From: Dictyostelium discoideum
Taxonomy: Eukaryota
Assembly (NCBI GenBank): GCA_000004695.1
Contig: CM000151.3
Span: 608,001 to 672,000, forward strand
Length of the DNA stretch: 64,000 nt
Direction: 5' to 3'
Shown here: one piece after another, positions 1 to 64,000 of the stretch
Numbering within the stretch: the stretch's first letter is position 1
Layout: each line of letters begins with the position of its first letter
The notes under the pieces: generated by a model
Database searches by the model: none
Seen by the model: the letters and a program-made list of their open reading frames with translations, nothing else
Told to the model about the DNA's origin: nothing
Program-made: the position numbers and the translations under genes

Positions 1-311
1 AAATAAATAAATAAAAAGTTTAATTTTTTCCTATCAATTTATTTATTTATTACAAATTTATTTAGTTATCAAATTTCACTTAACTATATTTTTTTTTTTT
101 TGAATGTTTAGATTTTTTTTTTTTTTTTAATATTTATGAATTAAACTTATTTATTTATTTATTTTTTTTTTAAAAATTGATTTATATGTATTCTTATTTT
201 ATTATTATTTTATTATTATTTTTTTTTTTTGTTTTTTTTGTTTTTTTTTTTTTTTTTTTTAAATATTAACCAATTTAAATTAATTATTATTATTATTTTT
301 TTTTGAAATTT

Positions 312-1331
312 TTAAACTTGAAATTCAACATAAGTTAAAGCATTACCTTCACGTGGTTCAATCATTGGTTCTAAATAATTCCATTCATTCTTTTCAATAT
401 TATAACATTGATTTTCAGCTAAAACCTCAGAAAAGTAACCACCAATGACATAGATATTACCAGTACCATCAAAGATTGCAGAATTGCGAACATCTATTGG
501 CTTTTTCATATCGGAAAGACTTTCCCATTCCCAAGTTTCAATATTCATACGTTCTAGGTTATTTGAAATTTTTCTACCACCAAAACTACCACCCATAACG
601 TAGATATGATTATTTCCATCGTAAACAGCACCAGGTCCATCACGTTGTTTTCTCATTTTACCAACCTTTACCCATTTATCGGATTGAATATCATATTGTT
701 CAATGATATCCAAAGCTTTTCCATTGAAACCACCAATAGCATAAATAGAGCCACCATTACGTGGATCATAGATAGCTGATAGATCGGATCTTGGTACTTT
801 CATTTTCTTTAGACTTTGATACTCTTGAGTGAGAATATCAAAACGATCGATTTGATTAGAGAACCAAGTTTGATCCTTACCACCAACGATATAGATATAA
901 CGTTGACCATCGAAAACTGTGGCATGTCTCGATCTCTCTCTTGGCATTTCTTTACCCATTACCCATTTATTATCATGAATACAATAACGTTCTACGGATT
1001 TCTCGAAACCACCTGGACATTCACCACCAAAAACATATATATATTGTTTACCATCGAAAACCGCTGAAATTCTATTACGATGGAAATTCATTGGTGATAC
1101 ATAATTCCATTTATTTTGTTGTATTGAATAACATTCAACCGATTGTTTCAATTGTCCACCAATTGCATAAATAAATCTAATTGTAAATTTAATTGTTAAA
1201 TTTGATTTTCTAATTAAATTTAATGATGTTGAATTAATAATATTAATAATTTCTTCATTATTTGATTCAATTAATTTATTTTGTATTGGTGAATTTGGCG
1301 CACTTATATTATTATTATTATTATTTTTATT

Positions 1332-1411
<80 letters not shown>

Positions 1412-2476
1412 GAGATGATGATGATGATGATGATGATGATAAATTTAATTTATTTTCAACTAAATCTAAACACCAAGTTGAACTTCTTTCAATATTTGAA
1501 ACTTGAATTGAATTTTGAATTGATTGTAATAAAGGTTTCTTTTTATTCATTAATGAATTAATTTGTTGAATTAATCCTTTTGAATTTGGAGATGAGGTTT
1601 TTGAAGAAGATGATGAAGAAGATGATGATGATATTGAAGAAGTGGATGAAGAAGTGGATGAAGAAGTGGAAGTTATAGAAGATGATGAAGAAGAAGAATG
1701 TAGCGCAGGTGATGTTGGATTTGAATTGCCAAGTTCTAAATATTCCATTTGATCATTAATTATTTGTTGTTGATGATTATTACTATTATTATTGCTATTA
1801 ATAATAATATTATTACTATAATGACCACGTTTATTTTGTTGTATTTGTTTTTGTTCATTCTTTTTATTTTGTTTATGTTCAAATTCAATATCAGATAATA
1901 ATTGATTAATTAAATTTCTTTTAATTTCCAAAGAGTTTTTAAATTCATTGAAATCTTGATCAACTTGATTTAAAAGTTGTTGAGTGATTGTATTGATTTT
2001 CATTTTAATTTTTTGTTTTTGAGTATTCAAATCGGGTTGACATTGAATGGCTTGTTCAGAGATCTCCCTTTGAATGTGTAATTTATTACGTACTTGATTT
2101 AGATATTGTTTGGTTGCCTTATAATCTTGTTTAGTTTCATTTAATATATCGTTTAATGATTTTAAGGCATGTCCATAGTGTTGATTATCGATATATATAC
2201 ATTTTGCACAAACACCACTACAACATTCAAAACAATAATATTGTATCTCTGAATTATGTAATAAACATTCATTATTTGTAATGAAAAATATATTATCATT
2301 AATATATGTTTGTGATATAATTAAATTATTATTATTAGTAATATTATTATTATTACTATTATTGCTATTATTAATTAGGCTATTATTATTTATAAAAATA
2401 TTATTATTGCTATTTGATTTATATATATGATGGCTATTATTAATATTATTATTATTATTATTATTATTGCTGCCAA

Positions 2477-2516
<40 letters not shown>

Positions 2517-2589
2517 ATTATTAGTATTATTATTATTATTATTATTACAACTGTACAAAAATTGATTATGATTATTATTTATATTTTCA

Positions 2590-2620
<31 letters not shown>

Positions 2621-3935
2621 TAATATTATTATTATTATTATTATTAATATGATTGAAATTATTTGACCCCATTATTACTGGACTACTTGGGACACTAGAT
2701 GAGGTTGAACTATTGGTTGGTCTTATATGTGGTGACTGTTGTACGTTTACATTATATACATTGGTAGGTCCATTTACAAGTGGACTAAATCCACCAAAAA
2801 TATTTGGTGAATGATTTGAAAATGATGGATGTTGCTCGTTATTATTATTTTTACTATAATATTGTTGAATTGGTGGAGGTGGTTGAATTGGAGATTGAGT
2901 TTGAAAAGTTGATTGTGGTTGAGGTTGTGGTTGTGATTGTGGTTGAACCTGTGGTTGTGGTTGTTGGGGTTGATGATGATTAAGATGTTGATGATGATTA
3001 CTATTATTATTAATATTATTATTATATTTATTTAAAGTTGAAACACTTGTTGTTTCATCGTCCGTTAGTAATTGCATCATCGAAGGTGAAGATAAAGGAT
3101 TTAATGGCAATGGTGGTACCATTAATGGTGAAAATTGACTACTCCCACCTCCTCCACTATTAGATGATGGATGAATTCTTGGTGAGAATTGGCCACTACC
3201 ATTTTGAGGGGGTAGTGCACTTCTTGGTGATAATTGTGAAGATAATAAATATGGTGATGGTGCAGGTGACCCGATGGGGGAAGGAGATGTATGATGAAGA
3301 AGTGGTGATTGATGTACGGTACCACCTGCATTTCCCCTTGGTGATGATGGATTATTGTTATTATTAATATTGCCCAAATTCAAATTACTTAAATTTGTAA
3401 TACCATTCAAGCTATTTAATAGTGGTGGGGGAGGTTTCATTCCATTCATATTTGGACTTCCTATTGGCGCTGTATTACCACCACTACTACCATTACCATT
3501 ACCATTACCATTACCATTACCACTACCATTACCATTAATAATACCATTATTATTGTTATTTATATTATTATTTATACCGCCATTGTTATTTTTATTAATA
3601 TTGATATTATTATTGTTATTATTATTATTATTATTATAATGACCATTTCCATTTACATTTACAACGATACCGCCAATACTACCATTTAATTGATAATTTT
3701 TAAATTCGTTTGCATATCTTGTAAGTTGCTCATTATTCCATGCTTCATGAGAACTAGTTTTATCACCACATATTCTGCAATGGTAAAGCATTTGTTTTGA
3801 TCTTGAAAAACTGTTGAGTTCTAGGCAATCACTACAAAAACTGTGATTACATCTCAAAGTTTTTGGATGAGTAAATAATTTTTTACAAATAAAGCATTGT
3901 GGGTAAAATTGATATCCATTGCTATCAACAAACAT
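312..3935 (-). CDS. RING finger / B-box / coiled-coil / 6x Kelch-repeat protein (TRIM-like architecture), 1207 aa, apparently single exon
   Basis: Uninterrupted 1207-aa ORF. The N-terminus has a C3HC4-like RING motif (CFICKK..CNHSFCSDC..CRIC). The middle has a B-box-like motif (CLLHNSEIQYYCFECCSGVCAKCIYIDNQHYGH) followed by heptad-rich, coiled-coil-like sequence. The C-terminus has six Kelch-like blades (YAIGG, YVFGG, YIVGG, YAIGG, YVMGG, YVIGG, each followed by a W/Y). Long poly-N/Q/S tracts are encoded by AAT/CAA repeats. Confidence 0.8.
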
Positions 3936-4416
3936 TTTAAACTTCTATTTTTTTTTTTTTTTTTTTGGTTTTGGTTTTTTTTTTTTTTTTTTTTATGGAT
4001 TTTTTATATGATTTTTATTATTATTATTTTTTACAATTTTAAAAGAGTTATGATTATAAACTTTTGAAAAAAAAAAAAAAAAAAATATAACAAATAAATA
4101 AAAAAAAAAAGACAGGTGTGGGGAGTTTTAAAATAAAAAAAAAATAAAAAAAATAAAAAAATAAAAAAAAAAAAAATAGAAAAGAGGTTCTCTTTTTTTA
4201 TGATTATTTTTTTTTTTTTTATACACTACTTTTTTTTTTTTTTTTTTTTTTTTGTTTTATTTTTTTGGAATAATAACTTTTTGTGGTATTTAATTATTAT
4301 GTTAATTTATTATTGCTATTACTATTTTTATATTTTTTTTAACTGACTAATATTTTTATTTTATTGAGAATATATATAAATTATTTTTTAATATAATTTT
4401 ATAAATATGTATATAT

Positions 4417-4453
<37 letters not shown>

Positions 4454-4563
4454 TTATTATTTTTTTTTATTTTTACAACAAATATAATATTAATATAGTA
4501 TATACTATTAATGTTCAAGTTAATGTTTTTTGTTTATTATTTTTTTTTTATTTTTTTATTTTT

Positions 4564-4610
<47 letters not shown>

Positions 4611-6181
4611 TTTGTTTTTATTTTTTTAAAAGTCACAAGAGAAAAGAAAAAAAAAAAAAAAAAAAAAAAAATAAAAAAAGGAAAAAAAAAAAAAAAAAAA
4701 AAAAAAATGAAAAAGATTTTTAATAATCCAAAAATTTTAATTGAAATTACCAACTGAAAGTTATATTAAAAAAAAAAAAAAAAAAAAAATTAAAAAAATA
4801 ATTTTTTAATAAAATGAAAAAATCATAAAAAAAAAAAATTGAACAAGGTGACCTGATTTGGGATGATGGAAAAAAAATCAAAATTGAACCAATTTGAAAA
4901 AAAAATTAAAAAAAAAAAATAAAAAAAAAGAAATCTTAACACAAAAAGAGAGACAATTTTGAAATAAATAAATAAATGATGGTAATGATAAAGTGAATAT
5001 TTGATTGGTAAAAATGTATGAAATAAAACGATTGATATTGTGTACTGTTTGATTTGATTTTTTAAAAGAATGAAAAATAAAAAAAAATTAAAAATAAAAA
5101 AAAAATTAAAAATAAAAAAAAAAATAAAATTAAAAAAAAAGAAAATTTAAATGAAAATTAGAAAAAAGGTTATTAATAAAATTTTATTTTTATATTAAAT
5201 AATCAAAAAAAAAAGAGGTTTTTTATTTTTTTAGTTTATTTTAAGTTTTATTATTTATATTTTAAAAATAATTTGATATTTACTCTATAAGTTATTAGTT
5301 ATAATTTTTTTTATTTTTTTTATTTTTTTTTTAATATATATATTTTTAAAGGAATTAATTTAATAAAATCATAAGAAAAACAAATTAAAAAAAAAAAAAA
5401 TTTTTATAACCAAAAAAATAAAAAAAAAAAAAAAATAAAAAATAATTGAATTTAATTATTAAAAAATATCTTTTTTTTTTTTTGATGCCCAAAGACAATT
5501 TTTTAAAAATATCTTACTTTTTTTATTTTTTTCTTTTTTTGATCATTTTTTTTATTTTAATTTATTTTAATTTTTTTAATTTTTTTTATTTTTTCCCCAC
5601 CCCAGCCTACTATGGTAACTAAGTAGTTATAGTATTTTTATATCATTTTTAATTTTTTTATTTATTAATTTATTTATTTATTTATTTTTTTATTTTTTTA
5701 TTTATTTATTCATTCATTTATTTTTATTTATTTTTATTTTTTTTTTAATCAACTTTATTTTTTTATTTTTTCTTTTTTTTTTTTTTTTTATCAACTTTAT
5801 TTATTTATTCATTTATTTATTTTTTTTTTTCCTCTTTGATTAAAAACAATTTTAAAAATAAAAAAAAAACCACTTTTTTTTATTTGAGCTAATTTGGAAA
5901 TATTAAAATAATTTGAACGGTACTTTTGATATATATATATGTGTATATATTTTTTATTTTCCTTTTTTGAAATTTGGCCAAATTTAAATGGGTTTTTTAT
6001 ATGATAATTAACGGTTAATTTTGCGCCTTTTTTATTTTTTTTTTCTTTTTTTTTTTTTTTTTTTCAAAATTAAATTTTTAAATTTTTCATTCATTTTTTT
6101 TTTTTTTTTTTTTTTATTTTTTATTTTTATTTTTCATAATCACTTTCTCAATATTATTATTATTATTTCTTTATAGCCAGC

Positions 6182-6223
<42 letters not shown>

Positions 6224-6264
6224 GTCTTCCTTGCCATCAGCTCCACATTATTCTTCTAAATATT

Positions 6265-6775
6265 ATGACGATAAATATGAATACAGGTAAATAATAATAA
6301 TAATAAAAATAATATAATAAATAAAAAAAAAAAATAACAAAATAAAAAAAATTAAAATAAAAAATAATAATAAAAATAATAAAAAAATAATAATAAAAAT
6401 AATAAAAAAATAATAATAAAAATTATGAAAAAAAAAAAAAAAACAATAAACTCATTTATTAATAAATATTTTTTATTAAACTAGACATGTAATTTTACCA
6501 TCAGAAATATCATCCCTTATCCCAAGAGATGTGTTATTAACTGAAGATGAATGTAGAAAATTAGGAATTAGACAATCTGATGGTTGGGAACATTATGCAA
6601 ATCATAAACCAGGTAAATATTTAACAACAAACAAAATAATAATAATAAAAATTTGGTAAATAATCTTTAACTAACCATTATTTAATTTTATTTTTATTTT
6701 ATTTCAAAAGAACCACATATCCTTTTATTTAGAAGACCACACAGCGGTATTCCAAATGATGTTGATTATTTGTAA
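6265..6775 (+). CDS. small conserved-looking protein, 65 aa, three exons join(6265..6286,6505..6612,6711..6775)
   Basis: ATG at 6265. Donor GTAAAT at 6287; acceptor ..atcag at 6504; donor GTAAAT at 6613; acceptor ..caaaag at 6710; TAA at 6773. Introns are over 85% AT. The encoded protein is [64 protein letters not shown]. Function not recognised. Confidence 0.45.
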
Positions 6776-6953
6776 ATTACTATTTCATTTTTTTTCTTTT
6801 TTTTTAAATAATTAAAAAAAAAAAAAGAAAAAAAAAAAAAACAAAGAAAAAAAAAAAAAACAAAGAAAAACAGTTGCAAAAAAAAAGAAACAAACACAAA
6901 GAAAAAAAGTTGCAAAATAAAATAAAAAAAAAAAAAAAAAAAAATAGAAGAAG

Positions 6954-7000
<47 letters not shown>

Positions 7001-7392
7001 CAATAACAATATGTGTGTTAAGTCGCTACTTATATAAATAAAGGTTATTTAATCTAAAATAATTCATAAATAAATAAAAAACAATAATAAAAAAAAAAAA
7101 ATAAAAAAAATAAAAAAAGAATTTTCTCTTATCAAAAATTAACACATGTGTCTTCTTTGTTTTGTTTTGTTTTTTTTTTTTTTCAAACCAAATGCAATAA
7201 AACTAAAAATAATAAAAAAAGTCAAAAAAAAAAAAAAATTTAAATAAAAAAAAAATCAAAAAAATTAAAAATAATTTTGCAAAAAAACGATCGTTTTTTT
7301 TTTTTTTTTTTCTTTCCCCATTCATTCAAATAAATTCATAACATTATCAATATTAGGTATACGTATACCTATACACATATATAAAAGATAAA

Positions 7393-8101
7393 ATGAGACC
7401 TATGACAGAAGAAGAAAGTAAAACTTTCTTTGAAAAACTTATAAAATTGTATTGTATAATTCCTTTTTTATAAAAAATAAAAAATAAAAAATAAAAAATA
7501 AAAATTATAAAAACTAATAAACTTTTTTTTTTTATCTTTATTTTTTATTTTTTATCTTATTTTATTTTTTATTTTTTATTTTTTATTTTTTATTTTTTAT
7601 TTTTTAATTTTTTTTAGTATTGGTAAAAATGTTACATTATTAATACAAAGAAAAGATGAACCATATTGTTTTAGAATTCAAAAGAATAAAGTATATTATG
7701 TTAGTGAAGAATTAATGAAAAGATCACAAAATATACCAAGAGAAGGATTATGTAGTTTAGGAACATGTTTTGGTCGTTTTACAAAAACAGGAAAATTTAA
7801 ATTAAATATCACTTGTTTAGATTACTTAGCACAATATGCAAAATATAAAGTTTGGGTTAAACCATCATCAGAAATGTCTTGGATGTATGGTAATAATTTA
7901 TTAAAAGCTGGTTTAGGTAGAATTACAGAAGATACACCTGCAAATCAAGGTGTTGTTTTATTCTCAATGAATGATGTACCAATTGGTTTCGGTGTTACCT
8001 CAAAATCAACTCATGAATGTAGAAAATTAGATCCACAAGCTTTAGTAGTTTATCATTATGGTGATGTTGGTGAATATTTGAGAGATGAAGATATTATGTA
8101 A
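7393..8101 (+). CDS. nip7: 60S ribosomal subunit biogenesis protein NIP7 homologue; join(7393..7448,7618..8101)
   Basis: Exon 1 encodes [18 protein letters not shown]. Donor GTATTG at 7449; acceptor tttttag at 7617. Exon 2 encodes [107 protein letters not shown]. This is near-colinear with NIP7 (MRPLTEEE...CFRLHNDRVYYVSEK...). The ORF track covers 7715..8101. Confidence 0.85.
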
Positions 8102-8263
8102 ATTCTTTTTTTTTCCCCTCTCCCACCTTATTCATTTTATAAATTATTACTAAAAAAAAAAAAAAAAAATAAAAAAAAAAAAAAAAAATAAAATAAAAAA
8201 TAAAAAAAAAAATATAAATATATAAAACAAGCAATAATTGAACTTTAAGTGATCACACAAAAG

Positions 8264-8303
<40 letters not shown>

Positions 8304-8464
8304 CATTAAAAAATTGAGAAAATAATGAAAATTATTTAAGAATGTTGGGAATTATTTTAATCACATTCCCATAATAATGTGAGTGTAATCGACCTATATT
8401 AATCAAAAAACTATTTTGAATTTAAACTTCAGAAACACAAAAAAAAGCATTATTTTTTTTAAAA

Positions 8465-8620
8465 ACAAACCAAATCCAAATGGATAGTCGCAATCACTTT
8501 ATTTAGTGCGAGACGTGTCCATACTTCGATTATTAGCAACCGCAAAAAAACAAAATTTGTTGGTTGAGGCATATAGGGTATTCCTCAACCAACTCCCCCA
8601 TTTTAATTTAAAGAAAAAAA
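8465..8620. repeat. copy 1 of a ~150-bp repeat (core aatgGatagtcgcAatcactttatttagtgcGagacGtGtccatacttcga ... caaccaactccccc)
   Basis: About 90% identical over the ~50-bp core to the copy at 9930-10100. Both share conserved ends and an internal hairpin (ttggttgagg...cctcaaccaa). It lies between the NIP7 3' end and the rhomboid 3' end. Confidence 0.45.
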
Positions 8621-8733
8621 AAAAAAATAAATAAAATAAAATAAAAATTTATAAATTATAAATAAAAGGTTTATTAATTATATTTTTTTGAATATTTTAT
8701 TTTTTATTTTTAATTTTTATTTTAATTTTATTA

Positions 8734-9613
8734 TTAAGGAAAACATTTTAAAAAATTAATATTACCATTATTGTTATTATTATTATTATTATTAAATTTG
8801 AAAATTGTTAAATTTGGTAATGTTTTATATAGATTTATTATAAAACAAATAAAGATTATTAATGTTATTACATAAAATGAGTTTTTATTTATTGGTAAAT
8901 ATTTTTCAAATAAATCAATATTAATTAAAGCTCCAATGATAATTCCATTAAAGTGACCGATAATTGAAGCATTTTTAATCATAAAGCAAGAATATATTAA
9001 ACATAAAAAAGGATAGTAGGATATTATTGAATTTGTTATTAATTTAATATATATTACTAATAACCCAAAACATACACTAATTTAATAATTTTGGTTATAT
9101 ATATAAATACAAATTAATTAATTATTATTATTATTATTATAATTATTTTTTCAATTTAAAATTATTTATTTACCAAGAATAGCCAATATAATGATTATCT
9201 AAATATGATTCAATCATTTTTATTTTATTATTATTTTTATTATTATTTTTTAAATTAATTATTTTTGAAATATAAATTTCAAAAAATAATAATAAATTTG
9301 TAAAAATTATTAAAATAATATTACATTTAAAGTAGTAGTAGGAGCCTTTAATAATTTCAATTTTACTTGTATTCCATATTGATATAGAATTTAATATTAA
9401 ATGAATTATATTTGAATGTGAAAATGTTGAAGAAATTACTCTCCAATATTGTCCTCCAATTATTTCCTTATAATTAAATGATACCTTTTCTGTACTAATA
9501 TCATAAGCGAAATGATTAAACCATATTAAAACATTTATAATTAAAATTATTGATGTTATTGGACATTGTTTAATTTCAATAAAAAATTCATTATTTAATA
9601 AAACTTCATTCAT
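8734..9613 (-). CDS. rhomboid-family intramembrane protease-like protein, ~260 aa; join(9174..9613,8734..9076)
   Basis: Exon 1 (ORF 9170..9613) carries the rhomboid TM2 signature (YWRVISSTFSHSNIIHLILNSISIW). Donor TG|GTAAAT at 9173; acceptor ttaaattag at 9077. Exon 2 continues in frame with GYSCVCFGLLV... (the GxSx Ser motif) and then IIGHFNGIIIGALIN (the AHxxGxxxG catalytic His motif). Confidence 0.6.
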
Positions 9614-9646
9614 TATTTTAATACAATTTTGATTTAATTTAAATTA

Positions 9647-9679
<33 letters not shown>

Positions 9680-9929
9680 TGTTTGTGTGTGTATGTGTTT
9701 TTTTATTTTTTATTTAATTTAAATATATATTTAATTTAATTTAATTTATTTATTTATTTATTTATTTATTGTTTTTAATTAATTTAATTTTTTTTTTTTC
9801 TTATTATTTTCTTTTTTTTTTTATTTTTATTTTTTTTTATTTTCAAATTTAAATATTCCCATAACAATTAAATGGTGATTAATATTATTTAAAAGCAAAT
9901 TAATTTATATATAACCTTTAGAATCAAAC

Positions 9930-10100
9930 CCTCATCTCAATGAATAGTCGCCATCACTTTATTTAGTGCAAGACATATTCATACTTCGAAATATTTTCAA
10001 AACTAAAAAACTTTGTTGTTGTTTGGTGATGTTGTTGAAAAAGGGAGCTCTTTTTATTTTTACACATCTCAAACTCAACTCCCTTTTAAAATAAAGAAAA
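9930..10100. repeat. copy 2 of the ~150-bp repeat (aatgAatagtcgcCatcactttatttagtgcAagacAtAttcatacttcga ... caaactcaactccc)
   Basis: See copy 1. It lies ~170 bp upstream of the tRNA gene. Confidence 0.45.
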
Positions 10101-10266
10101 AAAACCTGATGCTAAAATAAAATGGAAAATATTAAAATTTGTAAATGAACATCTTTTATATTTTTTTTACATTTTATTTATTTCATATATTTTTTTTTGG
10201 GAATTTTACAAAAATGTTCTTTTATTTCATATATATTTTTCTATATAATATTTTAATTATATCAAA

Positions 10267-10339
10267 GCCCGTTTAGCAAAGTTGGAATTGCGGCAGCCTT
10301 CTAAGCTGCAGGTCGTGGGATCGAGACCCACAATGGGTG
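10267..10339 (+). tRNA. tRNA-Arg (anticodon TCT)
   Basis: 73-nt cloverleaf. Acceptor GCCCGTT/AATGGGT (two G-U pairs). D-arm GCAA-AGTTGGAA-TTGC. Anticodon stem GCAGC/GCTGC with loop CTTCTAA (anticodon TCT). Variable loop AGGTC. T-arm GTGGG-ATCGAGA-CCCAC. Discriminator G. There is no intron and no encoded CCA. Confidence 0.8.
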
Positions 10340-10372
10340 AATTTTTTTTTAAAACTCGACAATAAAGTCGTA

Positions 10373-10383
10373 GGTTCGATTCC
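10373..10383 (+). promoter_or_regulatory. external B-box (exB) GGTTCGATTCC ~35 bp downstream of the tRNA
   Basis: A perfect Pol III B-box consensus lies just 3' of the tRNA. Dictyostelium tRNA genes are known to carry this arrangement. Confidence 0.55.
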
Positions 10384-10399
10384 TTGAAGAATTTACAAA

Positions 10400-12047
10400 A
10401 GATGAAGAAATTCATATTAATAAAATAATCTCATGGTTTATGAATTCTCCCGCAAATTCTGAATCACCAACTCTCAATACCAATTCCATTGAAAATAACA
10501 CATCAACCATCCATTCACGTGCAAAAATACCTTTGATGTGTTATGATAGATCATTAAAACCATTAAAAGAAGGTGGTTGGGGTATGTGGAATATACAATT
10601 ACGACAAGTTGCTCAAAAGATTTGGATATACAACAGATTTTTACAAATGCATAGATCTGCAAACAATTCAATATACATGATAAGTTGGATGGATCAAATC
10701 ATCAACAAATCAATCTCTTCTCCATACCTTATAAAAATCAAAAAAGAATGGGAAAACTATGCAACTCAAATTGGACATCTAAAAGATAAAGTTCAAATCC
10801 TACAACCAATATTAACAAAAAACCAACCCTCTCAAACATTAAACACAAATAATATTTCACTACCACCAACACTCAAAGAAATCTACTCGACAATACTAAA
10901 CAATCACCAATGCAAATCAAAAGACTATATTGGCAAGAAATATTCAGATCTACTTCTTACTTTGCACCAACAATCAATACAACTATTATGGAAATACACA
11001 TACGACCAACTTTTTGTCAAAATTCAAAAATTAAAAGATCCAAAAGGCCGTGATACAATGCAAAGATTCCATGCTAGATGTCTTCCGATTAATCATCTAC
11101 ACAACAAAGTTTGCCCCATTTGCAACAATGAAATGAATAATGATCCCTATGGTCATTTGTTTTTCAATTGTCAGCACACAATCAACTTCATAAACCACGA
11201 CAAATTAAAATATTTTATATATAAAAATTGCAATGGAAACAAAAACTGGTCACTAACAAAAAACCAAACAACAAAATTATACACACTCATTTATAAACCA
11301 CAAACAAACAACAAAGCATTTAAACCAGATCCAACTATCAATATTAATTTTCATTTTGCAGAAAACGCACAATATAAAAAATACAGGTTCAACTGGAATT
11401 ATATAAACACAAATCTTGATCTAGTCAGAACACATGCATATTGGAACATAATCTCATTAGTTATTCACCAAATATGGATATGGTTATGCAAATCATTATT
11501 TGACATCAATATAACTCAATCAATTGATAATTGGAACAACCAAATAAACAACACAACACTAGATTATGATATATTAAAATCAAAATGGCACAAGCTAATA
11601 AGATTGGAATATTCAAGAACTTTATCAAACTTTAACCAATACTCAATTAAAAACAACCTCACAAAAACTCAAAAAGAAACCCAATGGTCCGAAACCATCA
11701 AAAAATTTAAAAAAGAATGGAGCATAAACACTAATGAACATACTATTTTAAATTCACAAAAACTAAAAAACCTAAAATAAATAAATAAAAATAACATACT
11801 AATTGTATACTACAATAGTTTATTTATATCAAAAAAAAAAAAAAAAAAAAATATTTATTCGACAAAATCAAAAAACAACACCCAAATCTAATCTCAATTT
11901 TTGTAGTTCTCTTTTGATGCAGAGTTTAAAGACCAAGCATTTGCAACAATTTTAGCAATCAACGAATCCAAAAGAAGAGACGAGACACCAATACAAGAGC
12001 TCAACAACTGAACCAACCATTTTTTTAAAAAAAAAAAAAAAAAAAAT
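10400..12047 (+). mobile_element. truncated tRNA-gene-targeted non-LTR retrotransposon (TRE3-like: ORF1 plus A-rich 3' region with poly(A) tails)
   Basis: It begins ~60-100 bp downstream of the tRNA/exB, which is the TRE3 target position. The sense strand is strongly A-rich and less AT-biased than its surroundings. A 446-aa ORF (10440..11780) is followed by poly(A) at 11828-11850 and a second 3' module ending in poly(A) at 12025-12047. No ORF2/RT is present, so the element is truncated. Confidence 0.45.
10440..11780 (+). CDS. retroelement ORF1-like protein, 446 aa
   Basis: Continuous ORF with A-rich codon usage (aca/aaa/aac/caa) that is atypical for host genes. Cys/His cluster CPICNNEMNNDPYGHLFFNCQH. 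Sits immediately downstream of the tRNA gene. Confidence 0.5.
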   Translation: MNSPANSESPTLNTNSIENNTSTIHSRAKIPLMCYDRSLKPLKEGGWGMWNIQLRQVAQKIWIYNRFLQMHRSANNSIYMISWMDQIINKSISSPYLIKIKKEWENYATQIGHLKDKVQILQPILTKNQPSQTLNTNNISLPPTLKEIYSTILNNHQCKSKDYIGKKYSDLLLTLHQQSIQLLWKYTYDQLFVKIQKLKDPKGRDTMQRFHARCLPINHLHNKVCPICNNEMNNDPYGHLFFNCQHTINFINHDKLKYFIYKNCNGNKNWSLTKNQTTKLYTLIYKPQTNNKAFKPDPTININFHFAENAQYKKYRFNWNYINTNLDLVRTHAYWNIISLVIHQIWIWLCKSLFDINITQSIDNWNNQINNTTLDYDILKSKWHKLIRLEYSRTLSNFNQYSIKNNLTKTQKETQWSETIKKFKKEWSINTNEHTILNSQKLKNLK

Positions 12048-12199
12048 ATAAATTAAAATAATAAAACACATTGTTTTTTTTTTTTTTTATAATCTAATAA
12101 ACCTACTCTTTCAGTAGAATCATAGTTTTAATTTTTATTATTTATTTTTCTATTTTTGTTAAAAAAAAAAAAAAAAAAATTGTAATAAATGTTATGTTT

Positions 12200-12238
<39 letters not shown>

Positions 12239-12268
12239 CTTTTTTTTTCATTAATTTTCTCTAAATAA

Positions 12269-13713
12269 TTATATACTTGAATAACCATTTCCACCACTTG
12301 TTGAACCTGTTGCTTTTGATTTAATGAAGCCAAAACCATCAGAAATTAAACCACCTAAACTTGACCATGAATCCTTATTTGGAATTAAATCTAATCCAGA
12401 TTTTTCATTCTTAAATTTATTAATTAAAATACCACCAACTAAATAAACTGTAGTAAATGATAATAATCTATATAATATTTTTATTTTTATAATTATTAAT
12501 TATTTAATTATTTTAAATAATATAAAAAAAAAAAAAAAAACTTACATTATAATAAAAATCCAACCACCAATACCATTTTTATTATTCAAAATAATATCAT
12601 TATCACTACTATGTTGAAAATGACAACTTTCTAATAAAGTTATATTTGATAAATCTCTTTCACCTATTGGTAAAGGTGATTCAGAGTAAGCAAAACTGAA
12701 AGGACTTGAATCCAATGTAACATTATAATAATCACCATTAACATAAAGATAGAAATTTCCTTTAAATAATTCATCCAATTCTTCGATTAATCCATTGATT
12801 GTTTGATTCTTTGGTATTGAAATATTTAACATTGCTTCATAGAAACTAATTACTTCAATATTTGTTGAACCATCTTGAACATATTCAATTGATTCTCTAG
12901 TATATAATGTTACAATATCTCTAGATGCAATAATTGAATCATTTATATATTTTCCACCTAAATCTAATTAATTATATATAATTATTATATTAATATAAAT
13001 GGTATATTAATCTTAAAAATTAAAAATTAAAATATACATACTATATAAAGCATTAAAACCAGCCCAAACGAAATCATTACAAACTACACTTTTAACTAAA
13101 AGTTCATTAGTATTTCTATTTAAAACATCAAATAGTTGATAGTATGAGAGTGATTCATTATAATTTTGAGCCCAACATAAAAATGTTTCAAAGATTTCAT
13201 TATTAATTGTCATTATTTCTTTCTCTGAACTCCAATAACCTGTATTATCAATAGAATCACTAAATTGAACTTTACCACTAGTATTCCAAATGATCTCACC
13301 ATTTTCAATTTTATTTGGTAAAATTGATTCCAATACTCCTGGTACTGCTACAAAATCAACTTGATATGTTTCATTACTATTTCTATTATTATTTATTATT
13401 TATTATTATTATTATTAAAAAACAAATTAAAAATTAATACCACATATAAAAATATTTAAAACACACAATAGTGTGTGTGTTATTATTATTTTATTTTTAT
13501 TTATTTTTTTTTTTTTCAATTTGATTGAACATACAAAGAATAAAAACCTAAACCACTATGAAAAGCATTAACATTTGCTAATAATGTTCCAAATTTTGAA
13601 AAAAATAATGGAGCTTCTAAATATAAAACAACAATCTCATCTGTATCTGTAAACCCTCTAACACTTTGTAAAATTGATATTAAAAATAAAATAAATATTA
13701 TAATTTTATTCAT
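12269..13713 (-). CDS. cln5: CLN5-like (ceroid-lipofuscinosis neuronal protein 5 homologue) lysosomal/secreted glycoprotein; join(13535..13713,13042..13376,12546..12963,12269..12467)
   Basis: N-terminal signal peptide (MNKIIIFILFLISILQSVRG). Donors GTATGT (13534), GTATGT (13041) and GTAAGT (12545). Acceptors aaatag, aattag (or atttag 6 nt later) and tatatag. Many N-x-S/T sites. The segment CWAQNYNESLSYYQLFDV...CNDFVWAGFNALYS aligns with the human CLN5 core (KWVKQDNETGIYYETWNV...CSKFVLRTFNKLAEFG) as recalled from memory. The C-terminal exon adds a hydrophobic segment (LLSFTTVYLVGGILI). Confidence 0.5.
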
Positions 13714-14206
13714 TTTTAAAATAATTGTTTGATGTATTTTATTTTATTTTATTTTTTAATTATTATTGTTTTTATTTATTCTAATTTATTTTATTTTTTT
13801 ATTTTTATTTTTTATTTTTATTTATTTATTGATTGTTTGGTTGTGTGTGTAAAAAAAAAAAAAAAAAATTATTTATCTTATATATACATGATTATTTAAA
13901 AATAAATTATTGTAAATTATTGAAACCGAAAATATCATAAAAAAAAGTGATGTCGAAATAAAAAAAAAAAAAAAAAAAAAAAGTAAAAAAAATAAAATTA
14001 AAATTAAATTAAAAAAAAAAAAAAAATATGGATAAAGACAATGTTTTTTCAAATAAAAAATCTTTTTTATCAAAAAAATGAGTTTAAACTTTTCTTTTTC
14101 CTTTTTTTTATTAGTCACTTTTTTTTTTTTTTTTAATCACTTTTTTTTTTTTTTTGACTACTTTTTTTTTATTTTTATTTTTATTTTTATAATTTTGTTT
14201 AATATA

Positions 14207-23494
<9,288 letters not shown>

Positions 23495-23709
23495 TTTCTT
23501 TTATTTTAAAATTATTATTATTATTATTATTATTATTATAATTATTATTTTATTTTATTTTATTTTTACATAAAATATATAATATATTAACTAATATAAT
23601 ATAAAATGTATATTATATAAAAATAATTATATGTTTTTTTTTCTTTTATATTTAGTTCGTGGTTGAAGTGAGATAAAAATTAAAAATAAAAATAAAAAAA
23701 AAAAAATTA

Positions 23710-23740
<31 letters not shown>

Positions 23741-24124
23741 TTAAAATTTGAAAAAAAAGCCATGTTTTCTTTAAATTAAAAAAAAAAAAAATCCATTTTT
23801 AAAAATAAAATAATTAAAAAACTAAAATCCAATACTAAGACCATTTTATCAGAAGAAATAAATTAATTCAAAAAATATTAATTTAATTTAACAAAAGAAA
23901 ATTTATTATAATTTTCTTTTTTTTTTTTTTTTTTTTGGACTTATTTTGTGGTGCCTTTTAAAAAATCTCGTTAAAAATAAAATTAAATTTTAACTTTTTT
24001 ATTTTTTTTTTTCCGAATTATTTTGTAGTGCCTTTTTAAAACCTTTTAAAAAAATAAAAATAATTTTTTGGAAGAATTTTTTTTTTTTTTTTTTTATTTT
24101 TACAAATAAAAAAAAAAAAAAAAA

Positions 24125-25298
<1,174 letters not shown>

Positions 25299-25590
25299 GT
25301 TTCAATCATTTTTTTTGATTCTTTATTCCCAATTGCATCTTTTACCCTTAATAATTATTTTAATTTTTCAAATCCATCAATTCAATATTTTTTTTTTTAT
25401 CTTTGAATAAATTAATTATTAATTATTGGTAATTAATTAATAAAAAAAAATGTGTTTTAAAAAAATGTTTTTTTTTTTATTTTTTTTTTTTTTTTTATTT
25501 TCTTTTTTTTTTTTTTTTTGTGGTTTATAAAAATTTTAATAATAATAATAGTTTAAAAAAAAAAAAAAAACAACTATATATTAACATTTT

Positions 25591-25625
<35 letters not shown>

Positions 25626-26099
25626 CACTTTATTTTGGTGCAAAGATATCTATATTTATGTATAGTTGTTTTTATTTTTTTTTTTTTTATTTATTTATTT
25701 TTTTTTTTTTTTTTTTTTTTTTTTTCTTTTAATATTAAAATCCATTCCAATATTGATGTGAATCGTAGTTTAAATGGAAATAATCTAACCTAATTTTAGA
25801 TTAATAAATTTCCTATTCAAAGAATCTAATCCTTTCAAAATTTAATTTTTTTTTTTTTTTTATTTTTTATTTTTTAATTTTTAATTTTTTTTTTTTTTTT
25901 CTCACTCTTTTTTTTTTTTCCTCATTCTTTTTTTTTCTTTTTTTTTTTTTTTTATTAAAATCTAAAATTACTTTTGCTTAAACACTGTTTACCCCTAATC
26001 AAGTTATTTTCAAATCCAGATTCGAATTTAAAATAATTATTTAATAATCCGTTTAATAAAAAAAAAGAAAAAAAAAATCAAAAAAAAAAAAAAAAAAAA

Positions 26100-26140
<41 letters not shown>

Positions 26141-26462
26141 AAAAAAAAACTTTTTTTTAAAAAAAAAAAAAATCAAAAAAAAATCAAATAAAAATAAAAT
26201 TGTTAAAACACACAAACACATAAATTTCACTATTTTACACTTTTTTATCATATATTATAATTAATAAACAAAGTAGAATACACATTCTTTTATACCTAAA
26301 ACAACATACACATATAATTCAATTCGATTCAATACAAAACAAAACAATACAATTCAATTCAATTCAATTCAATTCAATTCAATTCAATACATACGATACG
26401 ATACGATACAATAGAATACCCTAAATAAATACACACACATATATATAGTCATACATTTTAAA

Positions 26463-28022
<1,560 letters not shown>

Positions 28023-28157
28023 ACCAACAAATCACCAAAAAAAAAAGAAAAAAATAGAAAAAAAAAAAAAAAAAACAAAAAACAGAAAAAAAAAAGAAAA
28101 CAAAAATACCAATAATCAAAGAAATGTATATATATATATTTTTTTTTTTTTTAAAAA

Positions 28158-28201
<44 letters not shown>

Positions 28202-28542
28202 ATTAATCATGAAAATAAATATAATAATAAAAAAAAATAAAATAAAAGGTAATAATAATATTAATAATCTGTAAAAAGTCCATTTATATTCTTTAAAATA
28301 AATAAATAAAATAATTAAAAAAAAAAAAATTAAACAATCTCATTTCTTTATATTTTATTTAATGCGACTTAAATTTTAAACAAAAAAAAAAAAAAAAAAA
28401 AAAAATTGTCGTGTATGTTTATGATCAAACAATAAAATAAAATAAAAAAAAAAAAAAAAAAGTCGTTATTGATCTTTAATGAGTTGTGTTGTGGTTTACA
28501 CGTCGTTTGGATTTTTATTTATTCAAATATTTTTGATTTTTT

Positions 28543-28584
<42 letters not shown>

Positions 28585-29162
28585 AAATGTGTCATGTTGC
28601 AAATCTGATATTCGAATAAAAAACAATAAAATTTTTATTTTTAAAAAAAATGATTAAAAAAAAAAATAAAAAAATAAAAAAAAAAAAACCATTAAAACTC
28701 GCAAAGAAAAAAATAAAATGAAAAAAAATATTTTAAAGAAAAAAAAAAAAAAAAAATTAATAGAAAAAAAAAAAAACTAAAAAAAAAAAAAAAGAATTAA
28801 TAAAATCTTCAATAATTTCGTATTTTTTTCTGTACAAATCATAATTTATTTTAAAAAATATCTATTATAAAAAACGGCAATAGTTAAAAAAAAAAAAATG
28901 AAAAAATTTTGAGAAAAATAGATTTTTACTCTAAAATAAAAATCTAAAACTGTTTTTTTTCATTCATTAAATTACCAAAACATTTATTTTTATTTTTTTT
29001 TTCTTTTTTTTTTTTTCCTCTAAATTTTAACTAGATTTTTTTTAATCATTTTTTTTTTTTTTAATCACTTTTTTTTTTATTTAAAATTAACTCTATATAC
29101 TCTATATAAAAAAAAAAAAAAAAAATAAAAAAAAAAAAAAAAAAATAAATAAAAATAAAAAG

Positions 29163-31576
29163 ATGAGTACTTTAGAACAATATCTTAAAGTTATTGGATT
29201 AAAATCTTATAAAGATTTAATGATTGATAATGGTTAGTTTAATAAAATTAAAATTAAAATTAAAATTAAAATTTTACCAAAATAAAATAAATTTATAAAT
29301 TTTTTTTTTTTTTTTTTTTTTTTCTCCCCAAACCCCAAAAAAAATAAAATTTTTTTGTAGGATATGACGATCCAGAATTAATTTCAGAATTAACAGAAGA
29401 TGATTTGGTTGCAATTAATGTAAAAAGAGGGCATGCAAAACGTGCATTTTTAAAAGCTAAAGAATTGGCAGGTAAACAAAATGAAAGTTCAGCTAAATCA
29501 CCAGATGTTTCATCATCAACAACAACAGCATCAACATCATCATCATCATCATCATCAACATCAGCACCAGTTGAAGAAAAGAAAAGAACAACAACAATTA
29601 GTATTGGTAAAAAAGGTGAAGATAATGATGATGATGATGAAGAAGAAGAGAAAGCTTCATATAGTGGTCCAATTTTACAAAGTAAAGTATTGAATGAAGG
29701 TTTCATTCAAAAGAAAGGTAATGAAGGTTTCTTTGGTTCAAAGATGTTTCAAAAGAGATATTTTAAAATTTATGAAGAAGGAAGATTGGCATATTTTAAG
29801 AATCAAAATGATGTTTCACCAATTGGTGTTATCGAGATGAAAGGTGCATTGGCATGCGAAGATATGGAGGGAAAGCCACAAGGATTTAAATTATCCATGA
29901 AAACAAGCGCACGTGTTTATTGGTTAGTTGCAATGACCAATGACCAAAAACAAAAGTGGGTATCCGTTATCAAACAGCAAATCACCCCACCAGCCGTACC
30001 AAAACCAATAGATCCAAATGAAATCAGACCATACTTACAAAACACTGAAGAACCACCACAATGTGCCTCCACCCGTTTCGATGCATCCAATTCATGGGAT
30101 GCCATTGAAAAACAAATTATCGAGGGTCAAATTCGTTTACATATTCATAGTAATGGTGATTTATTCGTAGAGGAGACTCGTTCAATTGAAGTTGGTGAGG
30201 AGGGTTTAGTTTGGATTGAAGATTTACCAAAATCAATTGACGATCGTACAGTTCATTTCCAATCATTCACAGAGCCAACTGCTTTCGTCTCTGAACAAAC
30301 CTATCATAATGATGCAAAAACTCCAGAAAGAATGTTATCAAAATTAATTGGTAAAGAAATTCAAGTTTCAGTACCACGTGATGACCATTTCGATGAACCA
30401 TTATTACTTAAAGGTCAACTCATTTATAATGCAAATGATTCAACCTATGCTCTTCAAGATAAAGAAACCAATACAATTCATTTCCTTAAAACCGATGAAG
30501 CCATTAGTTATAATCTATTGGATACCACTACAATCGATCCAATCTTTAGAAATTCATCATTGGAATGGAATATTAATGGTAAAGAACCAAAACATTTATC
30601 AAAGATTTCTTACAATTCTAAAGATCTTTTCAAATGGAATGCTACTTATGTTTCTGTACTTAATCCAAGAGAAACTGAAATGGAAATTAGAGGTTGGTTT
30701 ACCATTGAAAATGAGTCTGGTAAAACTTTTAACAATTCAAATGTAATTCTAGTTAGAGAACCAGAGGAAAAGAAAAAAGATGAAGAAAAGACCGATGAAT
30801 CCGCCTTACCAATTGGTTTACCAAAATTGGGTGGATTCGGTTTAAAACTTCCAAAGATTGGTGGATTCGGTGGTGATTCAGAAACACCAGTACCAGAGAA
30901 GCGTATCTATCGTTATGAAGTCCCTCATAAAACTACACTCAGAGATGGCGAATCTAAACAAATCTGTTTTGTCAGTACTAAATTACCAGTAAAGTCTTTT
31001 GATTTCATCACTTTTGCAACACCAAATTATCAAAAGTATGCTATGATCGGTAAAGATCAAGGTGCAAATGCTGCCTCTTCAGTTAATTCATCGGTTACTT
31101 TCACTTGGAATTTACCATACTCAATTCCAGCTGGTCAAATGAAATTACAAAGACAATTAAAAGATAAATTTGGTTCCGATATTGTAAATACTTTTGATAT
31201 CGCTCATTATAACCCAACTGATATCATTTCATTACCACTTCAACCATTGGGTAAAGTTTCTTCAACTCGTACCCAAACTGGTTTTAACTTTGATCTCAAT
31301 GGTTTATTCATTGTTGAAACCTATGAAATTCGTGTAAACAATGGTCGTGAAGAACCAATTAAAATCACTGTTGAAGAATCTTTATACCGTTCAACTTTCT
31401 GGGAAATCACTAGTAGTAGTCATAAATTCACTCCACATCCAACTCATTCTCGTAAAATTCATTGGCAATTATCAATTCCACCACTTGATGGTGAAGTAAT
31501 TAAATATTCTGTATTTTATAGTGGTTTAAATTTACCAGCAAGTATGACTGCTAAAAAAGATGAAAAAACTAATTAA
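29163..31576 (+). CDS. SAM-domain + PH-domain protein with large conserved C-terminal region, ~762 aa; join(29163..29232,29361..31576)
   Basis: Exon 1 encodes MSTLEQYLKVIGLKSYKDLMIDN (SAM start). Donor G|GTTAGT at 29233; acceptor ttgtag at 29360. Exon 2 continues GYDDPELISELTEDDLVAINVKRGHAKRAFLKAKEL (SAM). A Ser/acidic linker follows, then a PH-like region (GFIQKKGNEGFFGSKMFQKRYFKIYEEGRLAYFKN...WLVAMTNDQKQKWVSVIK). The C-terminal 500 aa have no homopolymers. The ORF track covers 29405..31576. Confidence 0.75.
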
Positions 31577-31767
31577 TTTTAATAAATAAATATAAATATA
31601 AAAATAAATAAATAAATAATAATAAATAATAAAAATAAAAATAATAATTTAAAATGATTTTAAATAATAATAAAAGTTTTTTTTTTTTTTTTTTTTTTTT
31701 TTATTTTATTTTAATTTTAATAGTTTTTTTAAAAATAGGCATTTTGCTCAAACAATTTTAAATTTTT

Positions 31768-32024
31768 TTAAAGATGGGCATTTTGTTTAGCAGTTCCAAC
31801 TACAAAATAATTTGGTTTCCATCCTTGAGTATTATTATTATTATGGTTAAATAAATTATTTTGATTATTAATATTTTTATTTATTATAAAATTATTATTT
31901 AAATTTTTATTATTTGAACCTAATGAAAGTATAGTTTCTTATAAAAAAGAAAATTATATAATTAGAATAAAAATTTTTTTTTTTTTTTCTAAATTTTAAA
32001 TAAAAACTTACTAAGAATTGACAT
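31768..32024 (-). CDS. micro-gene family member a (54 aa); join(32012..32024,31768..31919)
   Basis: Exon 1 ATG TCA ATT CTT A + GTAAGT; acceptor cattag. C-terminus ...TQGWKPNYFVVGTAKQNAHL. Same exon-1 length and phase as the other five members. Confidence 0.45.
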
Positions 32025-32469
32025 TTTAGTTTTTGTAAATAAAATAATTAATTAATTATTATTTATAATAAAATTAAATTTTTCTTTTTTTTTTTTTATT
32101 GATTTAATAAAAACAATTGATTTAAATAGAATTAAAATTTACCAAAAAAAAAATAAAAAAATAAAAATATAATAAATAAAAAAATAAAAATTATTAAATT
32201 AATTATATTATTAAACATTCATTAAATTATTTTTTGTTACATTTTTTTTTTCCAAAAATAAATTTGAGATTGAGTCTAGATCAATTACAACAATAACGAG
32301 TCAAAGTTCATTTAGATTTCATATTTTTTTTAATATTTCACCATTCAAAATAATGTTTTATAAAAATAAACATAAAATTACAAAAAAACAAAAAAAATCA
32401 CTCACAATTTTTGGGGTTTTTACAATTAAATACATTTAACACACTTTAATGGTACCATTAAGTGTATGA

Positions 32470-32522
<53 letters not shown>

Positions 32523-32692
32523 GATTACATTTTTTATCTTGCTTTGTTTTCTTTTTTTTCTTTTTTTTAATTTTATATTAATAATTAAATTAAAAAGAAA
32601 AATGATTATTAATAAATAATAAAATTAATTAGACTGAAAAAAAAGTTTTTTAATTTTTTTTTTTTTATTTTAATTTTTTGAAATATTTTTTT

Positions 32693-32960
32693 TTATATAT
32701 AAGCAGGAACTTGGACTGGTCCTAAAAATATAATAGTGGGCATTTTCCATTTTTGAATATTATTATTATTATTAAAATTATTATTATATTTGTCATTGGG
32801 ATTTGAATAAATGGTATTTTCCATATTTATTTTATTGTTTTTATTCAAAAATTTAATAATATTTTCTAGTAAAAATTATTTAATATTAGTTTAAATGTAA
32901 AAATTATAATTTTTTCATATAATTTTATTATAAATAAAGATACCAACCAAAAATTGCCAT
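32693..32960 (-). CDS. micro-gene family member b (61 aa); join(32948..32960,32693..32865)
   Basis: Exon 1 ATG GCA ATT TTT G + GTTGGT (weak donor); acceptor ttactag. Protein MAIFENIIKFLNKNN...IQKWKMPTIIFLGPVQVPAYI. The ORF is uninterrupted and the N-terminus MAI[LF]EN[LI]I is shared with member e. Confidence 0.45.
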
Positions 32961-33062
32961 TTTTTTTTTTTTTTAATTTTTTATTTTTAATTTTTTTATT
33001 TTTATAATAAATTTGATGTTATACTTGTTTTTTTTTTGTTATTTGATATATAACAAGATTAA

Positions 33063-33097
<35 letters not shown>

Positions 33098-33723
33098 TTT
33101 ATTAAAAAAAAAAAAATAAAAAATAAAAAAAATATAATAAATAAATAAATAAATATTTATAATAATAAAACAAATGGTGGAATCAAATATTAAATATTTT
33201 ATTCGATTTAATATGTGCAAAAACAGTAGCAGAATACCAATGAATCACATCGTTATTTTATGCGTTCAACCACCCTTTTTCACAAAAAATGATAGTTTTA
33301 CTTTCAGAACACCCAAACACACTTTGTAAAAAAAATAAAAAAAAAAAAACAATTAAAAAGGATTTAATATTTTACAAAAAAAAAAAATAAAAATGAGTTT
33401 TTATTGATCTGATATATTAAATGCTCATATAGAAAAAATAATCCGATTTAAAAATAGAATCATTATATATAGTAATAATAACATACAAAAACACGTTATT
33501 TGATAAACAAATTGAGATTGAATCTCAATAAAAAATTCAGCCAGAAATGGAAAAAAAAAAAATATATTTTAATTACCCATCTTTTTTTTTTTTTCACATA
33601 ATCATTTTATCGAGATTTAAAGGTTAATAAAATGTAATATTTTTTTTTTACTATTTTTCTTTTTTTTTATAAAAAATAATATAATTTTTTAGACTTATAT
33701 AGAAAAAAAATTATATTTAGATT

Positions 33724-33755
<32 letters not shown>

Positions 33756-34592
33756 CTAGTGAAATTTCATTTTTTTTTCATTTTTTTTTTTTTTTTAAAT
33801 CAACTAACTTCTAATAATGATTATGATAAAATTAACAATGATTTATACTTTTCTACTAAAATCAATTTTTATTTCGTGTGTGTGTGTGTGTATGTTTATT
33901 GTGAAAATAAAAAAAAAAAAAAAAAAAAAAAGCTAATCCAATTATAAAAAGATATTATTTTAACGTTGAAGAAAACAGAAAAAAAGATATTATTAACGTT
34001 AAAAAATTTTTTTTTAAGAGTAAAGATTTTTTTTTTTTTTTTTTTTTATATATTAAAAAGTAAACAAAATGTGTATATAGAATTAATCAAATATTAGAGT
34101 CTAAAAAATCAATATTTCAAACTAGATCAAAGTATAAAAATGATTTTTTTTTTTTTTGAAGTTCAAAATCATTTTTTTCATTTTATTTCTCATAAAAAAA
34201 AAAAATTAAAAAATAAAAAAAAAAAATAAAAAAAAAAAAAATAATTCATTAAAGATAAAAAACACACAACATGAAATAATTTTTTTTTTTTATATAAATA
34301 TATTCATTCACCAACACTTTCTAAATGTAATGTTTCTTTTTATTTGCTTTTAAAATAATTCTCTTTGGTATCCTTTTATTAAATTTTCAAAAGGTAAGGT
34401 ATTTTAAAACGAAAGTTCAATTTTTTTTTAATTTTTTTTTTGTTAAAAAGGATAAATTTAAAATATAATTAATATAATATAAAATAAAAAAAATAAAAAA
34501 AAATACAGTTGTGACAAACAATCAAAACTATACTTTTTTATAAATTATAATTTAAAAGCAAGTTTTTTTTTTTTTGGAAATAATTGTTTTTT

Positions 34593-34641
<49 letters not shown>

Positions 34642-34699
34642 GTTATTAATTAAATAAATAAATTATTATATTCTAATGATGGTATATTTATTAGTTAGC

Positions 34700-35830
34700 A
34701 TAAAGGATAGATTTAAAGAATCCCATGGAAAAAGGTCAACCAAGACCACAGTTAACACAATCAACAATCATCACCTTTACCAATAATATCAACAACAACA
34801 ACTAGAAAGAATCACTCAAGGAGCAGTACATAAAGGTTATTATTAGTTAATATTGGATGAATTGAATTTGGCACACTCTGAAGTGTTGGGGGGGGGGGGG
34901 CACTAAATCATCTTTTGAATGAATATTTCTCTACCATCGATTTACAAGAAATCTAAAGTTATTGATGTCATTGATAGTGACTAATGGCGATCATTTAATT
35001 GGCAAATATTTTAATTGGTTTAGAACTACTCTTACATAAATCTTTAGAATGGGAATCACCAAAAGATCCAGAGCAACCATTAGACGATAAAGGTAAAAAC
35101 ACTTGGTAGTAAATCAAATGTTTCAAACACTGATAAAGAGATGAAAGATGAATCTAATCAAGATAATGCTGATGACTTAAATAGTGGTAGACTCAACCAA
35201 CTTCATCTGAAAATGATACAGGTAGATACTCTTAAAAATCTTAAATTTCAACTACCACCACTACCACCACAATCAAGTGCATAACAACCGCTAAAGAAAC
35301 AAAAAACAAGTTGATAAAAATCCATGTAGATCAATGGGTGATGCAAATTATGAGTTAAAGAAATGTTTAAATCTTAAACAAGAGCAAGAGGAACAATCAT
35401 GAACCAAAAGAAAAAGCACCAAATGCCAAAGAAAATGAAAATGAAAATCAAGATCATGAATTCATTAAAGATGATGAAAAACTTTATAAAGATTAAGAAA
35501 CCGATCAAGCTTTAGCCGCACTCTCAGTAGTAGTTACAAGATATTCCACTAAATAAAGCTAAAGATGATCAAGCAGAACAAGAAGAGGATCAAATGGATA
35601 TCGAAAATGAATCATTCATAATAGATTCGATTGAATCTAAAGGATATGAAGAGATTGGTGGAGGCACAACAAAGAATTGTTTTCAATTTGAAAACATTAA
35701 CTGGATTTTTTAAATCACCACTTTCTTGTTGTTACTTTTTTTCAAAGTGAAATTTCACAAAATAAAAGAAATGAAGTAATTCAATAAATAAAGAATTTTT
35801 AAATTAAGCTGATTTGGGAAGATATTTTCC
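34700..35830. repeat. GC-richer degenerate coding-like segment (decayed gene or transposon relic); its sub-segments recur at 54556-54770 and 48560-48745
   Basis: Codon-like composition but with stop codons in all frames. About 85% identity for 35215-35320 and 35525-35600 versus 54556-54700. About 85% identity for 35690-35810 versus 48640-48745 (the ...tttttaaatcaccactttc...gtgaaatttcacaaaataaaagaaatgaag... block). Confidence 0.5.
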
Positions 35831-36310
35831 CCATTTTTTTTTTTTTTTTTTTTAATAAAAGTTTATTTTTAGAATTTAAAAAAAAAAGAGTGTGGGGATA
35901 TATTTTTTATTTTTTTATTTTAATTTTTTTTTTTAAAAAAGAAAATATCTTTTTTTTTTTAAAAGTTTTTCAATTTCAACTAAAAATAATATTAAGCACA
36001 ATTGAGTAACTATTTTTTTTTTTTTTTTATTTATTTATTTATTTGTTTTTAGTGAATGAAGTAAAACTATAATAATACAGTTAGAGAAAAAAAAATAAAA
36101 AGATATTTAGATAGATATATAGATAATAGAAATAGGATATAGATTGATTTTTAGATTACAGATTGATTTTGATTTTTAGATTACAGATTGATTAATTTAG
36201 TTTAGTGTACTGTAGTGTAATTTGGTTTAGTTTAGTTTGAATTGAATTGAATAATATTGGATTTAGATATAGTATTTTGATTCAATTATTTATTACTAGT
36301 TTATTATTAT

Positions 36311-36659
36311 TTAATCATTATGTTCTTTGAAATAACGTCTAATGAGTGGGAATCTAGATAATTTCTTTAAGAAATCATAGTAAGGACTTTTAGGACCTTT
36401 TGGAGCTCTTTGATCACCAAATGTGTAATGTTTAGAGATTTGAGTAGCATGCTTTGCACGAACTTTTAGACGTAAATTATCAAGATATCTAAATGCTCTT
36501 CTTTGTTTTTTCTCTTGCAAATAGCTCTCAAGATATTCTTTTCCGATTTAGAAAATGTATGCTAAAAATATTATAAATACAACAATACCAGCATACATTC
36601 CAATTGGAAATTCTGTTGTTTCCTTTTCACCATAACTAATTGTTGATTCATCTTTACAA

Positions 36660-36691
<32 letters not shown>

Positions 36692-39239
36692 TACAGCAAC
36701 AGTAATAAATAAATAGTTGAGAGATTGATGTATGTATGTATTTATAAAACTTACATTTAAATTGGAAAATTTCAGCAATAAAGTATTGACCATCAACAGA
36801 GATACTGATATTGAATTTAGTATCAGAGTAGTTATATTTTAGCATTTCAGCATAGTTGGTTACATTACAGGATACACTAGAGTAGGTGTGAATGTCAATT
36901 TCATGTTGTGTGCATGGTTTGCCATCAATTAGAATTTCAAGATTTGAATCACCAAATGATGTACCATATATAGTGATTAGAGCAGTTTGATCGATTGAAG
37001 ATGTGTTTGTGATGGTTGGTGGTTCAAATTTGTAGTAATAGCCTGCAGATGGTAGTTGGTAGTTATACATTCTTTCAGTATCAGCACTTGAACTTGTGAT
37101 TAGTAATCTTTTAGAACCAGATGTATAACGTGGTGAAAGTGATCTAAGATTTGGTGCAATTGTACATTCAATGGTTGTAACATTAATTGAAGAAATATTA
37201 CACACTACTTTACCAATGGTAACGGTTGTTGTATCTTTGGCATAGTCAAAAAAGTAATGACCATTAATAGTAACCATTCCACCACCACATGGCACTGCAG
37301 GATCACTATTTTCAATAATAGGTTTCAAAGTGTATTGTTCAAGCATATTACTTTGTTGATCACCAAGTTGGAATCTATAGCTTGCAGTCTTTTTATTACC
37401 TACAGGATAACCAAATATAAGATACTCATGGCCACTTGCTATTACTGTACCATTTAATGTAATGCCACCAGAAAAAACAACAGTTATTATCGAATCCTTA
37501 ATAGAGTCACCTAGGTTATAACCATTAATTTTAATGTTACCATTTTTCTCTTGATAAACTTCAGTAAGTTGTGGAGGATTGTAACTAACATTAAATGAAC
37601 CAATTTGTAAAAGATTATAGTAAATGTTTATCGTGTGGTTTGACCCGAAGCCAGATTTTAAAACACAAGTAAATGATAAACCATCACCATCTTTCGAATG
37701 AATACAAATTGGACCATCAGGCTCACTCTCAAATGTTAATGGGATATCTCTACCATCAAAATCTACAGTTCTCATAAAGATACCTTTAATTTTTAAATCA
37801 TCACCAGGTGTATTTGATTTAAAGCTTTGACCATCAGTAATAGTTGGAGTGATCTTGAAATTATATCTTGGAGCTCTAAATGATTCATCACCATCCTCAA
37901 TAGCGAGTTCCATAAAACCAGGCTGGGTATTATTTGGTAGGAATATGAAAATGGTATTATTACTTTCAATAAAAAAACCAGGTTCTTCCAATGTTGATGT
38001 AGAATTCATTTTGGTAATATTGGTTTTCATACTCATACCAGTAATTACAGTAATAACAATAACTTTAGAAAGATATACACCAGTTACATTGAAAATCTGT
38101 GAATTTCCCCTTTGTTGAACATTTTGAATCAATGGAAGATCATAGGATATTTTAATTGTATTGCTTGTGTATTCACCATCAATCTATTAATAAAAGATCA
38201 AAAAATAATTAGTAATTGGTTATGTTTAGTTATAATATATATTATTATCTCTTACAGTAACAGTTAATGGAATATTATAGCCAAGAAAACCATAGTTTTT
38301 ACGAGTTGGGAGAGTGCATGTTATACTTTTTGAAGAATTGGTGTTGAAACATTCAATTCTTTTATTACCAAAAGTACCGGTAACATTTTGTTTAGATCTT
38401 AAATGATTTCCAGTAAATGTAACATTTCCACCATTATTGTTTAGAACTCCTTCCATTCTTATCAGTTCTGGTGAAAATGAGAAAGTATAACTTCTATAAA
38501 ATGTGTCACATATTTTGACATCTATTTTCCAGAGACCCTGATATCTTGCTTCATTTATTGAAAATTTAACCTCGGTGTGGTCATCATTAATAATACCAAA
38601 CTCTTTGCGATTGGAGTAGATATCATTTTTTGAAAAAATTTCAATGGAGGTGTTAAACAGGTTACTTCCTTTAATAGTAAAACTACCCTCACCATCAAGT
38701 AATGGATCTACTGGTATTGAACCCATTTCATACGTAGCATCGAAAAAGTTCCATTTGCCCAACCTATTATCATAATAAAATTTTAAAATACCGCATCCTT
38801 TGGGTATTTGGATATTGAAAAGGTCCAATGTAGAGTTATAGATAGGCCAAAAATTAACACCATTTAATATAATAGGTTTTACCATCCCATTTGACCTATA
38901 TGCAAGATTATATTCAAAGTTAAAATTTCCACCAGTGGTTGGCATTTTTGGAAACGAAGAGATCTCTGGTATAAAAAAAACTAAAGCCGAAATGTCGTAT
39001 AGCTTGTTTTTGTATGGGTAATTGAGAATATCAAAATAATATCCATCAGCAGCCTTTTCTAGACTAACTTCAATTGCTTTATTATCATATAGGGTAAATG
39101 ATTCTACCTGTTTTGTGCAATTTAGTTTAGTTACCACCAATGAGTTTGGTGATTCATCCTTCGTAAAAATACATTCTGGTTTGGAAAATAAAAATTTATA
39201 AATTAAAATTACAAAAATAGATATATATTTTATTTTCAT
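36311..39239 (-). CDS. tgrB-type IPT/TIG-repeat single-pass membrane protein (tiger family); join(38256..39239,36755..38183,36548..36651) ~839 aa, plus an in-frame 79-aa basic tail ORF (36311..36547) beyond a TAA
   Basis: Signal peptide MKIKYISIFVILIYKFLFS. Repeated IPT/TIG signatures (GGMVTINGHYF, ITVVFSGGITLNG, IYGTSFGD). Donor GTAAGA at 38255 with acceptor attaatag at 38184. Donor T|GTAAGT at 36754 with acceptor ttgtaaag at 36652. Transmembrane helix GMYAGIVVFIIFLAYIF. An in-frame TAA (36548-36550) is followed by a stop-free tail ORF (IGKEYLESYLQEKKQRRAFRYLDNLRLKVRAKH...RRYFKEHND). The gene is divergently paired with a tgrC-type gene. Confidence 0.8.
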
Positions 39240-39654
39240 TTTATATAAATTAAAAAAAATAAAGAAAAATTTTATTATTAAAAAAAAAAAAAAATAAAGA
39301 AAAATTTTATTATTAAAAAAAAAAGAATGAAATAAAAGAAAAAAAAAAAACTAAAGTGGGACAAAAAAAAAAGAAAGAAATAAAAGAAAAAAAAAATAAA
39401 GTGGGACAAAAAAAAAAAATTGTGTTTTGCTTTAAATAATTTTTGAGAAATTTTCTAAAGAGTGTGAGTTTCGATTAAAATATATTTAATCAGCCCTTTC
39501 AAAAATTTGGAGGGGGGGTTAAATAATTTTTTTTGGATTTTCTAAAACTTCAAACAGTGTCATTTCGATTAAAATAAAAATTTTAAACCCCTTTACTCAA
39601 ATTTCTCCTATTTATAGAATTTATTAATATTTTTTTAAATAAATTTATTATTAT

Positions 39655-39697
<43 letters not shown>

Positions 39698-39754
39698 TAC
39701 TTGGGTTTTTTTTATTTTTTAATCATTTTATTAATTCTTTTTAAAATTATAATT
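39240..39754. promoter_or_regulatory. shared bidirectional promoter between the tgrB-type (minus) and tgrC-type (plus) genes
   Basis: 515-bp AT-rich intergenic region between two divergent start codons. It contains an internally duplicated GC-containing module (39440-39500 and 39541-39610: agagtgtgagtttcgattaaaatatattt..cccttt..caaaaatttggaggggggg). The same module recurs upstream of the second tgrC-like gene at 43095-43160. Confidence 0.5.
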
Positions 39755-42384
39755 ATGATTACATTAAAAACTATATTATTTTTAATTTTTTTAGTTTCAT
39801 TTGTTTCATCAGATAATAAAATTAAACCACCTATAGCATGGGGTATTTAGCATTTTTAATTTTAATAGTTGGGTTTTTAAAAATTAATGTTTTAATAATT
39901 AATATTTTTATTTTTATATTTTTTAATAGAGGTAATACGCAATGAAACTTCTTTGATATTAACATATTATAAAAGTCAACCTTATGTTACGAGTCTTATT
40001 ATGTTCAAAGACAAAACCACTCCAAGAACTGATTTTCCAAATTATTTTAATTGTAGTCTCATTGTTGGAGAATTTAGATATTGTATATTCCATTCTGAAC
40101 TTCCTTTTTCAAGATTCTGGGGTAGTATTTATAGTAAGGTATGTGCAAGAGAAGAAGCAGATCCAAGAGAGGATTGCACGTCCTATACATTAGATGAAGT
40201 GATATATATTCATCCATATAATGTTAAATTTAGTGGGCCTGTACCAACATCAGGAGGTGATATTATTATTAACGGTACTTTTTTAAGAATCTCAGGAGGT
40301 CCAAATACAATGGATTATGTCGTCCATGGTTCTTTTTCGAAAGTGGTTGTCAAAGGTAATTTCTCAGATCCATCATTTAACTGTAATAATATCACCGTTA
40401 CGATTCCACCAGGTGGCGGATTTTTTAAACTAATTTTTGGCGAACTTGGAGGAGGAGAATTTGATATTTCATATGCACTTCCAATAATTTCAGATATTGT
40501 CCAGGATTCATCAAAACAACTAATTACAGTTAATGGCCATAACTTTTTTACTGATAATGGATTGGTAGGTGTTTTTTTTGATAATGTCTACCAAAAAAAT
40601 ATAAATATTACAATCAATCATACACAAATTCAAGTGATGGGATTTAATAGAGTTGATCCTGGTCCAATGTCTATTGCTATTGTTATAAAAGATGTATATA
40701 TCGAAAAGAATTATATTCATTGTTTCCCAGCAATAATAACATCAATATCATCAGTATCAAATGAATTGGGTGGTATTGTAACAATTAAAGGTTCAAAGTT
40801 ATCTTCAACTTCAAATTCATCATTAATTCCAACAATTACAATTGGTAAAAAACAATGTAAATTTATTAAATCATCAACAACTGAATTAGAATGTAAATTA
40901 GATCCAAATGAATTTGGCGGTAAAAAGTTATCAGTTGATGTTAATTTCAATGGTTGTAATTCAACAAGTTCTAGTAGTATTCCTGTAACATTTACATATA
41001 ATATCCCAACATTATCAAGTGGGTCATTTTCAAATGGTGTCGTTGCTTTAATTGGGAAAAACCTAGGAAATTATGATGAATCATTCATTCAATTATATGC
41101 AAGTGGAATTAATACAAAAATTGACAAATTTTATACATCATCTGATGAAAAGAGTATATCATTTAAATTACCACTTTTGAGATGTAAATCATTTAATATA
41201 AGTTTCAATAGTGATGGGATTTCTTCAAATGTACTTTCAATTTCAGCATCATTATCAATTAATGTAATTAATAAACCATCAGTACCAAATGGAACATTAA
41301 ATATTGAATTTTATTATATCGATTGTTCAATTAGTTCATCATCAACACCATATATTACAGTTGGTAACTTCTTTACCTATCAATGTTCAATACCATCATT
41401 ACAATCACCAACATTAGATTTTTATCAAACATCATGTTCAATACCATATGGTACTGGTATGAATAAACAATTCACATTCAAATATTATTCATATGAAGTA
41501 AATGAAAAATTTTCATATTCACCACCAAAAGTTGAATCACGTTCATTCTCTAATGATAAAACTATTATTACAATTAATGGTAATAATTTTGGTAATTCAA
41601 AATCATTGATTCAAGTTTATTTCAATGGTAATGATATTTCATCAAAAATTCAATCATTAAATAATAATCAATTTACATTTAAAATATTAAATTCATATAA
41701 AAGTGGTCCAATTAATATTACTGTAGATGGTAGTAGTATGGATTCGTTATTTTATTTAACATTACCCCCTATTATTAATGATATAATAAATAAAGATAAT
41801 AAAACATTAAGTTGTGGAAGTTTAATTACAGTTTCAGGCAATAATTTATTAACAAATGATGAAGAATTCAAAGTTAAAGTATTAGCAAATAATCAAGATA
41901 CAACAATAATTAAACAAGATGAAAACATATTATTAGTTAAATCTGATAATAATGAGAGTCCACTAAATGTTTCAGTATTTATTGGTAATGATTTAATAAT
42001 ATCAAATGTAACATTAACATATTTAGAACCAATAATTACAGTAATTCCAACTATTAAAAATAATAAAGATGGTATTTCAATAATAATTGGTGGGATTAGT
42101 TTGTCAAATATTATTAATGCAAGTTTAACACTCTCTTCAAATGATAATAATAATACTATAATACCTCTTAAATGTAATTTACAATGTAGTTTGTCCCCAA
42201 ATGGCACATTTTATATTAATAATACAATAAGTTCAAATGAAATTGATATTACTAATCGTTTATTATGCCATTCAAACTCAATTGTTAATGAGACATCAGG
42301 AGTATTAAATCTTCATTTTACTTCGATATCATTCCATCATTTTGTTAAAATTGATGAATCTGAATCTACTTCATCTTCGCCATT

Positions 42385-42468
<84 letters not shown>

Positions 42469-42574
42469 GTCATTTAGTGGCGGAAGTAAATCAAGTAAAT
42501 TATCAAGTAGTACAATTGCTGGTATTACAATTGGTTTTTTTAGTGTTGTTGGGGTTTTTGTTGATATATTTTAA
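39755..42574 (+). CDS. tgrC-type IPT/TIG-repeat membrane protein, ~910 aa; join(39755..39842,39930..42574)
   Basis: Exon 1 encodes signal peptide [19 protein letters not shown]. Donor G|GTATTT at 39843; acceptor taatag at 39929. Exon 2 is the 873-aa ORF. At least seven TIG-like units ([39 protein letters not shown]...). A poly-Ser stalk is encoded by (TCA)n, followed by a C-terminal TM helix ([19 protein letters not shown]) with no cytoplasmic tail. Confidence 0.85.
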
Positions 42575-43345
42575 AAATAATCACTCATGCCAGAAACTCT
42601 TAAAATAAAATTTTCAAATTAATTTTAGAAATTAATGGAAATATAAATATAAACAATAATAAAAAAATAAAAATATTACTTAGGATTTTTTTAAACATTT
42701 CTTTTATTTTAAGCAAACAAGGTTTTTTTTTAATATTTAAATTTATGTCCACTTTTCAATGGCCATAAATTAACCTTTTTTATCTAATTTTTTTCATGAT
42801 TTTGTGCCATATCAATTTCTGCTGGCATTTTAACATATTAATTTCAGCCTAGTATATGCATGCTGCAATTAATATGTCAAAATCACCATAATAGTTCTAA
42901 CATTCAGTTTTAATTAGTGTTTTATCTATATCCTACTTTGGAAAAAATTTAAATAGTGTTTTTTGATTATCCATCATATTTTAAGAAATATTTATTTTTT
43001 ATATATTATCTATGATTTTTAAATTATCCAATTTTTTTTTTAAATTTAGGTGATATGAGCACTCTTGTTATTAAAAAAATTCTGAAGGGGGAGTGGTAAA
43101 TAATTTTAAAGAGTGTTAGTTTCTTTTAAAATATATTTTCATCCCTTCAAAAAATTGTACATAAAAAACTTATTTTTAATTTGATAGGTTCTATTATTAG
43201 AATTTTATAATATTTTTTTAAATTTTTTTATATAATGCTTGAAACATATTTTTTTATTTATTTTATAATTTTTCAATTGTTTGTTTAACAAAAATTTTTA
43301 TATTTATTTTTGTTAATCATTTTGTTTATTCTTTCAAATATTATT

Positions 43346-45954
43346 ATGATATTAAAAACAATATTAATTTTTTCGTTTTTAGTTTCATTTTTTTCAACTG
43401 CTCATTCAATTGAAAAACCTTTTGTAATAGGTATTTATCTTTTAAATTTAAATACAGTGTAAATTTAAATACAGAAATCTATTTTTTTTTAATAATTCCA
43501 TTTATGTTTTTAAAATTAATAACTGTATTTAAATATTGTTGAACATTAGAGGAAATACACAATGAAACTTCTTTGATTTTTAAATTTTATAAAGAAAGGT
43601 CTTATATTAGCCGTCTGGAAATGTATAAAGACCGAGAAACTCCAAGAACTGATTTTCCAAATTATTTCGACTGTACTCTCATTATTGGAGAATATAGATA
43701 TTGTGTTTTGCATTCTGACCTTCCTTTTTCTAGACTATGGGGTAGTATTTATAGTAAGGTATGTGTAAGAGATGTATCAAGTCCAAGAGTGGATTGTATT
43801 TCATATAAGATAATAGATGTTTCATATGTGGCTCCAGTAAATGTCAAATTTACCAGTCTTCCTCCAACCTCAGGAGGTGATGTCGTTATAAATGGTAGTT
43901 TTTTAAGGTTCGTTGGAGGTCCAAATAAACTTGATCATAGCATTCCTCCTTTTAACCCATTTTATGTTAAAGGCGATTTCTCAGATCCATCATTTAACTG
44001 TAATAATATCACTGTTACATTTCCACCAGGTTCCGGATCATTTTGGGTATTTTTTATTGACGGAGTAAGTGGTGAATATTTAATTTCTTATGCACACCCA
44101 AAAATTTCAGGTTTTATTGTGGATTTATCAAAAAATGTAATAATAATTGATGGAGATAACTTTTTTACTAATAAATCTTTGGTTCAAGTTTATTTTGATG
44201 ATATCCAACAACAAAATATAAGTATTACAATTAGTCATACACAAATTCAAGTAATAAACTTCAATAGAATCGATCCTGGTCCAATGTCTGTTCTTATTAC
44301 AGTAAATGGAGTTCAAACCCAAAATAATTATACTCATTGTTTCCCGTCAATTATTACATCAATATCTTCAGTATCAAATGATTTGGGTGGTATAGTAACA
44401 ATTAAAGGTTCAAAGTTATCTTCAACTTCAAATTCATCGATAATTCCTTCAATTACAATTGGTAATAAACAATGTAAATTTATTAAATCAACAACAACTG
44501 AATTAGAATGTAAATTAGATCCAAATATATCTAGTGGTAAAAAGTTATCAGTTGATGTTAATTTCAATGGTTGTAATTCAACAAGTTCTGGTAGTAGTCC
44601 TGTAACATTTACATATAATATTCCAGCACTATCAAGTGGGTCATTTTCAAATGGTATCGTTACATTAATTGGGGAGAATCTTGGTAATAATAAAGAATCA
44701 TTCATTCAATTATATACTAATGAAATTAATATAAAAATTGAAAAATTTAATATATCATCTGATCAAAAGAGTTTAACATTTAAATTGCCACATTTAAAAT
44801 GTAAATCATTTAATATTAATTTCACTCGTAATAATATTTCAATTAACACAATTTCAATTTCGGCATCATTATCAAATAATGTAATTAATAAACCATCAGT
44901 ATCAAATGGAACATTATTTATTGAATTGTATTATATCGATTGTCCAATTAGTTCATCATCAAAACCAACTATTACAGTTGGTAATTCATTAACCAATCAA
45001 TGTTCAATACCATTATTAAAATCATCAACATCAGATTATTATGAAACAACATGTTTAATACCATTTGGTACTGGTATCAATAGACAATTCGCATTGAAAT
45101 ATAATTCAGAGTTAGTAAATAACATTTTCTCATATGCACCACCTATTATTAATGATATAATAAATAAAGATAATAAAACATTAAGTTGTGGAAGTATTAT
45201 AACAGTTTCAGGTAATAATTTATTAACAAATGATGAAGAATTCAAAGTTAAAGTATTAGCAAATAATCAAGATACAACAATAATTAAACAAGATGAAAAC
45301 ATATTATTAGTTAAATATGATATTAATGAGAGTCCACTAAATGTTTCAGTATTTATTGGTAATGATTTGATAAAATCAAATGTAATATTAACATTTTTAC
45401 AACCAATAATTACAGTTATTCCAAATATTAAAAATAATAAAGATGGTATTTCAATAATAATTGGTGGAATTAGTTTGTCGAATATTATTAATTCAAGTTT
45501 AACACTCTCTTTAAATGATAATTTAAATACTATTATACCTCTTAAATGTAATTTACAATGTAGTCTATTTCCAAATGATACATTTTATTATAATAATACA
45601 GTATTAAGTTCAAATGAAATTCATATTACAAATTATACTGATAGTTTATTATGTCATTCAAATTCAATAATTAATGAAACATCAGGAGTATTAAATATTC
45701 AATTTGCTCAAACTTCATTCCATTATGATGTTAAAATTGATGAAATTGAATCTTCATCATCATCATTTTCACAATCATCTTCACCATCATCTTCACCATC
45801 ATCTTCACCACCATCTTCAACATCATTATCATCTTCACCATCATCATCATCATCATCATCAATAAGTGGTGGAAGTAAATCATTAAGTGGTACAGTTGCA
45901 AGTATTACAATTGCTTGTGTTGCTGTTGTTGGTGCTCTTGTTGCTATAATTTAA
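43346..45954 (+). CDS. tgrC-type paralogue 2, ~822 aa; join(43346..43430,43550..45954); lacks one TIG unit relative to 39755..42574
   Basis: Same architecture: signal peptide MILKTILIFSFLVSFFSTAHS, donor G|GTATTT and acceptor cattag. About 70% aa identity to the upstream paralogue. An ~88-aa segment ([16 protein letters not shown]...[10 protein letters not shown]) present in the first paralogue is absent. Ser/Pro-rich stalk followed by TM helix ITIACVAVVGALVAII. Confidence 0.85.
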
Positions 45955-46559
45955 AATAATCAATCGTGCTTAAAACTCTTTTAAAATAATATTTTCAAAT
46001 TTATTTAAAAAAAAAAAAATTAATGGAAATATAAATAAACAATAAACAATAATAAAATATTATATGAATTTTTTTTAATTTCTTTATTTTCAATGCAAAA
46101 GTGATTATTATATTGTTATTGTTATTTTTATTATTATTGATAGTGATGTGTAGTTAATGGTGATACTAAACGAGTTTCATAATATAATTTCATTAAATGA
46201 TGCTAACTGCGAGTTAATTTAACTTTTCTTTGACAGAGTCTTTATCCTCCTCAACACCATCATTTTCTTCGATTTCTTGATAATTATTATCAAAACTTTT
46301 TCTTTGTCAATATTTGTGAGATTTTATAACTGTTCCTTTGTGAATTTTTGATTTAAGCCATCCAATTTTCTCTTTCTTTTTGTTGTTACTATTTCCGATA
46401 TCTATTTGATCCTTTTCTTGTTCTGCTTGATCAACTTTCTTCCTCCTCATCTTTAGCTTTATTTTGTGGAATATCTTGTACCTCTGAGAGCGCAGCCAAA
46501 GGTGGATCGGTTTCTTAATCCTTATCAAGTTTTTCATCATCTTTAATGAGTTCATAATC

Positions 46560-46917
46560 TTGATTTTCTTAGGTATTTGGATCTACTACTAAGTGTTACT
46601 ATTATTATTACTATTACTATTACTATTACTATTACTATTACCAATAGCAATACTATTTCCATCAACTGAATTTAAACTTGATAAACTAGTTGAATTTGTT
46701 GTTGATTCTTCTGTTGAGTGTTGAAGTGGTTGTATTTGTTAATAATAATGAGTGTGAAATTGAAATATGATAAAATTGATCAGAGAAATGGTAGGTGTTG
46801 TGCCCAAAAAAGCGAAAGTGAAAAATAAATTCCCTTTTTACTATTACCAATGTTCCTTGGATATTTAATAATTAAATTAGTGGAATTAAACATAGTCTTA
46901 ATATTTTTAATGACACA

Positions 46918-46948
<31 letters not shown>

Positions 46949-47110
46949 TATTAACATAGATTTTTATATTTATTTATTTACTTATTTTTATTTATTTATT
47001 TATTTATTTTTTTTATTATTTATTTTTTTTATTATTTATTTTTTTTAAAAAAAAACTAACATCTAATGTACATTTTTTATTGGTATTTATTTTTTGTTTT
47101 CTTTTTGGGT
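46560..47110. repeat. segmental repeat R2 (second copy at 54780-55050)
   Basis: (ctattactatta)n followed by ctaacatctaatgtacattttttattggtatttattttttgttttctttttgggttgatgtgg. This matches ...tacatctaaatgtacattttctatttgtatttattttttgttttcttttttggttgatgttgc at 54960-55040. Confidence 0.5.
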
Positions 47111-48345
47111 TGATGTGGATCTTATTATAAGAAAGTAATGAAAAATGAAATATTAATTAATATTTAAAAAAAAAAATTAAATTCCCAACCCAGGCCCAAA
47201 AAAAAAAACAATTATTTTATTTTTTATTTTTTATTTTTTATTTTTTTATTTATAGATTTTCCATATATGTAGTTTGTGTAAAAATAATAGAATTTATTTT
47301 TTTATTTTAGTATAATAAAATGAAGTGAATTAATTAATCCATTCAATATAATAAATAATAAACAATAGTAGTATTAGTAGTTATAACTATGATTAATGCA
47401 ATTTTAAACTTTCTGAAAAAAAAGTGATTAATAAATTGCCAAGATATTAAATAGTGTTCGACCTTTTTCCCTTTTTGGAAAAAAAGGGTGTTTTTTTAAA
47501 TTTCCCTTCTATTCCATGTTTTTTTTAAAAACTTCCATATTAATATAATATTTTTATATTACATTTTTTTTTCAATTATCCAGAGGCTCAGCAAAATTTT
47601 TTTTTTTTAATTATTTATTAATTATGGGTCACCCAATTCAATTTATCTATTCATTAATTTTTTATTTTTTTTTTTTATTTTTTTTTTACAGTTTAAATAA
47701 TAAAAACAAAAAAAAAAAATCAACTAAACACTTTAAGTTATTATAAAAGTTTCATAAAATTTAACAACCACATTTTTTAACAGTTATCATCAAAAATAAA
47801 AACAAAAAAAAAAAAAAAAAATTATAATGATAATTGATAACGTAAAAATTTCTTTCTATAATTATTAATATTATTTGTTTGAAAAGTTTATTTTACAAAT
47901 AGTTACATAATTATTATTTGTTTTTTTTAATGTTTATTTTACAAATTGGTTATTTTTAAAATTTTTATTTTTTTTTATATAATATTTGAAATTAAAAACA
48001 CTTTATAACCACAATTTATTTATTTATTTTTAACGGATAAAAATTGTAGATTCTGAGTAAGTATAGTTTGTATATTGAACATAAATGATATGTTTAAAGA
48101 TTTATTATTTTTATAAAAATAAGGCGAAAAATAAAAAATGAAAAATTTCCGGAAAATGGAAGATTTCCATTTTCCATTTTCTACCATAATTTGAATTTTT
48201 TTTCCGGAAATTGGCCAACACTAATATTAAATATATTGGTGGTGCTGAAGAACAAGAAGAAAAAGAAGAACAAGAAGAAGAGAATTCAATTGAAATACCA
48301 GTGGTAGAAGAACAATTAGATGGTGGATAGTAAAAGGAATTAAAG

Positions 48346-48490
48346 AGGTAACTCTGCATCTGTTTTTATTTTTTCAGGTGATGATAGTGGTGGCAATCAT
48401 AATAATTGTGGTAATGGTAATAATGTAACAATCGTAATAAAGATAGTAATAGTAGTGGTATCGATGATGATAATAATAATAACAATAATA
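48346..48490. repeat. segmental repeat R3 (second copy at 56062-56190)
   Basis: ctgcatctgttttt..ttcaggtgat(g/a)atggtgg..aatcataataattgtggtaat(g/c)gtaataatgtaacaatcgtaataa is shared by both copies. In the 56-kb copy it is fused directly to the tgrB-like intron/exon junction. Confidence 0.45.
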
Positions 48491-48774
48491 TTAATAATAT
48501 AGCTTATTTATTTATAATGGTGGATTAGATTTAGTAGAAAAGTACTTTCTAAATTGTTATTATCTACTTCTTCCTCTTCATCAATCGAACCATTTAAAAT
48601 ACCAATCACAAAAAAGGACGTTTACAAAGGACTGTTTTCAAATTCAACAATATTGAAAACATTAATTGGATTTTTTAAATCATCACTTTCTAATTGTGAA
48701 ATTTCACAAAATAAAAGAAATGAAGGAATTCAATAGAATTTTTAAATATTAGATCCGACTTATAATGAACAACA

Positions 48775-48783
48775 ACACCAAAT

Positions 48784-48872
<89 letters not shown>

Positions 48873-49095
48873 TAATTAATTAATGAACGTCAGTTACTAC
48901 AACAGCAGATTCAATTAACTAAACAGCAACCACAACAACAGCAACAATTAATTAATGAACGTCAACAACAACATCAACAACAACAACAATTAATTAATGA
49001 ACGTCAGTTACTACAACAGCAGATTCAATTAATTAAACAGCAACCACAACAACAGCAACCAATGAATCATACAACACCTCCATCACCTCATCATT
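48775..49095 (+). repeat. (CAA)n microsatellite plus 2.3 tandem copies of a ~63-bp unit (ttaattaatgaacgtcagttactacaacagcagattcaattaaYtaaacagcaaccacaacaacagcaac)
   Basis: Read directly from the sequence. It would encode a poly-Q/LINERQ repeat and is fused at ~49092 to the 3'-truncated tgrB-like pseudogene. Confidence 0.6.
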
Positions 49096-51458
49096 TAAGA
49101 TTTGAATCACCAAATGATGTACCATATATAGTGATTAAAGCAGTTTGATTGATTGAAGATGTATTTGTAATGGTTGGTAGTTCAAATTTGTAGTAATAAT
49201 CTGCAGATTGTAGTTCGTAGTTATACATTCTTTAAGTATCAGCACTTGAACTTGTGATTAGTAATCGTTTAGAACCAGATGTATAACGTGGTGAAAGTGA
49301 TCTAATATTTGATGCATTTACACATTCATTGGTCGTAACATTAATTGAAGAAATATTACACACTACTTTACCGATGGTAATGGTTTTTGTATCTTTGACA
49401 TAGTTAAAAAAGTAATGACCATTAATAGTAACCATTCCACCTCCATATGGCACTTCAGGATCACTATTTTCAATAATAGGTTTCAAAGTGTATTGTTCAA
49501 GCATATTACCCCGTCGATCACCAAGTTGGGAAATTTAGCTTGCCGTCTTTTTATTACCTATAGGATACCCAAATATAAGATACTCATGGCCACTTGCTAT
49601 TACTGTACCATTTAATATACTGCCATCAGAAAAAACAACAGTTATTATTGAATCCTTAATAGAGTCACCCTAGGTTATAACCATTGATTTTAATGTTACC
49701 GTTTTTCTCTTGATAAACTCCAGTAAGTTGTGGAGGATTGTAACTAACATTAAATGAACCAATTTGTAAAAGATTATAGTAAATTTTTATCGTGTAGTTT
49801 GACCGGAAGCCAGATTTTAAAACACAAGTAAATGATAAACCATCACCATCTTTTGAATGAATACAAATTGGGCCATCAGGCTTACTATTAAATGTTAAGG
49901 GATATCTCTGCCATCAAAATCTACAGTTCTCATAAAGATACCTTTAATTTTTAAACTATCACCAGGTGTATTTGAATAGAAGCTTTGACCATCAGTAATA
50001 GTTGGAGTGATCTTGAAATTAAATCTTGGAGCTCTAAAAGATTTATCACCATCTTTAATAACTAGTTCCATAAACCAGGCTGGGTATTATTTGGTAGGTA
50101 TATGAAAATGGTGTTATTACTTTCAATAAAAAATCCAGGTTCTTCCAATGTTGATGCATACTTTTTGGAAATATTGGTTTTCATACTCATACCAGTAACT
50201 ACTGTGATATTACTAACTCTAGAAAGATATATACCAGTTACATTGAAAACCTGTGAATTGCCCCTTTGTTGAACATTTTGAATCAATGGAAGATCATGCG
50301 ATATTTTAATTGTATTGCTTGTGTATTCACCATCGATCTATTAATAAAAGGTCAAAAATAAATTAGTAATTGGTTGTATGTAGTTATAATCTCCTATTGG
50401 TTTTGTATTCACCATCAATCTATTAATAAAAGATCAAATAATAATTAGTAATCGGTTATAATATATATTATTATCTCTTACAGTAACAGTTAATGGAATA
50501 TTATAGCCAAGAAAACCATAGTCTTTACGAGTTGGGTGAGTGCATGTTATACTTTTTGAAGAATTGGTGTTGAAACATTCAATTACTTTATTACCAAAAG
50601 TACCGGTAACATTTTGTTTAGATCTTAAATAGTTTCCAGTAAATGTAATATTTCCACCATTATTATTTAGCACTCCTTCCATTCTTATCGGTTTTGGAGA
50701 AAATGAGAAATAATATTCACTATAAAATGTGTCACATATTTTGACATTTATTTTCCATTCGCTCCGATAACTTGTTTCATTTATTGAAAATTTGACTTCA
50801 GTATGAGCATCATTAATAGTACCAAACTCTCTGCGACTGGCTTTAGTATCATTTTGAAGAGAAAAGATTTCAATGGTGGTGTTAAACAGGTTACTTCCTT
50901 TAAAAGTAAAACTACCCTGATCATCAAGTATTGGAACTTTTGACATTTCGCCCTTTTAATACGTTGTATTGAAAATATTCCACCTTCCGATATTATTATC
51001 ATAAAAATTTAAAATACCACATCCTTTGGGTATTTGGATATTAAAAAGGTCCAATGTAGAGTTATAGATAGGAGTGGATATAAAATCTTTTGTTGAGATA
51101 GCACCTTCCCAGTTGACTTATTAGGAAAATTATATTCGAAGTTGAAATATTCACCTGTGGTTGGCATTTTTGGAAACAAAGAGATCTCTGGTACAAAATG
51201 AATACTTGAAGACAGGTCGTATAGCTTGTTTTTGTATGGGTAATTGAGATTATCAAAATAATAATAATTTCCATCAGTAGCCTTTTCTAGATTAACTTCT
51301 ATTGTTTTATTATCATATAAGGTAAATAGTTCTATCTGTTTTGTGCAATTTAGTTTAGTTACCACCGACGAGATAGGTTCATTCTTCATAAAATCACAAT
51401 TTGATTTGGAAAATAAAAATTATAAAATTATAAAAATAGATATATGTTTTATTTTCAT
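49092..51458 (-). pseudogene. tgrB-type pseudogene (psi-A2): 3'-truncated, with frameshifts and stops
   Basis: Colinear with 36940..39239 of the intact tgrB-type gene, including the intron. ORF fragments at 49232..49504, 50062..50286, 50434..50946 and 51009..51389 are all in the tgr family. A stop follows codon 12 after the ATG at 51458. The C-terminal exon and tail are missing. Confidence 0.75.
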
Positions 51459-51628
51459 TTTTATAAATTACATTTAAATTTAAAAAAAAAAAAAAATTAA
51501 GAAATATTTTATTAAAAGAATAAAAAAAAGAGTAAATGAAAAAAATGAAAAAAAAAAAATTAAGAAATATTTTATTAAAAGAATAAATGTTAATTTAATT
51601 AATAATAATATTTATATTTTTAAAATAG

Positions 51629-53318
51629 AGGTAATACACAATGAGACTTCTTTGATATTAACATTTTATAAAAATTAACCCTATGTTACCAGTCTTATTA
51701 TGTACAAAGACAAAACCACTCCAAGAACTGATTTTCCAAATTATTTTAATTGTAGTCTCATTGTTGGAGAATTTAGATATTGTGAATTCCATTCTGACCT
51801 TCCTTTTTCAAGGTTCTGGGTAGTATATATAGTACGGTATGTGCAAGAGAAGTATCAGATCCAAGAGAGGATTGCACATCCATTTAATTGATGTGAAATA
51901 TATTCCCCATATAATGTCAAATTTAGCAGACTTCCACCAACGTCAGGAGGTGATTTTATAATAAATGGTACTTTTTTAAGAGTCTCAGGAGGTCCAAATA
52001 CACTTGATTTTTTCACAAGGGATGATCATTTGAAATTAGTTGTTAAAGGTAATTTCTCAGACCCATCATTTAACTGTAATAGTATCACTGTTACATTTCG
52101 ACCAGATGGCGGATTAATTTTGTTGGTTTTTGGCGAACTTGGAGGTGGGGAATATAGGATTTCATACGCACCTCGAATGATTTCAAGTATTGTTCACAAT
52201 CCATCGAAACAAATAATAACAATTAATGGTGATAACTTTTTTAATGATGACAGAAAGGTTGGTGTTTTTTTTGAAAAAATCTACCAACCAAATATAAATG
52301 TTACAATTAACCACACTCAAATTCAAGTGAATAACTTTAATAGAGTTGATCTTGGTCCAATATCTATTGCTGTTGTTGTAAAAGATTTATATATTGAAAA
52401 GAATTATATTCATTGTTTCCCTGCCATATTAACATCAATAACATCAGTATCAAATGTTTTAGGTGGTATTGTAACAATTAAAGGTTCAAAGTTATCTTCA
52501 ACTTCAAATTCATCATTAATTCCTTCAATTACAATTGGTAATAAACAATGTAAATATATTAAATCAACAACAACTGAATTAGAATGTAAATTAGATCCAA
52601 ATGAATCTGGTGGTAAAAAGTTATCAGTTGATGTTAATTTCAATGGTTGTAATTCAACAAGTTCTGGTAGTAGTGCTGTAATATTTACATATAACATTCC
52701 AACATTATCAAGTGGATCATATTCAAATGGTATCGTAACATTAATTGGTAAAAATTTAGGAAATTACCAAGAATCATTCATTCAATTATATGCAAATGGC
52801 ATTATTACAAAGATTGATAAGTTTAATACTTCATCTGATGAAAAGATTTTAACAATTAAATTATCACTTTTAAGATGTAATTCAGTAAATATTAATTTCA
52901 ACATGGATGGTATTTCTTCAAATAACCTTTCAATTTCAGTATCGTTATTAACAAATATAATTAATAAACCATCAGTATCAAATGTAACATTTTATATTGA
53001 ATTATATTATATTGATTGTCCAATAAGTTCATCAACACCAACTATTACATTTAGTAATTCATTAACCAATCAATGTTCAATACCATCATTACAATCATCA
53101 ACATCCGATTTTTATCAAACTACATTCTCAATACCATATGGTACCGGTATCAATAAACAATACACATTCAAATACATTAAATGATTAATTCTCATATTCA
53201 CCACCAAAAGTTGAATCACGTTCATTCTCTAATGATAAAACTATTATTACAATTAATGGTAATAATTTTGGAGATTCGAAATCATTGATTCAAGTTTATT
53301 TCAATGGTAATGATATTT
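51629..53318 (+). pseudogene. tgrC-type pseudogene (psi-B3): lacks exon 1 and promoter, with frameshifts
   Basis: It starts at the exon-2 acceptor (aatag|AGGTAATACACAATGAGACTTC). A frameshift near 51830 gives [15 protein letters not shown] stop lies at 53185 with homologous sequence continuing out of frame to 53318. Only ~200 bp separate it from the psi-A2 start, compared with 515 bp in the intact pair. Confidence 0.75.
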
Positions 53319-53609
53319 CAACCCCTCCCCCACTTAAATTAATATCTTTTTTTTTCTAACGCCACAAAAAGTGCAAAAATTATTACAAAATAAATATTTT
53401 CAAAATTCAAAATAAAAGAAATAAATAATGTATATTTTATTTAAATTTAATAAAAAAAAATTTTTGAAGCAAATTATATATTATTAAAATTTTTTTTTTT
53501 AATATTTTTTTTTTTATTTAATGAGCCAAAACATATTTTATTATTTATTTTCTAAGTTTTGGTTGAACATTTTTTTTTTTTCATTTTTTTTATCCTTTTT
53601 AATATTATA

Positions 53610-54555
53610 ATGACATTAAAAACAATATTATTTTTGACTTTTTTGGTTTTATTTTTTTCAACTGCTTATACAATTGAAAAACCTTGGGTTACAGGTATTT
53701 ATCTTTTTTAATTTTTATACAGTTTAGTATTGAAGTCAATTGTTTTTAAAAAATTCTATTTTCATGTTTTGTAATTAAATAGAGGTAATTTACAATGAAA
53801 CTTCATTGGTTTTTAAATATTTTAAAGATCAACCTTATATTAGCCGTCTTGTAATGTATAAAGACCGAGAAACTCAATATTTCGACTGTACTCTCATTAT
53901 TGATGATCATAGATATTGTGTATTCCATTCTGACCTTCCTTTTTCGAGATTATGGGGCAGTCTAGAGAGTATGGTATGTTCAAGAGATGTATCAAGTCCA
54001 AAAGTGGATTGTTTATCCTATAGGATTATAGATGTTTCATATGTGAAACCAATAAATATTAATTTTACCAGACTTCCTCCAACATCAGGGGGAGATATTG
54101 TTATTAATGGTAATTTTCTAAGATTCGTTGGAGGTCCTAATAAACTTTATAATAGCATTTCTCATAGTAATCCATTAGAAGTTAAAGGAGATTTCTCATA
54201 TCCATCATTTAACTGTAATAGTATCACTGTTTCATTTCCCCCAGGTTCCGGACCATTTGAGGTGTATTCTATTGACAGAATAGGTGGAGAATATTTAACT
54301 TCTTATGAACCGCCAAAAATTTCAAGTTTTATTCTGGATCCATCAAAACAAATAATAACAATTGATGGTGATAACTTTTTTACTGATAGCTCTTTGGTTC
54401 AAGTTTATTTTGATGAAATCCTACAACAAAATATAAGTATTACAATTAGTCATACACAAATTCAAGTGAAACACTTTATTAGAACCGATCCTGGCCCAAT
54501 GTCTACTCGTATTACTGTAGATCAAGTTTCGACACAAAATAATTATATGATATAA
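53610..54555 (+). pseudogene. truncated tgrC-type 5' gene fragment (psi-B4); join(53610..53694,53783..54555)
   Basis: Intact signal-peptide exon and splice sites, with a B2-like promoter remnant upstream. There is an in-frame ~18-nt deletion (RETQYFDC versus [14 protein letters not shown]). Homology ends at 54545, where repeat R1 begins, leaving a stop after ~280 aa and no TM domain. Confidence 0.65.
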
Positions 54556-55050
54556 ATAGGTACACTTTAAAATCTTAAATTTAAACCACCACCGGTACAA
54601 TCAAGTGCATAATAACCACCAAAGAATCAAAAACTAGTTACAAGATATTTCACTAAATAAGGCTTGAAAAAGATCATCAAGATTGTGAAGATGATAAATT
54701 GAATGGTTCAAATCAAAAAGAACAATTCATAAAGGTTTGATTTTGATTGAACCACCTAACGACTTTTTGGGGTCTCTTGTATGATAATTCATTCCAAAGA
54801 TGATTTGATGACTGTTACCATTACTATTACTATTACTATTACTATTACTATTACTATATATATTATTTTCTCTACTTATACCAATAGCATACCAATACCA
54901 ATTGTTATTTTTTTTTTTTTTTTTTTTATTATTTATTATTTATTTGTTTATTTACTTATTTATTTATTTATTTTTACATCTAAATGTACATTTTCTATTT
55001 GTATTTATTTTTTGTTTTCTTTTTTGGTTGATGTTGCTCCTGTATTATTT
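54556..55050. repeat. composite of repeat R1 (54556-54770) and R2 (54780-55050) abutting the truncated tgrC fragment
   Basis: See R1 (34700-35830) and R2 (46560-47110). Confidence 0.5.
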
Positions 55051-55536
55051 GATTTTATTAAAAGACAATTATTTTTTTTAATTATTTATTTTTATTTTTT
55101 TTATTTTTTTTTTTATAAAAATTTTTATTTTTTGTATACAAAATATATCAAAAACGAATTTAATTATTATTATTTTTAATTTTTTTTTTTTTTTTTTTGG
55201 GTTCAATTGAGAAAAAAAAATTAACTTGACTGAATTAGTTGTTTTTTTTTTATTTTTTAATAAATGAATTAAGTTATCTTGTTACATCTTGTTTTTTTTT
55301 TAATTTATTAATTCAAACATTCACATTATTTTTTAAAAAAAAAAAAAAAAAAATATACCAATTAATTCAACCAAATTTTTTTCTTTTTTAAAATCTATTT
55401 TTTATATAAAATATATTCACTCTTTGTTGTTCTTCAAAATAAAAAATAATTACAAAAAATGAATGAAAAATAATTAAATTCTATATACTTAATATTCACA
55501 AAAATTCTTATTATATAAGAGTAATTTTTGTTTGTA

Positions 55537-55776
55537 TTAATTTTTATTGTTCTTTATTCTGATCCCCATGGTTCCTTGGCATTCAACCTGGTATGTACAA
55601 TTTCTTTCATTGTCATCAGCGCTTCTATCACAAATTGAACACTCGCGTTTTCCATATGTTCCACCTTCACTGTAATGTAAGTTTCCCCCACATTCTCTGA
55701 TGTGCTTTTCTGGTGATGGTAATAAACGCAAACAAGAGTTGCATTGATATTCTTGGGTTAATTTTGTTCTGCTCAT
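55537..55776 (-). CDS. small Cys-rich ORF, 79 aa, unusually GC-rich (~40% GC)
   Basis: MSRTKLTQEYQCNSCLRLLPSPEKHIRECGGNLHYSEGGTYGKRECSICDRSADDNERNCTYQVECQGTMGIRIKNNKN. Eight Cys including two CxxC pairs. No signal peptide. Its composition is unlike surrounding DNA. It could be a zinc-ribbon micro-protein or a transposon ORF relic. Confidence 0.3.
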   Translation of the reverse strand: MSRTKLTQEYQCNSCLRLLPSPEKHIRECGGNLHYSEGGTYGKRECSICDRSADDNERNCTYQVECQGTMGIRIKNNKN

Positions 55777-56184
55777 ATTGCAATCGTTATAAAATTAAAT
55801 TGTGAAAAACTTTTTTCAAAATTTTGATTTTTATAATAAATATTTTTTCCTCTCAAGATTTTAAAAAAAAATTCAATTTTTTTTTGATTTTGTTTTGCAG
55901 AGTCACATCTTATCTTTGTAAATGTTTTTACATATAAATTACATAGTTTTATTTGAAAAATTTTTTTATTTTTTTTTTTGGGTTTCCAGTATGTTTTTAT
56001 CAATATTGTTGTAGGGAATTTTCAATAAAATTTCACTGCCCAGCGCAGTGAATTTTATTATTTAATTTCACTCTACTGCATCTGTTTTTTTCAGGTGATA
56101 ATGGTGGTAATCATAATAATAATAATTGTGGTAATCGTAATAATAATGTAACAATCGTAATAATGATAGTAGTAGTGATGATGA

Positions 56185-56941
56185 CTATGATAATTTATAA
56201 AACTTACATTTAAATTGGAAAATTTCAGCTATAAAGTATTGACCGATGTACCATATATAGAGATTAGAGCAGTTGGATCGATTGAGGATGTGTTTGTGAT
56301 GGTTGGTGGTTCAAATTTGTAGTAATAGTCTGCAGATGGTAGTTCGTAGTTATACATTCTTTCAGTATCAGCACTTGAACTTGTGATTAGTAATCTTATA
56401 GAACCAGATGTATAACGTGGTGAAAGTGATCTAAGATTTGGTGCAATTACACATTCAATGGTTGTAACATTAGTTGGAGAAATATTACACACTACTTTAC
56501 CAATAGTAATGGTTGTTGTATTTTTAGCATAGTTAAAAAAGTAATGACCATTAATAGTAACCATTCCACCTCCGCATGGCACTGCAGGATCACTGTTTTC
56601 TATTATAGGTTTCAAAGTGTATTGTTCAAATATATTACTCTGTTGATCACCAAGTTGGGAAATATATCTTGCCGTCTTTTTATTACCTACAGGATAACCA
56701 AATATAAGATACTCATGGCCACTTGCTATTACTGTACTTGGACCGCTAGGCTTACTCTTAAATGTTATTGAGATATCTCTTCTCACATCATATAGGGTAA
56801 TTGATTCTACCTGTCTTGTGCAATTTAATTTAGTTACACCAATGATTTAAAAGATTCATTGTTCATAAAACCACATTATGATTTAGAAAATAAAAATTTA
56901 TTAATTAAAATTATTAAAATAGATATATATTTTATTTTCAT
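56185..56941 (-). pseudogene. tgrB-type pseudogene (psi-A3) with a large internal deletion
   Basis: ORF 56229..56786 matches the mid-gene TIG units (GGMVTINGHYF..). 56787-56941 matches the first ~50 codons and ATG region of the intact gene (compare 39060-39240), so about 1.6 kb between them is deleted. The 3' exon is replaced by repeat R3. Confidence 0.7.
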
Positions 56942-57004
56942 TTTTATCAATTACTAATTAATTTTAAAAAATATATTTTGTGTTTAAAAAAAAAAAGTTT
57001 GTTT

Positions 57005-57046
<42 letters not shown>

Positions 57047-57071
57047 GAGTCTAAAATAAAATCTTGTTTAA

Positions 57072-57359
57072 TTAAATGCTGGTATATGGTTTATTTGGTG
57101 GTTTTTGAGAAATTTGTGGAATATTATCGAATCTACCATCTATTTGGCTAACCATTGAATTTGTATACCCAACAACATTTGATTTTAGAAATAATGTAAT
57201 TGAATCATTTTTACTTTTACTTTTCTTTACATTAAATTGTGAAAATGAGCTGATTGATCCTAAATATTTTAAATTTACAATTTAGACAAAAAAAAAATAA
57301 TATTTTAATAAATTAAATTTTTTAAAAACATTATTATATAGTTTACCTAAAATTGTCAT
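57072..57359 (-). CDS. micro-gene family member c (66 aa); join(57347..57359,57072..57259)
   Basis: Exon 1 ATG ACA ATT TTA G + GTAAAC; acceptor atatttag. Protein MTILGSISSFSQFNVKKSKSKNDSITLFLKSNVVGYTNSMVSQIDGRFDNIPQISQKPPNKPYTSI. The exon-2 ORF is uninterrupted. The C-terminus diverges from the WK.P...AHL consensus of members a, b, e and f. Confidence 0.45.
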
Positions 57360-57895
57360 TTTTTTATATGATAAATAATTTAAATAATTTAATAATTAAA
57401 AAAACAAATTTAGAAAAAAAAAATACATAAATATTTATAAATAGTTTTAAGAAAAAAAAAAAAAAAATAATAATTACAATTTAAAAGATTTCTTTTTGGT
57501 TATTGATAAATATAAAAAAAGCACAATCTAAAAAAGAATATTAAAAAATATAAAAGGAAATTTTTATGTATAATTTAAATAGGAAGTATTAATTTATATG
57601 AATGTGAAGTTTTTATTCAAAAAATTAAACAAAGATGTCAAGACTAATAAAGTTTCACACAACTGTTCAATCTCGACTCAATTGTGATTTTATTTTTTAA
57701 AAAATTATCAAAGAATGGGGTTTCAAATAATTTTTTAATTGTGAGTGGGTGTAAAAAAAAAATATTATTTACATATATAAAAAATTTATTATTAATATTA
57801 TTTTTTTTTTATTTATTTTTTAATTTTTTTTTTTTTTTTATTATTATTTCTTACAAAAATTAATTAGGCATTACTTGTTTTTTATTTGATAATCC

Positions 57896-58158
57896 TTAGT
57901 TTAATGAATTTGTACCATAAAAATCATTTCTTATTTCAGGTGAAATATTTAAATTGTCAAATGGTTGTAATTCAGTTATAGAGTTTAATGTATATCCAAC
58001 ATTATATTTATATGGTAATAATGAATTTATTGAATTATTATTTTTATTTCTCCCTAAAATTGAACAAATTGATGCTTAATTAAGAAAATAAAAAAAGAGA
58101 TTATTAAAAGATTAATTTTTTTTTTTTTTTTATAATTTTAATTACCTAAAATTGTCAT
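57896..58158 (-). CDS. micro-gene family member d (56 aa); join(58146..58158,57896..58053)
   Basis: Exon 1 ATG ACA ATT TTA G + GTAATT; acceptor attttag. Protein MTILGRNKNNNSINSLLPYKYNVGYTLNSITELQPFDNLNISPEIRNDFYGTNSLN. Confidence 0.4.
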
Positions 58159-58243
58159 TTTTTTTATTTCAGATTGAGTATAATTATAATTTTTTTAAGA
58201 TATCTTTAACTTTGATTTCGTGAAAATAAGGTTTTTTATGGAA

Positions 58244-58281
<38 letters not shown>

Positions 58282-58616
58282 AAATTTAAATTAAAATGTG
58301 TCTGTGTAAAAATGAATAAATAAATAAAAGTGTTTGGATCTATGATTTTAAAAAATCTCTTTTAAAAATAAAAACCCACTTTAACCCCTATCACAATTTT
58401 GCTATAATAAATAAAAAACACCCCTATTCTTTGATTTTTTTTGATTTTTTTTAAAGAAAAAAAAAAAGATGAAATAATTTTTATAAAAAAAAAAAAACCA
58501 ATTTAAAATTAATTTATATAAAACTATCTTTTTTTTTTTTTTTTTAATATTTTTATTTTTTATTTTCTATTTTTAGTTAAGAAATAAATTAGTTTAGGAA
58601 TTTTAATAAAATAAAA

Positions 58617-58877
58617 TTACAAATGTGCAGAACCTGTGTGAGTATGAGAATTTTGAATAGGTGGGAGTTTCCAAATGTTATCTTTTTGAGAAACACATTT
58701 ACTATACATAATATTACTGGAATATTGATTATAACTTTTATTTATTAAAAAACTATTCTTTTCATTTGATTGAATTGAAATTAAATTTTCTAAGAATTGG
58801 TTGTTAATATTAAAAGTTTTATATTTTTAAAATAAATAAAATAATAATGATATTAAAAACATACCTAATATTGCCAT
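58617..58877 (-). CDS. micro-gene family member e (61 aa); join(58865..58877,58617..58789)
   Basis: Exon 1 ATG GCA ATA TTA G + GTATGT; acceptor ttcttag. Protein MAILENLISIQSNEKNSFLINKSYNQYSSNIMYSKCVSQKDNIWKLPPIQNSHTHTGSAHL. Confidence 0.5.
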
Positions 58878-59529
58878 TTTAAACAAAAAATAAATATTTT
58901 TAAATTAAAAAAAACCATTTAATTTTGTTCTTTTATTTATAAATGAATACATATTAAAAAAATAAAAAAAAAAAAAAAAAAAAAATATTTAAAAATTAAG
59001 AATTTTTAACTTCTTATTGTTAAACAAGATCAATGATATAATAAAATAAAAATTTTTATAAACTGAAAAATAAAAATAATAATAATAATAAAAACCCAAT
59101 TATTTTCACCCATGAAATGGGCAAAAATTTAAAATTTTGTATGAAAACCCTAATTATACCCACCCAACCGCCCAAAATTGTAAATAAATAATTAAAATTT
59201 TTGATTATTTTTTTATTTTATTTTCTTTTTTTTTTTGTTTTTTTGGTAGTCATTGCACGATTTCCTTTTTTAGAATTAAAAAAACATTTACAAAAAATGG
59301 ATTAATAATTAAATTCTAAAAAAAAAAATAAAAAAAAAAAATAAAAAATAAAGTGATACAATTGCCGTATTACAATTGGTAGTATCACAATTGTTAATAC
59401 TCTTTTAAAATAAAATATAAAAAATAATAAGAAAACATAATTTTAATAGTTTTAATAAATTAATTTTAAATTGGTATTCTTTTATTATTTTTATATTTTA
59501 AGTTGATTAATTTAGGAATTTTCATAAAA

Positions 59530-59827
59530 TTACAAATGTGCAGAACCTGTGTAAGTATGAGAATCTTGAATAGTTGGGAGTTTCCAAATGCTTTCTTTTT
59601 GAGACTCTGATTTACTATACAAAATATTACTGGAAAATTCATCATAACTTTTATTTAATAAGAAACCATTCTTTTCATTTGATTTAATTGAAATTAAATT
59701 TTCTTAATTTAAGTTGGTTGTTAATTATTTTTTTAAAAAAAAAAAAAAAAAAATTGAAAAAAATTAAAAAAAAAAAAAATTAAAAAAAAAATAATAATAA
59801 TAATAAAAACATACTTAATATTGCCAT
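59530..59827 (-). CDS. micro-gene family member f (61 aa), a tandem duplicate of e; join(59815..59827,59530..59702)
   Basis: Exon 1 ATG GCA ATA TTA A + GTATGT; acceptor aattaag. Protein MAILKNLISIKSNEKNGFLLNKSYDEFSSNILYSKSESQKESIWKLPTIQDSHTYTGSAHL. About 75% identical to e. It lies in the second unit of the ~930-bp tandem duplication. Confidence 0.5.
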
Positions 59828-60495
59828 ATTTTACTAATTACTTATACAAAAAAAAAAAAAAAAAAAAAAAAATTTAAAAAACCATTTTATTTTGTTCTTT
59901 TATTTATTAGAAGTAAAAAATAAAAATAATTTAGTTACAAAAAAAAAAGTAAAATTAAGAATTTTTTACTTCTAATAGTTTGACAAGATCAATTAAATAA
60001 TAAAATAAAAAAAATTATAATAATCCTATCAATTTAGCCATGAAATGAGTAAAAAATTAAATACAATTTTGTATGAAAACTTAATTATACCCACCCTAAC
60101 TGCCCAAAATTTTAAATAAATAAAAAAATTTATTACTGAAAAAAAAAAAAGGAAAAAATAACTAAAAATGTTTGATTATTATATTATTTTATTTTATTTT
60201 TTTTTTTTTTTTATTTTTTTTTTTTTAGTTGAAATTGTATGATTTCCTTTTTTGAAACAAAATAATTAGTGTTTATGAAGGAGTTTTTTTTATTTAATTT
60301 TAAAAATTAAAAAAATTAAAAAAATTTAACTGATTAGAAACTAGATTTAATGCACAAAGGAAAATGAAATTTTTTGGGATAAAAAAAATTTTTTTTTTAT
60401 GATTTTTTATTTTTATTTTTATTTTATTTTATTTTTTTTTTTTTTATTTTTTTTTTTTAAAAAAATTCAAAATTAATAAGGGGCAATAGAAAATT

Positions 60496-60564
<69 letters not shown>

Positions 60565-60651
60565 ATATTTTTTAACTCATTACACCTACCTTCAAACATT
60601 CATTCATTCATTCATTCAATTAAATTTGATTATGTTTTGAAAAATTACAAA

Positions 60652-60685
<34 letters not shown>

Positions 60686-60831
60686 TTAAATAACATAATA
60701 ACTATATAAAAAAAATAAAAACCGCTGGTTTTTATTTATTTATTTTATTTTTTTTCTTTTTATTTTGTTCATAATAATAACAAATAAAAAATAATAATAA
60801 TAATAATATATAGTATATATATAATATAAAA

Positions 60832-60863
<32 letters not shown>

Positions 60864-60885
60864 AAAAAACAAAAACAATATATAA

Positions 60886-62371
60886 ATGAATAGAAATTTT
60901 AATAATATTAATAATAACAATAATAATAATAATAACTACCACGGCTATCAATACCATCAACAACAACAACAACAAAATCAACAACAACAACAACAACAAT
61001 ATAATAATAATGTAATAAAATATTTATGGAATACGTATACACAAACAGTAGTTTATCAAGATTCATTATTTAATTTAGTAGAGTTTCTTCAATTTTTTAC
61101 ATTAAACTACTATAATGATACCATTGGTGATTTATTATTCCTATCAAATGGTACACTAACAGATATAACAAGACATCTTTCGAAACATTTAATTGAAGAA
61201 ATTGGTTATAGTTGTACATTATTAAATCAACAACAACAAACACAACAAACACAAACACAAACACAATCTAAACAACAAACAATACCACAACTTTCATTGA
61301 ATAATAGCATACCAACATCATTTACAACAACAGCATCATCAACAAATACAACACCAAATGCGGGATTAAAATTAGCAGAATATGAAATTTATCAATACTT
61401 AATTGGATATTCTACAGCGGGAGAAGGACCATTAGTATTAGCAGCACTCGATATATTATCTAGACAATCACCAAATGGTATACCATTATCATTTTTAAAT
61501 TTTTTAATAACAATATTACTTAGAATATTATCATTACCACCTGAATTACTTTATAACAATAATAATAATGATAATAATAATAATATTAACAATTTTAGCG
61601 GAAATAATAATAATAACTTTAATAATAATAATCATTACTTTAATAATAATCATAATAATCATAACCATCATTATCAACATCACCAATTAAAAGAGAAAAA
61701 GAAAAATGTAAATAAACAACACTTTAAACCAATCGAATCATTCTTTTATCTTCAACCATTACCTTCTTCATTAAGTGATATGTTTAGAGATGATGATTAT
61801 GCATCGCTTAGTAGTAGTTATGGTGGTGGTGGTAATCTTACACCATTATCATTATCTTCAAATCATGCTTTCTCTCCTCCTCTTTCCTCTTTAAAAAATA
61901 GTAGTTCAAATACATTTACAAAACCATCATCATCAACAACAACAACAACAACAACAACAACTCAAACACCAACACCAAACTCAAATACAGATTCAAAACA
62001 AAATAAAGATAATAATAATAGTAAAAATAATAATAAAGAAGTATCATCAGTTGTATTATTAGGGTATCAAATATTAAAAATTGTAGAGAATTTAGTAAAA
62101 GATAAACTATTTCTTTATGAATTAGTAACATCAGATTGTTTTTCACAACTTTTAAATATTTTTTATAAATTACCAATACTATCGACAACAGCTTCTTCAT
62201 TACCACCAAATTCTTCATTTTCAATAATTTATCAACAATTATCACAAATTTTCGCTCAAATAATGTCAAAATCATGTTTATCTTCTGATACTATAGTTTT
62301 AATTCATAATTTTGTAAGTAGAGTAATAATATATTATTAATAGTGGCATATATTGATAAATGTATTAATAC

Positions 62372-62428
<57 letters not shown>

Positions 62429-64000
62429 TTAGAAATTAATTAAAAATTTATTAAATATTATGGATAAATTAAAAGAAAAAGATGAATATAATATGAATTT
62501 AATAATTGAGTTGAATAAGATAATATTGTTTAGTATTAAATCATCGACTAGTATAACTAAATTATTACATGATGATTTCACAAAAGCAAATGGGTATTCA
62601 ATATTATTGAATTCAATGATATTCATATCGGATTATGGTACATTAAAGAATAAGATTGATTATATTCAAACTACAACCAATCTATTATTTATTGGTCATC
62701 GTTCATCTTATTTAGATAAAGCAAATACAAAAATGTTTGAAATTTATTTAAACGTTTTCTCAATATCAACATCAGAAGAAACTAAAACTGAATTATTAAA
62801 ATGTATAAAAGGTGTATTCTATACAAGTTTAATTGAAGAATCATCATCATCTTCATCATTAATTATTTCAAGTTCAGATAATAATAATAATAATAATAAT
62901 AATAGTGATGGTGTTAATGATGATAAGAATAATAATAATAATAATAGAGATAATATAATATTTGAAGATGTTATTGATATGGATGGTAATGATAGTTATT
63001 TAATATTTCATCAGTTTCAACCATTTACAATATTATTTAGTCAATTTGATACATTGAATATAAATAATCGTAGAATGATATTGGATATGATGGATGTATT
63101 ATTAACAAAGAATAGAATATCATTGAATGAATTGAAAGAGTATTGTAATTTATTTAAGAGTGAATTACCAAGTACAGTGTTATTGGTATCACAACATTTA
63201 ACTGAACTTTTAACAAAGGGTAAAGTTAGTTGTGATGTATTGGGTAGAGATTTATCATTGACTCAAAAGTTATTAGAATTCTTAGTTAACGATCCAACTA
63301 CATTAAGATTCTCTTCAATTTTATTACAAAATGAAACTGAATTACAACTTTGTTTTTCAATTTTAAGTACAAATAATAATAATAATAATAGTAGTAGTAA
63401 ATATTATTCAAATAATATTCAACAACAGCAACAGCAACAACAACAACAACAACAACAACAAAAGAAAAGACATGTTTCAAGATATTTAGTACTTTATATG
63501 ATTGTAACAGAGATTTTAAGTTTATTATTGGAATTGTTAGTACCACCATCGATTCAAACAATATTCATACAAGAATGTCAAGGTTTGAAATTACTTTATC
63601 CAATGTTATTAGATGAATATTTAATTCAACCAGCTTTGAAAGTTATTGCAAGTATTGCAATTGGTGGTTTACAATTAGAATCTAGAATTATACCAGATCT
63701 AATTATGGAGTTACAAAATAATGGTGGTGGTGCTACAAATTTAGATTCAAAAGTATTAACAATGAGAAAGAATATATTCTCTTCAATGTGTTATATATTT
63801 CATAATAATCCAAATTCAAAGAATTCATTTAGAAATTTTCAAGGTTTTACTTGGTCATTATCAATTTTAGATGGTATTTCAAGATATTTAATTAGTATTG
63901 ATAATAATAATAATAATAGTAGTAATAATAATAGCAATGATAATTTAAATGATTTTAAAGAATCATTGGATCATAGTTGTAATGGTGTTTTAAATAGTAA
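60886..64000 (+). CDS. N-terminal part of a large protein (runs off the window end), helical/ARM-like with poly-N/Q tracts; join(60886..62313,62433..>64000)
   Basis: Exon 1 is ORF 60886..62340 up to the donor AAT TTT|GTAAGT at 62314. The intron is (TTA)n-rich. The acceptor attttag at 62432 is followed by a stop-free frame (KLIKNLLNIMDKLKEKDEYNMNLIIELNKIILFSIKSSTSITKLLHDDFTKANGYSILLNSMIFISDYGTLKNKIDYIQTTTNLLFIGHRSSYLDKANTKMFEIYL...) that continues to position 64000. Confidence 0.7.

Follow-up and report, generated by a model that had tools for sequence, protein, structure and literature searches.

Does the series of very short minus-strand genes in the window analysed here (64,000 nt, positions 608001-672000 of chromosome 2 of Dictyostelium discoideum AX4) encode real proteins, and how are these related to the hssA/2C/7E and sigN small-protein families? 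Genes of these families are recognized by a 13-nt ORF in exon 1, which a single short intron separates from exon 2 with the remaining coding sequence (Vicente 2008, PMC2257962; Kin 2018, PMC6198379). The hssA/2C/7E/sigN family comprises ca. 100 genes, and 96 sigN-like genes, chosen for their significant similarity to SigN1, were listed in Vicente 2008 (PMC2257962). The Ser/Gly/Cys-rich body encoded by exon 2 underlies the "cysteine-knot-like" annotation of the family.

Reading of the window sequence revealed six predicted two-exon models, all on the minus strand and located within a cluster of tgr (IPT/TIG) genes; their coordinates, first exons and donors agree with those given in a preliminary description of this DNA. 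Gene a (DDB_G0271554, 60 aa, 31768-32024, or chr2:639768-640024 in the reference) consists of exon 1 at 32012-32024, a 74-nt intron at 31938-32011 (GTAAGT...AAG) and exon 2 at 31768-31937. Gene b (DDB_G0271578, 61 aa, 32693-32960, or chr2:640693-640960) has exon 1 at 32948-32960, an 82-nt intron at 32866-32947 with the weak GTTGGT donor that had been pointed out before, and exon 2 at 32693-32865. Gene c (DDB_G0271656, 66 aa, 57072-57359) comprises exon 1 at 57347-57359, an 87-nt intron at 57260-57346 (GTAAAC) and exon 2 at 57072-57259, and gene d (DDB_G0271560, 63 aa, 57896-58158) exon 1 at 58146-58158, a 71-nt intron at 58075-58145 (GTAATT) and exon 2 at 57896-58074. The last two, e (DDB_G0271588, 58617-58877) and f (DDB_G0271658, 59530-59827), each encode 61 aa in the two-exon model and share a GTATGT donor; exon 1, intron and exon 2 are at 58865-58877, 58790-58864 (75 nt) and 58617-58789 in e and at 59815-59827, 59703-59814 (112 nt) and 59530-59702 in f. 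Translation starts at ATG codons at 32024, 32960, 57359, 58158, 58877 and 59827, respectively. In each gene, exon 1 is 13 nt long and codes for M-[A/T/S]-I-[L/F] plus 1 nt (sequences ATGTCAATTCTTA, ATGGCAATTTTTG, ATGACAATTTTAG, which occurs twice, ATGGCAATATTAG and ATGGCAATATTAA), the intron has a GC content of 7-12% and an AG at its 3' end, and exon 2 is stop-free up to the stop codon. Genes a and d contain an alternative in-frame acceptor 92 nt in, which would give products of 54 and 56 aa and accounts for the lower end of the 54-66 aa range reported earlier.

All six genes are already present in the AX4 reference annotation as hypothetical or uncharacterised proteins, and four of the models (a-d) are identical to reference proteins (XP_645598, XP_645599, XP_645611 and XP_645612). 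The reference model of DDB_G0271588 (gene e) is 76 aa long and uses a TT/GTAA donor across the stop codon to reach a third exon ending at 58195; that of DDB_G0271658 (gene f), 95 aa, adds two more 3' exons via the same donor. These extra exons are not conserved, and both models probably need correction, the true end being the conserved AHL-stop. The earlier statement that ORF finders miss such genes does not apply to AX4, where each is annotated, but it does apply to the gene calls of GCA_054883475.1, in which d, e and f are omitted and c is fused to a TIG fragment; newer automatic annotations lose or mis-fuse such small genes. A second D. discoideum assembly, 99.67% identical, shows zero differences in the exons of c-f and is therefore uninformative on selection. 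A literature search by DDB_G identifier found these genes in the main text of no paper.

The family pattern occurs six times in the window and is followed each time by a spliced ORF of 50 aa or more. Dinucleotide shuffles predict 0.17 matches to this pattern, which was drawn up post hoc from the six genes themselves, and 0.01-0.02 matches that include an ORF. A less biased scan of both strands of the window (ATG, 13 nt, GTA donor, 45-150-nt intron, ORF of at least 50 aa) also retrieved six matches, namely a, c, d, e, f and one unrelated sequence inside tgrK2. The six frames are intact across 170-190 nt of ca. 78% A+T sequence, while in shuffled sequence such an ORF follows only ca. 6-10% of pattern matches. 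Pooled GC content at codon positions 1, 2 and 3 is 0.26, 0.29 and 0.13 (chi-square p = 7e-7); GC3 depletion of the coding type is seen in five genes and is absent in b. Exon GC (0.18-0.26) is above intron GC.

The loci had been presented as one family of six, which proved too strong. Beyond the first ca. 12 residues, a and b are linked with e and f (p <= 0.002) and c with d (p < 0.001); gene d is related outside the N-terminus to both c and protein P0007 (p < 0.001). A link between the two groups beyond the N-terminus can be drawn from these sequences only tentatively, and the N-terminal decapeptide is the sole element confidently common to both. Proteins a, b, e and f are of the WKxP...AHL type, with a body ending in ...WK.P.I...A[HY][LI]-stop; the W-K-x-P motif and A-[HY]-[LI] C-terminus ascribed to them are indeed present, GSAHL-stop being common to e and f and NAHL-stop to e and a. 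The second group is defined by ...VGY[TS]...FDN[IL]..P.I and includes, besides c and d, DDB_G0272316 (XP_645135), an uncharacterised 63-aa protein encoded elsewhere on chromosome 2 (chr2:1270771-1271085), ca. 605 kb from the c locus and on the opposite strand. The existence of a paralogue elsewhere in the genome, on which the proposal had been made to depend, is thereby established: DDB_G0272316 is 77% identical to c, starts with MPILGSIS, carries the VGY and FDN motifs and, judging by its 192-nt CDS spread over 315 nt, has two exons. Its C-terminus, NAYI, resembles that of b (PAYI) and is the only hint joining the two subfamilies. The a/b and c/d pairs are at ca. 30-35% identity and still keep their frames and motifs, which points to long-term maintenance. 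No seventh member was detected in the window by tblastn with the six proteins and DDB_G0272316 or by the two pattern scans. Upstream of f, what looked like a third repeat unit (60782-60898) showed low-complexity similarity only, beside a divergent poly-Q gene, and DDB_G0271580 (33838-34080, plus strand) is a small annotated CDS that lacks the family structure.

The likeness to hssA/2C/7E and sigN that had been suggested from the N-terminus is real; the 13-nt exon-1 ORF, found in all six genes, is the published signature of these families (PMC2257962, PMC6198379). As in hssA/2C/7E genes (PF05710 "Coiled", HssA/B-related domain; PMC6198379), a 13-bp first exon precedes a second exon of ca. 200 bp. 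The products (60-66 aa) are below 120 aa and have N-termini of the MTIL(G/A)SISS type (MTILGSISS in c and MTILASICS in d; a, b, e and f follow the looser M[AS]I[LF]..[IL][ILS][SK][ILF]). With sigN Groups 1 and 2 (PMC2257962) they have in common an MTIL.SI.S-type N-terminus and an arrangement in tandem clusters on chromosome 2. An HssA-type gene of D. dimigraforme, which starts with an ATG at 4780 on the minus strand of L002 and encodes MTIMASISSIGNVKSSSKSK..., likewise has a 13-nt exon 1 and is 32% identical to gene c across 40 aa. Profile comparison by hhalign of c/d with HssA proteins gave 62% probability over 10 columns (80% identity), and that of a/b/e/f gave 3%.

Past the N-terminus, the relationship fades. 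The PF05710 gathering threshold of 21.4 bits was not reached by c (13.7), d (13.9) or DDB_G0272316 (12.9), while the control proteins P0009 and P0011 scored 35 and 69.6 bits; the sub-threshold matches of c and d are confined to the N-terminus and cover ca. the first 25-35 profile positions. Genes a, b, e and f gave no signal with Pfam, PF05710 included. Homology to hssA thus rests on the architecture and ca. 10-25 N-terminal residues. The exon-2 bodies are unrelated to those of hssA/2C/7E in sequence and composition: as had been noted, they are not Gly-rich (Gly 2-5%, compared with 18% in a genuine HssA protein), they contain 0-1 Cys per protein against three in the HssA control, and Asn reaches 32%. 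A derivation of these bodies from HssA-type exons by frame-shift was rejected, since weak N-terminal matches were obtained with the true frame only. Unlike sigN proteins, which are 87-89 aa long, the six are not Ser/Gly/Cys-rich and lack the C-terminal Cys motif. The list of 96 sigN-like genes (Vicente 2008, Additional file 1), which uses old DDB identifiers and was therefore compared by size and chromosome only, contains no chromosome-2 entry of 60, 61, 63 or 66 aa with a 71-87-nt intron. When 1.84 billion representative proteins were searched with a profile of a/b/e/f, the four D. discoideum proteins were the only matches, so this body type, in contrast to the HssA type, was found in D. discoideum only. 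Matches to the c/d profile were likewise D. discoideum proteins exclusively. Restriction to (group 4) dictyostelids is shared with hssA/2C/7E; small genes frequently go unannotated in other species, so that failure to find them there carries little weight.

Genes e and f lie in two ca. 930-bp copies of a tandem duplication (58590-60265, minus strand) that includes their upstream regions, as revealed by alignment and by repeat families D1, D10 and D19. Exon 2 is 90% identical between the copies with zero indels, whereas introns and upstream regions show 79-80% identity and have gaps in 27-33% of the alignment columns. With 2.5 synonymous and 15.5 non-synonymous differences, dN/dS is 1.43, and codon position 1 has changed most often, so that no purifying selection on the protein can be seen. 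Among the upstream islands that are conserved is GGGTGGGTATAATTA (59151-59165 and 60082-60096). G-rich boxes are found upstream of e and f, as in promoters of sigN Group 2 (PMC2257962); GGGTGGG occurs there three times against 0.76 expected, a mild enrichment that provides no more than a lead (G-box/GBF sites).

In published tables, which cover four terminal or vegetative states only, f is the only member clearly expressed: it rises from 0.4 at 0 h to a peak of 23.6 at 24 h and reaches 8.3 TPM in cup cells, compared with 0.3 in spore, 0.5 in stalk and 0.7 in vegetative cells. This late, cup-enriched profile resembles that of the cup-cell-specific hssA clade (Kin 2018, PMC6198379). Genes a, b, c and e are at or below 1 TPM in all four cell types (a and b ca. 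0; c and e 0.2-1 in cup replicates only), and d is at 0 TPM. Relative to sigN12, expression of the six is 100- to 1000-fold lower, with no evidence of 10 h prestalk induction. Both AlphaFold models are of low confidence (pLDDT 55-60) and show no fold; the low values may stem from a very shallow alignment rather than true disorder. Hydrophobic runs do not exceed four residues and maximum 19-residue hydropathy is below 0.7. The products are predicted to be short N/S/K-rich, largely disordered peptides and, as their sequences suggest, would have neither signal peptide nor membrane span. Knock-outs of other family members showed no phenotype (PMC2257962, PMC8554618).

Could the models be chance ORFs or the 5' parts of longer genes? 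In KAM9951519 (256 aa), c is fused with the TIG ORF downstream of it, which would make c the first exons of a TIG-domain gene (GCA_054883475.1). We find this hardly credible, given that six genes were found against 0.01-0.02 expected and that the c-TIG fusion requires a non-canonical GC donor within ACCA/GCATTTAA, attaches a fragment that has 92-94% identity with internal stretches of tgr genes nearby and is at odds with DDB_G0272316, which ends at the equivalent position. At the other extreme, the six might be ordinary HssA/2C/7E (PF05710) members with no special status, as the common architecture and N-terminus and the weak matches of c and d would allow; the bit scores of c and d against those of the controls, the silence of a, b, e and f, the hhalign result for the latter, the Gly- and Cys-poor bodies and the lack of 60-66-aa chromosome-2 entries among the sigN-like genes make this quite unlikely.

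A possible, though less probable, alternative is that f alone is a working gene and that most of the six (a, b and d, perhaps also c and e) are duplicates that never functioned or are now decaying, incipient pseudogenes or "proto-genes", the recency of the duplications being the only reason why their frames are open. The near absence of expression outside f, the weak donor of b, the e/f dN/dS, the orthologues not found in other species' proteomes and a neighbourhood abundant in gene fragments (e.g., a TIG fragment at 56229-56786 and tgrK3) fit with this. Six intact frames of a kind rarely seen in shuffles, GC3 depletion in all but b, frames and motifs kept in the strongly diverged a/b and c/d pairs and an indel-free exon 2 of e/f between indel-filled introns and flanks count against such decay; moreover, the expression data come from only four states. 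Action of the loci via transcripts, with the ORF being incidental, is very unlikely in our opinion. There is a precedent, since a frame-shifted hssA copy still suppressed a partially active STATa mutant (PMC6198379, citing Shimada et al. 2008), and exon 2 of e/f is conserved at the nucleotide level with no dN/dS sign of protein constraint. Codon-position periodicity and the persistence of the WKxP, AHL-stop, VGYT and FDN peptide motifs in copies with strongly diverged DNA speak for a peptide product.

We consider it probable that the six are genuine small protein-coding genes, divergent species-restricted offshoots of the hssA/2C/7E/sigN superfamily. This reading builds on gene structure, identity with annotated proteins, duplication, coding periodicity and failed Pfam membership, and on published expression data, to which disorder, a role of the N-terminal module and dispensability would be added. 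The e/f dN/dS of 1.43, the poor GTTGGT donor of b and the failure to reach PF05710 count against it. The genes would have kept an ancestral 5' module (ATG, 13-nt M-[TAS]-I-[LF] exon 1, phase-1 AT-rich intron and x-[STN]-[IL]-x-[SK]-[ILF]), while exon-2 bodies diverged to two types (a/b/e/f; c/d and DDB_G0272316), both of which lack the Gly/Ser/Cys-rich HssA/SigN body. Multiplication would have occurred through local tandem duplication, seen directly for e/f and presumed for a/b and c/d. The common N-terminal decapeptide is presumably functional and may form a short amphipathic helix. Gene f would be turned on at the end of development, with enrichment in cup cells as in the cup-specific hssA clade. 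By analogy with the knock-outs of other members, each gene on its own is probably dispensable, and the genes probably evolve under weak or diversifying constraint by birth and death.

A more speculative reading, which we hold to be rather unlikely, is that the 13-nt-exon/MxIL module (promoter-proximal ATG, exon 1, phase-1 intron and the first ca. six exon-2 codons) is a reusable 5' cassette that was linked, after tandem duplication, with AT-rich exon-2 bodies that were unrelated or had newly arisen. Between the three types of body (HssA, a/b/e/f and c/d), there is no demonstrable homology past the N-terminus. A dN/dS of ca. 1, very low expression and orthologues not found are also compatible with a cassette. 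If it is true, the locus would serve as a nursery for young peptide genes peculiar to the species, and its genes would not be diverged copies of a single ancestral protein.

Although correct, the finding is ordinary: these are divergent, barely expressed relatives of published hssA/2C/7E/sigN genes that were already annotated, its value is modest and by itself it raises no new biological question. It does add at least seven uncharacterised genes, without a Gly/Cys-rich body and missed by Pfam, to those known to have the 13-nt-first-exon architecture. Thus, the superfamily is larger and more heterogeneous than the ca. 96-100 genes usually quoted.

The six small minus-strand genes a-f, with ATGs at 32024, 32960, 57359, 58158, 58877 and 59827, respectively, share an exon 1 that in all six cases is a 13-nt open reading frame, which codes for M-[A/T/S]-I-[L/F] and leaves one further base. 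It is followed by the splice donors GTAAGT (a), GTTGGT (b), GTAAAC (c), GTAATT (d) and GTATGT (e and f), by introns of 74, 82, 87, 71, 75 and 112 nt with a G+C content of 7-12% (22.6% in the window as a whole), and by an exon 2 that is stop-free up to the stop codons assigned in the preliminary description. The predicted products are 60, 61, 66, 63, 61 and 61 aa long; LPTIQDSHTYTGSAHL is a predicted tryptic peptide of the f product. Both strands of the window were scanned with a pattern that had been set after the fact, from the six genes themselves; six occurrences were found, each leading into a spliced ORF of at least 50 aa, while dinucleotide-preserving shuffles yielded 0.17 pattern matches, and 0.01-0.02 with such an ORF. 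Since the first pattern was post hoc, a second, looser scan (ATG, 13 nt, GTA donor, 45-150-nt intron, ORF of at least 50 aa; 128 kb scanned) was run. It retrieved six matches: a, c, d, e, f and an unrelated one within tgrK2. The pooled coding sequences have G+C contents of 0.26, 0.29 and 0.13 at codon positions 1, 2 and 3 (p = 7e-7), a periodicity typical of Dictyostelium genes. Thus, the structure at all six loci, the shuffle test and coding periodicity bear out the initially proposed gene models, which we consider good.

An exact protein look-up showed that the products of a-d match DDB_G0271554, DDB_G0271578, DDB_G0271656 and DDB_G0271560, respectively, at every residue; these proteins are annotated as "hypothetical" or "uncharacterized" on the 8.48-Mb AX4 chromosome 2. 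The reference models of e (DDB_G0271588, 76 aa) and f (DDB_G0271658, 95 aa) differ from ours at the 3′ end: the GT of CAT-TT|G-TAA is taken as a donor and the conserved TAA is skipped, which adds one minus-strand exon to e (58195-58243) and two to f (59350-59391 and 59248-59313). The two extensions are mutually unrelated despite the tandem duplication of e and f; that of e ends 37 nt ahead of the d ATG, and the last exon of reference f falls within the stretch of the repeat unit lying upstream of e. With two exons, e and f both end in GSAHL-stop; the corresponding ends of a and b are NAHL-stop and PAYI-stop. The unrelated extensions, the placement of their exons near or in upstream DNA and the common C-termini make the two-exon models appear more likely than the reference ones, and the extra 3′ exons are probably annotation artefacts. 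A short repeated element with three CAATTG motifs (AACAATTGTGATACTACCAATTGTAATACGGCAATTGTATCAC) is found at 59353-59394, downstream of f; reference f uses it as a coding exon.

The second D. discoideum assembly, GCA_054883475.1, is 99.67% identical to the window over 17.8 kb, with no differences in the exons of c-f. Its annotation leaves d, e and f uncalled and joins c, via a non-canonical GC donor (GC-AG intron), to a downstream TIG-domain fragment (56229-56786) in the 256-aa protein KAM9951519. The expectation that ORF finders miss these genes thus holds for the newer annotation and not for the reference, where all six are present. A/T homopolymer tracts of up to about 66 nt, at 60499-60565, 58246-58252 and 57006-57014, differ in length by 26, 7 and 9 nt between the two assemblies.

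A 13-nt first exon has been in print since 2008 as the architecture of the hssA/2C/7E/sigN small-protein superfamily, for which Vicente et al. described sigN and 96 sigN-like genes encoding proteins of less than 120 aa (PMC2257962). A probe search retrieved members bearing the superfamily's Pfam domain, PF05710, namely DDB_G0273025, a D. purpureum "HssA/2C/7E family protein" and one D. dimigraforme protein. A D. dimigraforme locus (contig JBTAPM010000036.1) contains an uncalled minus-strand HssA-type gene with its ATG at 4780, whose 13-nt exon 1 reads ATGACAATCATGG|GTAAAT and whose product begins with MTIMASISSIGNVKSSSKSK (also given as MTIMASISSIGNVK...). It forms a divergent pair with a plus-strand HssA-type gene (5395-5727) that reads ATGACAATTTTTAG|GTAATT; its 14-nt exon 1 looks like a homopolymer error, which would account for the odd 105-aa annotated product, P0010. 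Because of the published family features and the 13-nt exon 1 of the D. dimigraforme gene, we conclude that the architecture and N-terminus of a-f are those of the known superfamily, and the likeness noted in the preliminary description is apt at this level.

In the narrow sense, the six genes do not qualify as members. Against a PF05710 cut-off of 21.4 bits, c, d and DDB_G0272316, a 63-aa paralogue of c, scored 13.7, 13.9 and 12.9 bits, aligning to the first 25-35 profile positions only; a, b, e and f gave no PF05710 matches, and control proteins scored 35 and 69.6 bits. Profile-profile comparison with HssA aligned only the first 10 columns of c/d (62% probability) and gave 3% probability for a/b/e/f. 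The list of 96 sigN-like genes, compared by size and chromosome, has no chromosome-2 entry of matching size (PMC2257962). As had been remarked, the proteins are not Gly-rich, containing 2-5% Gly and 0-1 Cys versus 18% Gly and 3 Cys in the HssA control. We therefore regard a-f as divergent, non-Gly-rich offshoots of the superfamily, a recognition that is new. A test of whether they had arisen from HssA-type exons by frame-shift gave no support for such an origin.

The six genes had been presented as one family. The e and f products are 75% identical (z about 40), and those of a and b also show relatedness, at z 5-6. When the N-terminal 12 residues are left out, a profile built from a and b recovers e and f (p <= 0.002), and a profile of c and DDB_G0272316 (chr2:1270771-1271085, 605 kb away) recovers d (p < 0.001). 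Across the groups, the a/b/e/f profile recovers DDB_G0272316 (p = 0.005) yet neither c nor d, and hhalign aligns the N-terminal decapeptide only. Since links hold within groups and the evidence between them is thin, we distinguish two subfamilies, a/b/e/f and c/d with DDB_G0272316, a split that is also new. The seven-sequence alignment shows DN[IL]..P.I followed by [NP]A[YH][IL]-stop, tentatively a common plan across both groups. An exhaustive search with a profile, covering 1.84 billion representative proteins, recovered a/b/e/f relatives in no organism other than D. discoideum.

The tandem duplication carrying e and f is about 930 bp long. Exon 2 is 90% identical between the copies, with no gapped columns in the coding part, compared with 79% identity and 33% gapped columns in the intron and 80% and 27% in the upstream region; identity drops to 54% in the downstream flank. 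The higher identity and gap-free alignment argue that exon 2 is constrained relative to its surroundings. Upstream conservation is confined to discrete islands, among them the minus-strand GGGTGGGTATAATTA boxes at 59151-59165 and 60082-60096, ca. 285 nt upstream of the ATGs, which resemble G-rich (GBF-like) motifs reported for sigN Group 2 promoters; GGGTGGG is only mildly enriched in the window (3 versus 0.76 expected). For this one pair, with few differences (2.5 synonymous and 15.5 non-synonymous; 10, 4 and 4 at codon positions 1, 2 and 3), dN/dS is 1.43, and purifying selection at the peptide level is not apparent. This pattern is consistent with relaxed or diversifying evolution, or with nucleotide-level constraint.

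The tables of Kin et al. (PMC6198379) put a-e on the sheet of genes "too low to test": d has a value of 0 in each of the 11 libraries, single traces are recorded for a and b, and c (0.20, 0.23 and 0.25 TPM) and e (0.52, 0.99 and 0.22 TPM) are seen in cup cells only, in each of three replicates. Gene f is among the cup-specific genes, with values of 0.4, 4.3, 3.8, 1.6, 1.6, 2.9 and 23.6 from 0 to 24 h, and of 8.3 in cup, 0.3 in spore, 0.5 in stalk and 0.7 in vegetative cells (PMC6198379). Qualitatively, its late expression in cup cells follows the pattern of the cup-specific hssA clade, though about 100 times lower (sigN12, 1620 in cup cells; PMC6198379).

The same tables (Kin et al. 2018, PMC6198379) place a at chr2:639768-640024, which makes the window chr2:608001-672000, and list as neighbours tgrJ1 (36311-39239, minus strand), tgrK1 (39755-42574), tgrK2 (43346-45954) and tgrK3 (53610-54555), as well as a TRE3-B retrotransposon ORF2 (10122-11780). 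Given these neighbours, a-f lie within a tgr cluster, whose genes (36311-54555) belong to the IPT/TIG, kin-recognition family. The minus-strand 185-aa ORF at 56229-56786, which has an IPT/TIG domain (PF01833, 33 bits) and no proper start, is a duplicated tgr fragment, since its DNA is 92-94% identical to 36958-37450 (within tgrJ1) and 49116-49608. ARAGORN predicted a plus-strand tRNA-Arg(TCT) at 10267-10339, within or adjoining the TRE3-B ORF2. tRNA genes are known targets of TRE3 elements. A short palindromic or repeated intergenic element, ACACTTAATGGTACCATTAAAGTGT, lies between a and b (32441-32466), and a plus-strand run of 14 G at 34887-34900 stands out against a local G+C content of about 20%.

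The AlphaFold predictions for exon 2 of e and for c (mean pLDDT 55 and 60; pTM about 0.15) show no fold beyond short helical turns in c (residues 4-10 and 24-31). By hydropathy, the products lack both a classical signal peptide and a membrane-spanning segment, since hydrophobic runs are at most 4 residues and all 19-residue windows at most 0.7. The conserved hydrophobic positions 3, 4, 7 and 10 of the N-terminal decapeptide might form one face of a short helix.

As the six genes are in the reference annotation and their architecture is published, what is new is limited to their offshoot status, the two subfamilies and the two reference models, e and f, that probably need correction. Knock-outs of 13 sigN genes and six other family members had no developmental phenotype (PMC2257962; PMC8554618), and PMC6198379 reports that frame-shifted hssA still suppresses a STATa mutant. 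For these reasons, redundancy and a transcript-level role may be considered live possibilities for the whole superfamily.

Follow-up and report, generated by a model that had tools for sequence, protein, structure and literature searches.

For kin recognition in a social microbe, the tgr family is the textbook case, and the kind of system considered here is already known. Within the window (the whole analyzed stretch of 64,000 nucleotides of Dictyostelium discoideum DNA) a preliminary description had placed a tgr-type allorecognition locus at positions 36311–45954. This raises the questions of which tgr genes are located here and whether they form a working recognition pair. Our analysis leads, with a probability of about three in four, to the reading that this is the best-preserved unit of a birth-and-death array of tgrB/tgrC paralogues on chromosome 2 of strain AX4, with a receptor gene that is disabled in the laboratory lineage.

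Composition and arrangement of the cluster

The presence of one B-type tgr gene on the minus strand and of two C-type genes in tandem on the plus strand (here named Ca and Cb) was confirmed at 36311–45954. As proposed before, IPT/TIG repeats were found in all three (Pfam TIG, E=1.7e-20 for the B-type gene and 2.1e-24 and 3.6e-19 for Ca and Cb, respectively). The features of the core unit are:

36311–39239, minus strand: B-type tgr gene (tgrB/E/J clade; Pfam TIG), splice structure from sequence and homology to TgrB1
39239–38256, 38183–36755 and 36651–36311, minus strand: exons of the B-type gene, separated by GTAAG...AG introns (38255–38184 and 36754–36652)
38256–39239, minus strand: exon 1 of the B-type gene, signal peptide and hypervariable N-terminal ectodomain (from between-strain identity and dS)
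36551–36607, minus strand: single transmembrane helix of the B-type gene, approximately aa 820–838, ...MYAGIVVFIIFLAYIF (from hydropathy and alignment)
36548–36550, minus strand: in-frame TAA, codon 839, directly 3' of the helix, in the window and in the AX2-214 assembly
36311–36547, minus strand: stranded cytoplasmic-tail ORF, 78 codons and stop (from alignment with the TgrB1 and TgrE1 tails)
39240–39754, no strand: divergent spacer between the start codons of the B-type gene and Ca, putative shared promoter, 515 bp
39755–42574, plus strand: Ca, C-type tgr gene, 910 aa (exon 1 39755–39842, intron 39843–39929, exon 2 39930–42574)
43346–45954, plus strand: Cb, tandem C-type paralogue, 829 aa (exon 1 43346–43430, intron 43431–43549, exon 2 43550–45954)

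The core three genes lie within the extent that had been given for the locus, but the cluster itself runs on to 56941, with decayed B- and C-type copies at 49094–56941. It is flanked by a SAM/PH gene, a BEACH-domain gene, NIP7 and a RING/Kelch gene, and a tRNA scan found none near the cluster. The window was 99.5% identical to the AX2-214 contig JBTAPE010000001.1.

Ca and Cb additionally matched the Ig_TgrO1 domain (E=1e-19 to 5e-22). Hydropathy peaks at aa 1–20 and at the C-terminus of both proteins indicated a signal sequence and a single C-terminal membrane helix, respectively. The B-type protein had a signal-peptide-like N-terminus and a peak at aa 816–845. A sequence search of solved structures gave no match for Ca or for the B-type profile. 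The predicted structure was all-beta and resembled multi-Ig/IPT ectodomains (DSCAM, contactin, plexin IPT); this model of the AX4 annotated protein had a mean pLDDT of 56 (70–88 at approximately aa 40–340, below 50 beyond aa 590) and was used solely for confirming an all-beta multi-domain ectodomain.

Family membership and identity of the genes

Protein searches confirmed the membership in the tgr family, with TgrB1 and TgrE1 as best matches of the B-type protein and TgrC1, TgrD1 and their relatives as those of Ca and Cb. The top matches included TgrB1, Tiger protein E1, TgrC1/LagC and tgrD1. All strong homologues were Dictyostelium Tgr proteins, and no non-Dictyostelium homologue was among the matches of these searches.

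The AX4 protein XP_645603.2 is identical to the B-type protein of the window over aa 1–804 and the last 60 aa. It is encoded on an AX4 record of 8,484,197 bp, which we take to be chromosome 2. The window proteins shared 58–63% identity with TgrB1, TgrE1, TgrC1 and TgrD1. For the B-type protein it was approximately 62–63% to the TgrB1 alleles, compared with approximately 88% among the TgrB1 alleles themselves; identity to TgrC1 was 58%. In neighbour-joining trees (calculated without bootstrap support) the window genes grouped with their syntenic counterparts on chromosome 2 of other isolates, and these clades stood beside and not within those of TgrB1, TgrE1, TgrC1 and TgrD1.

Whether the genes are tgrB1/tgrC1 or tgrB2/tgrC2 themselves had been left undecided. 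The shared architecture, with two divergent genes separated by approximately 0.5 kb, would fit this identity. However, tgrB1/tgrC1 and tgrB2/C2 belong to the tgrBC locus, which spans 104 kb of AX4 chromosome 3 and is bounded by wacA, chdB and DDB_G0280717 (PMC12745789), so that both the chromosome and the flanking genes are wrong. Furthermore, 58–63% identity is outside the allelic range, the clades are separate, and tgrB2 (DDB_G0280693) is a gene of only 990 bp (bioRxiv 10.1101/2025.10.22.684067). We therefore regard this identity as refuted. The proposed match to the tgrB1/tgrC1 cassette holds for the family and the head-to-head B/C layout, but locus, clades and degree of identity are different. 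Elimination would leave the B-type gene as the candidate for the 'J' of tgrBEJ and the C-type genes as candidates for the 'K' of tgrCDK.

A pair of B-type and C-type paralogues outside the tgrBC locus is also represented by tgrE1/tgrD1 (TgrE1 = Q54L75), from which the window genes are equally distant (63% and 59% identity). TgrE1 and TgrD1 retain their cytoplasmic tails, unlike the window genes.

A premature stop codon in the B-type gene

The helix of the B-type protein reached a Kyte-Doolittle maximum of 2.31 over aa 816–845 and aligned with the transmembrane helix of TgrB1 and TgrE1. The basic tail ORF described for this gene was present and in frame with the helix, and the 78-codon stretch contained 20 K/R versus 8 D/E; however, it is severed from the gene by the TAA at 36548–36550. 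The TgrB1 cytoplasmic motif AFRxLDNLRLK is conserved in the stranded ORF, and the position equivalent to the TgrB1 phosphosite S845 is a Tyr in all chromosome-2 alleles. While the tail of TgrB1 is in frame, the receptor-type gene of the window is cut before the tail in both AX4 and AX2.

In the tropical D. discoideum isolates ACTFIW and ACTFIR codon 839 is TAT (Tyr). The stranded ORF shared 96% aa identity with the in-frame tail of ACTFIW at a dS of 0.068. A sequencing error was ruled out as the origin of the TAA, because the independent AX2-214 long-read assembly showed the same codon. We also rejected a short real intron excising the TAA. Splicing out the 51 nt that the AX2 model treats as an 'intron' would remove the conserved membrane helix, and the same 51 nt are ordinary coding sequence in the isolates with TAT. 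Readthrough of the TAA, which stands in the context TAA-A, would be unlikely.

Since the TAA is located between helix and tail, the B-type gene as written encodes no tailed protein and can make at most a tail-less one. The public models XP_645603.2 (AX4) and KAM9951517.1 (AX2-214) bypass the nonsense codon via invented introns, and as a consequence the membrane helix is lost from the predicted protein. Surveys of Tgr domains that rely on these two entries would misclassify the gene.

The C-type genes

The description of the plus-strand genes as ending at a hydrophobic helix after a Ser-rich stalk proved correct for both Ca and Cb. In Ca a run of approximately 30 Ser lies inside a longer Ser-rich stalk upstream of the hydrophobic C-terminus. 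Neither protein has a cytoplasmic tail, and the tail-less end was common to Ca, Cb and the intact chromosome-2 C copies of ACTFIW. A short cytoplasmic tail has been reported as a feature of the C-type ligand (PMC4404348); TgrC1 and TgrD1 carry such a basic tail after the helix (YFKxxxRVKxxF), whereas the chromosome-2 C-type proteins lack it.

Cb had been described as a tandem copy. It is indeed a C-type paralogue but not a plain copy of Ca, since one 81-aa TIG repeat is missing. The two shared approximately 66% identity in the N-terminal part (ORF aa 1–560) and 98% in a block of 50 columns just past the deletion. The second C copy of ACTFIW aligned with Cb over its full length without the 81-aa insertion (803 columns, 801 residues).

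None of the three spliced proteins was present in an exact-sequence look-up in a collection of 5.8 billion proteins, and neither Ca nor Cb was represented there by an entry from AX4. The latter would fit an annotation as pseudogenes in the reference, and one could suppose that the entire cluster including Ca and Cb consists of pseudogenes, the two C-type genes being still free of disabling mutations. The nonsense codon of the B gene and the plainly dead adjoining units point in the same direction. However, the reading frames of Ca and Cb are uninterrupted over 910 and 829 codons, and two ORFs of 2.5–2.7 kb are unlikely to stay open by chance at approximately 25% G+C. Pairwise dN/dS between Ca/Cb and the chromosome-2 copies of other isolates was 0.4–0.6 and not approximately 1, which suggests that some constraint persists on both genes. 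Both are called as genes in the AX2-214 annotation, which gives the same 910-aa product for Ca (0 differences), and isolates appear to have in common both the tail-less C-terminus and the loss of one domain from the b-type copy. Overall, we consider a cluster made up of pseudogenes only to be improbable.

The intergenic spacer

The reported intergenic region of 515 bp between the divergent genes was exact from start codon to start codon. The following motif copies were found:

39461–39482: spacer motif AGTGTGAGTTTCGATTAAAATA, inside the 515-bp spacer
43112–43133, plus strand: second copy of the spacer motif, with mismatches at 2 positions, lying 213 bp ahead of the start codon of Cb

These 2 matches in the 64-kb window compare with 0.01 expected by chance. 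Conserved blocks were common to the spacer of the window and the syntenic spacer of cf. discoideum. The B/C layout matched that of the real tgrB1/tgrC1 pair (spacer of 515 versus 600 bp). The two spacers themselves showed no alignable similarity beyond scattered G/C-rich boxes, and hence it is from the layout alone that the 515 bp can be termed a putative shared promoter.

Decayed units downstream

Remnants of two further units were identified in the region up to 56941:

49094–51458, minus strand: unit 2, B-type pseudogene (tblastn hits in three frames, 68–70% identity)
51628–53323, plus strand: unit 2, decayed Ca-like pseudogene, equivalent to aa 30–601 (from homology)
53571–54549, plus strand: unit 2, Cb-like 5' fragment, promoter-proximal region and approximately aa 28–290 (from homology)
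56244–56941, minus strand: unit 3, B-type remnant, aa 1–79 fused to aa 542–737 (from homology)

The B-type pseudogene of unit 2 carried a stop in the signal peptide and several frameshifts and was truncated at the equivalent of aa 744. It shared up to 93–94% nt identity with the B gene at a spacing of approximately 12.2 kb. The Cb-like fragment showed 72% aa identity to Cb and 84–87% nt identity to its 5' region. The pseudogene state of units 2 and 3 indicates that the locus evolves by birth and death with segment exchange between copies.

Variation between strains and species

The SAM/PH-domain flanking gene and the B|C C layout recurred in three other genomes. In comparison to the syntenic ACTFIW allele, the B-type protein showed only 32–42% identity per 50-aa window over aa 1–250 and 90–98% beyond aa 450. 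Compared with two tropical isolates, identity was approximately 39% for B-type aa 1–250, 70–78% for the C genes and 98% for the flank, in a set of 2–3 genomes with shuffled tandem copies in which alleles and swapped paralogues are indistinguishable. The dS was 1.2 in B-type exon 1 versus 0.06–0.10 in the flank and the 3' part. In tgrB1/tgrC1, between-strain variation is likewise located N-terminally in the B-type protein, whereas TgrE1 is conserved between isolates (approximately 94% identity), in contrast to the highly divergent chromosome-2 B-type gene.

The B-type gene is intact in isolate ACTFIW (922 aa), and the locus may thus be functional in some strains. It is frameshifted in ACTFIR, and in cf. 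discoideum all copies are broken, although frameshifts read from long-read assemblies may reflect homopolymer errors.

These data allow to consider a second working polymorphic recognition pair with allele-specific B–C binding, in which balancing or diversifying selection caused the N-terminal divergence and the AX4 receptor allele is a null or a decoy. The divergence profile has the shape known from TgrB1 (variable N-terminus, conserved rest) and is even stronger (approximately 39% versus 59–82% over aa 1–200). The AX4-type B N-terminus is shared to approximately 70% with the cryptic sister species, the B and both C genes are intact in ACTFIW, dN/dS is below 1, and the head-to-head layout is accompanied by a conserved spacer motif. 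On the other hand, the dS of the variable part is also very high, which suggests a segment that is old or imported and not rapid adaptive change. In AX4/AX2 the B gene is disabled; its counterpart in ACTFIR carries a frameshift, and that of cf. discoideum has decayed. Published replacement and loss-of-function experiments with tgrB1/tgrC1 are described as accounting for recognition. Apart from tgrB1, tgrC1 and tgrM1, most tgr genes have been reported to show little or no expression in AX4 (bioRxiv 10.1101/2025.10.22.684067). We therefore hold a second working pair to be unlikely. Slightly less probable again is an independent recognition module that is live in wild strains with an intact B gene (e.g. 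ACTFIW) and silenced by the nonsense mutation in the NC4/AX lineage; its ligands would be tail-less and possibly lipid-anchored, and its two divergent B haplotypes would be under cross-species balancing selection.

Evolution and putative function of the array

According to the preferred reading of a decaying paralogue array, each unit would pair a single B-type gene head-to-head with two genes of the C type. The array would be a paralogue of the chromosome-3 tgrB1/tgrC1 cassette in the rapidly duplicating tgrBEJ/tgrCDK group. Both follow the same domain plan, in which a signal peptide precedes a series of IPT/TIG and Ig-like domains and a single membrane helix. The two differ in chromosome and flanking genes as well as in the two C genes per unit and the adjoining decayed units of the array.

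By analogy with TgrC1 and TgrB1, we infer that the C-type proteins are surface ligands and the B-type protein a receptor. The conserved cytoplasmic domain of TgrB1 includes the phosphosite S845 and the position of the activating L846F change, and the published activating mutation suggests that this domain carries the signal. One change from TAT to TAA just past the helix strips the entire tail in the lineage of the lab strains. The remaining membrane-anchored protein could bind but would probably not signal, and it could serve as an adhesion partner or decoy. The designation as an allorecognition locus is unsupported in AX4, in which the premature stop removes the conserved cytoplasmic domain of the receptor-type gene. 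Most likely the cluster is not a working recognition pair in this strain, and it may lack expression.

Birth-and-death evolution, many pseudogene pairs and mostly low expression have been reported for the tgr family (PMC12745789; bioRxiv 10.1101/2025.10.22.684067). Our findings leave the known picture of tgr-type systems unaltered. The origin of new tgr specificities is an open question, and the cluster exemplifies the proposed birth and death with segment exchange beyond the chromosome-3 locus. There, tgrB2 and tgrB_ps/tgrC_ps1 are truncated or pseudogenised B/C copies like those of the array. The larger part of the protein, along with the membrane helix, is absent from the 990-bp tgrB2, whereas the chromosome-2 B gene loses the tail only. 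Two deeply divergent N-terminal haplotypes of tgrB2 segregate (bioRxiv 10.1101/2025.10.22.684067), and the same pattern was found in the chromosome-2 B gene.

Gene structure and domain composition

The window, which is very rich in A+T, contains at 36311-45954 three genes with short introns of the Dictyostelium type. These are a tgrB-like gene (here named B-type) and two tandem tgrC-like genes (Ca and Cb), together referred to as unit 1.

39239-38256, 38183-36755 and 36651-36311, minus strand: B-type gene, three exons
39755-39842 and 39930-42574, plus strand: Ca, 910 aa
43346-43430 and 43550-45954, plus strand: Cb, 829 aa

In both Ca and Cb a short exon coding for the signal peptide is followed, after an intron of about 90-120 nt, by a single long exon. 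According to Pfam all three proteins carry IPT/TIG domains, and Ca and Cb additionally a TgrO1-type Ig domain; hydropathy analysis gave a single strong C-terminal helix for each (3/3). The ectodomain of the B-type protein is predicted as all-beta and resembling multi-Ig/IPT adhesion receptors such as DSCAM, contactins and plexin IPT domains in an AlphaFold model of only moderate confidence. Exon structures, domains and helices confirm the three genes of the preliminary description. Its assignment of family and architecture was correct as well, and the divergent start codons of the B-type gene and Ca are exactly 515 bp apart, as it had stated.

Genomic location and relation to known tgr genes

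The B-type protein corresponds to AX4 entry XP_645603.2 (UniProt V9H176) with exact matches at residues 1-804 and the last 60 residues. This entry is encoded on a record of 8,484,197 bp, which we take to be AX4 chromosome 2. Contig JBTAPE010000001.1 of the independent assembly of laboratory strain AX2-214 was 99.5% identical to the window over 23 kb, with no difference in Ca. An AX4 protein entry for Ca or Cb was absent from a collection of 5.8 billion proteins; the AX2-214 annotation lists products of 910 and 777 aa at these positions.

A 104-kb locus on chromosome 3, delimited by wacA, chdB and DDB_G0280717, contains the genes tgrB1/tgrC1, tgrB2 (gene size 990 bp; bioRxiv 10.1101/2025.10.22.684067) and tgrC2 (PMC12745789). 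The neighbours in the window are SAM/PH-domain, BEACH-domain, NIP7 and RING/B-box/Kelch genes, unlike those of the chromosome-3 locus:

315-3944, minus strand: RING/B-box/Kelch protein gene, ordinary neighbour
7511-8098, plus strand: NIP7 homologue, ordinary neighbour
10267-10339, plus strand: tRNA-Arg(TCT), ordinary neighbour
14210-22686, minus strand: large BEACH-domain (Lvs-type) protein gene, ordinary neighbour
29348-31573, plus strand: SAM/PH/DUF4139 protein gene, ordinary neighbour, used as synteny anchor

Location on chromosome 2 instead of 3 and the different neighbours therefore rule out both pairs that had been considered, tgrB1/tgrC1 and tgrB2/tgrC2. The earlier uncertainty over the exact gene identity was justified, as the genes form a chromosome-2 paralogue cluster.

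The B-type protein shared 62-63% identity with TgrB1 alleles and 63% with the cluster containing Tiger protein E1, compared to approximately 88% among TgrB1 alleles and 94% among TgrE1 orthologues. For Ca the identities were 58% (TgrC1) and 59% (TgrD1). In neighbour-joining trees (without bootstrap support) the window genes clustered with syntenic chromosome-2 genes of other isolates, the B-type genes as a third clade beside TgrB1 and TgrE1 and the C-type genes as a clade of their own next to TgrC1, TgrD1 and the C paralogues of chromosome 3. The literature groups the family into tgrBEJ and tgrCDK; by elimination, the B-type gene may be a 'J' and the C-type genes 'K' members. Systems of this kind, the family and the way it evolves have been described before, and the reference genome contains these genes.

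A nonsense codon ahead of the cytoplasmic tail

By homology to TgrB1, exon 3 of the B-type gene reads ...EFPIGMYAGIVVFIIFLAYIF, TAA and then IGKEYLESYLQEKKQRRAFRYLDNLRLKVRAKHATQ...KEHND in one frame. The in-frame TAA (36550-36548, minus strand) is also found in the AX2-214 assembly. In both tropical D. discoideum isolates (ACTFIW and ACTFIR, corresponding to CR116C and OT3A in one order or the other) the codon is TAT (Tyr), and membrane helix and tail are uninterrupted. The 'basic tail ORF' noted before thus exists in frame with the helix, but it is cut off by the TAA and is therefore a stranded piece of the B-type gene.

Both public models bypass the TAA via different introns (36548-36651, minus strand) and lose the helix. 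AX4 model XP_645603.2 (885 aa) reads 20 codons of the genuine intron 2 as coding sequence before splicing into the tail; AX2-214 model KAM9951517.1 (900 aa) removes 51 nt coding for helix and stop. Because this 51-nt stretch is conserved as ordinary coding sequence in the TAT isolates, these introns are very probably artefacts. A by-product of this analysis is thus a nonsense codon masked by both public gene models.

The stranded tail is 96% identical to that of ACTFIW with a dS of 0.068, close to the level of the flanking gene (AX4 versus ACTFIR: 98.1% nucleotide identity, dS 0.064, dN/dS 0.12), which makes the mutation look recent. The 'highly conserved intracellular domain' of TgrB1 contains the phosphosite S845 and the position of the activating L846F change (PMC11088635; PMC12142906). 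The motif AFRSLDNL of TgrB1 corresponds to AFRYLDNL in all chromosome-2 alleles. Loss of the tail should abolish signalling.

Decayed units and comparison between strains

The arrangement of unit 1 recurs with a spacing of approximately 12.2 kb, and a decayed second and a partial third unit occupy 49094-56941, beyond the interval first described:

49094-51458, minus strand: unit 2 B-type pseudogene, stop in signal peptide, three reading frames, truncated
51628-53323, plus strand: unit 2 Ca-like pseudogene
53571-54549, plus strand: unit 2 Cb-like 5' fragment
56244-56941, minus strand: B-type remnant (unit 3)

CAA-rich and 42-nt tandem repeats (48798-49070) adjoin the truncated end of the unit 2 B-type pseudogene and are probably part of a Gln-rich coding sequence replacing its 3' end. 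Inverted repeat copies of about 180 bp flank unit 1 (35443-35608, 46391-46568; 81% identity). Related copies occupy comparable positions in the ACTFIR locus (L003) and in locus L004, so the repeat may indicate where the duplicated unit ends.

The same layout was found beside the same SAM/PH gene in three other genomes. ACTFIW carries an intact B gene (922 aa) and two intact C genes. ACTFIR has frameshifts in the B gene, which in long-read assemblies may be errors, and four tandem C copies. In the cryptic sister species cf. discoideum (ACTFIY) all tgr copies at the locus are broken. It appears improbable to us that the cassette works as a second, live recognition module in strains that, like ACTFIW, retain an intact B gene. 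We favour, with a probability of roughly 0.75, a paralogue array evolving by birth and death that is not a working recognition pair in AX4; in the laboratory lineage the receptor-type gene is truncated ahead of its signalling tail, and the neighbouring units are dead. The four ACTFIR C copies (L003 10001-22673) alternate between Ca-like and Cb-like, which suggests that the pair duplicates as a unit.

Between AX4 and ACTFIW, B-type residues 1-250 shared only 32-42% identity per 50-aa window (overall 39%, dS 1.2, dN 0.53), whereas past residue 450 identity reached 90-98% (dS 0.10). The AX4-type N-terminus was about 70% identical to the cf. discoideum copy and lay no nearer to the ACTFIW type than to TgrB1 or TgrE1. 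Judged by this contrast, the B gene is a mosaic of orthologous 3' two-thirds and an N-terminal segment that would be a very old allele or an import from another copy; with two or three other genomes, alleles and shuffled paralogues are not fully separable. The pattern equals that recently described for tgrB2 and the chromosome-3 locus (bioRxiv 10.1101/2025.10.22.684067; PMC12745789), and extends extreme mosaic divergence to a tgr locus outside chromosome 3. The C genes differed between strains by 22-30% at the protein level (dS 0.24-0.35, dN/dS 0.4-0.6).

The C-type genes

Neither Ca nor Cb has an interrupted reading frame. Relative to Ca, exactly one 81-aa TIG repeat is missing from Cb, with a recurring PP motif at the edges. 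The second ACTFIW C copy aligns to Cb without the 81-aa insertion, so that the loss of the repeat seems to be an older trait of 'b'-type copies. Ca and Cb were approximately 66% identical N-terminally (ORF aa 1-560) and 82% C-terminally, yet 98% in the 50-column block directly after the deletion and 95% in one 300-nt block. These blocks point to sequence exchange between the two.

The four intact C copies of chromosome 2 (two each in AX4 and ACTFIW) all stop directly after the hydrophobic segment and lack the short basic tail that follows it in TgrC1 and TgrD1 (PMC4404348). Small residues (SGG), about 10 polar residues and a hydrophobic end of 19 residues make up their C-terminus. In general form this composition is also compatible with a GPI-attachment signal, which is only a suggestion. 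Traces of a TgrC1-like tail (YFK...) can be read in another frame 3' of the Ca and Cb stops (42560-42610, 45940-45990; compared with 2581-2730 of L005, a locus with a real tgrB1/tgrC1 pair). Small indels in a tailed ancestral gene would thus have produced the tail-less end, which every C copy examined on chromosome 2 shares. The Ser-rich stalk of Ca is encoded by a TCA-type trinucleotide tract (about 42356-42470), likely a length-variable coding microsatellite, with a poly-His ORF (42342-42608) in another frame.

The putative promoter region

The 515-bp spacer did not align with a real tgrB1/tgrC1 spacer; from the layout, shared regulation of the B-type gene and Ca is plausible. The spacer contains a few G/C-rich islands and, at 39461-39482, a 22-nt motif AGTGTGAGTTTCGATTAAAATA (= AGTGTNAGTTTCGATTAAAATA). 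A second copy with two mismatches is located 213 bp upstream of Cb (43112-43133), with none elsewhere in the 64-kb window, apart from a third, 1 nt shorter copy at about 39556. The motif, discernible also in the spacers at the syntenic position in other isolates, is a candidate regulatory element that may have travelled with the C-gene duplication.

Follow-up and report, generated by a model that had tools for sequence, protein, structure and literature searches.

Does a stop codon that parts the membrane helix of a receptor gene from a still readable cytoplasmic tail mark the onset of gene death, a working truncation, a signal that is spliced out or read through, or an error in the reference? 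The question is raised by a tgrB-like gene on the minus strand of a 64,000-nt window of the Dictyostelium discoideum AX4 reference (GenBank assembly GCA_000004695.1, contig CM000151.3, positions 608,001 to 672,000), which we take to belong to chromosome 2. Working from the letters only, the initial annotation had placed an in-frame TAA at 36548-36550 between the transmembrane helix and the tail of this gene, and had offered a recent nonsense mutation, stop-codon readthrough and a sequencing error as explanations. The minus-strand frame confirms that placement. Our main reading, to which we assign a probability of roughly 0.85, is that the stop is a real and recent nonsense mutation, leaving a pseudogene of recent origin or, at most, a membrane-tethered ectodomain without its tail.

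When the conceptual product of 917 aa was used as a protein query, the AX4 protein of the window was identified as XP_645603.2 (EAL71642.2, UniRef V9H176), an entry of 885 aa; the public status of the gene is protein-coding, not pseudogene. Next came alleles of TgrB1 and, from related isolates and species, TgrB-family proteins, with 52-63% identity over the whole length; for the TgrB1 alleles and for those TgrB-family proteins that are full length and belong to the same clade, the E value was 0, with 60-63% identity at 98-100% query coverage. Overall identity to the TgrB1 alleles is 62%, so that the name 'tgrB-like', given before any database search, was apt. The N-terminus is hydrophobic, as expected of a signal peptide (MKIKYISIFVILIYKFLFS), and the ectodomain matches Pfam TIG (PF01833) in three stretches with an E value of 2.9e-20. 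The membrane helix and the intracellular domain of ~78 aa are both present in AX4 by homology, but they do not form one frame, the TAA lying between them. Judged by this homology, the gene is a predicted TgrB-type Tiger receptor of the tgrB/E/J clade that has been disrupted. The published clade naming pairs tgrB/E/J with tgrC/D/K (PMC12745789), and from it we would guess that the gene is probably of the tgrJ type. Identity with tgrB2 was considered and rejected: tgrB2 is DDB_G0280693, has 990 nt of exon sequence and sits in the tgrBC locus, whereas the gene studied here lies beside DDB_G0271552, its upstream neighbour at window positions 29348-31573.

The spliced frame starts from an ATG at 39239 and stays open for 838 codons before the TAA. 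Exon 1 (38256-39239, minus strand, as are all parts of the gene) encodes the signal peptide and the N-terminal third of the ectodomain. Intron 1 (38184-38255; 72 nt, GTAAGA...ATAG, phase 0) separates it from exon 2 (36755-38183), which encodes ectodomain with IPT/TIG repeats and the Pfam TIG match. Intron 2 (36652-36754; 103 nt, GTAAGT...T29...AAAG, phase 1, GC 0.165) precedes exon 3 (36311-36651), which holds the membrane helix, the premature stop, the orphaned tail and the ancestral stop. Both introns have canonical ends. A tgrB1-like gene from a different D. discoideum isolate (L009) has an intron that matches intron 2 in position and phase, and intron 2 is also kept in two of the orthologs described below (L003 and L005).

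Within exon 3, the juxtamembrane extracellular segment (Y)ESTISYGEKETTEFP (36605-36651) comes first, with the FQFK/YES junction found in TgrB1 proteins. The transmembrane helix IGMYAGIVVFIIFLAYIF (36551-36604, approximately residues 821-838) aligns with the TgrB1 membrane segment, and its hydropathy on the Kyte-Doolittle scale, taken in a 19-residue window, exceeds 1.6 across residues 825-836. The frame, which reads ...GMYAGIVVFIIFLAYIF at this point, terminates with codon 839, the TAA at 36550-36548, and is then followed in the same frame by IGKEYLES...KEHND (36547-36314), an orphaned 78-codon TgrB-type intracellular domain. A second TAA at 36311-36313 closes it; this stop is ancestral and conserved in the family, in that the orthologs and TgrB1 end at the same position, KEH.D followed by the stop. 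At the other end of the gene, exon 1 (window 38340-39240) is hypervariable between alleles, nucleotide identity between AX4 and the L003 isolate being 0.48-0.68 there and 0.90-0.98 in the last ~1.7 kb, and the gene is a mosaic, like the published tgrB1 and tgrB2.

Several measures indicate that the open tail is more than a product of chance. The initial annotation had counted 79 stop-free codons beyond the TAA: the stretch is indeed open, but it comprises 78 sense codons, and the figure of 79 is reached only with the final stop. It had also assumed a genome of 80% AT, and the window measures 77.4%. Its argument that an open stretch of this length is unlikely to arise by chance is borne out. 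Thus, the probability of 78 open codons is ~0.0006 at the composition of the window and ~0.001-0.002 (0.0016) at that of the tail itself, and 21 of 20,000 shuffled tails remained open. Read in any of the other five frames, the tail meets 2-12 stops. The GC content of the tail (0.316) is that of the exons (0.30-0.32), as against 0.15-0.17 in the introns and the downstream spacer. Furthermore, 51 of the 78 residues (65%) are identical to those of the TgrB1 intracellular domain, with conserved blocks AFR.LDNLRL, KHAT.I.KHYTFG and KKLSR.PLIRR.FKEH. A Nei-Gojobori dN/dS analysis of the tail gave omega values of 0.3-0.8, which derive from 7-52 differences only and are unreliable given the AT-biased codons. 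Separate translation of the tail was considered as well; the tail has no Met, and in the absence of an in-frame ATG this possibility is therefore ruled out.

In TgrB1, the intracellular region is nearly invariable among alleles that are otherwise polymorphic, and it contains the phosphosite S845 and the site of the activating mutation L846F (PMC11088635). Both residues map to the RS/LDNLRL block, which is conserved in the orphaned tail. At residue 860 (window ~36485-36487), which aligns with S845, AX4 has Tyr, as do the orthologs of L003 and L004, and the ortholog of L005 has His; beside it, L846 and the DNLRL block are conserved.

The stop codon is derived. Syntenic loci were retrieved through the orthologs of the conserved neighbour DDB_G0271552 from four non-laboratory genomes of the discoideum clade, of which three were informative: L003, a D. 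discoideum isolate; L004; and L005, D. cf. discoideum. The fourth, L002, was left out because an insertion of ~6 kb fills the fetched flank, which ends at window ~34141. All three syntenic orthologs have TAT (Tyr) at the position of the stop. At the aligned position, each of the ten full-length TgrB-family relatives compared has Phe (TTT/TTC-type codons); these ten include D. citrinum, D. dimigraforme and D. firmibasis, and five are from clusters or records named TgrB1. The initial annotation had proposed to look for a sense codon here in tgrB1/tgrB2 alleles of other strains; the orthologs of L003, L004 and L005 have one.

The same alignment bears on the age of the change. The mutated base is at 36548, where the minus strand has A in AX4 and T in the orthologs, and in the four-way alignment this base is private to AX4. 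Over the last ~440 nt, the AX4-private changes are 36548 and the intronic 36716 only, which leaves 36548 as the sole such substitution in the region of exon 3 and none at all in the 234-nt tail. On this comparison, the lesion is a single T>A transversion, TAT (Tyr) to TAA, at 36548, and it postdates every other substitution of that stretch. The tail still looks like coding sequence because the mutation is recent and has left no time for decay. Of the explanations put forward initially, the recent nonsense mutation is the one that these data uphold.

The stop is not confined to one assembly. A second D. discoideum assembly, GCA_054883475.1, has the identical TAA, with 0 mismatches over 3.2 kb; it was assembled de novo from Nanopore and Illumina data and appears to be the genome of AX2-214 published by Holland et al., whose study also supplied the genomes of the syntenic comparison. 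The TAA site lies outside any homopolymer. By strain history, AX2 and AX3/AX4 were separately derived from NC4, which implies that the NC4 stock carried the mutation already. Apparently, then, the TAA is carried by the NC4-derived laboratory lineage, that is, by AX4 and, going by the assembly, by AX2. Elsewhere, intron 2 (36655-36683) and the promoter shared with the neighbouring tgrC-like gene (39650-39693) contain long T/A homopolymer runs whose lengths are unequal between the two NC4-lineage assemblies, and these length differences account for most of the 14 gaps found between them over 23 kb.

What has become of the gene in other strains? In L005, the ortholog is intact, and its 917 aa are exactly the length that AX4 would have were the stop a sense codon, with membrane helix and intracellular domain in one frame. 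The other two orthologs are disabled, each in its own way. In L003, the frame is disrupted in at least two places, one of them a short duplication near ...QHEIDIHT..., as seen in a single assembly, and the ortholog is annotated as three fragments. L004 lacks ~600 bp that reach from the last part of exon 2 into the first part of exon 3, and 2 nt of its tail are deleted as well. The independent lesions of L003 and L004 point to a locus that may be under weak constraint or relaxed selection. In L002, also a D. discoideum isolate, the ~6-kb insertion (L002 13209-19378) lies between DDB_G0271552 and the tgr cluster, and a transposase gene of the DDE_Tnp_1_7 (piggyBac) type is found at L002 21518-22403, at the end of the locus.

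Outside the clade, the cluster appears to be missing from this site. In the D. citrinum genome L006, synteny jumps from window ~31.6 kb to ~60.5 kb, and the block of ~29 kb with the tgr cluster is absent there; no tgrB-like sequence was found within 10 kb of the neighbour gene in two D. citrinum genomes (L006 and L007) or in D. dimigraforme (L008). This pattern suggests that, at the syntenic site, the tgr cluster was inserted or expanded in the discoideum clade only. The history of the locus matches the birth-and-death pattern published for the tgrB/E/J and tgrC/D/K clades (PMC12745789). With one intact isolate, a nonsense allele in the laboratory lineage and two alleles with independent lesions, it shows how gene death begins in the tgrB/E/J clade, whose members turn over fast.

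If the TAA is obeyed, the consequences would be as follows. Translation would halt where the membrane helix meets the cytoplasm. The resulting protein of 838 aa would consist of the signal peptide, the IPT/TIG ectodomain and the helix as its extreme C-terminus, and would lack the 78-aa intracellular domain and any cytoplasmic residues. The loss of the tail should abolish signalling, going by the role of the intracellular domain in TgrB1. The premature TAA is situated in the last exon. Both the actual termination at the TAA in vivo and the use of the canonical intron we infer from homology. By analogy with TgrB1, the AX4 allele is most likely a signalling-dead receptor, and the standard laboratory strains are not wild type for this tgr pair. 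As for its present state, a very young pseudogene is the best reading; a tailless, membrane-tethered, non-signalling product is less likely.

Nevertheless, the latter has to be weighed, for a truncated protein held in the membrane, or lipid-anchored, could be a functional tailless allele that binds the tgrC-like partner without signalling, as a decoy for instance. The 838-codon frame, the signal peptide, the introns and the shared promoter are intact, and so, to all appearances, is the partner gene. The family also provides a precedent, in that the two full-length tgrC-like genes of the window end in a hydrophobic segment without cytoplasmic residues. Furthermore, loss of tgrB1 leads to allotype-specific cheating (PMC11088635), and a selective advantage is thus conceivable. 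Two observations speak against it. First, unrelated frameshifts and deletions disable the same gene in other strains, which suggests relaxed selection rather than a selected form. Second, a preprint gives low or undetectable developmental expression in AX4 for most tgr genes except tgrB1, tgrC1 and tgrM1 (10.1101/2025.10.22.684067, legend of Fig. S2). On balance, we consider a functional tailless allele unlikely. Its most specific form, a tailless TgrB-like protein that reaches the surface in NC4-derived strains, held by its helix or by a lipid anchor, and binds the tgrC-like partner without signalling, we regard as quite unlikely. If it were true, these strains, which are behind almost all allorecognition experiments, would harbour a natural greenbeard-type receptor variant with 'display without response'.

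A second alternative is that the stop never reaches the ribosome. Thus, an intron of 199 nt (36694-36496) or of 51 nt (36588-36538) could excise the TAA, and the tail would then be attached to a protein whose helix is absent or shortened. These are the junctions of the two public gene models. In the RefSeq model of XP_645603.2, the 'intron' at 36496-36694 (minus strand; 199 nt, GTATAT...GAAGAG, GC 0.24) removes the entire membrane helix, the TAA and the first 17 tail codons, and the model bypasses the GTAAGT donor at 36754, thereby translating 20 codons of the true intron 2 (CKFYKYIHTSISQLFIYYCC). The 900-aa model of the second assembly, KAM9951517.1, keeps the canonical intron and adds an 'intron' at 36538-36588 (minus strand; 51 nt, GTATTG...AAAAG), which drops 17 codons, namely most of the helix and the TAA. 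Rebuilding from the window sequence reproduces each model exactly, the frame is kept in both, and both introns have GT...AG ends.

This formal validity is outweighed by several facts. First, the membrane helix, which every homolog keeps, would be lost wholly or in part. Second, the RefSeq model ignores a donor, GTAAGT, that is conserved in the family, and reads AT-rich intron sequence as its 20 codons; its acceptor is purine-rich (AAACAAAGAAGAG), and the GC content of its 'intron' is 0.24, as opposed to 0.15-0.17 in real introns. Third, an intron of 51 nt is very short for Dictyostelium, and GTATTG is a weak donor. Fourth, the TAT-bearing orthologs keep a continuous frame across the same sequence. 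Indeed, no counterpart of the stop-skipping junction of either model was found in the homologs compared, all of which read FQFK/YES, helix and tail continuously. Finally, gene predictors must avoid in-frame stops, and this explains both models without any biology. Shorter introns around the TAA, GTATTTATAATATTTTTAG (19 nt) and a 43-nt GT...AG stretch, were also inspected and rejected; they are far too short and cut the helix. A splicing bypass is therefore, in our estimate, quite improbable, and both public models read as work-arounds that prediction programs would adopt for the in-frame stop.

Under the nonsense-mutation reading, this has practical implications. The 885-aa RefSeq/UniProt entry and the 900-aa model would misdescribe the protein, the helix being missing from the one and clipped in the other, and one of them translating intron sequence. 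Surveys of tgr genes that score the presence of a transmembrane domain, or gene versus pseudogene, would inherit the model error. The case is useful for this correction of the annotation and as a well-dated example of how gene death begins at an allorecognition-family locus in the standard laboratory strains; otherwise, the case is an ordinary nonsense mutation in a family rich in pseudogenes.

The remaining two alternatives were both named at the outset by the initial annotation, and neither is favoured. Programmed readthrough would yield some full-length 917-aa protein, and the sequence beyond the stop does read on in phase, as this would require, through an open frame with homology to a functional domain. 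The openness of the tail is, however, explained by the recency of the mutation; the stop is not conserved, orthologs having an ordinary Tyr codon in its place; and its TAA-A context is the same tetranucleotide as that of the gene's own terminator. In eukaryotes generally, though not from an assay in Dictyostelium, TAA followed by A is regarded as an efficient, non-leaky termination context. Readthrough is thus most improbable. That the AX4 reference was wrongly sequenced or assembled here, with a single-base error of the kind that AT-rich Sanger assemblies do contain, is scarcely credible either: the second assembly was built de novo from different data and from another stock with its own derivation from NC4, and it shows the identical TAA at a site outside homopolymers.

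With the stop taken as a recent nonsense mutation, the gene can be compared with its characterized relatives. TgrB1 (DDB_G0280689), the D. discoideum allorecognition receptor, is the receptor of the TgrC1 ligand (PMC11088635). The studied gene resembles it in the signal peptide, the IPT/TIG ectodomain, the single helix and the 78-aa intracellular domain, in the position of the intron before the membrane exon and in the head-to-head arrangement with a tgrC-type gene. It differs in lying at another locus, in having TAA where TgrB1 has Phe, and in having Tyr where TgrB1 has S845. The second relative, tgrB2 (DDB_G0280693), is likewise a tgrB-family paralog whose predicted product is without C-terminal parts, and its published description as having 'no transmembrane domain' resembles what the RefSeq model implies for the studied gene. 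The resemblance is, however, superficial: tgrB2 belongs, like tgrB1 and tgrC1, to the tgrBC locus and has only 990 nt of exon sequence, whereas the studied gene is full length and its loss of the helix in RefSeq is a model artefact. Finally, AX4 has 26 annotated tgr pseudogenes, against 38 genes (PMC12745789). The studied gene is similar to these in clustering with tgrB- and tgrC-like fragments and in having disabled orthologs in other strains, but it has a single disabling lesion and stands at the very start of the process.

The partner of the pair is a tgrC-like gene on the plus strand (39756-42574), with a short signal-peptide exon from ~39756, an intron end at ~39929 and an open frame of 873 codons. 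It has TIG and Ig_TgrO1 domains, is annotated with a 910-aa product in the second assembly, and looks intact. The ATG of the tgrB-like gene (39239, minus strand) and the start of the tgrC-like gene (~39756, plus strand) have a spacer of ~0.5 kb in common, and the two genes are thus paired head to head. Beyond the partner lies another tgrC-like gene, followed by several fragments of tgrB-like and tgrC-like genes. At their ends (42470-42574 and 45860-45954, plus strand), both full-length tgrC-like genes encode a Ser-rich stalk and then a hydrophobic segment that reaches the stop codon, for example ...SGTVASITIACVAVVGALVAII and then the stop. Such a C-terminus looks like a lipid-anchor signal or a membrane helix with zero tail, and may be either.

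The degraded tgrB-like and tgrC-like copies are at 49094-51458 (minus strand), 51652-53323 (plus), 53806-54549 (plus) and 56244-56941 (minus), in part still head to head. The tgrB-like fragments reach up to 92% nucleotide identity to parts of the studied gene, and none has a membrane or tail exon. Within the divergent spacer itself, at 39345-39410, there is a direct repeat of AAAGTGGGACAAAAAAAAAA, in two copies ~50 nt apart, which is a putative element of the shared promoter.

Follow-up and report, generated by a model that had tools for sequence, protein, structure and literature searches.

The segment at 49.1-57.0 kb of the window (the whole 64,000-nucleotide stretch of Dictyostelium discoideum analysed here) very probably holds two decaying repeat units (2 and 3) from a tandem segmental duplication within the chromosome 2 tgr cluster. 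The repeat unit would comprise, from left to right, a tgrB-like gene (minus strand), a bidirectional promoter that it shares with a tgrC-like gene X (plus), then a tgrC-like gene Y (plus) and a spacer of ~3 kb. Unit 2 (A2-B3-B4 and a shortened spacer) has lost 519 bp carrying the promoter and the tgrC-like exon 1, and frameshifts and stop codons have built up in A2 and B3. A2, B3 and B4 would each have lost their 3′ portion to deletions of at least ~1 kb, and in B4 the 3′ flank was inverted as well. Of unit 3 only the mini tgrB-like remnant A3 would be left. The homology between units, their collinearity, the lesions and the reproducibility of all these in an independent assembly are direct observations. 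The features are the following.

36311-49093: reference unit 1 (A1-B1-B2-spacer), largely intact, outside the region under study
36311-39239, minus: A1, tgrB-like, 100% identical to XP_645603.2 (entry P0080)
39755-42574, plus: B1, tgrC-like X (910 aa, conceptual)
43346-45954, plus: B2, tgrC-like Y (829 aa, conceptual)
45955-49093: unit-1 spacer
49094-51458, minus: psi-A2, tgrB-like non-processed pseudogene (blastn to A1)
51459-51582: residual A2/B3 intergenic stub, with A-proximal upstream sequence and the deletion junction
51583-53320, plus: psi-B3, tgrC-like X-type pseudogene (homology to B1)
53321-53442: filler of 122 bp separating B3 from the B4 upstream region
53443-54555, plus: B4, truncated Y-type tgrC-like gene (homology to B2)
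54548-54735: inverted copy of a tgrC-like 3′ flank, abutting the B4 breakpoint
54736-56192: shortened unit-2 spacer (collinear anchors to the unit-1 spacer)
56193-56941, minus: psi-A3, mini tgrB-like pseudogene (alignment to A1)
56942-57050: tgrB-proximal upstream remnant of unit 3 (end of the sixth blastn match given below)

Homology between the units

Comparing 47.5-58.5 kb with 35-47.5 kb in a blastn dot-plot yielded six matches, all with E = 0 or below 1e-58 and far beyond chance, which tie the copies at 49-57 kb to unit 1. Those covering psi-A2 are 49094-50390 with 36936-38236 (92.5% identity, the 3′ part of the gene) and 50395-51563 with 38159-39354 (82.7%, the 5′ part). The others are 51572-53320 with 39874-41641 (85.9%), 53479-54547 with 43192-44332 (78.2%), 56245-56737 with 36958-37450 (94.3%) and 56787-57050 with 39084-39357 (77.8%). 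By blastn, B3 is nearest to B1 (86% versus 80%) and B4 to B2 (78% versus 70%). The sequence downstream of A (35684-35804) recurs downstream of A2 at 48648-48747. The two spacers share three collinear anchors of ~80-135 bp each with 78-81% identity (46582-46662/54801-54881, 46982-47116/54905-55034 and 48354-48471/56076-56194). Each also has its own segment (47117-48353 in unit 1, 55380-56075 in unit 2), and because inter-unit homology is patchy in this way the units appear heavily remodelled. The earlier note had described here a tgrB-like copy, a head-to-head tgrC-like copy, the 5′ third of a tgrC-like gene and a mini tgrB-like copy, all of which are confirmed. Its proposal that the cassette was duplicated and decayed holds, but a pair plus stray fragments is not the arrangement found: the pieces fall into tandem units 2 and 3.

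The copies have the parental introns, flanks and lesions of non-processed pseudogenes. Intron sequence is kept as intron 1 in A2, the 3′ remnant of intron 1 in B3, the intron of B4 and the intron-2 donor in A3; A2 and A3 also keep their upstream flank. Pfam detects PF01833 (TIG) and PF24612 (Ig_TgrO1) above the gathering threshold in the 384-aa ORF of psi-B3 and in B4, and TIG above this threshold in the 170-aa ORF of psi-A2 and the 185-aa ORF of psi-A3. As to the signal peptide and transmembrane segment of Tgr proteins, a signal-peptide exon is present in B4 only and the transmembrane region is gone from all four fragments. On domain content, they are remnants of the Tgr (Tiger) family and not complete members. 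The head-to-head tgrB-like/tgrC-like pairing with a common intergenic promoter, also characteristic of the family, is present in the array; A2/B3 retain the divergent orientation, with 519 bp of the intergenic region and exon 1 lost.

Lesions in units 2 and 3

The start codons of A1 (39239, minus) and B1 (39755, plus) are separated by 515 bp. The distance from the A start codon to exon 2 is 690 bp in this intact pair versus 170 bp between the A2 ATG (51458) and the B3 exon-2 equivalent (51629), in agreement with the divergent pair ~200 bp apart reported before. The stub at 51459-51563 aligns to 39240-39354 and homology restarts at 39874-39883, inside B1 intron 1, which places the junction at ~51564-51582 and the ~519 bp deletion at 39355-39873 in A1/B1 coordinates. 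This deletion removes exon 1 (39755-39842) together with the promoter core, which is richer in G+C, bearing out the absence of tgrC exon 1 and promoter from the second pair; TTTCGATTAAAAT is found as two exact copies in the A1/B1 promoter, both inside the stretch deleted from A2/B3.

Both members of this pair carry four frameshifts each plus stops, as the earlier note had recognized in part. Psi-A2 spans codons 1 to ~744 of the A1 model, without the ectodomain end, the transmembrane exon and the cytoplasmic tail. Its frameshifts are located at ~51102 (-4), ~50075 (-1), ~49899 (-1) and ~49670 (+1). Codon 13 of its own frame is a TAA, the parental frame is interrupted by stops at 50958, 49537 and 49234, and a ~75-bp tandem duplication lies over the intron 1/exon 2 junction (~50390-50465). 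Psi-B3 lacks exon 1 and begins with what is left of the intron-1 3′ end (51583-51628), followed by the exon-2 equivalent (51629-53320), which reaches ~codon 600 of 910; its homology stops at B1 position 41641. Its exonic identity is 87.0% to B1 and 80.4% to B2. The frameshifts are at 51817 (-1), 51881 (-4), 51905 (-1) and 53175 (-11), with TAA stops at 51676 and, after the -11, at 53186. The filler that follows stands in for ~1.5 kb (the B3 3′ end and most of the inter-tgrC spacer) and has no detected homology to unit 1.

B4 comprises an upstream region (53443-53609, homology to that of B2 beginning at ~53443-53479), exon 1 coding the signal peptide (53610-53694), an intron (53695-53782) and exon 2 including the stop (53783-54555). 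Its ORF is intact and the conceptual 285-aa product is exactly XP_645610.1/Q55AT6 of AX4, roughly a third of the ~830-910 codons of the full genes. Exonic identity is 84.5% to B2 and 71.3% to B1. Besides truncation the sole lesion is one in-frame 18-bp deletion, none being a disabling point lesion. B4 had thus been correctly seen as an intact 5′ third, open to 54555, but its truncation had been attributed to repeat insertion, and the flank is instead an inverted 3′ flank of the array itself. The segment 54548-54639 matches positions 20255-20170 of L001, and 54663-54735 matches 19740-19673 of L001 and 20584-20512 and 12020-11948 of L005, in every case inverted and, in these other strains, located immediately 3′ of tgrC-like stops; 54548-54735 also matches 35213-35305, 35531-35573 and 46455-46483 (inverted) in the window. 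Within the sequences compared, disruption by a transposon or repeat was rejected, the breakpoint flank matching only 3′-flank/spacer sequence of the same array, inverted. The piggyBac-like transposase of strain FIW has no match in the window, no Pfam transposase match was obtained and no tRNA was found nearby. Judged from the breakpoint, B4 was truncated by deletion/inversion of its own 3′ flank and not by a transposon; it may still code for a secreted Ig-fold fragment of 285 aa.

The unit-2 spacer contains (ACTATT)n at 54811-54857 and AT-rich low-complexity sequence. It also carries a Cys-rich ORF of 79 aa (55537-55776, minus) with only a weak, sub-threshold Pfam DZR match, a homologue of which was not found in the loci of the other strains.

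In psi-A3, whose ATG is at 56941, three internal deletions join codons 1-52, ~473-487 (a piece of 43-47 bp), ~573-737 and ~793-805 with the intron-2 donor, with identities to A1 of 86%, 79%, 93.6% and 95-98%; the earlier description, the first ~50 codons joined to the middle, stands. Its lesions are a TAA at codon 22 (56878), a -1 frameshift at 56838 and an out-of-frame last junction yielding TAG. Beyond the upstream remnant ending at 57050, tblastn found no tgrC-like sequence. A2, B3 and A3 probably make no protein.

Divergence, strain comparison and alternative readings

The synonymous divergence is dS = 0.27 for B1/B3 and 0.26 for B2/B4, ~4 times the AX4-FIR value of the flanking PH gene (0.064), and its equality in the two pairs suggests that B3 and B4 arose in a single duplication event. 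The neighbour-joining phylogeny of fragments and intact copies groups B3 with B1 and B4 with B2: {B2, B4, FIR_Y} has 100% support, while {B1, B3, FIR_X} is grouped without strong support (59% for B1+B3). The AX4 copies A1, A2 and A3 cluster by strain (95% bootstrap), and dS in tgrB-like exon 2 is 0.10-0.11 versus 0.21-0.27 elsewhere. Exon 1 of A1 is ~82% identical to the fragment in the second unit of FIR versus ~65-70% to A of the FIR first unit; the A1 3′ half and left flank match the FIR first unit. The A1 mosaic, strain clustering and uneven dS are hints of unequal crossing-over and gene conversion. The array would grow and shrink by unequal (non-allelic homologous) crossing-over between tgrB-like copies, with gene conversion exchanging sequence among copies. 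In the 408-bp segment common to A1, A2 and A3, the tree lacks the hybrid pattern that one simple unequal crossover would be expected to leave.

Copy number differs among strains (AX4, FIW, FIR and FIY). FIW has the order A-W-Z followed by an A3-like fragment and the same right flank, FIR has A-W-Z-Afrag-X-Y and FIY has A-C-A'-X-Y. The promoter of the second pair is deleted in three of the three second-unit lineages examined, with breakpoints that are all different (39355-39873 in AX4/AX2, 38941-39370 in FIR, 38974-39841 in FIY). Truncated B4 is found in AX4/AX2 only; FIR carries a full-length Y gene. Branch-wise dN/dS is ~0.42 for B3 and ~0.52 for B4, and their stop counts are somewhat, though not significantly, below neutral simulation (P = 0.09 and 0.07; B4 has no stop versus 2.5 expected). 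A2 fits neutrality with four stops observed versus 4.6 expected. Since dN/dS is below 1 and stops are fewer than under neutrality, B3 and B4 would either have been under constraint over a large part of their history or have lost function only recently, and B4 may not be dead.

On a different reading, some of the "dead" copies would be retained because they serve a function, B4 as a secreted 285-aa Ig/TIG fragment, likened to TgrB2, which also lacks a transmembrane domain, or A2/B3 and A3 as silent conversion donors. We regard it as unlikely. It would account for the intact ORF, signal peptide, splice sites and own upstream region of B4, whose product is annotated, for the low stop count of B4 and dN/dS on both branches, for the strain clustering and heterogeneous dS of the tgrB-like copies, which suggest conversion, and for the loss of promoter sequence with different breakpoints in three lineages. 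Two 2025 papers have proposed partial duplicates as recombination donors (10.1101/2025.10.22.684067; PMC12745789). However, all these statistics fall short of significance, B4 truncation is confined to AX4/AX2, the A2 stop count is neutral and none of A2, B3 and A3 could be shown to have donated a discrete conversion tract to A1 or B1. The stronger proposal that promoter-less second pairs are actively silenced and retained as donor cassettes, B4 being perhaps a secreted decoy, is quite improbable; if true, promoter-less tgrB-like/tgrC-like pairs would diversify the expressed pair.

Independent piecemeal insertion or transposition of tgr pieces, in place of remnants of whole tandem units, would fit the mostly non-homologous spacers, the inverted B4 flank and the transpositions and inversions reported at the chromosome 3 tgrBC locus. 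It is very improbable in view of the exact repetition of A-X-Y order and orientation, the pairing of B3 with B1 and of B4 with B2 at the same dS, the collinear spacer anchors, the recurrence of the sequence downstream of A, and the lack of transposon sequence, of a window match to the FIW transposase and of tRNA in the region.

Repeat collapse or mis-joining, or frameshifts created by sequencing errors, might be suspected in a repeat-rich and AT-rich region of an old Sanger reference, and mis-mapping of short reads among tgr paralogues is a known problem. The long-read de novo assembly L002 (GCA_054883475.1, inferred to be AX2-214, whose assembly combined Nanopore and Illumina data (PMC12745789)) is collinear with window positions 41701-64000 (22.3 kb, 99.74% identity) and differs in 49.1-57.0 kb by two substitutions (55358 and 56522) and no indel. 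Because this independent assembly reproduces every junction, frameshift and stop, an artefact, for which the earlier note had left room, has practically no chance of being the explanation. The head-to-head arrangement, the TIG/Ig_TgrO1 architecture and the kinship of A1 with TgrB1 alleles might suggest that the array duplicates the tgrB1/tgrC1 allorecognition cassette itself, but this is scarcely credible for a chromosome 2 locus with the identities given next.

Identity of the locus and relation to known systems

The window belongs to AX4 chromosome 2, adjoining DDB_G0271552: its products are 100% identical to the chromosome 2 RefSeq proteins DDB_G0271552/XP_645597, XP_645603.2 and XP_645610.1. 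The tgrB1/tgrC1 genes are on AX4 chromosome 3 (PMC12745789), in a locus flanked by wacA, chdB and DDB_G0280717. The closest named relatives of the A1 protein are TgrB1 alleles, at 60-62% identity, which is below allelic level. B1 has 58% identity to LagC/TgrC1 and a similar 61% to TgrD1. With only ~60% protein identity to TgrB1/TgrC1, the window genes are, by sequence, tgrB-like and tgrC-like paralogues in a side cluster whose recognition role is only putative. Both location and identity contradict the tempting label of tgrB1/tgrC1, which is corrected here. In A1, B1 and B2 alike the N-terminus is hydrophobic and a transmembrane segment is present. A1 had been presumed intact, but carries a nonsense codon of its own (TAT to TAA, 36548-36550) just past the transmembrane segment, not present in strains FIR and FIW.

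The AX4 tgr family has 38 genes and 26 pseudogenes (PMC12745789), and the chromosome 3 tgrBC locus contains the tgrB_ps/tgrC_ps1 pair and the partial duplicates tgrB2 and tgrC2-C5 (10.1101/2025.10.22.684067; PMC12745789). Clusters made up of gene duplicates and pseudogenes are already described for the family, and its birth-and-death dynamics, pseudogenes and possible donor role already appear in the two 2025 studies and the AX4 annotation. Like A2/B3, tgrB_ps/tgrC_ps1 is a head-to-head tgrB-like/tgrC-like pair beside an intact pair, and tgrC_ps1, like B3, is a tgrC-like member cut to ~1.7 kb with internal stops. Adjacent truncated copies without transmembrane domain, and copies arising by local duplication, deletion, inversion and recombination, are common to both loci. 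However, the locus by DDB_G0271552 holds different paralogous lineages (~60% protein identity to TgrB1/TgrC1), A2/B3 have the shared promoter and tgrC-like exon 1 deleted, and chromosome 3 tgrBC is the allorecognition locus, a role only putative for the chromosome 2 cluster.

Birth-and-death clusters (MHC, KIR, plant NLR clusters, fungal het loci) share with this array tandem duplication, here probably by unequal crossover, decay of surplus copies into pseudogenes, haplotypes that differ in copy number and signs of conversion between paralogues; they differ from its three-gene module with a divergently transcribed ligand/receptor-like pair, of putative recognition role. Chicken Ig pseudo-V genes and trypanosome VSG pseudogenes are likewise promoter-less, partly defective copies beside an expressed copy, with hints of exchange here, but they are donors in a directed conversion mechanism with demonstrated tracts and programmed use, none of which was found in the array, so that this is a resemblance only.

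The chromosome 2 tgr array opens no new question. Even its "intact" tgrB-like gene is cut short by a nonsense codon in the laboratory strain. The region offers a clean, base-resolved example of turnover in a gene family of self/non-self type, combining a tandem unit of three genes, a bidirectional promoter lost by deletion, truncations flanked by microhomology and copy numbers that are specific to the strain.

A tandem array of tgr genes on chromosome 2

Three AX4 RefSeq chromosome 2 proteins are encoded in the window, whose G+C content is ~22%.

Window-encoded proteins, each 100% identical to the AX4 RefSeq entry
29.2-31.6 kb: PH/SAM protein DDB_G0271552 (XP_645597)
36.3-39.2 kb, minus strand: tgrB-like protein XP_645603.2 (V9H176), product of copy A1
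53.6-54.6 kb: XP_645610.1 (Q55AT6), product of the tgrC-like copy B4

The A1 protein is 60-62% identical to TgrB1 alleles and that of B1, its tgrC-like neighbor, 58% to LagC/TgrC1 and 61% to TgrD1. Pfam TIG and Ig_TgrO1 domains were found in tgr fragments. The earlier note had read the gene family rightly. In AX4, tgrB1/tgrC1 and with them the allorecognition locus are found on chromosome 3, between wacA, chdB and DDB_G0280717 (PMC12745789), and the present cluster is, by position and sequence, a paralogous one, not the recognition locus proper. The family is named in B/E/J and C/D/K clades, with tgrD1-tgrE1 as an isolated pair elsewhere (PMC12745789); by elimination from this naming, the cluster may correspond to putative tgrJ/tgrK genes. 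No dictyBase names for it were found in the literature and paper supplements searched. The B1 (910 aa) and B2 (829 aa) models had no exact match in the protein collection, which is not evidence of missing annotation. A word-indexed homologue search with B2 missed a near-identical AX2 product (777 aa) present in the same collection; the search is therefore incomplete and missing hits do not mean absence.

The order in the window is A1(-) B1(+) B2(+) spacer, A2(-) B3(+) B4(+) spacer', A3(-), where A copies are tgrB-like and B copies tgrC-like (X-type B1 and B3, Y-type B2 and B4). The pieces evidently form a tandem array rather than scattered fragments. In blastn comparisons B3 is closer to B1 (86%) than to B2 (80%), and B4 to B2 (78%) than to B1 (70%). 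A phylogeny of the tgrC-like copies, an analysis suggested in the earlier note, was built from the first ~780 bp of exon 2. It groups B4 with B2 and one FIR strain copy in a type Y clade (100% bootstrap), and B3 with B1 and another FIR copy in type X without strong bootstrap (59% for B1+B3). The dS values of B1-B3 (0.27) and B2-B4 (0.26) are equal, which fits joint copying of X and Y. Three collinear anchors are common to the two spacers, and segment 35684-35804, downstream of A1, recurs at 48648-48747, downstream of A2. Gene order, pairing, equal dS and spacer anchors all support the proposal that a whole cassette was duplicated and decayed: a three-gene tgr unit was duplicated in tandem, by a non-processed route. 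Compared with the divergence of strains the duplication is old: dS of the flanking PH gene between AX4 and FIR is 0.064, against 0.26-0.27 for the copy pairs.

Upstream of the array, short ORFs in shifting frames at 34676-35800 suggest a decayed coding region. Its pieces 35213-35305, 35443-35608 and 35684-35804 are found again in spacers of the array, both direct and inverted. The equivalent interval of strain FIW carries a 530-aa piggyBac-like (DDE_Tnp_1_7) transposase gene without homology to AX4. B2 (43346-45954) lacks one ~80-aa repeat, leaving segment 41527-41767 of B1 (39755-42574) unmatched; copies of the Z and Y types in other strains show the same gap, which is thus a subfamily feature, not decay.

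Anatomy of the decayed or truncated copies

When 47.5-58.5 kb was compared with 35-47.5 kb in a blastn dot-plot, a check of the kind put forward in the earlier note, all blocks listed there were recovered. The interval assigned to the pseudogenes, 49092-56941, was accurate within 2 bp at its left end and exact at its right end. The base-level anatomy was established from multiple alignments.

Copies of the second and third units
49094-51458, minus strand: psi-A2, A1 codons 1 to ~744
51583-53320, plus strand: psi-B3, starting 5' within an intron-1 remnant; exon 2 starts at 51629
53610-53694 (exon 1) and exon 2 to 54555, plus strand: B4, own upstream region and intron kept
56193-56941, minus strand: psi-A3, codons 1-52, ~473-487, ~573-737 and ~793-805, then the intron-2 donor

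psi-A2 and psi-B3 form a divergent pair, both members frameshifted, as had been claimed and as blastn and the alignments bear out. psi-A2 has a TAA at codon 13 in its own frame, three more parental-frame stops, four frameshifting indels (~51102, ~50075, ~49899 and ~49670) and a ~75-bp tandem duplication spanning the intron-1/exon-2 boundary; all sequence 3' of A1 position 36936 is gone. In psi-B3 there are four indels (-1, -4, -1 and -11) besides the TAA at 51676, and homology to B1 ends at 41641 (~codon 600 of 910). The distance between them, estimated before at ~200 bp, is 170 bp from the A2 ATG (51458) to the B3 exon-2 start (51629), the A1/B1 equivalent being 690 bp. The promoter and tgrC exon 1 are indeed missing: 519 bp (39355-39873 in A1/B1) are absent, and with them exon 1 (39755-39842) and the core of the promoter, which is richer in G+C. 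psi-A3 joins the first ~50 codons to the gene middle, as described in the note, through a piece of 43-47 bp (codons ~473-487); its lesions are a TAA at codon 22, a frameshift of -1 and a last junction that is out of frame. Promoter and exon-1 deletion, point lesions and kilobase deletions inactivated the duplicate, and A2, B3 and A3 probably yield no protein. The deletions would have arisen by microhomology-mediated joining.

A (CAA)n-rich stretch (48750-49090), whose tandem repeats have periods of 114 bp and 42 bp, read as poly-Q/LINERQ on the plus strand, adjoins the truncated 3' end of psi-A2 in place of the A-type transmembrane and tail exons. In a G+C-richer island of the unit-2 spacer, a Cys-rich 79-aa ORF (CxxC...CxxC; 55537-55776, minus strand) is matched neither in unit 1 nor at the loci of the other strains, and there is no AX2 gene call for it.

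B4 differs in that its sole lesion is one in-frame 18-bp deletion. Its 285-aa ORF, with a signal peptide, one Ig_TgrO1 and one TIG domain, is exactly the annotated XP_645610.1, so that the reference treats B4 as a gene and not as a pseudogene. The view of it as an otherwise intact 5' third of a tgrC-like gene stands; its truncation by repeat insertion does not. The breakpoint sequence, 54548-54735, is an inverted copy of what usually comes after tgrC-like stop codons in this array, a sequence present downstream of three tgrC-like genes in FIR and FIY (a cryptic-species strain) and also in AX4 spacers. The junction has a short imperfect microhomology (AAAATAATTATA vs AAAATGATACA). The truncation is a deletion with local inversion. 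A transposon was rejected: no transposase, dispersed repeat or tRNA was found at the breakpoint, the FIW piggyBac-like gene had no match in the window by blastn or tblastx, the one Pfam match among the spacer ORFs, double zinc ribbon (DZR) in the Cys-rich ORF, was weak and below threshold, and the tRNA scan of the window found only a tRNA-Arg at 10267. This tRNA-Arg(TCT) (10267-10339) is followed after ~100 bp by a 446-aa ORF (10440-11780) without Pfam match, which may be a remnant of a tRNA-targeted retroelement, a kind common in Dictyostelium.

Assembly artefact, named in the earlier note as the outcome that long reads might reveal, is not what was found. Assembly GCA_054883475.1, whose strain we infer to be AX2-214 since no other D. 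discoideum genome of the Nanopore and Illumina project (PMC12745789) is near-identical, matches the window collinearly from 41701 to 64000 (99.74%). Within 49.1-57.0 kb two substitutions, at 55358 and 56522, are the sole differences and indels are absent, so that junctions, frameshifts and stops are all reproduced independently. The gene caller used on AX2 spliced past the lesions and merged B3 and B4 into a single model of 741 aa.

Variation among strains and promoter loss in second pairs

The tgr arrays beside the PH gene differ in size among strains (W, Z and C denote further tgr copies). FIW has A-W-Z, a 626-bp tgrB-like fragment and then the AX4 right flank (57061 onward), unit 2 being absent; FIR has A-W-Z-Afrag-X-Y and FIY A-C-A'-X-Y. 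The 3' half and left flank of A1 match the first-unit A of FIR, while A1 exon 1 is ~82% identical to the FIR second-unit fragment and ~65-70% to the first-unit A (dS 0.83). Such a mosaic is the expected outcome of unequal crossover between tgrB-like copies, and copy number probably changed through non-allelic homologous recombination between them. In the tree, the tgrB-like copies of AX4, three in number, group by strain (95% bootstrap), and dS is 0.10-0.11 in tgrB-like exon 2 and 0.21-0.27 in exon 1 or the tgrC-like genes. Both observations suggest occasional gene conversion among copies, a discrete tract of which was not demonstrated. Distances in the common 408 bp do not support A2 as a simple A3/A1 hybrid.

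The shared promoter region of the second pair is deleted in all three lineages having such a pair, each with different breakpoints.

Second-pair promoter deletions (A1/B1 coordinates)
39355-39873: AX4
38941-39370: FIR (15633-16275 of its locus, L001)
38974-39841: FIY (14975-15049 of its locus, L005)

This could be coincidence, a fragile AT/poly-T intergenic region, or selection silencing extra pairs. The A1/B1 bidirectional promoter (39340-39620) has paired direct repeats in its G+C-richer core: AAAGTGGGAC is present twice and TTTCGATTAAAAT twice exactly (39469 and 39563), all inside the block missing from A2/B3. Allowing one mismatch, the window-wide count of TTTCGATTAAAAT was not above chance as compared to shuffles.

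State of decay and significance

Stop counts were set against those predicted when the observed substitutions are placed neutrally.

Stops in the unit-2 and unit-3 copies
A2: 4 observed, 4.6 expected (P = 0.5)
B3: 2 observed, 5.3 expected (P = 0.09)
B4: 0 observed, 2.5 expected (P = 0.07)
A3: neutral stop-codon simulation (P = 0.6)

Branch dN/dS, from three-taxon partitioning of pairwise values, is no higher in B3 (~0.42) and B4 (~0.52) than in the intact B1 (0.69) and B2 (0.64). A2 thus seems to have died long ago. For B3 and B4 death may have been recent or, for B4 alone, constraint may continue. The unit-1 tgrB-like gene A1, taken before as intact, is itself truncated by an in-frame TAA (36548-36550, minus strand) directly after the transmembrane segment (...FLAYIF*IGKEYLES...), which removes a conserved 79-aa cytoplasmic tail. 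The codon is TAT (Tyr) in FIR and FIW. In the AX4 model (885 aa) intron 2 is read through and the transmembrane exon left out, and in the AX2 model (900 aa) splicing bypasses the stop. There is thus no fully intact tgrB-like gene in the AX4 cluster.

Overall, the earlier observation is confirmed and its interpretation partly supported. Silent copies might, speculatively, serve as conversion donors, a role that both 2025 papers hypothesise at the chromosome-3 locus (PMC12745789; 10.1101/2025.10.22.684067); a secreted role for B4 is speculative too. The AX4 tgr family has 38 genes and 26 pseudogenes (PMC12745789), and chromosome 3 offers a direct parallel in its tgrB_ps/tgrC_ps1 pair. Given these counts, this parallel and the window being part of a curated reference genome, the finding, real and well described, is of a kind already known and is almost certainly annotated. 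The present analysis refines it with the unit structure, the exact breakpoints, the inverted flank at B4, the nonsense codon of A1 and promoter deletions that differ among three lineages.
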